Shown here piece after piece: positions 1-64,000 of a stretch of DNA of 64,000 nucleotides. Source of the DNA: Octopus vulgaris (Eukaryota). The stretch spans positions 164,052,001-164,116,000 of the forward strand of contig OX597817.1 of the NCBI GenBank assembly GCA_951406725.2, in the 5' to 3' direction. The notes under the pieces are model-generated. The model ran no database searches, was not told where the DNA came from, and saw only the letters and a list, made by a program, of their open reading frames with translations. The first letter of the stretch is position 1. The number at the start of each line of letters is the position of its first letter. Position numbers and translations under genes: made by a program.

Positions 1-392
1 GCGGTGCTCCAGCATGGCCGCAGTCAAATGACTGAAACGAGTAATAAAAAAAACAGAGAATGAAACAAACTCACCCAACAAGAACTCACTACTTGAACAA
101 AACTTGACTTAAACAGGATTCGAATAATCCTATCAGGTGGTGCTATTAAGTTAGACATGGCCTGGACCAATCTCTGGTCGAAACATATCTAAGTTTATCT
201 AAGTTTATTCACTTTAAATGAATCATTTAAAATCATATATTTTCTTCAAAAGTGTTCTTCATATATTCATAGCTGTTTTGTCAATTTTAAATTTTGCGAA
301 TGAACACGCTGCCTGGAAAAGACAAGAGTGTCCACGGTCGAAACGTTATGTCAATAACAACCAAGATTATAAGAACACTAGGCTGAATATAT

Positions 393-807
393 ACTCTTTT
401 TACTCTTTTACTCTTTTACTTGTTTCAGTCATTTGACTGCGGCCATGCTGGAGCACCACCTTTAGTCGAGCAAATCGACCCCGGGACTTATTCTTTGTAA
501 AGCCCAGTACTTATTCTATCGGTCTCTTTTTGCCGAACCGCTAAGTGACGGGGACGTAAACACACCAGCATCGGTTGTCAAGCGATGGTGGGGGAACAAA
601 CACAGGCACACAAACACATACACACACACATACACATATATATATACATATATACGACAGGCTTCTTTCAGTTTCCGTCTACCAAATCCACTCACAAGGC
701 ATTGGTCGGCCCGGGGCTATAGCAGAAGACACTTGCCCAAGTTGCCACGCAGTGGGACTGAACCCGGAACCATGTGGTTGGTAAGCAAACTACTTACCAC
801 ACAGCCA
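393..807 (-). mobile_element. SINE family A (tRNA-like head, internal TA/TG microsatellite, (GAGTAAAA)n tail). Other copies: 1-45, 2473-2922(+), 20665-20870(-), 22690-22920(+), 24668-25073(-), 26880-27280(-), 29940-30335(-), 37605-37930(-), 40668-41080(-), 45760-46203(-), 48661-49065(-), 62980-63160(+)
   Basis: Dispersed near-identical copies; A-box GTGGCTGTGTGG and B-box GGTTCAGTCCC; simple-repeat tail. Confidence 0.9.
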
Positions 808-2029
808 GAGTATAATAATAATACACTGGGCTAAAAATTTCTATTAACTAAAATTATTCTTGCACTAGACATAAACTCCTTCAAAGAGTACTTAAAATCT
901 AAAAACAATGCTCAACTAAAAAAAATTATACAAATTCATTAACTGGAACTCGCTGCCACCGAACCATAGCTAGCAAAATAGAAAATAACTTCATAAAAAC
1001 GATTTAAGCGGTGAACAAATAAACAACATGCAAAAACTACCACTAATTACTCCAGGTAAACAGGTTACGAAATAATCCAACAAAAGCGAGAAAAACGAGA
1101 TATCGGAAATAGAACAATAGCTGAAATAGAACCAGGTAAACAAGAAAACTTCGAAATAACAAAACAATCTATAGATAAACAACAGCGAAGACCACCAATG
1201 CAAAAATAGTACCAACAGCAAATCAACAAATGAAATTACTCTAACTATAAATAACGCCTTTAAATTCAACAACGAAACAGCTTTGGAAGCTAACAGTGAA
1301 AGCGTTAGCTATAGACAACAACCCTAAAATGCAACATAACAAAACAATATCTAGAAATCAACTGATATTGTCAAAGGACCCACCCTATTAAAATATATAC
1401 AACCAAAAGAAAATAGTTCTCACCTGAAGATTACAGTGGCATAAAACTCGAGTAGCAAGAAATAGAATACTTTTAGAGTAAACAGTATTCACTGAGGCAT
1501 ATATTGAATACACTCTTCTTGATAGAGAGTATCGCAGACAGAACTCTGAAAAAGGGCTCTGTCTGTGAGAAATTTAAAGGAAAGGGGGAAAGATAAACTC
1601 AGATTATTTAAAGATATATTTTATGCAAAACGCGGAGTAAATCAGAAATAGTGAAATAGTTTACATATTGGAAAGTATTTAACTGTGATAATGAAGTTGT
1701 CTGTGTATGGAAGGTTTGGTAGCCTTCAACTAATACTATCTCCTCCGAGACCTTGCGACGCAAGTTGACCAAAATTGAGAGTATGATGGAAGAAGGCTTG
1801 CTCTTCCTTCCGTAAAAGAAAAAATTCAAATCAGACCATGTTAACACCAAAGATTATTTACATCAAAAAGGTGCTTTTTTTCTATGAAAATCCCTATTTT
1901 TTACGATGTTTTGACTGCTGTGTCGCCATTTTTCGGTGTATTTCAACCAGAAAATGTTCACTTATAGAGAATAACAAGCTACATAATGCAATTTTTTTAC
2001 TTTTCAAACATTCCAGTTCTGAAGGGTCG

Positions 2030-2064
2030 AAACAAACCCGAGCAACGCCGGGCGATACTGCTAG
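2030..2064 (+). mobile_element. Helitron 3' terminus of the same family (5' extent unclear)
   Basis: ACAAACCCGAGCAACGCCGGGCGATACTGCTAG|T. Confidence 0.65.
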
Positions 2065-2623
2065 TAAGATATAAACACGTTCCCTCTATGTTTTCAACAT
2101 ACTGAAAATAGGGGAGTGAGAATCTCCTTACAGACAGTTTAACGAGTAGTTGTTCACGCCTCATGGAAGACGCAGCCAATCTCCTTCCTCAATCGATAGC
2201 ACCGAACGCTTGGCTACTATATATATAGCAGTCGACGACTAAGCTTGTTATCGTGGTAGATAGCTTAAATAGCATGGTTTTGCTTTAGACTGTTAGTTCG
2301 TTATCGCAGATAAAAAACCCAGGATGAACATATTCATATCTTTCATAGATACGGACATTAATGAGAAATCTTTTTAGCACGAAGGGCCAAAATTTTAATT
2401 TCTGTAATAATTCTGTTATTGAATTGTTATTTACACAAATATATGTATTTTAACTTTAGGAAAATGTTTAAAGGTAGGCATAGGAGTGGCTGTGTGGTAA
2501 GTAGCTTGGGCAAGTGTCTTCTATTATAGCATTGAACCGACCAAAGCCTTGTGAGTGGATTTGGTAGACGGAAACCGAAAGAAACCCGTCTTATGTATGT
2601 ATGTATGTATGTATGTATCTATG

Positions 2624-2699
<76 letters not shown>

Positions 2700-3171
2700 A
2701 GTGTGTGTGTGTATGTGCGTGTGTCTGTGTTTGTCCCTCCAATATCGCTTGACAACCGATGCTGATGTGTTTACGTCCCCGTAACTTGGCGATTCGGCAA
2801 TAGAGACAGATAGAATAAGTACTAGGCTTACAAAGAATAAGTCCTGGTGTCTATTTGCTCGACTAAAGGCGTTGCTCCAGCATGGCCACAGTCAAAATGG
2901 CTGAAACAAGTAAAAGAGTAAAGGTATTTTTTATAACATAATTTTACAGGAATATCTTTTTTTCCAAAGTCAAAATTTCACCTCAAACCAGTGGTTTCTC
3001 ACTGCTGACATAGATGCTATAACGCTTGCAATAAATGGACTAATGTGATGAATAAGAGATAAAGCTTCTCCGATTGTAATATCACTACTGAGTAAATGGG
3101 CGGGAAAATTAAACTATTACCAAGAATTAGAATGCATGTATTTGAGAATATTATTATAATACTAAGCATGT

Positions 3172-3657
3172 TTGTATGCCCTATGAGGGTAGTCGATCAG
3201 CCAAGGCTGGAGGTGTTCGACAATGACTGTCTCTGCCGCATTCTTTGCTGTCGACGCATTGATCGGGTTCCTACAGAGGGACTTCGTCATCGCTTGAATC
3301 TCCAGCCCCTCCCTTCGGTGCTTCTACAATGGCGCTTAAGGTGGTTCGGTCATGCGGCCCGGCGTCCAGAGGGTGAGCTGATTCGCGATGTCCTCCTCCA
3401 CCTCCCCTTCCCAACTGGCGCAAACGCACGGGTGGGCAGCTGAAGACCTGGGCAACGACGATAATGGAGGACCTCTCCGAACTCTCGGGTGGTTGATCTA
3501 CGCAGATGGAACCGCGAATGGCTCGCTATCTCCAGTGACCTCGCACAGGACCGTCGAGCGTGGGCCGCCATGGTTCGTGATGCCGTCAGGACCAGAGAAG
3601 AAGCCGGCTCAACCCGCCCTGAGAGAACGCCGTCACAAGTACAAGTACAAAGTAAGT
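3172..3657 (+). mobile_element. RTE-clade LINE 3' end
   Basis: RLEVFDNDCLCRIL...RLRWFGHAARRP...WRKRTGGQLKTW, ending in a (TACAAG)n tail. Confidence 0.85.
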
Positions 3658-3659
3658 CT

Positions 3660-3925
3660 TCTTGACTTGTCTTGAGACAGCATTCACCCAGGGCTGGTTG
3701 AGCTGGCTTCATTCATCCTCAATGCTGCATCTTTCACAAACGCCGACCAAACCTGGCGATTTGAGGCTAACGACCGCGTGATCACCAACCACTCATTCCA
3801 ACGGCGAACGCCGTAGATATAGGGGCTTAGGTTGGGTTCCAGATCAGCCTTGACCGTCATCAACCAAGTTTTTCGTTGTCCACCACATCGCTTTCGCCAA
3901 CCCTGAAGGGGAGCTGGGGCAATTG
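3660..3925 (-). mobile_element. Second RTE 3' end (related subfamily), tail-to-tail with the previous one
   Basis: Minus strand GWRKRCGGQRKTWLMTVKADLEP..., with a CAAG-type tail. Confidence 0.7.
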
Positions 3926-4517
3926 CTTCGTAGATGCATGTTTGTATGTATGTCTCGTTTTTAATTCTTTTACTTATTCAATTGTGAGCCTTGCTTGTAA
4001 CAATGACAACAAATTCGATCATTGTAATTCAGATAACGACAAAAATATAGAATTTTATCTTGAAATAGAGAAAGGTCTTGCATATTTTCATTTTTACTTT
4101 ACGTATTGATTTTACAGCAGACAAGTTAGATGATCTTTTTCTTTGTCTGAAACCCAGACTGTTGTTTTAATACTAAGTATCATAAACAAGTATACCAGCG
4201 ACTGACTATACGTACGAATGTAATATATAATCTGAAACGAGTTGCAGATTTCCAAACAGATGACTATAAAATTTCTCTTCTTGCTAAATTTGAAACGCTT
4301 ACATCCATTCGAGCAGCTAACCCCCATATTATTATTTAGTTTATGTGTTCTGTCGTAGACATCTAAGTCTGTTGGGTGAACGTTTTAATAGGAACGTTCC
4401 ACTATTTCTTGTGTGGGATGTATGTATATGCCATAATATATATATATATATATATGCAACTATGTTTGTATGTATGTATGTATGTATGTATGAATGCATC
4501 AATATACACGCATGTGA

Positions 4518-4555
<38 letters not shown>

Positions 4556-5145
4556 ACATATAAACATTTCTATACACACCCCTACATGTATGAATGTAAG
4601 TATGTACGTCTATTTCTTTTAGTTATTGGAATTCAGGTTTTTAACAAAGAAACAAAAGTCTTTTTGCTGGAAATTGGGTGGCAACAAACATAAGAATTAT
4701 GTTAAACTTTAGAAAAGTCTTGCATATTTTTACTGTTCTCCTTATAGATTGTGTTTGCAAAATGCATGTTAGCTGGTCTATGTGCATCTCTGATCACGAG
4801 CAGAAGTAGTGGGGGTGCATCATAGCCGTGTATTGAAAGGAATTCTTTGAGGTTTGGATAATTCACCTTTGGAAACTTGAGTGGTTCGTTCAACATCCTT
4901 AAACAACCCTTGTTCAGGGACCTTTTGAGTGGGATGAGCTACTCGACCAGAAGAAAATTCTAACTGGACCCCACCTGCAAGGTCATGCGCTGTTTATCTT
5001 GATATGAGATCACCATGTCGCACACATATGGTTGTGATGCATGTGCCTGGTGCACCCTTATCAGATGTGTAGTCATGTTGGGTATACTGGGGTTCGTATA
5101 TTTTACCCCAGTGTCATTTTGATGGCAAGCACTGCTCTCTCACTC

Positions 5146-5213
<68 letters not shown>

Positions 5214-6432
5214 CAACAACAACAGCAACAGCAGCAACAATAACAACAGCAACAATAATAATAATAATAATAATAAAGATAAAAATAATGATAACAATAT
5301 TAATAAGGTTAGTTGCCTAAAGCGTTAACAAGCGTGTACAGTGGCATTTCTTCCTCTCAAAAGCTGCCGGCCCTGTGCCAAAATTTGAAACCATTAATAT
5401 TAAAAAGGCTAACTGGCAGAACTGTTACCGCGCCAGGAAAAAAGCTTAACGGCGAGCTGGCAGAAATACTTAGCGGTATTTCGTCAGCCGTTACGTTCTG
5501 AGTTCAAATTCCGCCGAGGTCGACTTTGCCTTTCATCCTTTCGGGGTCGACAAATTAAGTACCAGTTACGCACTGGGGTCGACGTAATCGACTTAATCCC
5601 TATGTCTGTCCTTGTTTGTCCCCTCTGTGTTTAGCCCCTTGTGGGTAGTAAAGAAATAGGTATTTCTACCGACTTTATGCGCTAAGTTCAAAATCTGTCG
5701 TGGTTGTCTATGCCTTTCATCCTTTCAGAATTCGTAAAACAAGTACCAGTTGAACTCTGGGGTCGATTTAATCAACTTGCTGCCTCGTCAAATACTTCAG
5801 GCCGTTTACCTATAGGAGAAAGGATCATTGTCGTTATTCTCAGCTTACTTCCAATCCCTCAAAATTGCTTTTGAGTCTGAACGTCGACAGTCTTAAATCT
5901 TAGAACCATTTACCTTCCAGTCAGTTCATGATGAATACGTAAATGACTTGTATTAACCAAGCGCTAATACATCAAAGTGCGAATTAATGTTTGAAAAATC
6001 AGCTGAAGAAAACTGATATCAGCGGAGTGAATTGTAGGTGCTAACGTAGATATACCTAAGACAAAAACAGAGCAAATGACACATATACAGTGTGAGTATT
6101 GCATTGCGTAAACATTGACAGTGTAGGAGGGATGCCAATTCGAGGTGTTTGAAATAAAACGGCTAATGGTGTCAGCTAACATACCTAGAGACTACACAAA
6201 CCGGTTAGAACCACTTCTTGCTGTCAGCTTTTGATTTCATTCAGCTTACTCTTAAATACACGGAAACATATACATACACGAGACGAGTTAGTGGGTGGAT
6301 ATTCAGTAAGGCGGATTACATAGGTGTACGTGTATACACACACTCGCTCATATATGTGTGTACATATGCATAGTTGTATGTATGTATGTATGTATGTATG
6401 TATGTATGTATGTATATATGTATATGTATATA

Positions 6433-6484
<52 letters not shown>

Positions 6485-6543
6485 TACATATATATTATAT
6501 ACATATATACATATATACATATATATATATGTACATATACATA

Positions 6544-6591
<48 letters not shown>

Positions 6592-6607
6592 CATATATAC
6601 ATATATA

Positions 6608-6655
<48 letters not shown>

Positions 6656-6810
6656 TATAAGCATGAGTTTATATAAATATGAACGCATATATACACATAT
6701 ATGTACATATCTTTATGTGTATGTGGATATGTATATACATGTATACACATGTATGCTACATGAACATACACACACATATATATATATAAAATATATATAT
6801 GTGTGTGTGC

Positions 6811-6845
<35 letters not shown>

Positions 6846-6955
6846 AGCTGAGTGAATCAAACAAACAATTCGAGGCATACATAAGTATATGCGCCTGTGT
6901 ATGTGTGTGCGTGTACGCACACGCACGCATGCCCACAACATACACACAAATACAT

Positions 6956-6989
<34 letters not shown>

Positions 6990-7602
6990 ATGTGTATTTA
7001 CACACACACACACACACAAATTCTCTGAGATACATTGAAAATTCTGGTTTCAGCTGTTTCAAGTGCTACCTTTGTCGCGCATTAGTTGACCGAAATTTCT
7101 GTAAAAATGTTTTTATCCCAATAGTTGATAGTTTTGTGCGTGTGTAAGGACGTGTATATTCACACGCGTACACTCTTTTTGTGTGTGTGTGTGCAAATTT
7201 TGCATATCCGTTACAAAGAATATAAACGTTCTGTTGTTACAAATCTGGCATTTAAGCAGAATTAGCATGGCACTCAGTCGGCCATTGTCAATCTGCCAGG
7301 CAACGCCGGGTATTAGTTTGTGCATGCGTGTATATGTGTGCATGTGCTTGCGTGTATGTGAGGAGAGAAAGGAAAAGAAAGCAAAAGGAGAAAGGAGGAA
7401 ACTATGAGTAGCGACTCATGCGTACTCAGAGTTTTACAATATATGTGTATATGTGTGTGTGTGTATCTATTCGTCGTAGTGTTAGTTTAAAATAGCAATT
7501 TATAGACCATACTCAAAGTAGATACATCTTTGAAAGCCTGGTAAACTGTGGTATTCGATCCGAAATAGCATCTCGTTTAACGCTCGTGAAGAATGGAAAT
7601 GT

Positions 7603-7638
7603 CTTTTACGTTTCGAGCCTAGGCTCATCGACAGAAAG
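7603..7638 (-). ncRNA. Degenerate minimal hammerhead motif with the same layout as 21862
   Basis: Minus strand CTTT-CTGTCGA-T-GAGC(CTAG)GCTC-GAAA-CG-TA-AAAG. Core A6 is replaced by T. Confidence 0.5.
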
Positions 7639-9396
7639 GATTAAGAGCGGAAAAAATGGAGAGAGAAAAATGTGCAGAATTCAATGGTCAACATGGAAAG
7701 ATATATATGTATATGTATATATCTATGTATGAGTTTCTGTATTTGTCCCCACCTCCACCTATTGACAACTGGTGCTGGTATGTTTATGTCCCTGTCAGAT
7801 AGTGGTTCGGCGAAAGAGATCTATAGAATAAGTACCAAGCTTGAAAAACAGTAGTGGGGTCGATAAAGATAAAAGTTATATGCATGTGTGTGTGTGTGTG
7901 CACTAATGCATACATACATACGTATATATGTATACAAACGCACATACCTAAAGTGAATCAGTGGGTGAGAGTAGAGGCCATGGGGATATGACATTCGGGA
8001 GAGTAACCAATGATCATCGAGTGCTTTCACCGTCCCTTGTAGTTTCAACAATGTCAGTGCATATGGAAGATCAGCTCAGCTTCACATTTTGCACACATAA
8101 TAACGGATACATATAATATGCTTTGGGTATATAGCAATGTCACAGCTGCATTTTACATCAATGACATCGATTTTATTACCCTTGAGTTCATTGATCCTTT
8201 TGAAGCACTTAAACCGCAGAAAAACTATTTCTTCGATCGAGGAGAAAATGCTCAAGGTCGTTATGTACATTGAGTAGTCCTTCATTATTATCCCAGCATG
8301 GCATTTTTGTACTGAACTCTTCGGACATGACAACATATAGACCATAAACTATAAATGTTTATTGACAGCATTTATATACGCTCAGTATGCCGTTTTTAAA
8401 TACATTTAACTCGATAGGATGCAGTCACGTACGCTTGAAGCATTGAATTCAGTTTGTAAATTATATTCTACAGGTTCCTACAAATTACATTGAAAACCTA
8501 TGGAGCTCATCAAGGTTTGTTCGTTCTATAACTGATTAAATTGACACGTTATAAATTTGCTCGCGATCCACTATAAAATATCATCGCAGAAATGCGGTTA
8601 TTATAGTTTTGTGCATTTAAAAAAAAACTCGAGAAAATCTTAAACATTTTCATTCTTTATATATAATTCAACTACGGTAGCAATTGAATAATATTCTTAA
8701 GGTCGCAATTTACTCACACGCAGCATCTTACAAAGCTTGTCGCTAATTCAGTTCTTAACCAAATTGAAACATGTTAACATATTTGAAGAGGACTGGTCCC
8801 TAGCTACATTTTGGCGTTAAAAAAATTGAGATTTGACCCAGTAGAAAAAAGTTTATATCAAAATTTGTTGCAACGTTATAGTGGAGTAAGTAACGCCTCC
8901 AGTCAAGTTTAGATCTAAATAACTTTTTTTTATTTTAAAAGCAATATATATTTATCTTAGCTTCAATGACAGAAGAAAGCCTGAGGAATTTCATAGTTTT
9001 GGTCCCATGCAACAAAAATTTGCATAAAAAGAGTTGTGAGGTAAAATATCATGAAAAAATATAAGTAAGGCAAAAAATTGGATTTAAGTATAATTAACTT
9101 TTTTTATTTTAAAATCAAACTATATTTTAATTAAGCTTAAATGATAGAGCTCAATTCGAGGAATTTCATGGTATCAATCTCATACAATGAAGTTTTAAAA
9201 GAAAAAAAGTTATGAATGTTTGTTTCTCAAATTTGAGGGTGATAATATAGTTCTATACTTTTTTATGAATATAGTTCTATACGGGGACTTTTAATATATG
9301 TCACCGACATCATTGAGGTAAGGAAAAAGTTGTCAACGACACTGCTAATTGACACATTATTAATTAGCATAATAGCATAGCCTGGAAAAAACATGA

Positions 9397-10222
9397 ATTA
9401 CGTGGGAAAATGCGAGCAAGAGAAATAATGTTCTTAGAATTTTAATCCTGAAAAATTACAGGACAACTTATTACATCTTGTAAAGTACAGAACAAGAAAA
9501 ATTTTTACTTAAAATATTGCAGCTAAGGATAGTATTTGAATGCTAAAAATTATTTGATTTTAATTTACAAAGTAACATAATTGAAAAAAGGTACCATCAT
9601 TTTGTTAAAATATTGACATACTAGAATACTTAAAAAATAAGAGCAAGAAGTACCAATATAGCTAAAGTTTCATTTAAAGTAGAACAGTGTATATGGTAGG
9701 CTAATTCATTATGTAAAAAATAGGCATTGTGTCAAGACTAAAAATATGAAGACCTGGTAATAACTCAGGAAATAACTCAAGCAAATTATGCTGTGAATTT
9801 GTTGTTGTAGGTAGATTTTATTGTAATATATAACTAATTTTTGTATTATTCTATCTATTGTACTCACTAATGATATACTACTATTATTTTTTATAACCTA
9901 TTTTCAAATTTCTAATTATTATATATTATTTAAAAAATGAATTTTTTTGAAGTGCCAAAAATATTTTGGTTTATTTTTTTTAATTTTTAATAGAAGTAAC
10001 AAGTAATAAGAGATAGAAGTAATAACTTGTAATAAAATTTTGAGTTTTAATAAAAGCTAATATTTTCTAAATCTAAATATTTTATTTGAAATTTTATCCT
10101 TAGCTGCAATATTTTGAGTAAATTTTTTGTTCTATGCTTTACCAGACGTAATAAGTTGTCCTGAACTTTTCCTGTACTTTCTTAGGAATATTATTTATCT
10201 GGCTCACATTTTTTCCATGTGA
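9397..10222. mobile_element. AT-rich fold-back/MITE with ~140-bp imperfect TIRs; TIR fragment repeated at 11357-11397
   Basis: AAAATATTGCAGCTAAGGATA / TATCCTTAGCTGCAATATTTT and CAGGACAACTTATTAC / GTAATAAGTTGTCCTG. Confidence 0.65.
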
Positions 10223-11096
10223 TATATATTTATGTATGATTTTATTTCTACATGTTTTCTATAGCGTTCAGAGCCAACACTGAATGTTACGGCGTTACAA
10301 ATACAAATATGTATATGTAAACAATGCGATCAAATATAGAACAATACTTAATGCGTGTATATGCATATTTCAAGAGTTATTGCTCTTTCATCAGCACCGC
10401 GTCCCACACATCGAATATACACGAATGCATTGCTTAAATACCTACTAAGTTTAGCGGTGTAACAGTATTGGATAGACCAATTTACATATCAACTGCTAGC
10501 AAGAACACAGTATTTTATTTTTAACCATAATATACTAACAAGTATATTAAAGGAATACGTTTAATACGTAAATTGGTTTATCCAGTAGTGTAACTTTCAA
10601 TGCTTGCTTTGAGCTATACAGAAAATTTGTGGAGATAAACTTCAAAATGAGAACATCGCACTGCTAACACAAGGTAAAACACAATATTGACTTGTAAGCC
10701 TTTACTGTACTTGGTAGTATATTATGGTCGCAAAACAGAATGTGCCCTTGCAAGCAATTATATACATGAGGAGCGTCGCTTAGTAGTTGCGATATTCGAC
10801 TCAGGATTATAAGGTCATGAGTTCAATTCCCGGCGACGCGTTGTGTCTCTGAGCAAGACACTTTATTTTCATGTTTCTCCAGTCCCCTCAGCTGACAAAA
10901 ATTAGTAGTACCTGTATTTCAATGTGCCAGCCTTGTCACACTCTGTGTCACGCCGAATCTCCCTGAAAACTGCGTTAAGGGTGCACACGTTCGTGGAATG
11001 CTCAACCACTTGCACGTTAATTTCACGAGCAAGCTGTTCCGTTGATCGTATCAGCTGGTACCCTCGTCTTCGTAACCGACGGAGTGCTGCTCCTTT

Positions 11097-11163
<67 letters not shown>

Positions 11164-11400
11164 ACATACATACATATATACATATACACATGCATACATA
11201 CGTACGTACGTACGTACATACATATATACATACATACACACACACATACATACATACATACATACACACACATACATACATACATACATACATACATACA
11301 TACATACATACATACATACGTACATGACACCTAAAGAATATTACAGCCGAATAAAGAAAATGCGAGCAAGAGAAATAATGTTCTTAGAATTTTAATCTCT

Positions 11401-12660
11401 GCATTCAATAAAACAGTGGCCCACAATGTGTTTGCAGTGCCAGTTCTCATACCAACATTTGGCTGCTTCATTGGACGCTTGATGAGATCCGAGCCATTAA
11501 TGTGAAAACCCGAAAAATACTAACAATCATACATAATTTCCACATAAACAGTGACGTAGACCGCCTCTACCTAAAACGTAGACAAGGCGGCAAAAGCTTA
11601 ACATCGATCCAAAATGCCTTTAAATGTCACATCATATCCCGTCGGCAACATCTTTTAACCACCAAGCGCCGAAGTGTATCCCTTGACCAAGTTTGCATAC
11701 ATGAGGTTAATAACATCATAAGACTTGGAAGGCAGCTCCTTAAGCAACACTCTTTGTTTGATAAGCTAGAATACATGCCCAAAGAAGTCGCACGACTGTA
11801 CCGTAACGTATTATCAGATGAAAGGATGAGCCTATATGAGCAGATGACTATGCATGGATATGTTAGTAGAAAGCTCCTTGATGATAGTAACAACGATCAT
11901 CAAAGCAGTTTATCATGGACGAATAGCCGGATTACTACCTCCCGCTTTGAAGGGTATGCGTTTGCAATCCAGGAACAGGAAATATCAACCAATGGATAAA
12001 AGGGATAAAGATGCGGGAAAAGCCGTAAAATGTGACAACCGGTGCAAACATTGTGGAGTTCACACTGAAGATATCTCCCACGTCATAAGCAGTTATACGA
12101 AAATGGCATCACGGTATTATCTACCGATGAGACATGACATTGTAGCTAGGACACTCTATAATGAAATCCGTCGGAAGGATAATCTCGAGGACAAAGAAAT
12201 AAAAACCGACAACATGGTAGAAAACATACCCACTCATAATGAAAAGTACCAGTGAAGACCTCGATAAAATGTAAGCGCAACAGACCTGATATAGAGAAAC
12301 TGTGCACAGTATGGAAATTAGCTGCCCAGCGGATGTTAACATAAAGCTGAAGATCAATGGAAAAGAGAACACCTATGCTGAACTACTGAGAAATCTGCAG
12401 TTATTCTATCCAGATTACAAGTTCAGGTTCATGCCTGTAATTATTGGAGCTTTGAGATATGTAACACACTGCCTAGATACCAATCTTGAGAAATTAGGCT
12501 TCTCAAAACCAGAAAGGGGAAAGCTAATTCGAAGACTACAGATCCAACCCATCACTGGAACTGTAAAAATTTATAAAACTTTCCAGAAGTTTATCATTTA
12601 AATATATATGAGCGTGTCTAGATATGTAACTATATGCATGAGAAGACATTAATACATACA
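11401..12660 (+). mobile_element. R4/Dong-clade non-LTR retrotransposon, 5'-truncated and degenerate
   Basis: VDRLYLKRRQGG, FAIQEQEI, Zn knuckle CKHC-x8-H, RHDIVAR, RPD, EISCP, PVIIGAL (restriction-like endonuclease); ends in (TACA)n. Confidence 0.85.
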
Positions 12661-13946
12661 TACACACACACATACATACATACATACATACATACATACA
12701 TACACACACATACATACATACATAGATATATATATATATACATACATACATATATATATACATATATATACATACATACATACATACATATATACATACA
12801 TATATATATATATAAGTTCGTTTACAGGAAATGTTTTTGAGCACGGGTTTAAAAGCTCCTATTTCATTATGCCGGGGATACTACATAACTTCCAACACCA
12901 GTTTTATGGGGCTGTGCCGAGCTGAGCGATACAACGTAAAATAAATATTCTAATGATAATAATATTAATAATAATAATACATGGATGGAATTTATAAAAT
13001 ATTTTAAAATTCCATCCATGGATTACTATTGTAATTACTATATTGTTATTACTATATTACGGCTTTTTTTCAATAAATTTTATTCAACAGAAACAATAAC
13101 AATATTTAACAAAAGCATCTTTAAATGACGGTCTGACCGTCTGTCAAGTAAATGGGACGCAGTAATTGACGTAGACGATGAATATGCTCTGGAATAATCA
13201 TTTAAAGATGTTTTTGTTACATGCTGTTATTGTTTTTGTTGAACAAAATTTGTTGAAAAAAGCCGCAATAATTATGCACCAACCCAAATACACACACACA
13301 CACAGATAGAATAAGCAGCAAACCTTCAAATAAATTCTGGCGTAGATTCGTTCAACTAAGAAATCTTCAAGGTGTTGCTCCAGCATATCGTCAGTCCAAT
13401 AACTGAAACAAGTAAAAGATAAAAGATAACTCAATGTAGTCAACTGACTTTTGTAAAACAAGAAAATATAAACACATTCTCAAAGGATATTATGTACACT
13501 TCACTTATTATTGATATCGCATAACCAACTTGTTATCATTCACTGTTGTATTTTCAAAGTTATATTTCTTAACCTGCACATTTATGATTGATGTTGTAAA
13601 CTAAGATCTGTCGCATTTATGATTGATGTTGTAAACTAAGATCTGTCGCATTCTTTGTTTGAATTCTGTCATATTTCAAACCCTATACGGACGAACTTTG
13701 TCTGTTTAATTAATATTGAATTAATGTACCAACAAGACCGGAAGATGTCTATTTTCTGTTGGCATATAGGAAATAAAGGAAAACTGATATATAATTTATA
13801 TTTGGTGCTGTCATCTCCCACCATTTCTTTAATTTCCTAAAGCTCCAATACTTTCAATTTCCAACACACACGCACACACACACACATGCACGCACACATG
13901 CACACACACACAAATGCACTCAATTATGTATAAACAAAATGCACTC

Positions 13947-13987
<41 letters not shown>

Positions 13988-14073
13988 TATATTATATACA
14001 CTCATATATATGTATGTGCATGTATGTGGGCATGTATGTATATATATATATATTTGTGTATGTGCGTGTTTAT

Positions 14074-14184
<111 letters not shown>

Positions 14185-14751
14185 TACAGAGAGAGATAAG
14201 TATATTGGTAGATAGATAAAATATAGAAATATATTGTGTATGTGTGTGTGTGTTTGTGTGTATGTATGCATGTATGTATGTAAACGTTTGTACATATATC
14301 TGTATGTATAGTAGTGTAGATGATGATAGTGGTTGTAGCCGTGATTGTAGTTGTATTAGTAGTGATGATGATGGTGGTACGAGTGATGCTAGTGATAGTA
14401 GTAGTAGTAGTAATATATGTGTCACCATTATGCACGCGTGCATACGTCTGTGAGTGTTTATACGTGTATTTGTCCATTTATACGTGTATATGCATATTTA
14501 TGCCTGTATGTATGTTCGTGTTTATATGGATGGATGGATGGATGGATGGATGGATGGATGGATCGATCGATCGATCGATCGATCGAAGCACACAGTTACA
14601 AAACAGTTACAAAATGTTCATCTGAGAAGTCATGAACGGAAAGTCAAAAATTCTATTGACAAGAAAGCAGAGGGACGGTAATCATATGTGAAGATAGAAC
14701 AATCATCACGTATGTGCACATGTACATACGTTAATAATAATAATAATAATA

Positions 14752-14824
<73 letters not shown>

Positions 14825-14832
14825 TAATAATA

Positions 14833-15935
14833 GCCCTGATGCAGTACCATCTTAACTGATTGGAAGTGTTATCATGTACATTGTTTTGTCTTAGTATAAA
14901 AGATGGGCTACAGCAAATATTCTGCTCAATACCACAGATTTGCTTGTCAGTTGTTTGACCTTAACCAGTTGAGCATGTCCCTTAGTGGTTGACGATATGT
15001 GCATCTCTGATCACGAGCAGAAGTAGTGGGGGAGCATCATAGCCATGTGTTGAGAGGGATTCTTTGGGGTTTGAATAGTTCACCTCTGGAAACATGGGTG
15101 TTTCATTCAACATCCTTAAACAACCCTTATTCAGGGACCGTTTGAGCGGGTGGGCTACTCAACCTGAAGAAAATTCTAACTGGGCCCCACCTGCAAGGTC
15201 ATGTGCTGTTTATCTTGATATGAGATCACCATGTCGCGCACATATGGTTGTGATGCATGTGCCTGGTGTACCTTTATCAGACGGGTAGTCATGATGGGTA
15301 TATTGGGCTTCGTATATTTTACCCCAGTGTCACTTTGATGGCATGAACTGCTCTCTCACTCAATAATAATAATAATAATAATGATAATAATAATAATGAT
15401 AATAATAGCCCTGATGCAGTACCATCTTAACTGATTGGAAGTGTTATCATGTACATTGTTTTGTCTTAGTATAAAATATGGGCTACAGCAAATATTCTGC
15501 TCAATACCACAGATTTGCTTGTCAGTTGCTTGACCTTAACCAGTTGACCATGTCCCTTAGTGGCTGACGATATGTGCATCTCTGATCATGAACAGAAGTA
15601 GTGGGGGAGCATCACAGCCATGTATTGAGAGGGATTCTTTGGGGTTTGAATAATTCACCTCTGGAAACATGGGTGTTTCATTCAACATCCTTAAACAACC
15701 CTTATTCAGGGACCTTGTGAGCGGGATGGGCTACTCGACCAGAAAAATATCTAACTGGGCCCCACCTGCAAAGTCATGTGCTGTTTATCTTGATATGAGA
15801 TCACCATGTCGCGCACATATGGTTGTGATGCATGTGCCTGGTGTGCCCTTGTCGGACGGGTGGTCACGATAGGTATGCTGGGTTTGTATATTTTACCCCA
15901 GTGTCACTTTGATGGCATGCACTGCTCTCTCACTC
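14833..15935 (+). mobile_element. Two tandem copies (14833-15361, 15408-15935) of a ~530-bp (AAT)n-embedded non-coding repeat; partial copies at 4762-5145, 17406-17965, 18660-18848
   Basis: Shared sequence GCCCTGATGCAGTAC...CACTGCTCTCTCACTC, followed by (AAT)n wherever the 3' end is present. Confidence 0.85.
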
Positions 15936-15991
<56 letters not shown>

Positions 15992-16737
15992 CAACTACGA
16001 TGTTTATTTGCCACAGGGACATCGGATGAGCGGGGCATTAAAAGGATTTTCAAGTGGCTGGAAGAATTTTAAACAGATCCCTTCAACCGAATTTCACTCA
16101 CAAACAAGATTAATTTGGGCCGATCTGAGACTAGAGTAGTTGAGTGCGATTAAACACGAAACCACGTAGCTACGAAACAAAACTCTTAAACCTCACAGCC
16201 AAGCCTGCGCCATTTTGATAACAATTTGGTAACATCGTTATAACTTTTTTAACTGAGAAATATATATCGTGTGTGCTACTCATCCTTTACGAGTATTTCT
16301 TTAATTTATGAGATATGTCAGTAAAATTGTAATGTGAATTACAATTAATATAGCAGTATTTCAGGAGTGTCTGCTCTCATAACTGTCACAATTCAGGGAT
16401 AAAAATCTTTTATCTACATTTGTATGACAGGAGGAGAAACTCTTTGGATTCCGTTTGTTGTTGGCGGTGTTGTTATTGCTGTTGTTGTTGTTGCTGCTGT
16501 TGTTATTGCTGTTGTTGTTGTTATCGCTTGCAAATAATCTAGTCATTATTTTATTGTTCCCAGTGTTTTGATCTGATGCGGAGTGGCTCGTTAATTATCA
16601 TCATTATCAGTATAATATCATCGTCATCGTCATCATCATCATCATCAACAACAACAACAACAACAACAACAACAGCAGCAGCAGCAGCAGTAGTAATAGT
16701 AGTAGTAGTAGTAGTAGTAGAAGTAGTAGTAGTAGTA

Positions 16738-16784
<47 letters not shown>

Positions 16785-16853
16785 TTTATAACAAAAGCAA
16801 AGGATGATAATCATTATTTCTCGTGTGTGTGTATATTTACATATATATATACA

Positions 16854-16885
<32 letters not shown>

Positions 16886-16922
16886 AACACATGTATGTGA
16901 TGTAATACAGAGTAATATCATT

Positions 16923-17070
<148 letters not shown>

Positions 17071-17351
17071 CAACTTTTATAAGTTTATATTACATAAACA
17101 AACATACAAACTTGCAAGTGATGTGACATACGTAAAGCCTACAATATTAATGATCCTTTGTACTATAGGTACAAGGTCTGCAATTTTGGGTTGGGGGACT
17201 AGTTGATTAAATTGACCCCAATGTTTCACTGGTACTTGATTTATCGACCCCAAAAGGAGAAAAGGCAAAGTCGACCTCGGTGGAATTTAAACTTATAATG
17301 GCAGACGAAATGCCACTAAGCAATTTGCCCGCCAATAAGGCAATAATAATA

Positions 17352-17406
<55 letters not shown>

Positions 17407-18019
17407 CCCTGATGCAATACTATACAGTGACTCTCATGGCTTCTGATCTTAACTCATTGGAAGTGTTAATATGTACATGTTTTTCTTGATGTAAAAGGTG
17501 GGCTATAGCAAGTATTCTGCTCAATACCAGAGATTTGCTTGTCTGTTGCTTGACCATAACCAGTTGGGCATGTCCCATACTAGCTGACGATATGTGGCAG
17601 AAACGTTAGCACGCCGAGCGAAATGCTTAGCGGTATTTCGTCTGCCGTTACGTTCTGAGTTCAAATCCTGCCGAGGTCGACTTTGCCTTTCATCCTTTCG
17701 GGGTCGATTAAATAAGCACCAGTTACGCACTGGGGTCGATATAATCGACTTTATCCGTTTGTCTGTCCTTGTTTGTCCTCTCTGTGTTTAGCCCCTTGTG
17801 GGTAGTAAAGAAACAGATATGTGTATCTCTGATCATGAGCAAGGGTAGTGGAGAAGCATCATAGCCATGTGTTTGGAGGGATTTTTGTGGTTTCGAATAA
17901 TTCATCCTTGTATATATGAGTATTTCGTTCATCGTCCTTAAACAACCCTTATTCAGAGACGTTTTGAGCAGGACGTAAGAGACCTCAACACACTGAAATC
18001 TGCCGTTGCAATAACACCG

Positions 18020-18545
18020 AATGAATGCAAGAAAACTGAAAAAGAATTTGAAAAGGAATGGAAGGACAAACTTATTCACGGGCAGCACGTTGGAAATAAA
18101 GTAGGCATTGATTGGGGAAGAGCTGGTCGTGGCTTAGAAATTGCTATCTGCAAGTGTGCAATGAGGCTCTAATATGCAGCGCCAGGGAGCAGGCTCTCTG
18201 AATTAAATTCATTAAAAATCATGTTGACAAAACGAAAGGATCACTATTATGTAGAACGTGTGCAACAAAAGGAGAAATGGTCAGCCATCTTGTAAGTGAA
18301 TATGCTAAGCTGGCACAGCGAGTGTACAAAAACGACATGATAATGTTGCCAGATATATCCATAGGATGATATCTGAGAAATGTGTGTTTATTAGAGCAGC
18401 TAAATGGTATGAGTAGAAACCTGAAGAGAATGACAAATTTAATTTTTTGTGAGTTCGCCTGTCAATGTCATAGAAATATTGAAGCAAGAAGACCAGATAT
18501 TGTAGTTGTCAATTAGAAAGAAACTGATAGCAAAAAATTATAGAT
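18020..18545 (+). mobile_element. Old R4/Dong-clade fragment
   Basis: WKDKLIHGQH, AREQAL, CRTC...SHLVSE, YKKRHDNVA, RRPDIVV with stops and frameshifts. Confidence 0.75.
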
Positions 18546-18848
18546 ATCATTGCTTGCCAACTAGTATTGTTATATCACTGCAACCAGCAATCCTTCAGAA
18601 AGATATAGATAAAATAAGAAACAGAGTTAAAATAGTATTGGGGCTGTGCAAATGAGGGGAAAATTTTAACTGGGCCCATCTGAAAGGTCATGCGTTGTTT
18701 ATCTTGATATATAGGTCACCATTTCGCGCACGTATGGTTGTGATGCATGTGCCTGGTGTACATTTATCAGACGGGTAGTAATGATGGGTATATTGGGCAT
18801 CGTCTATTTGTACCCCAGTGTCACTTCGATGGTGCTTGCTGCTCTCTC

Positions 18849-19800
<952 letters not shown>

Positions 19801-19803
19801 ATG

Positions 19804-19858
<55 letters not shown>

Positions 19859-19889
19859 TAATTGTTGTAGAGCTACCTCATACGTGACT

Positions 19890-20080
19890 TTCTTAGGGCT
19901 CTCTTGAATGCTTTGACAAAGCGTTCTACCTGCCAGTTAGATCTGGGATGGTATGGCGTCGTAGTTACACGTTCTACAGCAAAGGTTATACAGAACTTTT
20001 TTTTAATTCTAAAGACACAAATTGCGGTCCATTGTCAGACACTATTACGTTTGGGATGCCAAATCTCACAAACAGCTCAT
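19890..20080 (-). mobile_element. Gypsy LTR-retrotransposon integrase fragment
   Basis: ELFVRFGIPNVIVSDNGPQF...PYHPRSNWQVERFVKAFKRALRK. Confidence 0.8.
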
Positions 20081-20290
20081 ATATATGTGTGGGGGGGGTG
20101 TTTGTGTGTGTGTGTGTGTTGGGTATATGTTGATAATGCGTGTAATTGGTGTGTGAGGTAATATGTGTGGGCATGTAGGCATAGAAAGGCTATTACGCTG
20201 ATTTTCTATTCCGTTATTGAGGATAGGTTCGAGGTCACCTTATCTACATGCTCACGCGCGACCATACACACACACACAGATGCACATATT

Positions 20291-20329
<39 letters not shown>

Positions 20330-21198
20330 AACGAGAGACAAGAATACACACATACAGAAACTACGCAGAACGCCTGCACACACGCAAACAGGAATGGAAG
20401 TGTGCACAAAAATATGCTTTCGTACACTATTTATTTAGCGAACAAGACGTTTCTGACATGGAATATTCCCATGTCAACTTCATTGACATCAGACAATGAG
20501 AACAAATTTCGAAGGTGATGACAGCTGCAGGATGATTTTCCCGTGTCCGCCCCATTTGATTGTGTAATAATACATCCACCTCAATGTCACCAGCATTTGA
20601 TTGTGTAATACTGTCTGACGGAGGATCCCGTTGTATCTGTTGTCTTTGACTTTTGACCTTCTACGTGTTTCAATCGCCAGATTACGACCCTACTGGGGCA
20701 CCGCTTTGACGGGTTTTAGTCGAAGCCAGCAGTTATTTTTAAAATCCACTACTTCTTCTATCGGTCTCGTTTGCCGAACTGCTAAGTTACGGGGACGTAA
20801 ACAAACCAACAGCGATTGTCAAGCAGTGGCGGAAGGGAGGATAAAGACATGCACAAAAAAAACACACACATAGGTATGTCTTTATCTACCCCTTTTACGT
20901 GCTGCGATATTGTCGTTGTTGCTGTACATAGGTTAACCTTCATTCAACAGGCCAATTATCAAAGTTATTCTATGTGTGATTAACCTTCCTCTTTTTTTTC
21001 TAATTTTAAACATGGAGCATTGAAAAGTATATGCCTAATTAGACCTTTCTTTTCTCGTGGTTGAGAAGTTCGCGTTGCAATTATGTGGTTTCGAGTTCAA
21101 TACTACCGCGCAGCACTTTAAGCAAGAGACGACTCTAGCCCCGCACTGACAATGCCTTATGAATAAATTTAGTAGAAGGAAATTCTGTGGAAGCCTGT

Positions 21199-21298
<100 letters not shown>

Positions 21299-21758
21299 CT
21301 TTACAGAAGTTCCTACCGTTAATCGGCTATATTTACATACCGAATTCTACCAGTAAATGATTGTGGTCTTTTTTTAAAAACCATTATAGAAATTATTTAC
21401 TCTTATTATTATTATTATATATATATAAGGCTTTCTTTGCTACAGATGTATCATCATATTAATTGTTGTCTTCGTGTGGCCCTAAGCCTTTATTCTGTTT
21501 ATTATCTTGTCCTTCGTCCGTCTATTAACGGTTTCGTCTCGAGCCCGTTTCGTTTTGTTATATTTTCGTGTCCTTCCCGGGCAAGTTTTTTTGCCGGTGC
21601 CCCCAGAGTGGAAGCAATATATTATCGATAATGGCCAAAATTGTGCTCGACCCTCTGGCCGATAACTGAAGAGGAGTTGGCGATCTTCTATGTTTTCCGT
21701 TCGTCTGTGTATTTAGTATACGTTCGTATGTTTATTTACTATACGTTTTTAAATTTTA

Positions 21759-21796
<38 letters not shown>

Positions 21797-21861
21797 CGCG
21801 TGTGTATCGTTGGCGATTTTTTTCCTCCGTCTTCCCTTCCTTAGATCTTTCCTTTTCCTGT

Positions 21862-21896
21862 GTTTCTGACGAAGAGCTCCGCTCGAAACGTTAAAT
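21862..21896 (+). ncRNA. Minimal type I hammerhead motif
   Basis: GTTT-CTGACGA-A-GAGC(TCC)GCTC-GAAA-CG-TT-AAAT. Palindromic AACGTT in place of stem III; lies about 70 bp after a (TA)n tract. Confidence 0.7.
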
Positions 21897-22131
21897 CCTC
21901 CTTCTTTCTTTCCTTTCTTTTCTTTCTTCAGCCATCCATTCCTGTGTCACTAGAGCCATGTGTGATAGTGCAAAGTCTTTCTGAAACACATATGGCCTTC
22001 CATTGCATACACTGTCTATCCAGGGCTTAACAATTATTTCCAAGACCTCAATGTAGGCGGCAGAGTTAACACTAAGACATTGTGGAAAGAAGTAAGGAAA
22101 GCATCACATGTCCTTCATTGCTGACAACCCC

Positions 22132-22164
<33 letters not shown>

Positions 22165-22171
<7 letters not shown>

Positions 22172-22519
22172 TCAAAGGACATACTAAGCATGTCTACCTG
22201 CTGGAAATAACAGTCAAAACTCTTATTTAAATCGCCGAAAAAACACTGATAAAAGCTACAGAAATCAACCGTCTGCGAGCAAACGGGTCAAGATAATCTT
22301 TAAATATACATTCAAGTATTAGTCCAAATACTTGAATGCATGTTAAAAGAGTGTATTGACCCATTTGTTCGCAGACGGTTGATTTCTGTAGTTATTGTCG
22401 GTGTGTTTTGTTTTTTTTTTTGTCTTTTCGTTTTTTTTTTTATTTTTCGGCGATTTAAATAAGAGTTTAGACTGTTATTTCCATCAGGCAGACATGCTTA
22501 GTATTTGCTTTGATTAATA
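22165..22519. repeat. ~350-bp imperfect palindrome (fold-back) adjoining (TA)n
   Basis: Arms 22165-22320 and 22326-22519 are reverse complementary around ...CAAGTATTT-AGTCC-AAATACTTG... Confidence 0.85.
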
Positions 22520-24348
22520 TGAATATTAACCCTTCAGCTATTTAATGCTTTTTTGGGCCTGCTATCGTCCGTATTATTGATTTTATTATCATTTTTACTT
22601 CTTACACTAGATAATAACAGAGTCAATAATATCTTCGGAATAATTTTTCTCCTGAATTATTTTCCTCATATATATATATATAAATTCATGTGCGTATGTC
22701 TGACTGTCTGTCCCACACCGTCGCTTGAAAACCGATGTTGGTGTGCTTACGTCCTTGTAATCTAGCAGTTCGGCAAAAGAGACCGATAGAATAAGTACTA
22801 GGCTTACAAAGAATAAGTCCTGGGGTCGATTTCTTCGAATAAAAAGAAAACCCTTTGTGGTGGTGCTCCAGCATGGCCGCAGTCATGGCCTGAAACAAGT
22901 AAAAGAATGAAAGGATAAAAGTGTAAAGGTGTACAGAGCATACACATTTTTTTCTACATACACATTATAAAGTTCTTAGCTTCCAGTCGTTGGTAGACAT
23001 GTAGAGCGCTATTTCATCTCTTTTTGGAATTATCAGTACGACATAACTTGAGGCAAACAAATTAAGCTAAATTCAACATTTTACGAAATTAGACATTTCT
23101 TATAGAGCAAAAATAGTTTGTAGCTTAAAAGACGATCTTGATTTTATTTTTTATATTTTTTCCTGATTGATCGTTAAATTCTCTGCAAAAGAGAAGAGAG
23201 AGGGTAGGGGAAAATTTATTATATGTCAGTTAAGTTAGATAATTATATTTTATCTTATAACTGAAGTTTGGCTCCCCGTCTATATTTATGTGTACGAGAC
23301 CGACTAAAGTATGTACTTAGCTTATGTTGATAAACTAAACACATACTTTAGTCAGTTGTGAATGTGTGTCTCTATTTTCTAATAATCAGTTCTGAAAGCA
23401 ATGCTTAAATACAACATGTCCATAAATATTTGGGTTCCCTTTCTACCAAGTTAAGCTCATATTTTTAGAATGTTTGAAGAGATAACTTCTATGACATCGG
23501 TGGAGAATTATAAACGTTCCGGATTGTCTTTCTACTGAATTCTTTTCTAAAATAATATCGGTAAGCATTTCAGCCGCATGGCTGTGAATTGGTAGAAAGG
23601 ACCTGGCAAAAATTCTTTGTCGGTATTTAGTTACAGCCTTTATTTTTATGTTCCGAGTTCAAATCCTGTCGAGATCAACGTTACCGGAATCAATAAAATA
23701 AAGTATCATTTAAGCACTGGAGTCGATATAATCAACTATACCTAGTGGCAGAGCTAGAGTGTGTGCCGCCGAGGTATCCCTTAAGTTTTCCACTCCCTGG
23801 GCTCCCAAGACTATAGAAGATGATACAATAAATGTGCTACCCCTATTAAAGTGTTGTCCCACTGCAGATGCACAACTGTGTATACCTATTTCTGTATTAC
23901 CCGCAAGGGGCTAAACATAGAGGGGACAAACAAGGACAGACATAGGTATTAAGTCGATTACATCGACCCCAGTGCATAACTGGTACTTAATTTATCGACC
24001 CCGGAAGGATGAAAGGCAAAGTCGACCTCGGCAGAATTTGAACTCAGAACGTAACGGCAGACGAAATACCGCTAAGCATTTCGCCCGGCGTGCTAACGTT
24101 TCTGCCAGCTCGCCGCCTTAAAATTTTGTGTATACCATCTCCTGAAATGTATGGTGTTGTACCAGTGTTAGAGATCAATATTTTTACAAGCATCGTACGT
24201 CAATTTCGGTAACCTTTCGAGTTTTCTACAAAATAAGATCCTCGATCAATCCCTTCTCAAGGGTCCCTCGGTGATTTGGAGCATTTTCTAACTTTTGAAC
24301 CAAGAATTTACGTTGTATATATATCTTTTTCATTTTCTTTATTTAGGC

Positions 24349-25234
24349 CAGAGGTCGCCAAACTTTTTCGACCATCGACCCCCTTTAGCCACTTCTCCTT
24401 CGGCATTGACCACCCTCCTTGTTTAAAATATCTTAATACCCTACTCTACCGTACCATATATTAAATGCGTACCGGGTACTGATGCTCGCAATTAAAATGT
24501 TAACTAAAATATATAAGTACGACAAATTAAGAAATTCTATTGAAGATGACACACTTTTTCCATATAAAACTTCGTCTACGAGTTTACAGTATTAAACTTC
24601 CAATTTTTATGAAATTGTTTTCACGGTTAGAAAATGTGAAAAATGATCATATTGCTGGAATATCTTATACTCCTTTACTCCTTACTCCTTTACTTGTTTC
24701 AGTCATCTGACTGCGGCCATGCTGGAGCACCGCCTTTGGTCGAGCAAATCGACCCCGGGACTTATTCTTTGTAAGCCCAGTACTTATTCTATCGGTCTCT
24801 TTTGCCGAACCGCTAAGTGACGGGGACGTAAACACACCAGCACCGGTTGTCAAGCAATGCTGGAGGGACAAACACAGACACACAAACATACATATACATA
24901 TACATACATATATACGACAGGCTTCTTTCAGTTTCCGTCTACCAAATCCACTCACAAGGCTTTGGTCGGCCCGAGGCTATAGCAGAAGACACTTGCCCAA
25001 GTTGCCACGCAGTGGGACTGAACCCGGAACCATGTGGTTGGTTAGCACGCTACTTACCACACAGCCACTCCTATTGAAATTAACTACATCAATGTGAGGG
25101 ATGAACATGGCACTGACTAAGTATTTCAAGCAGTTCATCTGCATGGGCTGGTCTTTCGTACGCCGAACCCCATTCGACCCCTTGGCTATCACCGACCCCT
25201 AGGGGATCCCTCGGACCCCCTTTGGCGACCCATG
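24349..25234. mobile_element. hAT-superfamily non-autonomous element with a nested SINE
   Basis: TIRs CAGAGGTCGCCAAA / TTTGGCGACCCATG with an exact 8-bp TSD ATTTAGGC (24341-24348, 25235-25242). Confidence 0.85.
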
Positions 25235-25820
25235 ATTTAGGCAATATTTTCCATGATTAACACAATGTTCGACAGTTTTCAAGGCGACATTTGTAGTTAT
25301 AACGGAGTTATTCGTATGCTTGCGGCGAGGTGCAAAGAAGTAAAGGTTTTGATGAGTCGAGACGAAAATCCAGTTCCAGTTCTCTTTTAAGAACTACTTT
25401 ACTTGATTCATTTTCACCAACACTCCTATAAACGATGTGATCACCGTGACCGACCAGGCCATCAGATGTTGTTACACATCGCTGGTCACAATGCGCTTCG
25501 CATTGTTTTAGCCTTCAAATGACGCCACCCCGCTGGCTAAGCGAGCAGACCAAGAGAAGAAAGAGTGAGAGAAAGTTGTGGCGAAAGAGTACAGCAAGGA
25601 TCGCCACCATCCCCTGTCGGAGCCTCGTGAAGCTTTAGGTGTTTTCGCTCAATAAACACTCACAACGCCAGGTCTGGGAATCGAAACCGCGATCCTACGA
25701 CCGCGAATCCGCTGCCCTAACCACTAGGCCAGTGCGCCTCCACATAAACGATGTAAGCATTACAATTTCTCCTTCTCCCTTTCAATTGCTGGTTTCTTGT
25801 CGTTGTGTGTAATAACGTGG

Positions 25821-26055
25821 AAGGCGGCGAGCTGGCAGAAACGTTAGCACGCCAGGCGAAATACTTAGCGGCTTTTCGTCCGCCGCTACGTTCTGAGTTC
25901 AAATTCCGCCGAGGTCGACTTTGCCGTTCATCTTTTCGGGGTCGATGAATTAAGTACCAGTTACGCACTGGGGTCGATGTAATCGACTTAATCCCTTTTT
26001 CTGTCCTTGTTTGTCCCCTCTATGTTTAGCTTCTTGTGGGCAATAAAGAAATAAG
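25821..26055 (+). mobile_element. SINE family C (Meta-like central domain). Other copies: 5450-5820, 17165-17320(-), 17615-17815, 23885-24118(-), 37067-37303, 39585-39790, 42073-42270, 60715-60860, 63870-64000
   Basis: GGCGGCGAGCTGGCAGAA...GAGTTCAAATTC head and GCCTTTCATCCTTTCGGGGTCGATAAATTAAGTACC core resembling the MetaSINE/Sauria domain. Confidence 0.85.
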
Positions 26056-27440
26056 TGTGTAATAACGTGGAGTGTTCTCCACCGTTAATATCTCTTAAAG
26101 TTAATACTAGCTTCATTATTGCTTAAACTGTAATGAAAATTATACTAACTTAAGATATATTTACTGCGCTCTTGCACACCAAGGTACAGAAAGCTGATTC
26201 TACAGTGAATTGTTATTAATAGGGGTCTATGTTCGCATAGTTTTACAGTTTCCTTCCAATTATAACTAACTTATTTTACCAAGTGAACATGTCATATTCC
26301 ATAACGTAAACGAATGTCATACGTAATCGTATTTCCATAGAAATAAAATTAAGAATATATTCCTACGATATCATGATACATCATACAGTAAGTTAAAACT
26401 TTAATACTGTGAATAATGATAGATGATGATGATATATTAAGTATGGGGTTGGCAATATTACTTTTTGTGGAGGCCCAGTGGTGAGGGCAGCGGACTCGCG
26501 GTCGGAGGATCGCGGTTTCGATTCCCAGACCGGGCGTTGTGTGTGTTTGTTGAGCGAAATCACCTTAAAACTCCACGAGTCTCTGGCAGGAGATGGTGGC
26601 GACCCCTGTTGTACTCTTTCGCCACAGCTTTCTCTCACTCTTTCTTCCTGTTTCTTGAGTAACGCTGCGATGGCCTGGCATCCCGTCCAGCTGAGGAACA
26701 CATACGCCATAGAAACCGGGAAAACGGGCCCATGAGCCTGGCTAGGCTTGAAAAGGGCGCATAAAAAATGAAAATATTACTTTTAAAATGATATTTACGA
26801 ATAAACCAGGTCTTGGTGTAAAGTAATTTTTTTAATCAATGTTACAAATCAATATCAATTTTTATCGCTATTTTTTGCCTTTTATCTGTTTCTGTTATTG
26901 CACTGCAGCCATGCTGGGGCAGCGATTTGAAGGGTTTTAGTCAAATAATTCGGTACCAGGACCTGTTGTTTAAAGTCTAGTACTAATTCTATCGATTACT
27001 TAAGCCGAGCCACTAAGTTACGGGACGTAAATAAATCAATGCAGGTTGCCAAGTAGTGAGAGAGGGAAAATACAGTCTCTCACACACGCACGCATGCACA
27101 CACACTCGCGCGCACACATTTACATACATACACACATATGTGTGTAGGGGTGTATACAGTTTCTGTCTACGAAATTCACCTACAAGTCAAGACATTTGCC
27201 CGAGGTGTCTCGCAGTAGGATTGAACCCTTACACCATTTGGTTGCAAAGCGGGTTTCTTAACCATATAGCCATGGCTCTGTACCACGTTAGTGCTTCACA
27301 GCTCTTTAGAAACCATTGGACTCTGAGATAAATTATTTTTATGTCAGGACATTTGTAAACTCCGATATTGTCTGACCAGTTCTTTTTGACTTCTGGTTTA
27401 AAACGTATTCTATATTTTAATGTTTCTGATATATATATAC

Positions 27441-27499
<59 letters not shown>

Positions 27500-27602
27500 A
27501 GAGTAAGTACATAAGTGTGAAAGAAGGTGGAAAAAATAGTCCTCGAATACCGGAGGTAGAGTAATATGCTTTATTAACAAATCTGCAAAGGCATCACAAA
27601 AA

Positions 27603-27640
27603 CTGTTACTCAGAGTTTCACGTTCCCGTTCGTCGGGCAG
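27603..27640 (-). ncRNA. Minimal hammerhead motif in the left arm of a fold-back (27569-27726)
   Basis: Minus strand CTGC-CCGACGA-ACG(GGAA)CGT-GAAA-CTC(T)GAG-TA-ACAG. A degenerate plus-strand mirror lies at 27655-27692. Confidence 0.65.
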
Positions 27641-27788
27641 TTTTGGTTGAGAATCTGTCCGCTGAACAGGAACGTGAAACTCTGAGTAACAGTCTTCGTG
27701 ATGCCTTCGCAGCTTTATTGATAAAGTGTGTGCATGTGTGTGTGTGTACGTGTGTGTGTGTGTGTGTGTACGTTTGATTGTATTTATT

Positions 27789-27843
<55 letters not shown>

Positions 27844-28704
27844 TTTACTATTGAGTATGTGTATATGTGTATGTTATATGTTTCTTTTGCTAAAATAGCC
27901 ATAAAAAAAGAAAGTGTGAGAGAATATACTTAGAGAAATATATGGAAATTTTTTCCTGATTCCGTTTCTGTTCAACTCATAAAATCGTGTCCTGTTGGAT
28001 TATTTTGAATATAAACTACTTGAAAACATCAAACGTCACTCTTCATCTCAAATGTGTACTTAATGTCATTCCTGTAGACAAACTATTCTTGGCAATGCTA
28101 CAAGAGAAAAAAAATAACTTATACAAAATATACAATTACACATTTTTAATCTATCATATTTAGTATAGAAAGAATCAATAATTAATAGTAAGCTAGGGTT
28201 TTGAAACCTAGAAAGTCATATTATTATTGTAAATATACTGAAAGGATGCATGATTATAGATGGGATAAGGGAATTATGTGGTGAGTGGAAAAATATATAT
28301 TTTTTTACTTATAGAATTTTGTTCCAGCTTTCAAATGTGCTGTCATTTTAGAAATATCGAGAACATCAAATGCGCTGGAAAAAATGTCTCAATTTGATTT
28401 AATGACAAGCTGTATGTTCGAGACCTTAAAATACTAAGTTTAACATAGTTTCGCAAATATTCATTTTATTATTTAAGTTAAAAGTAAAGTTCGAGCTGTC
28501 GGGGGCTGCTACTGTCATAAACCTTAGTTTACCATCATCAATTACAACAGATGAAGTAGGGTCCTGTGTGTTGTCGCTCAACCTGCTAAAAATAACTGCC
28601 AAATCTCCTTCAAATCACGTCTTGCTGTTTTCAATAAATACGCTGCCAACAAAGCACGCGGACTTCTGTTTTTGATTCGATGGTCATTCGGAATGCTCAC
28701 AGCA

Positions 28705-28960
28705 GCCATATTCCTACCGCTCTATGTCACGCTGGTGAGACCCATATTGGAGTATGGGATTCAAGCCTCTTCTCCTTATCTCCTCAAAGACATACATCAT
28801 CTCGAAAGAGTCTAGAAGCTGGCTATCCGCTCGGTTCAAAGTCTCTCTTGACCAGAAATGGCCTGAACTCTTTGTATGACCACCCTCCCTGTACATAACT
28901 CTTTGCCCCCCTACCTGGCCTTGCTTTTGCTTTTTGAGTCAATAAAAATTAAATTAAATT
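28705..28960 (+). mobile_element. CR1-clade LINE fragment
   Basis: FLPLYVTLVRPILEYGIQASSPYLLKDIHHLERV; A-rich tail. Confidence 0.7.
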
Positions 28961-29340
28961 TTAAAAAATAAAGGAAGGATACACTGGAAAATGTACTGTT
29001 GGATATACAAAACCACAGAATGGTCACTGCTAGAACGTCTATGATTATAGGTCTGTTCATCCAAGGCGGACCTAGAATTTACCAACAACTAGTTATGATA
29101 ATACTCTAAACACATTATTAAGCTTGATCAATTGTGTAATATAGCAGGACAGGTCTCAGCACATTCAGACCTCTTTTCTTATCAGGGTTTCGTTGCTGAT
29201 GTTGATTTTTAACTCATATTGCATTTGTATTTCAAACTTACTACTCATATCAATATATTTTTTTTACTTGAATCTCTCATTTTCTACTTCCGTCGCTTGA
29301 TTTCTTTTTATTCTGTTCTTCTTCTCCTTCTCTCTCTCTC

Positions 29341-29392
<52 letters not shown>

Positions 29393-29880
29393 ATATATAT
29401 ATATATATATAATTTACAAATGAGGGTGAAAAATTTAATATTAATTTGATAATACCATCAATTTAACACCAAGTGGCTTAGTACATAAAACCCAGGGATA
29501 CAATATAAATTTATACATAAATATATAAATTTATACATAAATACAATATAAATTTATACATAAATTATAGATGCTATGTAAGTAAAATTACATATTACAT
29601 TAATAATGAAACAATTGTCCAGGGTTAATCTATTTTTTCGTTATTTTTCACTTGCCCAACGTTAAATGTTGTGTTATTTCTCCTTGGAAACAATTTTTAG
29701 TGGCTATACCATAGTGGATCTATTTTTAGCACTAGAGTCGACCACATAGTGGTTACTCTCTCATATTTATGTGTATATATATATATATAAGAAATAGCTA
29801 TAATCTCTTTGACTGCTATTTCTAAATTCGGTGTGCGGTAAGGCAATTCGTTGCTAAACCCTTAATTGCTTAGTATTACT

Positions 29881-29938
<58 letters not shown>

Positions 29939-30950
29939 TTACTCTTTTACTCTTTTCAGTCATTTGACTTCGGCCACGCTGGAGCACCGCCTTCAGTCGA
30001 GCAAATCGACCACAGGACTTATTCTTTGTAAGCCTAGTACTTATTCTATCGGTCTCTTTTGTCGAAACGCTAAGTTACGGGGACGTAAACACACCAGCAT
30101 CGGTTGTCAAGCGATGTTGGGGGGACAAACACAGACACAAACACACACACACATGTATATATATACATATATACGACGGGCTTCTTTCAGTTTCTGTCTA
30201 CCAAATCCATTCACAAGGCTTTGGTCGGCCCGAGGCTATAGTAGAAGACAGTTGCCCAAGGTGCCACGCAGTGGGACTGAAGCCGGAACCATGTGGCTGG
30301 TAAGCAAGCTACTTACCACACAGCCACTCCTACGCTTATATATATATACATATATATACCCTACTTCTCCGGCATCATTTTTATCCTGTTTTCTATTCCC
30401 TCCTCTATAAACAAAACTACCACCCAACTACGTCCAACCACTTATTTCTAGTATCTCACATAACCTAGACTATCCTACTTAATCTTATAATCTTGCAAAC
30501 TTTTAAGATTCACCCTTCCCCATCCCCTCCCCTCTTTATGTTCATTTACTTTACACTTCAACCTTACACGACCTAGTTTTCCTAGCTTATTCGCTCGTAC
30601 TAACTACTTTGCTTAACCTATTACCTCTAAAAGTCTTTTACATTTTAACCTTTTCTCACCTTTCTGTTTCATTCATTTCTTCTTCCATAAACAACAGTAC
30701 CACCCAGTCAACCCCAATCGCACTAACACTCCCATCACTACCAATATGTTCCAAGCACGACCTGACTTCCCGACTTCTCTTCACCTATTTCCTTTTAAAT
30801 TGTCTTTTAATTTTAAACTTTTACCATTCAACATTGCCCAAACATCACTTCCTCTTTTCCTAGTGCCTTTTCACTCTACATTTTAACACAACAGAGTTAT
30901 CTTTATTCTTTTCTATGTTATGCATTTTCATACCTATAATTACAACCTTT

Positions 30951-31330
30951 GGAGGCGCAATGGCCCAGTGGTTAGGGCAGCGGACTCGCGGTCATAGGAT
31001 CGCGGTTTCGATTCCCAGACCGGGCGTTGTGAGTGTTTATTGAGCGAAAACACCTAAAGCTCCACGAGGCTCCGGCAGGGGATGGTGGTGATCCCTGCTG
31101 TACTCTTTCACCACAACTTTCTCTCACTCTTACTTCCTGTTTCTGTTGTACCTGTATTTCAAAGGGGCCGGCCTTGTCACTCTCTGTGTCACGCTGAATA
31201 TCCCCGAGAACTACGTTAAGGGTACACGTGTCTGTGGAGTGCTCAGCCACTTACACGTTAATTTCACGAGCAGGCTGTTCCGTTGGTTCGTATCAACCGG
31301 AACCCTCGTCGTCGTAACCGACGGAGTGCT
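30951..31330 (+). mobile_element. SINE family B (tRNA-Arg-like head, similar to octopus OR SINEs). Other copies: 10768-11095, 25435-25742(-), 26468-26762, 41123-41288, 43375-43653(-), 49294-49672, 60392-60692
   Basis: GGAGGCGCAATGGCCCAGTGGTTAGGGCAGCGGACTCGCGG...GGTTTCGATTCCC head with A and B boxes and a TCG anticodon-like triplet. Confidence 0.9.
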
Positions 31331-31669
31331 TCCATCCAATTACAACCTTTACATTCTCTCTGTGTTTCAATCTTACTATCGCTTTCTTCATCAATATCAT
31401 TTCATTTATAATTTACTTTTTTCTCTCGATATTATATATCACCATTTACTTCTAGAATTTTTATTTTACTTGTAATTTCGTTACCATCCTAAATTATTAT
31501 GTGTAATAGTATCATCTCCACCATTTCTCTACCTTAACTTCGCATTTACAGCATATGAAAAACACATTTATGAATCGTCTCTGAGGAGACATGAGTCGTA
31601 ATATCTGGCCGTGTTGTAGGATGATAAATATCTCTAGCGTATGTTTGCACGAGCAGTTTTTTTTTTTTT

Positions 31670-31815
31670 AGGTTTGTTTAGCTTATCAAGGAGCCTAAGC
31701 AGCGTCGCTCTGAACTGGTCTGTCAACACCTTGCAACTCTCGTTCAGTGACCTCTCAGAGGAGTTCATGATGTCAAGAACAAGAGAGGCCATGAAGTACA
31801 GGGATTCCAGTGACA
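31670..31815 (+). mobile_element. HERO/NeSL-like non-LTR retrotransposon fragment
   Basis: RSLSSVALN...LQLSFSDLSEEFMMSRTR...YRDSSD resembles the post-RT segment of these elements (recalled, not searched). Confidence 0.5.
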
Positions 31816-32737
31816 AAAAAAAATGGCACGGGATGGCATTGAAGTTTGTACACGGAAGGAGTAAAGTGCTGTCAGAGTTACAAAATAATGATGTTATGTC
31901 CTACAAACTATACTGCTTCGAACGTCTTTATATTTATCAAAGATTAGACACTCATCTAGGACATTACTTTTAAATTATACTCGCAGATCTAGACATTTTC
32001 TTTATACCTAATAAAATAGAAGATAAACTGTACAGTAGAAATAAATCTTTTCTATGCGATTGTAAAGATAATGGCGTGAAGATAGTTTGAGTTTAAAACC
32101 CATAATATCAGGAAATATCGCAATTTCGCATATCCTTAAACTATCTTCGAGGCAAACATCTCTGAGCCATATGCTCTCCAAAATCCGTGCAACAAATATG
32201 CATACGTATATATGATTAACATGGTTTCGTCTCATAGATCTATAAAAATTCGTATTGTTCCATATACCTAAAATATTTGGAGTCGTTTTTCCATAATAGA
32301 TATCGTTATGACATACGTTATGGTTCACCCGATAAGACTATAACATCATTCCTTTTTCTTTATTTGTGTTCCATGACAATATACTCATGAAACCGACTTG
32401 TGTGTAAATGCCTTTTTGCTTCCATACCTGCTTGACGGAAATCATTCCTATAACCGAATTTCTACATTGGAGCCACTTGCCCTTGATGAAGGAGTTGAAA
32501 TTTAAGTTCATATTTACCCGAAAACAACTTCGTTTGCTTTAGTATTCACCGACATTATCTCTCTCATTCCCTTCCTCTCCATTTTTATACATACATACGC
32601 GCGCATGCACTCACACACACGCACACACACACACACACACACACGCAGACACACACACACACGCAGACACACACACACACACGCAGACACACACACACGG
32701 AGACACACACACACATATATATATTATACACATATGT

Positions 32738-34343
32738 AGGCGCAGGAGTGACTGTGTGGTAAGTAGCTTGCTTACCAACCACAGAGTTCTGAGTTCAGTC
32801 CCATTGCGTGGCTCCTTGGGTAGGTGTATTCTACTATAGCCTCGGGCCACCAAAGCCTTGTGGGTGGATTCGGTAGACGAAAACTGAAAGAAGCCCGTCG
32901 TATGTATATATATATATAGATATATATATATATATATATATATATTAGTGTAATAAATAAAATATATGCATACATACAAACATATATGTACGTACCGACA
33001 TGTACATGTATATATACATGCATATATAAATATATATACGTACAGGACACCACAAGAAGACGTAAAAATCAACAGAAACGAAAACGGAAAAGCCATTTTG
33101 TTACAACAGAAGGACAGAGACGTGGAACAAGACGAAACGAAAACGGGAAAAACAATTATGTACAGCAGAAAAACGAAGTACAGGACATGCTGCACAAGGA
33201 AAAATCCCCTTCATCAGCTGTCGCTAGCAGACATAGCGTGTTTCGAAGGCAAGACAGGACACGTCTGGCCATGCTAGGCCTTCCTACGAGAGAATTAAAA
33301 TAAAATAACCTCGTAGAGGGGTAAAACGAGCAAGAAAAAAATGTATGTTTATATATATATATAAATTAGAAAAATACTCTTATCATTTCAATAATGAAAA
33401 ATTAAATTATACCATTTAGAAAAATTACATATTATAGAAAGATTAAATATAAGATAAAACATATAACTGATTCATTAATTTGCAAAAAGGTTAATAAAAC
33501 GTATATATTTGGTAGAATAACGACACGTGTTTCGTGGCTATATTTAAGAAATGATAATAGTAATAATAATAGTAAAATCACTTCAATATAAATATAGTCA
33601 CTCTTCTGGTTAAAGATAAAACAATAAAATAATTAATTAGATAAATTAATAAATATACGTAAATAATCTTGTAAAATACGAAATATCTTAACAAATATAT
33701 TCTTGTTTAAATAAAAAAAATAGAATAAAAAATAAGATATGATTAATTAAAATATTTAAAACAATATATATATAAATAAAATACAAAATATACATTAAGT
33801 GAAAACTAAATACTATAATTTAATCTATATACATTAAATTAAATTATTTATTTATTTATTTAAATAAAAATCTAAATAAAATCTTATACTCATTAAGTAA
33901 TTTATATCAAAATCCTTAATGTTAAGTAATATACATAATGTTAGTACAAGCTATAAATATTAGAATTAATAATAGGAAATGGTTTAAATATATACACTAA
34001 CTATATTATAAATATATATGTAGTATATATAGATTTAATTTTTTACTCAATTATATAGTTGACAAAAAATCAATTAATATTAAACTGATATATATATATA
34101 TATATAGATATATAGATATACATTTGTGTGTTTGTGTTTGTCCCCTTGCCACCACTGCTTGACAACTGATGTTGGTGTGTTTACGTCCCCGTAACTTAGC
34201 GGTTCGGCAAAAGAGACCGGTAGAATAAGTACTATGCTTACAAAGAATAAGTTCTTGGGTCGATTTCTTCGACTAAAGGCGGTGCTCCAGCATGGCCGCA
34301 GTCAAATGACTGAAACAAAAAAAAAACTAAAAGAGTAAAGAGT
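32738..34343 (+). mobile_element. SINE family A copy split by ~1.1 kb of insertions in its internal microsatellite
   Basis: Head at 32738-32900 and tail at 34125-34343 are collinear with intact copies; the insert includes the 33518 hammerhead. Confidence 0.75.
33518..33612 (-). ncRNA. Type I hammerhead motif (U4A variant) with long stem II
   Basis: Minus strand TAAC-CAGAAGA-GTGACTATATTT...AAATATAGCCAC-GAAA-CACGTG-TC-GTTA. Stem II pairs at 11 of 12 positions; GUC site. Confidence 0.7.
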
Positions 34344-34435
34344 ATGCATATGCATATATACATACATATGTATATATACATATATCTATGCCTGCGTGTA
34401 TATATCAGTGTATGTATACATGCATATATACGCCC

Positions 34436-34499
<64 letters not shown>

Positions 34500-35009
34500 T
34501 GTATGTAAGCACGCTTGTGTGTGTGTGTCTGATCTATTATGCATCCCGTTACTCAGTGAAAGCGCTAATGATTTTACCAAGCTCGGCCAACATTAATTAC
34601 GCCCTATGCTATAACCCGTGCCATGTAATATCTATTAAATCTATGCAAACATACTCAGACTCGATGAGAAGATTGTTTTTCATTATAATCCCACTTAATA
34701 AAAGCACGTGACTTTTGTAATTCCAACTCGTCTTAGATTCTCATCACAACTGCCGGATATAGAAACTCAAAACAAACTTCGCATTAAGTATAAGTGTCTT
34801 TACTGATAGTATTGTTTGCATTAAATATAGTTGTTGTTTCGTTTTCGTATTTGGCTTGCAAGATTCTTGATGCGAATTCGTGCGTTGAAATAGATTTTGT
34901 TGTGCCCAAGAAGGGTATTATACCAATAATAAACACGCGCGCTGGGTTTGTTTCACTTCCATTATCATTGTCGTAATCATCATCATCATTATTGTTATTA
35001 TTGTTGTTG

Positions 35010-35079
<70 letters not shown>

Positions 35080-35271
35080 TAAAGGTGGCAACTGGGAAAA
35101 TTGCTACCGTGCCGGACAAAATGTTTAGCGGCGGTGGTCTGGAGTGGCGAGTCTTGCATTGCGCAGTCAACGGCTAGACTTCCACAAAAACAAAAAAATC
35201 CTTGCCCACCCCTACGCATACAGATGCAGATAAACAGTCAAAACTGGTAAGCGACTGAAGCTTTGAAAAAA

Positions 35272-35275
<4 letters not shown>

Positions 35276-35352
<77 letters not shown>

Positions 35353-35630
35353 GTGTCTGTCTGTGTGTGTGTCTGTGTGTGTGTGTCTGTCTGTGTGTGT
35401 CTGTCTGTGTGTGTGTCTGTGTGTGTGTGTCTGTGTGTGTGTGTGTCTGTGTGTGTGTGTCTCTGTGTGTGTCTGTCTGTGTGTGTGTGTCTGTGTGTGT
35501 GTGTCTCTGTGTGTGTGTGTCTGTGTGTGTGTCTGTCTGTGTGTGTGTGTCTGTGTGTGTGTGTCTGTCTGTGTGTGTCTGTCTGTGTGTGTCTTTGTGT
35601 GTGTGTGTGTCTGTCTGTCTGTCTGTGTCT
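35276..35630. repeat. (GT)n/(CTGT)n compound microsatellite; also (AGAT)n at 16922-17070 and (AAG)n at 36411-36520
   Basis: Direct reading. Confidence 0.97.
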
Positions 35631-35850
35631 TGTGTCCTACATTTTATTGACAATTAAAAATATATTGTAGATGCGCTGTTTCTGCGATACACTCTAGTTT
35701 TCGTTGCTGTCGTCGTAATAATGAAAAGAGCTTTTTTATACCGAGTTCTTTGAAACTTCACTGAACAAAAAATGCTTCTTTGTATTTTTTGCTGCCTTTG
35801 TATTCCTCGTTTCTTTTTATATTTGTAATTTCTTTCTTTCTTTCACACAC

Positions 35851-35903
<53 letters not shown>

Positions 35904-36042
35904 CACAAAACTAAGCACATTTTTTCATCAAGAACTGCAAACAGATAATAGTATACTGAAAAAATAAATGCTCTTCTTCTTCCCCATTATTTTCCTTAAT
36001 TACGTTTAAGCACAAGCACGCACGCACACATGTACGAATAGC

Positions 36043-36136
<94 letters not shown>

Positions 36137-36182
36137 ATGAAAGAATGGAGTCGAACGACACGATTTAACAAAATTCCTTTAT

Positions 36183-36263
36183 TCTCGACACATGTTTCGA
36201 AGACTGCATATTCTTAATTCCGAAGGAATAAAGGGTGCATTATGCCGTCTTCTCATCAGGAAA
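36183..36263 (-). ncRNA. Type I hammerhead motif, canonical core
   Basis: Minus strand TTTC-CTGATGA-GAAGAC...GTCTTC-GAAA-CATGTG-TC-GAGA. GUC site; next to (TA)n(GA)n; flanks homologous to 57349-57760. Confidence 0.8.
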
Positions 36264-37992
36264 GACAAGGAACTTATGTCAGCATCATGACGAACAAAAA
36301 CTTTTAGATGACTGCCCACACGGAGTCCATAGTGATAATGAGTGTTTCTGCCTGTCTCTGTCTCTCTTATTTACTCTTGTGGGTTCGGGGTCGTTGTGAA
36401 TTCTTGGCAAAGAAGAAGAAGAAGAAGAAGAAGAAGAAGAAGAAGAAGAAGAAGAAGAAGAAGAAGAAGAAGAAGAAGGAGGAGGAGAAGGAGAAGAAGG
36501 AGAAAGAGGAGAAGGGGAAGAAAAAGATTCTCACGAAGGAAAAAATATGGGAGAATTTGCTTTGGGGTTTGAAATGCACTTGAATATCAAGACGTGTAGT
36601 CGTTTTTAAATGTTGTAATAGATTTACTCAAATACCAAACCGGTTTCCACAATTTTTTGCTTATCGGTGGTAAAAATAAATTAATAAAGGGTTTGGGAGA
36701 GTTTAAAGTTACGATGTAAAATTCGGAAAATGTTACTTTGTAACTTATTTGTTTTGACGGACGTCATCAAAATTACAGCCAATCAAAACTTGATCCTTTA
36801 CCGTAAAAACATATATATACTATAAAGATTTGGATTTATAACATTTCAAACAGGGTAAAGAGACCCATACATTTCGGCTGAACAAACGAATAAGGTGAAG
36901 AGGCTCATACACTTCGGCTGAAATTAAGAAAAGAACTCTTACATGCATCACGACAGAAACTGCAAAATTTTTTTTTTCTTCCTCCCCATTTTTTTCTCTT
37001 TCTTCCTTTTTCTTTATAAAAATTTAATATGACTGAACTTTCAATCATGTATATTAGTTATGATCAGGGCGGTGAGCTGGCAGAATCGTTAGCACACCGG
37101 GGGAAATGCTTAGCAGTATCTCGTCTGCCGTTACGTTCTGAGTTCAAATTCCGCCAAGTTCAAGGTTGAATTTGCCTGTCATCCTTTCGGGGTCGATAAA
37201 TAAAGTACCAGTTTCGAACTGGGGTCGATGTAATCGACTTAATCCCTTTGTCTATCCTTGTTTGTCCCCTCTATGTTTAGCCCCTTGTGGTCAGTAAAGA
37301 AATATATATTTGTTATGATCTTTATCGAACAATTACTCTTTTATTACTGTCTTTCCCCGTGAAACGCAGTGAAATTTGTGAACATTTCATCGTTTAAACA
37401 TATTTTTTCGGATGTTACCTCGTTACTTTAAACTCTCCGAAACACCTTACTTATTTATTTATTTATTTTTATTTTTACCATTGATAAGCAAAACAATTGT
37501 CGAAACCGGTTTGGTATTTGAATAAATCTATTGCAAAATTTTAAAACGACAAGTTTTGAGATTTAGGGGCATTTTCAAACCCCAAAATAAATTATCGTAT
37601 ATATTCTTTTATTTATTTTAGTCATTTGACTGCGGTCATGTTGGAGAACTGCCTTTAGTCAAAGAAATCGACCCAAAGACTTATTTTTTGTAATCCTAGT
37701 ACTTATTCTATCGGACTTTTTTACCGAACCACTAAGTTACGGGGACATAAACACACCAACAAGCGATGGTGGGAGGACAAACTCAGACACATAAACATAT
37801 ACATATATATATACGACGGGCTTCCTTCAGTTTCCGACTACCAAATCCACTCACAAGGCTTTGGTCGGCCCAGGGCTATCGTAGAAGACAATTGCCCGAG
37901 ATACCACTCAGTGGGACTGAACCCAGAACCCTTTCCATCTTCCGTCACTCTTTATTCAAATAATATATATGTTAATATTAATATATATAGGT

Positions 37993-38045
37993 TACACTGA
38001 TGAGGCTCGGGGTTTACATACCCTAAAGCCGAAACCTAGTTTGTG
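37993..38045 (+). ncRNA. Type I hammerhead motif, canonical core
   Basis: TACA-CTGATGA-GGCT..GGG(TTTACATA)CCC..AGCC-GAAA-C(CTA)G-TT-TGTG. Confidence 0.7.
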
Positions 38046-38620
38046 GACATCCCTAATTGCATAATATTTTTATTTTGTGCTGTTAAATGTTTTAATTCTT
38101 TGTTTTCCTCGCATACTGATTTTCTCTGTTATCTTGGTGCAGTACGGTGGATTAATTTAAGACTTTAGCTCTTATTTCTAGCATCATTATGCTTCGTGCA
38201 AATTTATAATTCATAGCTATTTAATACTATTGCGCCTGCGATCCACCTATGTCACTGCTGGTGATATCATCCACAGATGATATGAACAGTAGTGACGTCT
38301 GATTTCAAATCACAGTGCTTGAATGTTTTGCTTATATATATATATATATATATACATTAAATTTATGCGTCTCGAAACAAACCGATAGAAATCTCTAAAA
38401 AATTCGTTATTACCGTATTGGTCCAATTTCGGGGTTAATTCACAAGAAATTTTCCTCTTCAGCGGCAAATACGCGAGATATAAATGAAATATTTATTCAT
38501 ACCCATGCGCCGAAGATTTTTCTATTTTGGATATATTTGAGGTACTTAAGTCTGCTCGGGACTTGGTGCTTGCTTCTTCCATGGGTATGAATAAGTATTT
38601 CATTTATATCTCGCGTATGT

Positions 38621-38677
38621 GCCGCTGAAGAGGGGGAAATTTTTTGTGAATTAACCCCGAAATTGGACCAATACGGT
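38621..38677 (+). ncRNA. Type I hammerhead motif in the right arm of a fold-back (38355-38733)
   Basis: GCCG-CTGAAGA-GGGG...CCCC-GAAA-TTGG(A)CCAA-TA-CGGT. The minus-strand mirror at 38412-38466 has a shortened stem II. Confidence 0.8.
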
Positions 38678-38889
38678 AATAACGAATTTTTTAGAGATTT
38701 CTATTGGTTTGTTTCGAGACGCATAAATTTAATGGTTATCGACAATTTTTTGTTTCGGCGTATCTGTCATTAGAATTTTTCTTCTGCCCTTATCTTGTAA
38801 ATTATGTATAAATTTTACCTTTAAAGGCATTTTTTGATATGCTGGCCATTGATAAAATTTTTTTCCCGAAAAAATTTTTATCCTATATC

Positions 38890-38971
<82 letters not shown>

Positions 38972-39129
38972 TGGTTTGGAGGTAATGTACAGGTATTATA
39001 TATTAGAAGAAATCAGATACTCAGAAATCTGGATGGTTTTATATTTACAAATTTTTATTAATATGTCACGTTTTTATAAATATATATTAGCCCTTGCATC
39101 CACTCCAGTGGATTCTTCATATATAGCGC

Positions 39130-39176
<47 letters not shown>

Positions 39177-39887
39177 CACCTCTGCACTGCTGAGGCGAGC
39201 TTCCTCGAATGTTTTAAATGGGACAGTCCCGAGAGGTAGGCGTTAGCTGTATCTGACAAGCAGTCCTGACTAACAGCAGGTGCAGTTAGTCACCTATATA
39301 ATGAGTGAGAAATAATGAGTGAGCGTGTATTTGCATATGCACGCTTGTATGATTTTTTTTCCTGTGCATGTTTCATATAACAACTACACAGTGGTTTACT
39401 TAAACTTCCATAACATTATGAAAAACATTTGAATGTTTGATGACTTTGGCCGATACTACGACTCATATTCGTCACCATTTCCTCCGGATATTACATCGAT
39501 TTTCCGTGCGCACTCACAGGCTGTGGCTACATCAAAACGGTGCAGTGATTTAATAGTTAGCACAGTAGGATCCAATACCATCTGAAGGCGGAGAGCTGGC
39601 AGAATCGTTATTCGTCTGCAGTTGCGTTCCGAGTTCAAATTCCGCCGAGGTCGACTTTGCATTTCATCCTTTTGGGGTCGATAAATTAAGTACCAGTTAC
39701 TCACTGGGGTCGATGTAATCGACTAAATCCGTTTGTCTGTCCTTGTTTGTCCCCTCTGTGTTTAGCCCCTTGTGGGTGATAAAAAAATAAGGATCGAAAA
39801 GCATCTGCGAGTAGGATATGATGATGCTATGTGACAAATCGAATCAAGATCACCTTAGAAAAAAAACCTTGCTTCCATCTATGATAC

Positions 39888-39936
<49 letters not shown>

Positions 39937-39954
39937 CTCTCCCTCTCTCTCTCT

Positions 39955-40430
39955 CAACCCCTTTGCTCCTTATGAGCATAGGCAATCGACGACTTTTCTC
40001 CGCTGTTCTCGACTCATGGCTGTCTTCTTCTCTCCCACTGGATCCTTACTTTTTCAGAACTACCTCAGTATCCCACCTCCAGGTTTTTTGGGGTCGCTTT
40101 CTTTTATGCCTCCCATATTGTTCTTAATTAGATTCTGACACGTCATTTGTTTCCCTGAGAGAAGACCACCTCTCAGCCTTTGGTTTTGGATTGCCATCAA
40201 TGCTTCTGTTATTTTTATTTTTTATATTTTTATTTTTTATTTTTGAAAGTAGAGAGTTTGGCCCCTCGCAAACCCATTTTTACCTCTGGGAAGAAGTAAT
40301 CCATTTTCATCTGTCCCCTTTTCTTTGACCTGTCCAACATAGGAGGTCCTGCAAGGAGCGAGCTTGCACTCCAAAGACATAGTTCTCAGGATCATTGAGG
40401 CACATCGCAGCAAGGACTGGGCTTTGTTGT
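39955..40430 (-). mobile_element. Degenerate RTE-like LINE remnants
   Basis: Minus strand RKRPQKTWRW...EKTAMSREQRRKVVDCLCS at 39955-40110. Confidence 0.5.
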
Positions 40431-41718
40431 AGAAATATCTAACAAGAGGGGTCAAAGATATCTATAATATAGGAATAACCTGAATATCCTCTAGTAACAT
40501 CAGTGTTGATCGGCATCATTAGAGGAAGCAATATTTTCTGACGATGCAGAATATGTTGCAATTTCCATTCGACAAGCTTTATATAAAATATATAGTAATG
40601 TGTATGTGCATTATATCTGTGTTTGGTATCTATGGTTTCGTGTGAGTTTGTAGATATATGTAGATATCTCTTTTACTCTTTTACTTGTTTCAGTCATTTG
40701 ACTGCGGCCATGCTGGAGCACCGCCTTTAGTCGAGCAAATCGACCCCGGGACTTATTCTTTGTAAGCCCAGTACTTATACTATCGGTATCTTTTGCCGAA
40801 CCGCTAAGTGACGGGGACGTAAACACACCAGCATCGGTTGTCAAGCAATGCTAGGGGGACAAACACACACACACACACACACACACATACACACACACAT
40901 ATATATACATATATACGACAGGCTTCTTTCAGTTTCCGTCTACCAAATCCACTCACAAGGCATTGGTCGGCCCGGGGCTATAGCAGAAGACACTTGCCCA
41001 AGATTCCACGCAGTGGGACTGAACCCGGAACCATGTGGTTGGTTAGCAAGCTACTCACCACACAGCCACTCCTGCGCCTATGTTGCAGAAATTTATTTTT
41101 AATTCACAGATTAAGGCGCAGTGGAGGCGCAATGGCCTAGTGGTTAGGGCAGCGGACTTGCGGTCGGAGGATCGCGGTTTCGAATCCCAGACCGGGCGTT
41201 GTGTGTGTTTATTGAGCGAAAAAAACACCTAAAAGCTCCACGAGGCTCCGGCAGGAGGTGGTGATCCCTGCTGTACTCTTTCACCACTCTAAAGGCGGTG
41301 CTCCAGCATGGCCGCAGTCGAAATGACTGAAACAAGTACAAAAAAAAAAAAAAAATTAATAAAAAGAAGCAATTCATTTCCTATTTTTGGAACCCAGACA
41401 AACGAAACAAAACCCAATTAAAGCAATATGATTTCTGAGGTGGAGAAAAAGTTAACTGCTTGTGTCAAAGATATGAGCTGAATTTGAAATTAAGACTAAT
41501 TAATTTCGACTGGGAAAATATCAAGTCTCGAGGCGTAACCTCATTAAGGAAGGTCTAAATTGAATTGGCTTAAACATACAAGGTGAGAGTTACAGGGAAT
41601 AGGTTAGAGTGGAAATGTGTGTTTGGAGTGAGGTAATATTGGGGTCTGCATACAGAAGTGTTCAAAGTAAACAGGCAAATTTTTTACCTCCCCAAATGTC
41701 AATGTTGACAATGTTCCC

Positions 41719-41870
41719 TATATAAGCAGACTGTATCTTGTTGTTGACTAATGAGAATACTTCGTGTCCAACTTGACTGACCACGACACTAGATCGTTTC
41801 TTAAAGCTTGCTGCTTTTCAATGTAATATAAGAATACACAATAAGCAGGAAATTGATATATCAAAAAAAG
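41719..41870 (+). promoter_or_regulatory. Candidate TATA box and non-coding first exon of the Cys-rich protein gene
   Basis: TATATAAG at 41719 in non-repetitive sequence and an AAG|GTATGA donor at 41870/41871. The ATG exon has a splice acceptor, so an upstream exon is expected. Inference only. Confidence 0.35.
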
Positions 41871-44289
41871 GTATGAATTCTTATTTTCTTCGTGATTCTA
41901 TAATATATTAAATTTTATTCATTCTGTATTTTTTCTTCCTTATGACGTAATTCTCACGTTTTTTCTTTCGTTGCTTTTATTTCTATCAGATTTGTCGCAA
42001 TATGAAATTGATCGATTAGGTTATTTTAAGAATTTTCATAATCTTCATCTTGTACTATGATGCTAGTCACAAAGGCGGCGAGCTAGCAGAAACGTTAGCG
42101 TGCCGGACAAAATGCTAAGCGATATTTCTTCCAGGTCGTTACGTTCTGAATTCAAATTCCGCTGCGGTTGACTGCCTTTCATCTTTTCGGGGTGTCGATA
42201 AATTGAATACTAGCTAAGCATTGGAGTCGATGTAATCGACTTTGGGGCCAGAATTTGAAACCAATATTATGCTATTCAAAACAGTACTTTTTGGGAAAAA
42301 CCAACCTTCCCTTTAGTAGGGGTGAGTATTGAAAAATAATCATACAAATTGCTTTGTTTTGTAAAATTAGTTTTTAAATGTTTAAGATTGTCCATCACCA
42401 TAGCGTAGAAACAAAAATTACTTCGTCGCTCCCGTTTCTCTACAGACATCGATCTATGGATGTTCAAACTAAGCATCAGTTACATCAATTTAACTAGTAT
42501 GGCAGGACATATCAATTTTATGAGCACTATCCCTCCGTCTTTGATTAATTAAAAAAAAAAGTCAGAAGGAAAAAGATATTGCAAGCGTTAGAGGTTTACC
42601 ACATCATCGATTCCACCTCGATAATTGTGTCTGCATCACTCGACACTGACCACCCAAGACTTAATTACTTGACGATTTATTTTTCCATATTGAGGTGAAA
42701 CTTGATATAATCTTATTTCGTGTTTTCTTTGCATCATTTCTCAATAAAATCTCCTATGTTAATAATATATGTACAATTATTTCTTCAACTGATATTTTCT
42801 ATGGCAATATATATTTTTTTCTCTTTGAACTAAGCTAACTTTCTCGTCTATAATTTACTCATTTTTTCCATATAACATTAAAAAGTAGTTGCAATATCTT
42901 ACATTTCTTCACTTCTTTCTATATTTCTGTTCTGCCAACTGACTGTCAGTCGTATATTCCAGTTTTCATTTCCTTCTCCCTTACCTGGTTCGATTTATTT
43001 CTACTCATATTTATCAGAAAATGCTATTGCATCTACTAGTACACTGCATATTGCAAATCTGATATATTTTAGGCTGTCTTTACTTCATACAATAGATAAC
43101 ATAGGTATTATTCATCTGGATTTTTTTTGTTTGTCTACATATATTTTTCCGTGCTGAGTTCAAACGTGATCTTAGCTTCCGCATGCTATCGATATTTTCG
43201 GAAAGAATTTTAGCTTTGTAGTTAGACATTCTATAATGCAACTCTCACCTGGGGCTAGATGCTGGCTTCGTTTTCATACCTATGTTGAGAGAAAAATTAA
43301 TCGATTTCATGTTGAATTTGCTGAAAATGTTCCAAATGACTGCATTTAATAAATAAATGACAAACTAAAAATGTTTGTTCCTTCTCGAACCATGCCTGGC
43401 TCATAAGAGCCGGTTTCCTTGGCGTATAGGTTCCCCACCTAGACGGGACGCCGGTCCGTCGCAGATAAGCTGCAACATGCAGGAGGAAAGTTGTGGCGAA
43501 AGAGTCAGCAGAAGTTCGCCATTACCTTTTGCCGGAGCTGCGTGGAGCTTAGGTGTTTCGCTCATAAACACACACATCACCCGGTTTGAGATTCGAACCC
43601 GCGATCCCTCGACCGCGTGTCCGCTGCTCTAACCACTAGGCCATGTGCCTCCACAAAAAAAATATGAAACAGTCCTAAAATTAACATTAAAAGTGCTTTG
43701 AAGTTTGCAGTTTTATTTTGTGACTGCTTTCATCGTTTTTAACCAGAGACGTTACATATTCACTCATCATGGCAATATCTCAGCGGCCTTGTTAGCTTTG
43801 TCGGTGAAATATTTCCCCGTGCTCCTCACTGATGACATCAAGGTTTTCATGGAGAAAACCAAGATGCGAATACAAGCTAAGTTCTTTTAAAAACACCCAA
43901 CACACACACACTCTTTTACTCTTTGTGTGTGTGTGTGTTTATGTGTCTGTGTATATATGTGTGTGTGTATGAAGTACACTTTTTTTGGTTGTTATAATTG
44001 CTTCTATTGACGCTATTTGTCTTCATGCAATGGAAATATTAATAGCAAATTAATTTCAATTCTCGTGAAAGAAACTTTGAAATACATTTAAACACTCTAG
44101 GTATCTTGTTAAAATCTTATGTGATTTGAATAAAATCTTATGTGCTTGATTTTATGACATATATAAGCCGGTCCTTTCTTTTACATTGGCGAGCTCAAAT
44201 TTTTACTACGATCCCTTAATTAATGAATAATTCCATTTAAAAAGTTCACAAATTTGATAAAAAGAAAAACCCAAACTTGCTATATTTAA

Positions 44290-44705
44290 TTCGGTTTTCG
44301 TGCCTACGATCGTGAATGTTGGGTAGTGACCGAAAGAGTATGATTGTGAATACAAGGGGCCGAAATAGGGTTCCTTCGAGAGATCTCTGAGGTATCGTTA
44401 CTCTTTAGAATGGGTAGCTCGGCGATCAGGGAATCTTTCCAGGTCGTGTTTCTCCGCATTGACAGATCACAGCTCCGGTACAAGTGACACGTGATTAGAA
44501 TGTCGCAAGAACGGATCTTAAGACGGATTGATTAAACTTATCTAACCGGCAGGAGGCCTACGGGTAGACCAAGAATTAGACGGGTGGATGATATCCATAG
44601 TCTCAGTTCGTTACGCTTAAGAACCCAGCTGAAAAATTGTAACGACGGTTACTTCTGAAAGGGCCCTATGCAGGAGGTGCCTGAAGACTCTACCCAACAA
44701 TCCTT
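44290..44705 (+). mobile_element. RTE-clade LINE 3' fragment (mirror copy at about 47705-48120)
   Basis: Broken translation ECWVVTER...IQGAEIGFLREI...HVIRMSQER...PTGRRPTGRPRIR.VDDI. Confidence 0.65.
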
Positions 44706-44959
44706 ACAGGAATGGTCGGTGGAGGAGATGGATGGACAACATCCTGATTCTGGATGTTATTTTAAAATAATTAGTACAAATACAGACATAGAAGCACACA
44801 CACACACACACACATGTATATAGATATATGCGCATATATATATATATATATATATACATGTGTATATGTTTGGGTGTGTGTATATATATATATATATGTA
44901 TGAATATATGTATATGCATATATATATCTGTATGTATGTATGTATATATATATATGTAT

Positions 44960-44990
<31 letters not shown>

Positions 44991-44991
<1 letters not shown>

Positions 44992-45495
44992 CGTAAATCC
45001 TGGAGTATAGTCCGCCCTTGACTATAATACGCAGAGGATTTTTAGGGGGCTAAACCTTCTGTATAATACGCACCCCTTCCCTAACTTGAGTCAAGGAGGT
45101 CTATATAACGTCCTTGGTTTATAAAAAAGGTATATGGTAACGTCCTTTATTATTATTGTATATATAACATAATGCAAACGTGTAGCTTTTTTGTGCATTT
45201 CGTTTGCAGAAATTAAAGAAAAACAGTAATAACAGTAATGACGTTTAATAAATGTTGCATACTGCAAGTTATGGATGATTTTTTTATGACTTCATTACTT
45301 TCAGACAATGAAGTCATAAGGTATTTTCGCGCTTGACATCACAAATGCATCTGAATAAAAATTGCTGGACAGCAAATGGAGACTCGGACATTGCTTAGAA
45401 AATAATTTTCATTTTTAACCTCGTATATAGTACGGACTAGGGATTTTGACTATTAAATTTTGGGGAAAAAATGCGAATTATACTCGAGGGTTTAC

Positions 45496-45497
<2 letters not shown>
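44991..45497. mobile_element. Tc1/mariner-pogo type MITE (second copy at 46878-47383)
   Basis: TIRs CCGTAAATCCT(G/C)GAGTATA...TATACTCGAGGGTTTACGG flanked by TA; non-coding. Confidence 0.8.
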
Positions 45498-45559
<62 letters not shown>

Positions 45560-45948
45560 TTATTTGAGGGAATAAAATCCAAACTTACAAGGAAAAATAA
45601 TTCAAATTAGAAATACTAAATCAAATTCCACACAATATAATATATATATATATATAAAATATTAGAAAAAAACACCTTTCAAATTAGAAATACATCAATT
45701 AAAATGAATAATTAAATTACACCATCCAGAAAATTACATTTAACAGAAAAGTTAAAATTACTTTTACTTGTTTCAGTCATTTGACTGCGGCCGTGCTGGA
45801 GCACCGTCTTTAGTCGAGCAAATCGACCCTAGGACTTATTCTTTGTAATCCTAGTACTTATTCTATCGGTCTCTTTTGCCGGACCGCTAAGTTACGGAGA
45901 CGTAAACACACCAGCATCGGTTGTCAAGCGATGTTGGGGGGATAAACA

Positions 45949-46029
<81 letters not shown>

Positions 46030-46484
46030 ACATATATACGATGGGCTTCTTTCAGTTTCCGTCTACCAAATCCATTGACAAGGCTTTGGTCGGCCCGAGG
46101 CTATAGTAGAAGACACTTACTCAAGGTGCCACGCAGTGGGACTGAACCTGGAACCATGAGGTTGGTAAGCAAGCTACTTACCACACAGCCACTCCTACGC
46201 CTATGTTCATATAAGTTATAATAATGCTTGCCACCAACTCCCTGAACTTAAAACTTTTGTGAATGCGATGTACCATGTTGAAGTCGGAGAAATCTGAAAG
46301 AAAATTAACATAGCTGAAAGAGAAGCATGATGTACATTTTGCACTGTATTAGATAGCTCGTTCACTTCATTAAAAATCTACTAACCCCCTCGCAAATTAA
46401 ATGGCTTAACACTGAAATCATAATTCTATGATAAAAATTCTTAATCCTTTTATTTTCCTTTTACAGTTTCCAGTTCCATTCAAC

Positions 46485-46572
46485 ATGATCAATAAAAGCG
46501 GTTGTTTAACTATTTTTATAGTTTTTTGCTATTTGGCCAATGTTGGAGTATTTTCCTTTCATTATCGCAGTG
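46485..46572 (+). CDS. First coding exon of a secreted Cys-rich protein gene; signal peptide MINKSGCLTIFIVFCYLANVGVFSFHYRS(G)
   Basis: Pyrimidine tract with AG acceptor (46466 or 46473), CAACATG start context, basic-then-hydrophobic N-terminus, GTATGT donor at 46573. Ends in phase 1, matching the 50806 exon (G+GT = Gly). Confidence 0.7.
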
Positions 46573-46865
46573 GTATGTCAACTTTTATCCGTTTTCTGTT
46601 TCCTTTATACATCGTTAGGACTTTCATATATATATATACATATACACAAAACATTTTAGAAAAAAACACCTTTTATCAATTCAAAATGAATAATCAAATT
46701 ACACCATCTAGAAAATTACATATAATAGAAAAGTTAAAATTAAAATAACAATAAAAAGTAAAGATTAAGTAGATTACAAAAATAATATAATGTATATTAT
46801 ATACATTATATTATTTTTGTAATTTACTTAATCTTTACTTTTTATTGTTATTTTAATTTTAACTT

Positions 46866-47383
46866 TATATATATATACCGTAAACCCTCGAGTATAATTC
46901 GCATTTTTTCCCCAAAATTTAATAGTCAAAATTTCTATTGCGTACAATATACGAGGTTGAAAATGAAAATTATTTTCTAAGCAATGTCCGAGTCTCCATT
47001 TGCTGTCCAGCAATTTTTATTCAGATGCATTTGTGATGTCAAGCGCGAAAATACCTTATGACTTCATTGTCTGAAAGTAATGAAGTCATAAAAGAATCAT
47101 CCATAACTTGCAGTATGCAACATTTATTAAACGTCATTACTGTTATTACTGTTTTTCTTTAATTTCTGCAAACGAAATGCACAAAAAAGCTACACTTTTG
47201 CATTATGTTATACATACAATAATAATAAAGGACGTTACCATATACCTTTTTTATAAACCAAGGACGTTATATAGACCTCCTTGACTCAAGTTAGGGAAGG
47301 GGTGCGTATTATACACAAGGTTTAGCCCCCTAAAAATCCTCTGCGTATTATAGTCAAGGGCGGACTATACTCGAGGATTTACG

Positions 47384-47426
<43 letters not shown>

Positions 47427-47570
47427 CATATATATATATATACATACATACATACAAATATATATATATATGCATATACATATATTCATACATATATATA
47501 TATATACACACCCAAACATATACACATGTATATATATACATATATATATATGCGCATATATCTATATACA

Positions 47571-47622
<52 letters not shown>

Positions 47623-48493
47623 TCTATGTCTGTATTTGTACTAATTATTTTAAAATAACATCCAGAATCAGGATATTGTCCATCCATCTCCTCCACCGAC
47701 CATTCCTGTAAGGATTGTTGGGTAGAGTCTTCAGGCACCTCTGCATAGGGCCCTTTCAGAAGTAACCGTCATTACAATTTTTCAGCTGGGTTCTTAAGCG
47801 TAACGAACTGAGACTATGGATATCATCCACCCGTCTAATTCTTGGTCTACCCGTAGGCCTCCTGCCGGTTAGATAAGTTTAATCAATCCGTCTTAAGATC
47901 CGTTCTTGCGACATTCTAATCACGTGTCACTTGTACCGGAGCTGTGATCTGTCAATGCAGAGAAACACGACATGGAAAGATTCCCTGATCGCCGAGTTAC
48001 CCATTCTAAAGAGTAACGATACCTCAGAGATCTCTCGAAGAAACCCTATTTCGGCTCCTTGTATTCACAATCATACTCTTTCGGTCACTACCCAACATTC
48101 ACGATCGTAGGCACGAAAACCAAATTAAATATAGCAAGTTTGGGTTTTTCTTTTTATCAAATTTGTGAACTTTTTAAATGGAATTATTCATTAATTAAGG
48201 GATCGTAGTAAAAATTTGAGCTCGCCAATGTAAAAGAAAGGACCGGCTTATATATGTCATAAAATCAAGCACATAAGATTTTATTCAAATCACATAGGAT
48301 TTTAACAAGATACCTGAGAGTGTTTAAATGTATTTCAAAGTTTCTTTCACGAGAATTGAAATTAATTTGCTATTAATATTTCCATTGCATGAAGACAAAT
48401 AGCGTCAATAGAAGCAATTATAACAACCAAAAAAAGTGTACTTCATACACACACACATATATACACAGACACATAAACATACACACACACAAA
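46866..48493. repeat. Right arm of the ~1.6-kb inverted duplication
   Basis: Example: GAAGTACACTTTTTTTGGTTGTTATAATTGC at about 43971 versus GCAATTATAACAACCAAAAAAAGTGTACTTC at about 48414. Confidence 0.95.
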
Positions 48494-48851
48494 TACACAC
48501 ACACAACACTAGTAAAAGTTAACAATCTGTAAACTTAACTGAATATGACAAAATTCAGTGTACTAATTACTTGACAGTTCAGAGTAGAATATTTATGCCC
48601 AAAGGTGACGAGCTGACAGAACAGTTAGTGCATCAAAATTCTTAACGGCATTTTTCCCGGCTCTTTTACTCCTTTACTCTTTTACTTGTTTCAGTCATTT
48701 GGCTGTGGCCATGCTGGAGCACCGCCTTTAGTCGAGCAAATCGACCTCAGGACTTATTTTTTGTAAGCCTAGTACTTATTCTATCGGTCTTTTGTCGAAC
48801 CGCTAAGTTACGGGGACGTAAACACACCAGAATATACACACACATACATAT

Positions 48852-48891
<40 letters not shown>

Positions 48892-50625
48892 GTATATATA
48901 TATATATGACGGGCTTCTTTCAGTTTCCGTCTACCAAATCCACTCACAAGGCTTTGGTCGGCCCGAGGCTATAGTAGAAGACACTTGCCCAAGGTGCCAC
49001 GCAGTTGGACTGAACCCGGAACCATGTGATTGGTAAGCAAGCTGCATACCACACAGCCACTCCTACGTTCTTTACGTTTTGAATTCGAATTCCATCGAAT
49101 TGGACTTTGCCTTTCGAGGTCAATAAAGTTTGTGTGTATGTAATCGACTATCCCGCTCCCTTAAAATTGCTGGCCTTGTGCCAAAATTTGAAATCATTAT
49201 TAAGCACATAACAACTGAAATATACTTTTCAATAAAGCGCGTAGACGTTGAGAAAGAATAATATGAATTAGTAAGTGTGTATTTGTCTGTGTGTGGAGGC
49301 GCAATGGCCCAGTGGCTAGGGCAGTGGAGTCGCGGTCATAGAATCGCGGTTTCGATTCCCAGACCTGGCGTTGTGAGTGTTTATTGAGCGAAAACACCTA
49401 AAGCTCCACGAGGCTCCGGCAGGGATGGTGGTGATCCCTGCTGTACTCTTTCACCACAACTTTCTCTCACTCTTACTTCCTGCTTCTGTTGTACCTGTAT
49501 TTCAAAGGGCCGGCCTTGTCACTCTCTGTGTCACGCTGAATATCCCCGAGAACTACGTTAAGGGTGCACGTGTCTGTGGAGTGCTCAGCCACTTACACGT
49601 TAATTTCACGAGCAGGCTGTTCCGTTGATTCGGATCAACCGGAACCCTCGTCGTCGTAACCGACGGAGTGCTTCTTCTTCATTTGTCTGTGTAAGTGTTA
49701 CACTGACTGACGTGAATTCGCTAGAAAATACTGGTAAGCTCTGCCAATACGTAAATGATGTATTTATAAAAAAAAACAGTTGGCTCAGACGAAGGGCAGC
49801 ATTTTAACTTAGAAAGGCGCCAAAATTAAGAACGTGTTGCAAATAATCGTGATTGGTCGGAAAAGATGTTAAACAATACAGAAGCAAACATGTCTTTTAG
49901 TTTTTATCTTTTTTATGCAATTTTTCAGGTAAATAAAATATGCAGTAGGCCGTATGTACAAACTAAACAGTCCATTCGAGTCAATTTTGTGTTTTTAAAC
50001 ACAACACAGCATATAAGGAATATTATCTCTGGATTAATATTTGCAGTAAACTTGCCTTTTAACGATGTATTTACATTAAGTATGATAGATACATTGATGA
50101 CTATTTTAATTTCATACTACTTTTATTGTATATAAGGATTTTTATTTTGCTATTCGCAATACAAGTAAATTTTTTTTCTCTGTTTTTCCTTTATATCTGA
50201 GGCGGGAAATTTCGTCAAAGCATATGGTTGGCTCTGAGTACACGCCATTGACAAGGCCCAAAAAGGTCGAATTGTATCTCGCATTCTCGCTAGCCGCTGC
50301 TGGGGCGATTTTCGTCTACCCCCGATATACATTGTGCTTTTAAGCATAGCACATTCGTAAGAGATGTTATCATTGGACGAGTACTGCAGTAAATTTATAT
50401 TTACATTAAGTATGATACATAGATAGTTTTATACACACACACACACACACATATATATATACATAAATTTAAACGAACATATATATACACATACATAAAT
50501 ACATACATACATACATGCATACATATATATATATCAATTCCCGAGTGTGAAACTAATACATCTGTTTGTTTTGTTTTCTACACCACCTGTCTTCGTTTTT
50601 TGGGGGGGTTTTTTCGTGAATTCTC

Positions 50626-50687
<62 letters not shown>

Positions 50688-50732
50688 GTGAAAATTTCAG
50701 AGAGAAATTGTTTAAAGCAATGTAATGTCTTT

Positions 50733-50791
<59 letters not shown>

Positions 50792-50805
50792 CTTTATCTC
50801 AAAAG

Positions 50806-50933
50806 GTAAACCACTGTTCCCCTGGTGTCTTGATGTATCAAGGCCTTACTGCGGAATTCGCTGTCCCCTCAGTGGATTTGATACAGATGGACGAACTGGA
50901 TGTCCGACCTGTCGCTGTCGAAATCGTTGCGAG
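50806..50933 (+). CDS. Coding exon, antistasin-like module KPLFPWCLDVSRPYCGIRCPLSGFDTDGRTGCPTCRCRNRCE
   Basis: AAAAG acceptor after a pyrimidine-rich tract, GTAAGG donor at 50934. C-x3-CP-x2-GF-x2-D-x3-GC-x2-CxC spacing is antistasin-like. Starts phase 1, ends phase 0. Confidence 0.85.
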
Positions 50934-50974
50934 GTAAGGTACACTCAACCGAAACTTCTTAATTCTACTATCTG

Positions 50975-51460
50975 ATCTCATAACCACCCCCGATCTTTCC
51001 CGCAGCAACTCTCCTCATTTTTTATAAAAACAGACATCTCTGTAACCTCTCAGTTAAAAGTTCTATAGCCCCCAGCTAAGCACTTTCAATGCCCACACCG
51101 CAGATGCTACATCGTTTTTACATCAACAATATTTCAACCATCACCGGCACTATATCACCTATAAAATTTCTCCTGCATGTCAACTAATATCACATACTCA
51201 ATCATTTGCAAACTTTACGGTGCCTTTTAGTTTAGTGTAGGCCGTTACCTCGTCGATCATCGTGCACATACATAATAATCTAATACGCAAACCAGGTCAG
51301 CCTGATGACACCCATTCCGACATTGGGTCACTCCATTACCTATCTATCAGTAACAGACATTTCTGCACACCTTGGTACCGCACACTCAAGGAAACAGACG
51401 AAACAACATATATTTAGACTTGGAACCGTAGCGCTTGTGAATTTGAATGAACACTTTTTA
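50975..51460 (+). mobile_element. Old Penelope-like element GIY-YIG endonuclease remnant (Neptune/Poseidon-like, distinct from the Naiad)
   Basis: Broken translation SCMSTNITYSIIC...GHSITYLSV...RKQTKQHIFRLGTVALVNLN resembles the PLE endonuclease C-terminus (IFRLGTLxPxGLN). Confidence 0.6.
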
Positions 51461-51575
51461 CCTCCGGCTCCTTCTCCTCCTCTTCCGAATACAGTGATCA
51501 CTGCTTTACTCTTTTCTCTACATTTTCTCTACAACTCATCCTCATCCATCTTCTTTTCCTCCTTCTTTTCTTTTT

Positions 51576-51609
<34 letters not shown>

Positions 51610-51731
51610 ACTTCCTGTCGACGCATACTCTCACATTGTTTTGCATTCTCTATCAGTTGCTGCCAGTCGCCCTAACATAGAGGATTTAAAAACTCTTCTG
51701 TCTTTCCATCTTTCATTAGCCCTAAAGTTTA

Positions 51732-51954
51732 GGGAGTAAAAATGTTCATAGTATTCGCGTAAGCGCGCATGTCCATACATACACATGCGCGCCTGCACAC
51801 CCACATACATGCGCCTATAAGCATATACTCATCCACCCTCAAGTGTGTTTCAAGAGGGCGGATGAGTATATACTTATGTACGTGGGTGTGCGGGCACGCA
51901 TGTGTAGGTGTGGATATGCGCACTTACGCGAATACTATAAGCATTTTTACTCCC
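51732..51954. mobile_element. PIF/Harbinger (Tourist-like) palindromic MITE
   Basis: GGGAGTAAAAATG / CATTTTTACTCCC termini, almost entirely self-complementary, 3-bp TTA TSD. Confidence 0.8.
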
Positions 51955-52330
51955 TTACCTTTACTCCCTCCACTCACTTAGCCATCATTCAAATAGCTCT
52001 TTTGTCTTAATAACGGTCAATCACACAGTAATTTCCCTTTGTTTAACGGTCATTTCTATATATATATATATTTATATATATATATATACAAGATAAGAAA
52101 ATGGAGAAATACATCTAAATCAAATATCAATTACCAGATAATACTCAATCACATACTTTATTAAACCACCACATAAGAGACTGTAGGGTTAAATATAAAA
52201 AGCAGAACAAATCAGTGTACATAAAGGAATGTACATAAAAAAGTGTACATAAAAGAGTAATGTTGTATAAGTAGAATATATATAAAAGAGAATATAAATA
52301 TAAGTAAATATAAATATAAGTATAAATTAC

Positions 52331-52457
52331 ATCTTACAGCTGTTTCGGCCATGTCGATAAGTATGTCTCATTTTACCAATATTAGCCCTTTATGGTTGGT
52401 CAATATATAGATATAAATGAGACATTAACAAAAATATCACAAGGCCTCTTCGGAGAT
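52331..52457 (-). ncRNA. Inverted copy of the same hammerhead (5' inverted terminal repeat)
   Basis: Reverse complement of 56613-56739. Core and junction stems are identical; differences are confined to the stem II extension. Confidence 0.8.
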
Positions 52458-52666
52458 TAGCAGTATATTGGATATATGTTATCCCATAAAGGGTTGCATT
52501 TACAACCCCTATCTCAATTTGTAACTATAGTTAACTTTCTGAGGAATATGAATTGCTAAAGCTTGTATACTTGAAGCATCCACTCATTACTCTAAGTACT
52601 GACAGTGTATGCGAATACACCCAAGTATAGTACATTTATTCCTGAAAGATCATTACTGCTGGTAAA

Positions 52667-53854
52667 ATGGAGAAAATACTAATCAATTCATCAATGAAGG
52701 ATGTACCTATCCCTACTAAGGACCACTACACCAAAGAGCTAATTTATAGAATTAATGAGTTCATTCACAGGATAAGATGGAAGATTTTCCACCACGAAAA
52801 CAGTGATAGCAAAATAAACCAAGAATGTAGGAACGAGGCCACCCGCAATGGTACAGGAAATACCTATGAAGAAATAATCAAACTAACTGGCAACACATTT
52901 AAATCTAGGAAATCTCCACCACCAAATAAACACCTGGATAACTTTGAACAGGAATTATGGGACACCATCAAGAATATAAAATTTAAAAACCACCCATTGA
53001 GGAATAACCCGCACCAGAGGAGGTTAAAGGAACTAATAAGAACTCTTAAGGGTAAGGATGGTATTTTAACCCATTCTGATAAAACTAGAAACATTTATAA
53101 TATTGACATCCTCACATACCATGAACTATTGCATAAAGAAATTACAAAGAAGTATAAAACTGTACCTTTCAATACACTTAGGGAACTAAACTTAGAGATA
53201 AGAGATATAATGTTTGATTATTATCTGGAAGATAAAACCGAACCTTATACCCCCATGAGACCGAGAATTACACTTAAAGACCATAAGGAAAACTTTCTTG
53301 GTAACACTCAGGTCAGACTGATTTGCCCTACAAAGTCAGACTTAGGTAAATTGAGTGAACTTATTCTAGACAAATACTTACCAACTATACGTAACAAGAT
53401 TAAACTCAGCCTATGGAAAAACACCCAGGGTGCATTGGATTGGTTCTCTACAATTCAGGTTAGTAATAGCAGTAGCAATAAATTTATCCAATTTGATATA
53501 CAAAATTACTACTCCTCCATTAACCCTATTATACTAAATAAGGCTTTAATTTTTGCTAAGAAACATACCAACTTAAGTATGGGGGAGATAAAGGTTATCT
53601 TAACAGCTAGAAAAACATTAATAGAGTTTGATAACAAACTACGGGCTAGAAAAGACACACGCAATTTATTTGACATCACCATGGGCTCGCCGGATTCAGC
53701 GGAAGTGACGGATCTAGTGGGGATGTATCTACTTGATAACCTTAATAGGGAATTCCCTGAATTAAAGGGCGGACTATATAGGGACGATGCTTTATTTCTA
53801 GTCAGAAACACTTCTAATAGGAGGCTAGAATTACTGAAAAAAACGACTACATAA
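52667..53854 (+). pseudogene. PLE reverse transcriptase (N-terminal part to the catalytic motif), frameshifted at the A-run near 53840
   Basis: Motifs KDVPIP, RIRWK, SDKTRNIY, TLKDHKENF, VRLICPTKSDLG, FIQFDIQNYYSSI, FDITMGSPDSAEVTDLVG, GLYRDDAL. NYLDV follows in another frame near 53910. Confidence 0.9.
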
Positions 53855-53919
53855 ATTTTTTTAAAGTTTTGGCTTATCCGTAGTTATTGAAAATGAAAAC
53901 TACTCTGCCAATTATTTAG

Positions 53920-55013
53920 ATGTCAATTGCAACCTTTCTAACGGCATTGCTGAAGGCAGGCTACAAAAATAAAATTTGGTATATACCCAATAATAATCCT
54001 TCGAACACAGGTGGAACTATTAGGAGTAGGGATATTAACAATAGGCATAGTAACATTGATAATATTTATGGTAATAATGGAGTTCATCTAAACAATAATA
54101 ATAATAGGAATAAGAATAACAATAAAGTCACTAATAAAACCAATCTAAAGGGGAATTCTAGGCATTATATTGACAATACTAAGGGTAGAAAGCATATGGA
54201 TTGGAAGAATAATAGAGTTTTTCCCAAGAATAACAACTTGAGGAGTAATCCACATAGTGATGACGATACTCTATGGCTAATAATACCATATGCAATGCAG
54301 ATTAAAACCGATATAGTCATAACTATACATAAAGTAATATATAGACTATTTACTAAGGGTAAGAATAAATTTAGCCAAATAATTAACAATAGAACTATTA
54401 GAATAGGATATAGTATCACGAATAATCTAGCACCATCATCTCCTCCTTCAACAACAAGAAATTGGATTGCTTCTATAATGATAGAAAGATAAACATGGGT
54501 AGTAGTGAAAATAAGTGCAATAATATCAACAGAAATAGGGCTACGGAGATTTCTGCCAGGGTTAAATCTCCTCAATCTGTTAATGGCTGCAATTGCAGAA
54601 GCAAGAATCAATGTGTGTTTGGTAATAAATGTCTGAGGAGAGAGGTGGTTTACCAATGCACTGTAAATACACAATATAATAGCAGGGTGTGCATTGGTGC
54701 GACTAAAAATAGTATAAAACAACGGCTAAACTCTCATAGATATACTTTTAAAAATAAAAATAGGATGAACTCTACGGGGTTAAGTACGTATATCTGGGAA
54801 CTCAAGAGTAAGAACATAGATTTTAAATTAGATTGGGAAATACTAACAACTGCACCTGTATACAATAGTAGAAATAAAAAATGCTCTTTATGTATCAATG
54901 AAATTTTCTTCATCATCAAAGCCGGCCAATCCATTATTAACAGCATTAATGAGCGAAATTTTTTTGCCTTCACAAATTGGCGTACACTTTCTCTAAATTT
55001 AAATAACATCTAA
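53920..55013 (+). pseudogene. PLE linker and GIY-YIG endonuclease, broken by frameshifts
   Basis: IRIGYS-x-TNNL linker motif, then CNCR-x4-C-x5-CL-x3-VVYQC...VCIGAT...KQRLNSHRYTF...STGLSTYIWELK...WEIL...CSLCINE. YIG appears as CIG. Confidence 0.85.
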
Positions 55014-55456
55014 TTCTTCTACCAGTAACCTTTTAGCATTCATCTATATAGGACTGTACTATTGGTCCTTACAATTTATAATTTATAACTTTTTTGTCTC
55101 CATGTATTTGTTCTACATTAATTGTTTCTGTCCCGACTGAACCCCACAGAGTCTTTTATAGGTGTAAGATGTATATGCGCATCATATCTTAGGACAGTAG
55201 TTTGAGTTTTTACTATACCAATATGTAATATGTAAGAGTCTATAATTACTATAAGTTGTTTATCTCGATGAGCATATAATGTGGGATTTTCTTCCTTTTT
55301 TACGGTTGGTTTGTTGAGGGTTGTGCGAGGGCGTGCATGCACATGTATGTGCATGTGGGTGCATTCCGGCGTATCCACTTATACTTACTATATTAGGTTT
55401 ATCTTTATGCCCTCTTTAATTTGTATTCCATTTTATTTATCTATTTATCTATACAT

Positions 55457-55503
<47 letters not shown>

Positions 55504-56612
55504 TATTTATATATTTAATTATTTATTTTTGTTTATTTGGCACTTACTAATCTATAATTAATTTAATTTATAATTAATAAACTTATTCTAAATTAATAGT
55601 AACCTCTGTAGGTGTGTGAAAATGTGTATGTGTACGTATATATGTTTTTGTACATATAGGTATGATCGTGGGTGGATGTACGGATGTATGTTTTTATTAC
55701 ACATATGAGCACGCAAGTGCGTACTTGGATGTGTATATATGTATATGCGAATATTCATTCATGGGTGGATATAAATATGGATTTTATTTGTACGTATGAG
55801 TGCGTAGATATATATTTAAATATATATATATGTGTGTGTGTGCGAAAGTTCCCTGACACAGTATAGGAAAGTGTATTAATATTTATGCGTATATGCGGAT
55901 GTGCGTGTGAGTGTGTGTGTTAGTGTTAGACACTGCTGCCTGTACTGATATGTCTATAAGCCATGCGATGACAGACATGCACTCTGCAATTTATTGTAGA
56001 GATGTGTCGGGGTGTATTCATGTGTGTGTACATGTGTGTGTGAGTTTCTGTGTGGATGTGTGGGTTTTGGGTTAGATGTGGATGTGTATGTTTTGCTTGT
56101 ACGGTGTGGTGGAGGTCGGGCGGTTCTCAATTGACCAACCGTGAGGAAGATAATGATAATTTTAAATTCAAATCCAATAGTGTATTTATGTCATAAGGAA
56201 AACTATTAACTGGAACACGGACATACATATATTCCGCTCTGGATCATAATGTAAGTTATTAATAATATTATGAATGATAATGATGATAACATTAATGGTA
56301 TTGACAACGATAATGATGCTAACTTTAATGACACTTTAGAAATTATTATGAAGTAATATAATGTTCTATTGACTATGTACATATGCATCTAAGTACTAAT
56401 TTGTGTATGTTTATTATCACAATATTAAGTCGAAAAACTGAGATATTGGGTGTTTACTAATTTATATTATTTATTTATATCATTATGTAAATGTATATTT
56501 TTATATGTATAAGAGTGTGAGTATATGCACTCATATGTATATGTATATGTTGTATTGTGGGTACGCACCCACACCCATGTGGGTATATATGTAGACTGAG
56601 TTATATTACATA

Positions 56613-56739
56613 ATCTCCGAAGAGGCCTTATGATATTTTTGTTAATGTCTCATTTATATCCATATATTGACCTACCATAAAAGGCTAATATTGGTAAAAT
56701 GAGACATACTTATCTACATGGCCGAAACAGCTGTAAGAT
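56613..56739 (+). ncRNA. Type I hammerhead ribozyme motif with a very long stem II (3' terminal repeat of the PLE)
   Basis: ATCT-CCGAAGA-GGCC...(TGTCTCATTT/AAATGAGACA)...GGCC-GAAA-CAGCTG-TA-AGAT. Stems I, II and palindromic III present; U4C core variant; GUA site. Confidence 0.8.
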
Positions 56740-57154
56740 GTAATTTATACTTATATTTATATTTACTTATATTTATATTCTCTTTTATATATATTCTACT
56801 TATTATACAACATTACTCTTTTATGTACACTTTTTTTATGTACATTCCTTTATGTACACTGATTTGTTCTGCTTTTTATATTTAACCCTACAGTCTCTTA
56901 TGTGGTGGTTTAATAAAGTATGTGATTGAGTATTATCTGGTAATTGATATTTGACTTAGATGTATTTCTCCATTTTCTTATCTTGTATTAGTAATTTGTG
57001 GTAAATCATTTTACTTTTGCCCATATAATACAGTAAATGAATTGATTGCATCGCAATCATTAACATTTATGTATTAACTTTGTTGGGTACTTCACTAGCA
57101 GTATATTGGATATATGTTATCCCATATAGGGTTGCATTTACAACCCCTATCTCA

Positions 57155-57204
<50 letters not shown>

Positions 57205-57619
57205 AAATGGAAAGATGAATTTTCTTGTTACAGATTATTCAAAAGTTTAACCGATACCTGGGTAGCAAAAATCACAGCAGAAAAAACACGGTTGGAGATA
57301 AGACCATATGGTGTTGCAACCGTGCGTTGGTGCGGATAATTGAAGTTTAATATAATTAGTGAATTGAAGAAATGGAGTTGAACGAAGATTGTACAGAATT
57401 CCTTTTATTACATTCTACACATGTTTCAAAGGCCACAATTTTCCAAATTCTGATTAAATAAGGATACCATATTGCAGCTTTCTTTCAGGAAAAACCAGGA
57501 ATTACGTTGTCAGAACAAAACAAAACAGAGGCGCAGCAAAGCAATTCGAACGAGGAAGCTCCTTAAGAGCCCATGGATAAACCTGTTTTGTTTTGTTCTG
57601 ACAACGTAATTCCTGGTTT

Positions 57620-57699
57620 TTCCTGAAGAGAAAGCTGCAATATGGTATCCTTATTTAATCAGAATTTGGAAAATTGTGGCCTTTGAAACATGTGTAGAA
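57620..57699 (+). ncRNA. Type I hammerhead motif in the right arm of a fold-back (57349-57760)
   Basis: TTC-CTGAAGA-GAAAGCTGCAAT...ATTGTGGCCTTT-GAAA-CATGTG-TA-GAA. The mirror at 57414-57491 has lost one core G. Confidence 0.7.
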
Positions 57700-57753
57700 T
57701 GTAATAAAAGGAATTCTGTACAATCTTCGTTCAACTCCATTTCTTCCATTCAC

Positions 57754-57756
<3 letters not shown>

Positions 57757-57838
<82 letters not shown>

Positions 57839-57843
57839 ATATA

Positions 57844-57899
<56 letters not shown>

Positions 57900-58071
57900 G
57901 CATGCAATATTTTCTAGGTTTGCTAATTCTGTTTCATATCAAATCATGTAGAAACATGTCACAGTTATGAATTTTCTAACTTATTGTTATCGCTGCTGGT
58001 CATTTTTCTGATGATGCGTCTCAAGTTAGACGAATTGTGTTCCTCTATTATTTGTAAGAAGCACATCTATA

Positions 58072-58128
<57 letters not shown>

Positions 58129-58705
58129 TGTATGTATGTGTATATATATATATGTATGTATATGTATGAATGTATGTGTATATATATATGTATGTATGTA
58201 TATATGTATATACATATATATATATATATATACATATATATATGTATATATATACATGTATGTATGTATATATGTGTGTATGTATGTATATATATATGTA
58301 TATATGTATGTATGCATTTATATATATATGTATATATGTATAAATATGTATATATATGTGTATATATATGTTTGCAGATGTATGTGCGTATGTGTATATG
58401 TATATATATATATATATATGTATGTTGTATATATATGTATATGTATGTATATATATATATATATGTATGTATATATATATATGTATATATATATATAAGT
58501 ATGTGCGTATGTATATGCTGTATATATATGTATATGTATATATATATATGTATATATATATATATGTGCGTGTATATATATATATGTGTGTGTATATATA
58601 TATATATATATGTGTGTATATATATATATATGTCTGTATATATATGTATGTGTGTATATATATGTCTGTATATATATCTATGTATACATATATATTTGTA
58701 TATAT

Positions 58706-58736
<31 letters not shown>

Positions 58737-58910
58737 TGTATATATGTGTATGTATGTATATATGTGTATGTATGTGTATATGTATATATGTATATATAAG
58801 TATGTGTATACATATATATGTATGTGTATATATATACACATATAGATATATATATATTTATATATTTAGATATACACATATATATGTATATGTATATACA
58901 TATATGTATG

Positions 58911-58947
<37 letters not shown>

Positions 58948-59059
58948 TATAATATAACATACACGCACATACATACACACATACACACTCACACGCACAC
59001 ATGCACATTCATACATACATGCAAATATATTTATACGTGTATATATGTGTATATATGTG

Positions 59060-59100
<41 letters not shown>

Positions 59101-59110
59101 ATACGTATGT
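57757..59110. repeat. Long compound TA/TG/TATG microsatellite region (similar tracts at 6375-7020, 11100-11325, 12650-12813, 13865-14585)
   Basis: Direct reading; explains the YI/VC-rich ORFs in the track. Confidence 0.97.
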
Positions 59111-59247
59111 ATATTCATACGTGTGCTATTTGTTGCTTCAGCAGCCAGTATGAAGAAAATTAATGACGTTCTAACAATCTTTGATATTCCCAAGACGTTT
59201 GCTCAGAATAATTGCTGAAATCATCTCATTTACTGTAATTCCCACAG

Positions 59248-59347
59248 GAAGTTACGTGTAACCCTGGATATACGTGCCAGGTAAAAGCAGGCTCAAAAAA
59301 ATGTCCTTCGGGCTTGTGCAAGACGGAGGAGGCCAAATGTGTTCCTG
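59248..59347 (+). CDS. Coding exon, small Cys module EVTCNPGYTCQVKAGSKKCPSGLCKTEEAKCVP
   Basis: CCCACAG acceptor, GTAAGC donor at 59348. Phase 0 start joins the previous exon to give ...NRCEEVTCNPGYTC. Open frame, ends phase 1. Confidence 0.85.
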
Positions 59348-59513
59348 GTAAGCACACAAAAGATTCTCATTACTGTCTAATCGTATTTTACGTGACTATA
59401 CTGCTTTCCAGATTCATTATAGCTCAAAGATTTAGGCAAAATATCATGCCATTCTTACTGCTTTATTTCTCGTTTCTTTCTTTTCTCTTTTCTTTGTGCA
59501 TGTCCACTGCTCC

Positions 59514-59568
<55 letters not shown>

Positions 59569-61228
59569 AATCTCTTTCAATCTCTCTCTCTCCCCAATCT
59601 CTTTCAATCTCTCTCTCTCTCTCACTTTATACGTCTCATATTTCTATTTCCATTCAACTGAGAATTTATCATTTGACGTTTCTCTCAGCAAGCATTAAAG
59701 AGCCTGTATAATTATAGATGATGAATGCATGTCATTATCGTTGGTGGTGGTGGTGGTGGTGGTGGTGGTGGTGGTGGGGATGCTGGAGGTGATGATGACG
59801 ATGTCAGTTCTTATCAAACCAACCTGTGATTAAATGTATTCTATCTTTGACCTTCCCGTCTTTAATCCAGATATAACGTAATAACATACCAAGGATTATA
59901 TTATTCCATCTGTTTATTTCTATTCTTAAGACAACAGAGGGCGGCTTGAGGGAGATTTGACTGCTATTAACGATAAGACCTGCAGATTATTCCATGCTAC
60001 TGTATATCCTCAGTTCAGCAGAAAAAAAAATCAAAATTATGAGCATCCTGATTTAATTTTTATTTTAAGATATAAATGTATATATATATATATATACATC
60101 CACTGCCGGATGAAACCTTGTCTTATTGCTGGTTGTAGTCCGACATATTCTAAGCAGGCCAATTTCTGGTCGTGTGGCACTCCGTGGTCAGACGATTAGC
60201 TCTTGTCATTCGCAACTAATCAGAATTCAAGCTCAGATTCAAATTGCAAAGAGCCAGAACGGACAACGTAAAACATCTTGTTCGAGCCTCTAACAATTAC
60301 ACCAGTCAACTGCCTCTATAAAGCGACGGCGAAGGGAGCAGCTGGCTGGCAAAATCGTTAGCACATCGGACAAAATACTGCATGTCTTCCGTGGAAGCGC
60401 AATGGCCCAGTGGTTAGGGCAGCGGACTCGCGGTCAGAGGATCGCGGTTTCGATTCCCAGACCGGGCGCTGTGTGTGTTTATTGAGTGAAAACACCTAAA
60501 GCTCCACGAGGCTCCGGCAGGAGGTGGTGGCGACGCCTGTTGTACCCTTTCGCCCCAACTTTCTCTCACACTCTCTTCCTGTTTCTTGAGTAATGCTGCG
60601 ATGGACTGGCGTCCCGCCCCAGCTGGGGGGAACACATACGCCACAGAAATCGGAAAACCGGGCCCATGAGCCTGGCTAGGCTTGAAAAGGGCGAGAGGAG
60701 GCATGTCTTCTGGCTTACGTTCTGATTTCAAATTCCGTAGAATTTGATTTTGCCCGTCATCCTTTCAGAGGTCGATAAAACAAGTATCAATCGAGCACTG
60801 GGTTTGATGTAATCGATTGGTACCCTAACCCCAAAATTTCAAGCCTTGTGCCTACAGAAATTTAATCGACACTGAAAGAATGAAAGAAAAAAAATTGACT
60901 GTAGCCGGGATCGAACTCAGAGCGTAGAAGTTAATACAAAAATCTGACGCTCTAACGTTTCCACCAATTCGCTAACTATATCGCAAGCAAAATCATTGGC
61001 TATTGACTGTTAAATTTGCTGTAATTGCGTTATTAATCAAGTTAATTATTAAAGATGAAACACTGTTCCTATCAAATATTTAATTTCTATTTATAACTTC
61101 TATTTAATTTATCAGTAATTATCGATAATTATCATAATTAAAATGAAAACAATCGTTAATACACAATAATAATCATCTTCACTCATACAGACATTAGATA
61201 ATTACTATGTATTGACTTATATTGATGA

Positions 61229-61611
61229 CTAGCAGTATCGCCCGGCGTTGCTCAGGTTTGTAAGGGAAATAACTATAAAGCATTTTTAAAGAGTTATAGC
61301 CAAAAAATAGCAAAAAAATAGAAAAAAATGATGGTAAATTTTTTTTTTAGTTAAAAAAGGTGGAGTTGCGTCCCCTAGACAGTCTGTGGTTTGTGTTTCT
61401 GATTCTCGACCCCATGTCGAATTTATCGATTTTTTTCAGAACTGGGGGAACTTTTCAAAATTTTCGCTGCGTTAGTTTTGAATTATGACATTGGGCTAAG
61501 TGTTTGTCAAGTTTTATCAGAATCGGTTGAAAGCCGTGGTCAGGGTGAGGGTACAAGCAAACAGACACACAGAAACACGCACAGACAAACTGCCGTTTAT
61601 ATAGAGAGAGA
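61229..61611 (-). mobile_element. Non-autonomous Helitron
   Basis: Minus strand begins TC and ends with a GC hairpin (CCTGAGCAACGCCGGG) and CTAG; inserted between A and T. Confidence 0.8.
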
Positions 61612-61864
61612 TGATGATGATGATGATGATGATGGGGTGATGCTATCATCATCATCATCACTACTATCACCACCACCACCACCATCATCACCGTGGCTAA
61701 CAAACTAACAACCATTGTACAATAAGCAGCCAACGAGGGAGCCTCTGCGTAGTTGTTCGACTTACTGGAAATAGTAACTAAATCGAGTCACAGCCTTCTG
61801 GCTTCATTGAATGAAGATGGGGTGATCGCAGATAAGGTAGAATACCTTTGATTATTTAAGAAAC

Positions 61865-62610
61865 TTTAGCATGCCGGGCGAAATGCTCAGCGGTATTTCG
61901 TCTGCCGCTACGTTCTGAGTTCAAATTCCGCCGAGGTCGACTTTGCCTTTCATCCTTCCAGAGTCGATTAAATAAGTGCCAGTTACACACAGGGGCGATA
62001 TAATCGGCTTAATCCGTTTGTCTGTCCTTGTTTGTCCTCTCTGTGTTTAGTCCCTTGTGGGTAGTAAAGAAATAGGTATTCCGTCTGTCTTTATGTTCTG
62101 AGTTCAAATTCCGCCGAGGTCGACTTTGCCTTTCATCCTTCCAGAGTCGATTAAATAAGTGCCAGTTACACACTGGGGCGATATAATCGACTTAATCCGT
62201 TTGTCTGTCCTTGTTTGTCCTCTCTGTGTTTAGTCCCTTGTGGGTAGTAAAGAAATAGGTATTCCGTCTGTCTTTATGTTCTGAGTTCAAATTCCGCCGA
62301 GGTCGACTTTGCCTTTCATCCTTCCAGAGTCGATTAAATAAGTGCCAGTTACACACTGGGGCGATATAATCGGCTTAATCCGTTTGTCTGTCCTTGTTTG
62401 TCCTCTCTGTGTTTAGTCCCTTGTGGGTAGTAAAGAAATAGGTATTCCGTCTGTCTTTATGTTCTGAGTTCAAATTCCGCCGAGGTCGTCTTTGCCTTTC
62501 ATCCCTTCGGGGGTCGATAAATTAAGTACCAGTTGCGAACTGGGGTCGATCTGATCGACTTCATTCTCTCCCAAAAGTTTCGGGCTTTGTGCCTAGAGTA
62601 GAAAAAATTA
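61865..62610 (+). repeat. Tandem array of a SINE C-derived unit, period 183 bp, nearly four units
   Basis: GTTCTGAGTTCAAATTCCGCCGAGG recurs at 61912, 62095, 62278 and 62461. Confidence 0.95.
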
Positions 62611-62751
62611 TTCGAGTCTACTCGATCAAAGCTGACCAAGAACTAAAACAACACCGACAACAACACCGACAACAACGATTTTAATAATTTTTTTGTTTTG
62701 CTTTGTTTTGTTATTTTTCATTGATTTTTTTTTTGTTTTTGTTTTTGTCAG

Positions 62752-62931
62752 CCGGAAGTCTCGGTAAGGTGGAGAATATTTGTGAAGCCGGTACACCGAA
62801 TGGCTATTGTTTTGGTAAGGTTTCACCCGTCGTCAACTGTATTGGCAATTATAAATGCGTCATTCATCCGAGCAACAACTACGGGCTTTGTTGCCTGAAA
62901 CCCTCTGCAACCACGTTCAGCAATGTCCCAT
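62752..62931 (+). CDS. Coding exon, lustrin-like six-Cys module (A)GSLGKVENICEAGTPNGYCFGKVSPVVNCIGNYKCVIHPSNNYGLCCLKPSATTFSNVP; gene continues past the window
   Basis: Long T-rich tract with CAG acceptor, GTAAAT donor at 62932, symmetric phase 1-1 exon of 180 nt. CxxGxP...C...CxxxYxCxIHPxxxYxxCC resembles lustrin cysteine-rich repeats. Confidence 0.8.
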
Positions 62932-63155
62932 GTAAATATTACAACCTTTCTTTCTTTCTTTTTATTATATTTTTTTTTATCACACCGGTGTTGGTATATT
63001 TGGGTCCCCCGTAACTTAACGTTTCGGCAATAAAGACCGACAGATTAAGTTCCAGTCTTAAAATAAAATTAAGTTCTGGGATCGATTCAATCGACTAAAA
63101 ATTCTTCAAGGTGATGCCCCAGCATGACCGCAATCTAATGACTGAAACAAGTAAA

Positions 63156-63236
<81 letters not shown>

Positions 63237-63376
63237 CAGCAAAACAATTAAGATTCAAATGAATTCAAATGAATATGGTACTTAACTTAGATGCACCAGA
63301 ATTCTTTATGGTATTAACCATAAAATTATGTGGGGTGATTATAACCAAGAAAAAAGCAACAAGAATGGATCGGTAG

Positions 63377-63463
63377 TTTAGTACAATTGTTTCATACTAT
63401 AAACATTTTATTTAAAGCTGCAAATATTACAGCAAATATAATGTCAAGTATTCATCAGCTAAA
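63377..63463 (-). ncRNA. Type I hammerhead motif, canonical core, in a fold-back (63348-63544)
   Basis: Minus strand TTTAG-CTGATGA-ATACT...AGTAT-GAAA-CAATTG-TA-CTAAA. The plus-strand mirror at about 63476-63544 has only the 3' half. (TA)n on both flanks. Confidence 0.8.
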
Positions 63464-63542
63464 TCACATATAGGTTAAATAAAATGTTTATAGTATGAAA
63501 CAATTGTACTAAACTACCGTTCCATTCTTGTTGCTTTTTTCT

Positions 63543-63613
<71 letters not shown>

Positions 63614-64000
63614 CTTATAAACAAGGACCAAAGAAAAAATTCTAATGCCAAATATGCCGAAAAGCGACCATTTTCATTTTTCATTTTTTTATATAATTTC
63701 ATCACATTTACATTCGTTTATGTTTTTATCCCCACTGTGGTCTTGTCTGTCGTTGTGGTGTCCTCTCTATGTTTGGGGCTTATGCCTAATATAGAAATTG
63801 GCTTGATGGGTAGAGGTGAGAAGCAAGTGAGTTTAGGCAAATTCGGGAGACAGTAAGCTTAGTTTAACCAGGCAGCAGAGTCGTAAGAGCATACATGTAG
63901 TATTTACTCTAACGCTCTAAGTTCAAATCTTGCGTAAATCAACATTGCCCTTTATTGTCTTTTATCCTTTCGGAGTCGATAATAAAGTGCCTGTCCAGCG

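Follow-up and report, generated by a model that had tools for sequence, protein, structure and literature searches.

Hammerhead-bearing fold-backs in the octopus genome consist of the 3' ends of Penelope-like retrotransposons, 5'-truncated and set head to head in (TA)n, and their two arms obey a near-absolute rule: the outer end of one lies at a short site, that of the other at a long site. This rule is new, whereas divergent polarity and a one-sided tail have already been published for Penelope-like elements; that is, a known architecture is joined to a testable mechanistic rule. We propose that the fold-backs probably originate from twin priming at two fixed start sites, followed by end joining.

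Fold-back loci in the window and polarity in the genome

A stretch of 64 kb (the window) was analyzed. The six inverted repeats that a sequence-only reading had described, with minus-strand ribozymes on the left and plus-strand ribozymes on the right, were borne out: all six were present and head-to-head (divergent), none was convergent (0/6), and the hammerhead orientation held at every locus (6/6). The coordinates of loci 1 and 3-6 were extended outward to the (TA)n past the long arm, giving insert extents of 27498-27726, 38355-38893, 52089-57160, 57199-57757 and 63233-63544. The loci represent six unrelated hammerhead-bearing families (F1-F6), one each, with arm-to-arm identities of 85, 86, 97, 98, 99 and 99% from locus 1 to locus 6.

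At locus 1 (F1), the minus-strand long arm (27498-27654; hammerhead at about 27600-27645, tail at 27498-27568) adjoins (TA)n at 27429-27497, and the plus-strand short arm (27652-27726) has several altered hammerhead core positions. Locus 2 belongs to an old family (F2); its minus-strand left arm (36542-36730) carries a hammerhead with an altered core at about 36633-36673, its plus-strand right arm (37404-37605) carries one with a U3-A8 type core at about 37476-37516, and the spacer holds a dispersed host repeat (37068-37304). The minus-strand left arm of locus 3 (F3; 38355-38507, hammerhead at about 38411-38467) ends 79 nt short of the usual F3 short end, as does one further copy (L080), and overlaps by 2 nt the plus-strand long arm (38506-38893, hammerhead at 38620-38678), which is followed by (TA)n at 38893-38967. 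At locus 4 (F4), the minus-strand short arm (52089-52459, hammerhead at about 52331-52458) adjoins (TA)n at 52057-52088; the plus-strand long arm (52458-57160, hammerhead at about 56613-56740) passes the short end at 56988, bears a tail at 56989-57160 and exceeds one 4638-nt unit, as 52458-52529 recurs as 57096-57167. Locus 5, of the young family F5, has a minus-strand long arm (57199-57583) with a 151-nt tail adjoining (TA)n at 57160-57198 and a hammerhead with a 1-nt core deletion at about 57412-57493; its plus-strand short arm (57584-57757) has an intact hammerhead at about 57619-57700 and is followed by (TA)n at 57758-57896. The minus-strand long arm of locus 6 (F6; 63233-63477), with an intact hammerhead at 63377-63463 and a 103-nt tail, adjoins (TA)n at 63186-63232 and overlaps by 2 nt the plus-strand short arm (63476-63544), which is 5'-truncated within stem II and followed by (TA)n at 63545-63612. 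A 1.5-kb inverted repeat at 43971-48444 is of a different kind, and inverted pairs of dispersed host repeats were likewise not hammerhead fold-backs.

Our own descriptor found five strict-core hammerheads in the window, compared with none in each of ten block shuffles. Rfam gave no match at the gathering score in the window; among the best 150 of its 235 E-value matches there was no hammerhead family, and microsatellites matched miRNA/snoRNA models. Cores were scored over 11 columns, each against the commonest base; one column was shifted a single base in F1 and F3, which does not affect the meaning of the tallies. The earlier observation that one of the two cores is usually damaged held at loci 1, 2, 5 and 6 but not at loci 3 and 4, where both arms carry an identical core. 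TTGATAA (locus 2), CCGAAGA (locus 4) and CCGACGA (locus 1) are common family variants and not damage.

The fixed divergent polarity extended outside the window. Copies were sampled by searches giving the 40 best-scoring each, which favors young copies. Adjacent opposite-strand pairs from five families were divergent in 179/181 cases, and the two non-divergent pairs both lay across a (TA)n run. All direct joins were divergent (189/189), and all convergent neighbors were separated by a TA run (24/24). Manual reading of 50 arbitrary 10-kb stretches yielded 12 TA-flanked fold-backs, with divergent orientation in all 10 for which it was readable; the density in this 500-kb sample was approximately one fold-back per 40 kb. 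An adjacent partner accompanied 116 of 169 sampled tail-bearing loci, indicating that the inverted pair is a common outcome. The polarity is not the unexplained feature it had been taken for; the head-to-head arrangement was already given as the usual layout in PMC3846280 and PMC8557442.

Coding capacity and Penelope affinity

The fold-backs had been regarded as ORF-less elements, which does not hold for the class. Locus 4 contains a broken plus-strand ORF in three frames (52646-55013), comprising RT (52646-53854; motifs RWK, DKT and YRDD), a linker (53920-54492) and a GIY-YIG-type endonuclease (54426-55013; CxCx5C and CxxC), and F4 and F5 are represented by 5'-truncated ends of coding elements. 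F5 has a 906-aa frame in copy L232, with which the F4 ORF shares 49% and 35% mutual identity. The ORF with RT and C-terminal GIY-YIG endonuclease was recognized in both families from motifs; Pfam gave no RT or GIY-YIG match, and no ORF was found for F1, F2, F3 and F6. The RT motifs of the Hydra clade were RWK and DKT in F4 and RWL and DKT in F5. Further marks of the clade are a CxCx5C linker, CxxC and CxH next to conserved E and N residues, and no CCHH. F4 has CxCx5C and CxxC, and F5 has CxxC and CxH (L231, L237) without CxCx5C; CCHH was absent as judged by eye. F4 and F5 are thus Penelope-like elements with motifs of the Hydra type.

The unit is approximately 3.7 kb in F5 and 4638 nt in F4. 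Partial tandems (direct pseudo-LTRs) occur in F5 (L231 and L232), in F4 in the window and in F3, which is a non-coding 461-nt unit in tandem. The hammerhead lies in the terminal repeat in the same sense as the ORF. Most copies are flanked by microsatellite on both sides, and (TA)n is the insertion target in the sampled copies. Many copies of F5 are identical and its ORFs are nearly intact; therefore, its pattern is little blurred by decay.

Arm ends, junctions and origin of the fold-backs

Each family showed two fixed 3' ends approximately 60-170 nt apart in the sampled copies, with tails of about 60 nt in F1, 81 in F3, 172 in F4, 151 in F5 and 103 in F6. The ends were sharp: 42 and 45 arms shared the two positions in F5, 44 and 44 in F6, and 25 and 26 in F4. 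Among 165 classifiable pairs, 162 were short+long, two long+long and one short+short (binomial p 3e-44 against one half); a further 14 pairs, seven of them F3, had one unclassified end. Pairs retrieved by tail queries followed the rule in 105/116 cases. The tail sits on exactly one arm in 162/165 pairs and may be on either arm. The long end of F5 lies 48 nt upstream of the ATG, and no motif common to the short and long ends within a family rose above background.

The inner ends were variable. The short arm extended further 5' in 74/162 pairs and the long arm in 51/162; 18 long arms were confined wholly to the tail and thus had nothing in common with the partner arm, and several seeming singles bore partner arms of only about 8-20 nt. 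Junctions varied from copy to copy, and the sole recurrent coordinate among 162 pairs was seen three times, at a 4-nt palindrome; a MITE-like or fold-back DNA transposon, with the palindrome moving as a fixed unit, was therefore rejected. In a panel test, the arms overlapped by at least 2 nt in 43/60 insert-free joins compared with 225/841 simulated joins (p 4e-12). Extra letters, often local duplications, were inserted in 42/102 junctions. Arm starts lay within 10 nt of each other in 26/96 pairs (7.2 expected, p 0.0002), and the arms overlapped by >35 nt in 78/110. Minor alleles were common to both arms of a locus in 13/16 cases in F4, 13/17 in F5 and 91/114 in F6, compared with 13-16% between loci. 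The arms of F1 and F3 diverged approximately as much as unrelated copies (12.4 vs 10.7% and 4.6 vs 4.7%, respectively), making gene conversion unlikely as the source of allele sharing; for F4-F6 it is conceivable, if unlikely. One join (L023) unites a short and a long arm of two different families, and different families often occupy one shared TA run. Cleaved RNA is not supported as a general template: F6 starts pile up from -12 to about +30 nt on both sides of the ribozyme cut site, and F3, F4 and F5 show no pile-up.

We hypothesize that the endonuclease would cut both strands of a (TA)n microsatellite, and that RT would start at the short site from one cut end and at the long site from the other. 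Probably the same RNA would serve as template for both cDNAs, which, separately truncated, would be joined by microhomology-mediated end joining; the hammerhead would be a passenger of the 3' repeat. The use of both start sites in a single insertion, their common RNA template and the route of repair are our inferences; the other target strand is the presumed second primer, as both outer ends abut (TA)n at fixed element positions. The shared minor alleles and the excess of near-symmetric starts favor one RNA template. Several findings count against twin priming: most pairs overlap by >35 nt, which needs strand displacement, a tandem two-repeat RNA or two RNAs; the symmetric class (about one quarter of pairs) fits a true hairpin equally well; the long-arm pile-up just past the short site expected if cDNAs collide was seen in F6 (13/34) and not in F3, F4 or F5; three pairs violate the rule and one end is odd in 14 others; and L023 counts against a single RNA. 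Neither an insertion intermediate nor an empty allele was seen; among the pieces listed for locus 6 in contigs of four sequencing runs, none spanned the junction or an empty site. A stricter version, obligate programmed twin priming, is a tentative proposal to which we give slightly less than even chances: a dimer would cut both strands and each subunit would prime on one RNA from a fixed site of its own, the tail being the distance between the starts and the inverted pseudo-LTR the second cDNA, with host end joining closing the middle.

The sequence-only reading had left a choice between a stereotyped fold-back and a twin-priming step. The process is indeed stereotyped and twin priming is the likelier, but plain fold-back copying is excluded for 74/162 pairs, in which the short arm reaches further 5' than the long arm and neither could have been copied from its partner, although the alleles are shared. 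A self-priming hairpin, in which one cDNA or antisense template copies itself and the endonuclease later cuts one arm back to the short site (as Arkhipova 2013 and Craig 2021 read it), would accommodate the 26/96 near-symmetric pairs, some at short palindromes, and the alleles common to both arms, and random trimming of either arm would also yield a mixed longer arm. We nevertheless consider it unlikely. Without trimming it fails for those 74 pairs and for the 18 long arms sharing no sequence with their partner; with trimming, the arm must shed its tail while still attached to the target. Moreover, loops of >1 kb must close on about 2 nt (L163), and both tail ends are RT start sites in vitro (PMC11167929). 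Still less probable is twin priming from two separate RNAs, mostly of the same source locus, on a protein dimer. It would allow overlaps of up to about 1 kb without displacement and would explain L023, and a dimer is predicted for the anole protein (PMC11167929); however, 76-81% within-locus allele sharing and the excess of symmetric junctions point to one molecule, and L023 may be a later deletion between stacked inserts, given the TA runs that families share.

Palindromes adjoining microsatellites are prone to assembly and library errors. Such an artefact, named earlier as what would overturn the fold-backs, is nonetheless practically discounted: the arms differ by 1-15%, F1 and F3 arms being as unlike as unrelated copies, outer ends lie at family-specific sites, and microhomology and inserts mark the junctions. 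It had also been suggested that the antisense arm, being transcribed before the ribozyme, masks it in a read-through hairpin, as a built-in off switch feeding dsRNA pathways. The geometry is right, as it would be for any divergent pair; in folding predictions for loci 3, 5 and 6, stem II pairing fell to 0 once the whole fold-back was folded, and two candidate plus-strand exons flank loci 4 and 5, which makes read-through plausible. No sign of selection was seen, however, and a selected switch is very improbable. Among 42 pairs with both cores, 27 had both unchanged, 12 one changed and three both changed (about 26, 14 and 2 under independence), so that core damage is at chance level, and 29/106 fold-backs lack any complete ribozyme. 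At loci 3 (0.02) and 5 (0.04), stem II was predicted to barely form even when one arm was folded alone. The one minimal hammerhead assayed as a monomer showed no in vitro cleavage (PMC4209133), and ribozyme mutants had no effect on insertion in vitro (PMC11167929). The arm sequences bore no A-to-I editing signature either; A>G was not in excess of T>C (4 vs 4 in F5, 9 vs 13 in F6). Under twin priming, the masking hairpin would be a by-product. At the density sampled, the fold-backs passively supply the octopus genome with many hairpins, which may influence RNA editing or silencing.

Comparison with known systems

The origin of the inverted repeats and one-sided tail of Penelope-like elements is a named open question (PMC8557442, PMC3846280). 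The short+long rule connects the genomic pattern with two in vitro RT start sites and is sharply testable in the existing assay. If programmed twin priming were true, retroelements would have a third route for forming both junctions, one that needs no synthesis of a second strand across the 5' junction.

In Penelope-like elements, an inverted 5'-truncated copy is usually head-to-head, the tail is often one-ended, and in EN+ elements it is 30-40 bp (PMC3846280, PMC8557442). The octopus families share with EN+ elements the inverted 5'-truncated 5' copy, head-to-head layout, one-end tail, partial tandems and terminal-repeat hammerhead (Arkhipova 2013, PMC3846280; Craig 2021, PMC8557442). In contrast to those descriptions, octopus tails are about 60-172 nt and not merely optional, being on exactly one arm in 162/165 pairs, and the octopus data argue against self-priming as a general route. 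Hydra-1_Obim from Octopus bimaculoides is in the supplement of Craig 2021 (PMC8557442). F4 and F5 resemble the Hydra clade in the C-terminal endonuclease, RWK/RWL, DKT, CxxC beside a conserved E, hammerhead and (TA)n target; however, their units are 4.6 kb (F4) and 3.7 kb (F5) compared with generally <3 kb, and F5 lacks CxCx5C.

Frangieh 2024 (PMC11167929) reports that green anole Poseidon cuts and extends both strands in vitro and that two RT start sites bound the tail. The likeness to octopus covers these two starts, an AT-rich target and a dispensable ribozyme. Poseidon, however, is a member of another clade, with a tail of 30-40 nt; its RT starts within the ORF, whereas the F5 long end is upstream of the ATG, and the main text does not tie the two starts to the paired arms of a single inverted insertion. 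In LINE-1 twin priming, second priming at the target and microhomology joining of cDNAs give a divergent product (Ostertag and Kazazian 2001, as summarized in PMC10760644). The octopus arms are likewise divergent and joined by microhomology; unlike in LINE-1, both primings are at fixed internal sites without poly(A), the arms usually overlap widely, and the outcome is common.

The literature on minimal hammerheads of Penelope elements and on non-LTR retrozymes (PMC4209133, PMC7229834, bioRxiv 10.64898/2026.07.22.740005) had already recorded, for Schistosoma, dual hammerhead motifs on opposite strands at distances of 100-700 bp, and the hammerheads described there share with ours the type I fold and a palindromic helix III of 1-2 bp. 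F3 in particular resembles non-LTR retrozymes in being non-coding, tandemly repeated in units of 461 nt and equipped with a type I hammerhead. The two retrozyme papers do not describe inverted insertions in the passages searched, whereas F3 inserts head to head with two kinds of end, just as the coding families do.

Divergent hammerhead fold-backs in the window and across the genome

The six hammerhead inverted repeats described by the sequence-only reading were real and lay where it had placed them (loci 1-6: 27569-27726, 36540-37600, 38355-38733, 52086-56988, 57349-57760 and 63348-63544). At all six, the left arm carried a minus-strand hammerhead and the right arm a plus-strand one (divergent, head-to-head arms), and arm identity ranged from 85% to 99%. 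Every locus held a minimal hammerhead of type I whose palindromic helix III was 1-2 bp long, and their respective families, F1-F6, were mutually unrelated. At five loci, a microsatellite bordered the insert on both sides and one arm had an additional outer piece; locus 2 was too strongly eroded for its outer ends to be read. Other lone hammerhead inserts of different families occurred at 21790-22134 (+), 36183-36263 (-) and 37990-38333 (+). The window also contained a 1.5-kb inverted duplication with 98% identity (43971-45497 and 46878-48444), in which a hammerhead search found none, and, at 14833-15935 and 61892-62564, a 530-nt direct duplication and a host repeat of 183 nt in 3.7 tandem copies, respectively.

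Polarity was assessed for F1 and F3-F6 in 348 loci, partly overlapping, from the 2.8-Gb assembly, mapped to natural reference copies with duplicate junctions dropped; copy searches returned the 40 best matches each, biasing the sample to young copies. The proposed fixed polarity held beyond the window, as 179 of 181 adjacent opposite-strand pairs were divergent; the exceptions were two 3' tails sharing one TA run and one low-complexity match. When 13 family references were used, every one of 189 direct joins proved divergent, and a TA run separated convergent neighbours in 24/24 cases. Manual reading of 50 arbitrary 10-kb stretches yielded 12 TA-flanked fold-backs of this type, with divergent orientation in all 10 that were legible. 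The architecture confirmed in the window is a known one, and divergent polarity itself has already been published for Penelope-like elements: head-to-head is their commonest arrangement according to PMC3846280, and PMC8557442 describes the typical insertion as an inverted 5'-truncated copy, the tail often at a single end. Different families were stacked tail to tail in one TA run in 22 cross-family cases; therefore, TA runs serve as landing sites for repeated insertion.

Pairing of one short and one long arm

In each family, 3' ends fell sharply at two positions, termed short and long, which bounded the tail and were separated by about 60 to 172 nt. Among the 179 divergent pairs, 162 joined a short to a long arm, two were long+long and one was short+short; in the other 14, one end was neither. 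Two of the three rule-breaking pairs, one short+short and one long+long, were F4 pairs 2 kb apart whose two breakpoints coincided (L239:1050-1400 and 3092-3785, elsewhere in the same genome), probably owing to a duplication that was later rearranged or to the assembly. The long arm lay left in 78 pairs and right in 84, and 17 of the 162 had multi-piece arms. The short arm reached further 5' in 74 pairs and the long arm in 51, the difference being within 10 nt in 37; in 18 pairs, the long arm lay entirely within the tail. In pairs whose short arm extends further, neither arm can derive by copying its partner, because the tail is missing from the short arm and the inner part from the long one. 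Only one junction coordinate recurred, indicating that fold-backs arise anew with every insertion rather than moving as units. Two F3 arms (window 38355; L080) stopped 79 nt short of the short end, which in turn precedes the long end by 81 nt; a third start site at even spacing may be indicated.

Integration mechanism and junctions

The anole Poseidon protein, a predicted dimer, can cut both strands of AT-rich DNA and extend them; it begins reverse transcription at two internal RNA sites bounding the tail and inserts without needing the ribozyme, as described in PMC11167929. For these in vitro data taken together with the genomic short+long rule, the simplest reading, which we consider probable, is twin priming, compared here with LINE-1 through a review account (PMC10760644): reverse transcription would be primed twice, from two fixed starts, and end joining would then unite the two cDNAs. 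The integration inference of the sequence-only reading is thereby supported and sharpened. Our search of mainly open-access papers, older Penelope reviews and bioRxiv supplements aside, found none proposing twin priming for Penelope. Self-priming followed by endonuclease trimming, the published alternative, is considered unlikely. Start positions no more than 10 nt apart occurred in 26 of 96 single-piece pairs from tail queries (7.2 expected), as if both cDNAs had run off one RNA end or some were true hairpins. Under twin priming, wide arm overlaps need strand displacement, tandem RNA or two RNAs, and a cDNA collision signature was seen in F6 only. At L023:1020-1673, an F3 short arm met an F6 long arm head to head with a 4-nt overlap and TA on both sides; a single event may have used two RNAs, or a deletion may later have joined stacked inserts.

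Junctions were scored at 102 joins from the first 124 pairs, with F1 and all edge-cut or panel-limited joins excluded. At 42 of them, extra letters had been inserted, frequently as local duplications; insert-free junctions overlapped by at least 2 nt in 43/60 cases versus 225/841 simulated joins. Microhomology and inserts resemble polymerase-theta end joining, and template jumps by the reverse transcriptase could equally yield such junctions. At its 5' junction, one F5 arm (L099:1747-1770) carried three TTAGGG-type repeats, possibly filler added by telomerase. Minor alleles were common to both arms of a locus at 13/16 (F4), 13/17 (F5) and 91/114 (F6), versus 13-16% between arms of different loci. 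F1 and F3 showed no within-locus sharing, and their arms diverged as much as unrelated copies, which speaks against gene conversion and against artefact. The 5' ends of F6 arms clustered around the predicted ribozyme cut site, between 12 nt ahead of it and about 30 nt beyond it (14/41 short and 21/41 long arms; L201-L230, L291-L320, L390-L399); no such cluster was found in F3, F4 or F5.

Ribozyme content and relation to known elements

Whereas the integration half of the sequence-only reading was supported, its regulatory half, an antisense arm acting as ribozyme off switch, was not. In a transcript across a divergent pair, the antisense arm does precede its partner, and stem II is lost in the predicted fold. 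Candidate plus-strand exons of a cysteine-rich gene flank loci 4 and 5, one near 50800-50935, a weak antistasin match under the Pfam cut-off, and one near 59249-59347; a third candidate exon lies at ~62750-62920 (+). Of 106 pairs, 29 had no complete ribozyme, 35 had one and 42 had two; among the 42, both cores were unchanged in 27, one was changed in 12 and both in three, as independence predicts. The suggested A-to-I check, run as an arm-versus-arm comparison, showed no A>G excess. Assayed in monomeric form, a minimal hammerhead failed to cleave (PMC4209133), and U3-A8 (PMC4209133) and U4C (PMC3088659) are natural core variants. A further fold-back family (L269:1517-1799, L270:1919-2235; also L062, L203, L262, L294, L313, L321, L345) has a putative minimal hammerhead with G3 and C8 swapped and one additional base before G3, identical in about 10 of the 14 arms listed; it apparently obeys the short+long pattern too.

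Full-length F5 copies outside the window (L231, L232) were ~3.7 kb long, with a direct repeat upstream and a 906-aa frame 49% identical to the F4 reverse transcriptase; one homologue was from Argonauta hians. F3 was a tandem of a 461-nt non-coding unit, and searches of F1, F2 and F6 yielded no ORF. In a 359-nt hammerhead tandem array (L241:2104-4768), two minus-strand units stood head to head with five plus-strand units, the two ends 48 nt apart. On their motifs (RWK or RWL, DKT and CxxC, with CxCx5C in F4), F4 and F5 fit the Hydra clade as PMC8557442 defines it, a group of Penelope-like elements that inserts into (TA)n and bears hammerheads; the supplement of that paper lists an Octopus bimaculoides Hydra family. 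Opposite-strand hammerhead pairs also occur in Schistosoma, spaced 100-700 bp apart (PMC4209133). Head-to-head polarity is common to our loci and the Penelope-like insertions described in these sources, whereas the short+long rule is new here and exceeds what is in print.

What the first reader, a model, noticed from the sequence alone, without database searches (positions are those of the whole stretch)
43922..48493. Start-codon/signal-peptide exon sits in the loop of a ~1.6-kb near-perfect inverted duplication
Seen: 43922-45500 and 46866-48493 are reverse complements. The arms are a mosaic of unique DNA, an RTE scrap, microsatellites and a MITE, so they are not a single transposon's TIRs. 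The ~1.36-kb spacer holds the predicted ATG exon (46485-46572). Inference: if transcription starts upstream (candidate exon ending at 41870), the pre-mRNA can form a 1.6-kb duplex that loops out this exon. That would favour skipping or back-splicing and offer a substrate for ADAR, which is highly active in coleoid cephalopods. Recombination between the arms would invert the exon and switch the gene off.
Basis: partly seen in the sequence, partly recalled or inferred. Interest (0 to 1): 0.75.

Follow-up and report, generated by a model that had tools for sequence, protein, structure and literature searches.

The report
Backwards intron copy around octopus exon
A 1.6-kb piece of intron in an octopus Kunitz-domain gene sits copied backwards on the far side of the start-codon exon, likely a scar of a DNA-copying slip; the exon is still spliced into the messenger RNA, so this looks like an ordinary passenger rather than a switch.

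Summary
Observation confirmed: 43922-45509 pairs with 46866-48493 (23 substitutions in 1,583 aligned bases) around a 1,356-bp spacer. The arm has only these two near-identical copies in the genome, so it is a local inverted duplication, not a transposon end. The spacer exon is the start/signal-peptide exon of a single-copy antistasin-Kunitz gene conserved in three octopus species; an RNA contig splices 41870>46467 and 46572>50806, as predicted, with the exon included. No skipped, back-spliced or edited product was listed, but contigs cannot exclude rare ones. In two of three DNA runs the arm contig has about 1.8 times the flank depth, which favours two real copies (a hint only). The right arm cuts off an AT-rich palindromic repeat that continues in 15 of 15 other loci, and both junctions lie in dinucleotide tracts: likely a template switch that copied the left arm backwards. 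Three more two-copy inverted duplications lie in 1.6 Mb sampled, so the kind is common here. This scan noted similar, smaller cases in other genomes. Verdict: real, likely passenger; loop-out skipping possible but unsupported.

The parts
43922..45509 (+). Left arm; likely the original intron-1 DNA (low-copy DNA, old repeat scrap, microsatellites, MITE, first bases of a TA tract)
46866..48493 (-). Right arm; likely the derived, inverted copy, in intron 2
   Evidence: cuts off a palindromic repeat
45510..46865 (.). Spacer (loop), 1,356 bp, in gene orientation: rest of the TA tract, AT-rich repeat fragment, SINE-like repeat, exon, palindromic repeat
46467..46572 (+). Start-codon exon, 106 nt; ATG at 46485; encodes MINKSGCLTIFIVFCYLANVGVFSFHYRS, a hydrophobic signal-peptide-like start (by eye, no predictor run)
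41700..41870 (+). Upstream non-coding exon (its start lies left of 41700, outside the stretch laid)
   Evidence: RNA contig X15 record 1; donor context
50806..50933 (+). Next exon, antistasin domain (PF02822, E 2e-4, above Pfam's cut-off)
44991..45497 (.). MITE with CCGTAAA ends and TA flanks, carried inside the left arm; its copy is 46878-47384
45498..45553 (.). (TA)28 tract: self-complementary, inferred landing site of the first template switch
   Evidence: sequence; role inferred
46645..46866 (.). Member of a genome-wide AT-rich palindromic repeat, cut off at 46866; what remains folds as a hairpin of about 60 bp with a 3-nt loop (predicted -59.9 kcal/mol as DNA)
48494..48518 (.). Outer junction: 17 bases of CA-rich DNA, then 8 bases (48511-48518) that are the reverse complement of 43913-43920; suggestive of a short templated insert
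   Evidence: reading inferred
45416..45442 (.). Cluster of 6 arm differences in 27 bp near the inner junction; 5 are new on the right arm (46933-46959)

Best explanation
The two arms are a local inverted duplication of intron DNA, likely made by a switch-and-return copying error and likely a near-neutral passenger, and the start-codon exon between them is spliced into the mRNA. Inferred steps: DNA synthesis stalled or broke in the AT-rich palindrome at about 46866; the 3' end re-primed on the opposite strand in the self-complementary (TA)28 tract 1.3 kb upstream; it copied about 1.6 kb backwards; it returned to the original template in a CA tract at about 48494, losing the rest of the palindrome. 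Shown: the duplication, its two-copy status in the assembly, the truncation, the dinucleotide tracts at both junctions, and exon inclusion in one RNA run. The pre-mRNA would be able to form a long duplex, probably an ADAR target like other octopus inverted repeats, but the loop is wide and intron 1 is complete 400 nt before the right arm begins to be transcribed.
For: Only two near-identical copies of the arm in 2.8 Gb; next best 74%. The two MITE copies are 98% alike, the 39 other full-length copies scored 85-88%: one insertion duplicated, not two. The palindrome continues past the junction in 19 of 19 rows, 15 distinct loci, but not here. Junctions in TA and CA/TG tracts; a five-change cluster on the right arm 67-93 bp from the inner junction; a possible templated insert at the outer junction. 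Arm contig depth over the median of 7 flank contigs: X2 30/16.9 = 1.78, X4 34.2/19 = 1.80, X8 9.0/6.45 = 1.40. Arm-to-arm divergence 1.45% exceeds the flank differences of X2 (0.28%), X4 (0.46%) and X8 (0.60%) from the window. Spliced RNA contig with the exon included. The same N-terminus in proteins of three species. Three more two-copy inverted duplications in 1.6 Mb.
Against: No listed contig bridges either right-arm junction, and the tool warns that contig depth is no copy number; a few high-copy words at a contig end can inflate it (two X4 flank contigs read 165-172). The X4 and X8 arm contigs carry the left-arm letter at 8 of 9 diagnostic substitution sites (tables 3 and 8), which two arms as diverged as the window's would not give; this needs an absent or heterozygous copy, arm homogenisation, or a right arm with excess change (12 right-derived vs 5 left-derived by repeat-family letters, p = 0.14). 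Exact microhomology at the inner junction is one base. No ancestral single-copy allele was seen. Neutrality rests on one RNA run of unknown tissue.
Confidence: 0.6

Rival explanations
1. Loop-out switch: however it arose, the 1.6-kb duplex makes a sizeable share of transcripts skip or back-splice the start exon, tuned by ADAR, and so lowers output of the secreted protein in some tissues.
For: Both arms lie in the pre-mRNA and would pair very stably. This is the strongest inverted pair around any of the 7 exons checked. In humans inverted Alu pairs are enriched around skippable exons (PMC13019027, abstract and passages). Skipping would remove the ATG; the ATGs left in the modelled part open only short or out-of-frame reading frames, so it would act as an off-switch.
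Against: The one spliced contig includes the exon at depth 66; no skip joint among the rows shown. Splice sites 957 and 293 nt from the stem; long pyrimidine tract. PMC13019027 finds only a small effect of stem stability and ties skipping to weak acceptors. Four of the other 6 exons checked also have weaker inverted repeat pairs around them.
Confidence: 0.12
2. Assembly artefact: the arms are two alleles, or a chimeric read, joined into one haplotype.
For: No listed record spans the structure; X4 and X8 contigs show almost only left-arm letters; no long contig was listed on the right arm.
Against: A fold-back chimera would give identical arms, yet they differ at 23 sites and in several tract lengths. 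Local allele differences (X2 vs window 0.28%) are a fifth of the arm divergence. Arm contig depth is about 1.8 times the flanks in X2 and X4. The right arm shares two states with X4 and X8 against the left arm (T at 44643, an extra base at 44098), so it is not a copy of the present left allele.
Confidence: 0.1
3. Transposase-made: the MITE end at 45497 was cut together with 1.1 kb of flanking DNA and a cryptic end, and re-inserted backwards 1.3 kb away (aberrant local transposition; mechanism recalled, from no call).
For: Both arms end at the MITE terminus plus TA on their inner side. One of the three other duplications also has a MITE-like end (TTACGGTA) a few bases from its inner junction.
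Against: No TIR-like end or target duplication at the outer boundary, which lies in a CA/TG tract; the rest of the palindrome does not follow the insert, as a clean insertion would leave it; (TA)6, not a single TA, precedes the MITE on the right; the family looks old (85-88%). Two of the three other duplications show no MITE end at their junctions.
Confidence: 0.12
4. The left arm is the copy, or both arms are breakpoint duplications of an inversion made by staggered breaks (mechanism recalled).
For: The left outer boundary adjoins a small CA/TG hairpin with a short SINE-head-like scrap, which could itself be a junction.
Against: The right arm truncates a repeat that is whole elsewhere; the spacer exon is in gene orientation and spliced; X4 and X8 contigs resemble the left arm.
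Confidence: 0.06

Closest known systems
Four-point template switch, type 3-2-1-4 (Loytynoja and Goldman 2017, PMC5453318; passages read)
   Same: One switch-and-return event copies a nearby fragment in reverse complement and leaves an inverted repeat with an uninverted spacer; with its mirror type it is 31% of their high-confidence human-chimp events.
   Different: Their events are short and found as mutation clusters; this copy is 1.6 kb with a 1.36-kb spacer and junctions in dinucleotide tracts. They argue for inter-strand switching; the strand used here cannot be told.
Fold-back inverted duplications with a disomic spacer (Hermetz et al. 2014, PMC3907307; passages read)
   Same: Inverted copies separated by a single-copy spacer of a few kb, primed at short inverted homology.
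   Different: Those are large, lie beside terminal deletions and pass through a dicentric chromosome; this one is small and interstitial, and synthesis returned to the same chromosome.
Inverted-Alu loop-out exon skipping (Denisko et al. 2026, PMC13019027; abstract and passages read)
   Same: An inverted pair in the two introns around an exon.
   Different: Arms are one duplicated composite of 1.6 kb at 98.5%, not two SINE insertions; no skipped isoform seen; the acceptor does not look weak.
Long intronic dsRNA as ADAR substrate in octopus (Porath et al. 2017, PMC5625713, passages; Albertin et al. 2022, PMC9068888, passages)
   Same: A near-perfect inverted pair within 2 kb in one transcript, the class those papers tie to hyper-editing; octopus is exceptionally rich in such loci.
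   Different: Editing at this locus is untested; the source is a local duplication rather than two transposon copies.

Membership tests
Template switch, type 3-2-1-4 | Nearby fragment copied in reverse complement | tested here: met
Template switch, type 3-2-1-4 | Spacer keeps its orientation | tested here: met
   exon in gene orientation and spliced
Template switch, type 3-2-1-4 | Order of the four points read against an ancestral sequence | tested here: inconclusive
   inferred from the truncated palindrome; no contig listed across a right-arm junction
Fold-back inverted duplication (Hermetz type) | Single-copy spacer of a few kb | tested here: met
   1,356 bp; single in the window self-comparison, and the gene's next exon is single in the genome
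Fold-back inverted duplication (Hermetz type) | 2-8 bp or more of inverted homology at the spacer junction | tested here: inconclusive
   one exact base, then imperfect TA-rich likeness to the family's continuation
Fold-back inverted duplication (Hermetz type) | Adjacent terminal deletion, translocation or ring | tested here: not met
   the gene continues in order for 28 kb beyond the right arm
TIR or foldback transposon | The same arm at many loci | tested here: not met
   2 near-identical places, next best 74%; contrast
TIR or foldback transposon | Target-site duplication at the outer ends | tested here: not met
   outer flanks differ; boundary in a CA/TG tract
Inverted-repeat loop-out exon skipping | Inverted pair in both flanking introns of one transcript | tested here: met
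Inverted-repeat loop-out exon skipping | A skipped isoform exists | tested here: inconclusive
   only the included form listed, 1 RNA run, contigs only, joint table cut
Inverted-repeat loop-out exon skipping | Inclusion rises when one arm is removed | not testable with these tools
   needs a minigene or a natural single-arm allele
ADAR hyper-edited dsRNA | Long near-perfect duplex possible within one transcript | tested here: met
   predicted duplex -2,755 kcal/mol
ADAR hyper-edited dsRNA | A-to-G clusters in RNA against DNA of the same animal | not testable with these tools
   no raw reads and no matched DNA offered
False duplication in assembly | Arms at or below single-copy depth in other DNA runs | tested here: inconclusive
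   about 1.8x in 2 of 3 runs, 1.4x in the third, which points away from an artefact, but contig depth is no copy number
Kunitz/BPTI and antistasin domain protein (host gene) | Pfam domains above cut-off | tested here: met
   PF00014, 2 stretches, E 1e-34; PF02822 on the isolated exon, E 2e-4, not listed for the whole protein at E 0.01

The most novel reading that the evidence does not exclude
Octopus microsatellites prime kilobase-scale template switches so often that the genome holds thousands of non-transposon local inverted duplications, an undescribed source of the long dsRNA that coleoid ADAR works on; this one, the largest of four found, acts as a tissue-tunable off-switch by looping out the start exon of a secreted protease-inhibitor-like gene.
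Probability: 0.1. Interest if true: 0.65.

Novelty: new member of a known kind. Interest (0 to 1): 0.27.

Why it matters
As a passenger it is a clean, large example of a template-switch scar and little more. Two things give it some use. It is a natural test of loop-out skipping at the extreme: if a 1.6-kb, 98.5% duplex around a start exon does not cause skipping, co-transcriptional splicing or ADAR must outrun it. And the side count (3 more in 1.6 Mb, about 5,000 genome-wide, 95% range 1,100-15,000) suggests a class of microsatellite-bounded inverted duplications that repeat annotation would miss and that could add to the high dsRNA potential reported for octopus (PMC5625713). A full-text search for 'cephalopod' with 'inverted duplications' found 0 papers, and one for octopus, inverted repeat, RNA editing and transposable element listed 9 of 10, none on this by title; the library lacks most subscription papers, so this is weak evidence of absence.

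Tried and rejected
Whole arm as a transposon TIR: rejected. Two independent MITE insertions with conversion spreading outward: rejected, because the clustered differences are not family variants (at 5 of 6 cluster sites the left arm has the family's commonest letter). A suspected frameshift in the exon at 59248: my misreading; the frame is open. The look-up of sequencing runs listed no RNA holder on record and no raw reads; X15 is a guessed RNA run, taken as RNA because its contig joins exons across GT-AG introns. X15 has no or next to no cover over the low-copy parts of the arms: no evidence on editing either way. Hidden rows (3,482 joints, 50 letters, 482,658 pieces) could not be seen, among them the four differences of the X2 arm contig. 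Base-rate scan: 31 of 38 inverted pairs were dropped as pairs of dispersed repeats without a test each; 3 of the 6 other low-copy-looking pairs proved to be multi-copy families. Earlier notes on this genome and look-alike stretches: none. Paper searches for loop-out skipping, octopus genome heterozygosity and octopus Kunitz-antistasin proteins were seen as listings only; only PMC9068888 was opened. PMC10766186 (ODIRA): abstract and outline only, not used further. No supplements were opened.
Full report
Observation. The inverted pair is there: 43922-45509 against 48493-46866, 95.5% over 1,633 columns and far the best self-match in the window. Base by base there are 23 substitutions against 1,560 matches (1.45%); the remaining loss of identity is microsatellite length. 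The spacer is 1,356 bp. A 741-bp piece of the arm finds two near-identical places in the 2.8-Gb genome, the two arms; the other 38 of 40 scored matches are partial and 69-74% alike. The MITE inside the arms has thousands of candidates, but the 39 other full-length copies scored are 85-88% alike against 98% between the arms. So one stretch of ordinary intron, with its old insertions, was duplicated once, locally and backwards.

The gene. The spacer exon and the exon at 50806 belong to a single-copy gene for a 284-aa protein with an antistasin domain and two Kunitz domains. Its cluster holds proteins named from Octopus vulgaris, O. sinensis and O. bimaculoides, 5 of 6 with this same N-terminus (the sixth is a fragment without it); the window's exons match the O. 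vulgaris record P0006 and run in order to 28 kb beyond the right arm. In run X15 one contig of 1,211 bases at depth 66 lies in three pieces, 41700-41868, 46465-46571 and 50805-50934. The exon is real, transcription starts upstream of both arms, and the main product in this run includes the exon.

Is the duplication real? Only contigs were on offer; I laid 4 of 24 runs. No listed record spans the structure. In each DNA run one contig covers 43977-44783. Its depth over the median of the 7 listed flank contigs is 1.78 in X2 (same organism label as the best holder, another sample and study code), 1.80 in X4 (organism B) and 1.40 in X8 (organism D), as two collapsed copies would give in the first two. 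The tool warns that contig depth is no copy number, and two X4 flank contigs at 165-172 show how far it can stray. Flank contigs differ from the window by 0.28%, 0.46% and 0.60%, well below the 1.45% between arms, which speaks against two alleles misjoined; a fold-back chimera would give identical arms. One result does not fit simply: the X4 and X8 contigs carry the left-arm letter at 8 of 9 diagnostic substitution sites. Either those animals lack the diverged right arm (or have it on one chromosome), or their arms were homogenised, or the window's right arm changed faster. Repeat-family letters agree that most changes are on the right arm (12 vs 5, p = 0.14). I put the structure at about 85-90% real.

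Which arm is new, and how. Next to the right arm lies a member of a genome-wide AT-rich palindromic repeat. In 19 of 19 rows (15 distinct loci) the palindrome continues past the point that corresponds to 46866; here it stops and is followed by (TA)6 and the MITE, and the missing part does not reappear after 48493. The right arm therefore likely overwrote it. The matching inner end of the left arm runs into a (TA)28 tract, which is its own reverse complement, and the outer ends lie in TG/CA tracts, with 17 CA-rich bases and then an 8-base match to 43913-43920 on the right. Five right-arm changes cluster 67-93 bp from the inner junction. The simplest reading, inferred: synthesis stalled or broke in the palindrome (hairpin predicted at -59.9 kcal/mol), re-primed on the opposite strand in the TA tract, copied 1.6 kb backwards and returned in a CA tract. 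This has the geometry of a 3-2-1-4 template switch (PMC5453318, passages) at the spacer scale of human fold-back duplications (PMC3907307, passages), without their terminal deletion. Exact homology at the inner junction is one base and no ancestral allele was seen, so aberrant transposition from the MITE end stays a rival.

How ordinary. I took eight 200-kb blocks at round coordinates of my choosing (one 250 kb from the window) and scanned them with the window block for inverted pairs of 300 bp or more, 85% or more, within 8 kb: 38 pairs, 7 with at least 150 low-copy bases, ours among them. Of the 6 others, 3 are multi-copy families and 3 are two-copy duplications. Three in 1.6 Mb scales to about 5,000 in the genome (95% range 1,100-15,000). 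Six of the 8 junctions of the four events have a microsatellite on at least one side, against 11.5% of random positions; the numbers are small and alignments tend to end in simple repeats. Ours is the longest of the four. Four of 6 other exons of this gene also have an inverted repeat pair around them within 5 kb, all shorter and weaker.

Function. The arms would pair in the pre-mRNA (predicted -2,755 kcal/mol), and octopus is known for abundant near-perfect dsRNA and for editing in intronic repeats (PMC5625713; PMC9068888; passages), so editing of the arms is likely but untested. Skipping would delete the ATG and leave short or out-of-frame reading frames, a loss of function for a gene whose start is conserved in three species. 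Against a strong effect: the exon is included in the RNA contig, the splice sites are 957 and 293 nt from the stem, the acceptor has a long pyrimidine tract, and intron 1 is complete 400 nt before the right arm begins. In humans, inverted Alu pairs are enriched around skippable exons but act mainly on weak acceptors, with a small effect of stem stability (PMC13019027, abstract and passages). Contigs drop rare forms and one run is one tissue, so partial or tissue-specific skipping is not excluded. Inversion of the spacer by arm-to-arm recombination is possible in principle; nothing here tests it.

Verdict. A real, likely template-switch inverted duplication around a real start exon; a new member of a known kind, most likely a passenger. 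Earlier notes of this scan describe smaller cases in other genomes with the same reading (unchecked, seen after I had formed mine and found the template-switch paper). Interest 0.27; the bolder reading, a common microsatellite-primed class feeding ADAR with this copy as a tunable off-switch, has about 0.1 probability.

Noticed in passing
G000:C4:163837183-163837895 vs 163838372-163839086; C12:30026659-30027010 vs 30030563-30030916; C25:15021733-15022065 vs 15026004-15026338: Three more two-copy local inverted duplications (720 bp 91%, 354 bp 92%, 339 bp with no substitutions; spacers 476, 3,552 and 3,938 bp), each with at least one junction in a microsatellite. The C25 pair looks very young.
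   Followed up: partly
G000:C12:30023926-30026596 (L134): A young family of elements with long inverted ends (650 bp or more, 98-99% alike in 40 of 40 scored places), often as inverted pairs about 2-8 kb apart; this copy has a microsatellite-filled interior and TA-tract flank. Looks like an active foldback-type transposon (label recalled).
   Followed up: partly
window 52086-56988: Element with 378-bp inverted ends at 97% and long RT-like and GIY-YIG-like coding sequence between them, read by eye; Penelope-like by recall, no family search run.
   Followed up: no
window 46645-46866 and 45553-45760: Genome-wide AT-rich palindromic repeat of about 300 bp, flanked by TA tracts (83 matches from 40 scored candidates); two fragments of it bound the spacer in the same orientation.
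   Followed up: partly
window 46933-46959: The clustered right-arm changes make a slightly better small hairpin than the left-arm version (-3.7 vs -2.6 kcal/mol), as quasi-palindrome correction would. Overall 12 right-derived vs 5 left-derived changes (p = 0.14), 14-15 vs 5 with run letters added (p = 0.04-0.06).
   Followed up: partly
window 41700-42098: In run X4 the contigs over the non-coding exon have depth 165-172 against about 18 elsewhere, and 4 extra bases behind 41804: local amplification in organism B or inflation by repeat words.
   Followed up: no
window 28246-28281 and 42283-42321: An annotated longer isoform (P0004) uses upstream coding pieces here and the same acceptor at 46467, so it too includes the looped exon.
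   Followed up: partly
window 57350-57762, 38355-38734; G000:C1:100004836-100006009; C9:50064099-50068073: Further self-palindromic or internally inverted repeats: near-perfect dsRNA potential is common in this genome.
   Followed up: partly
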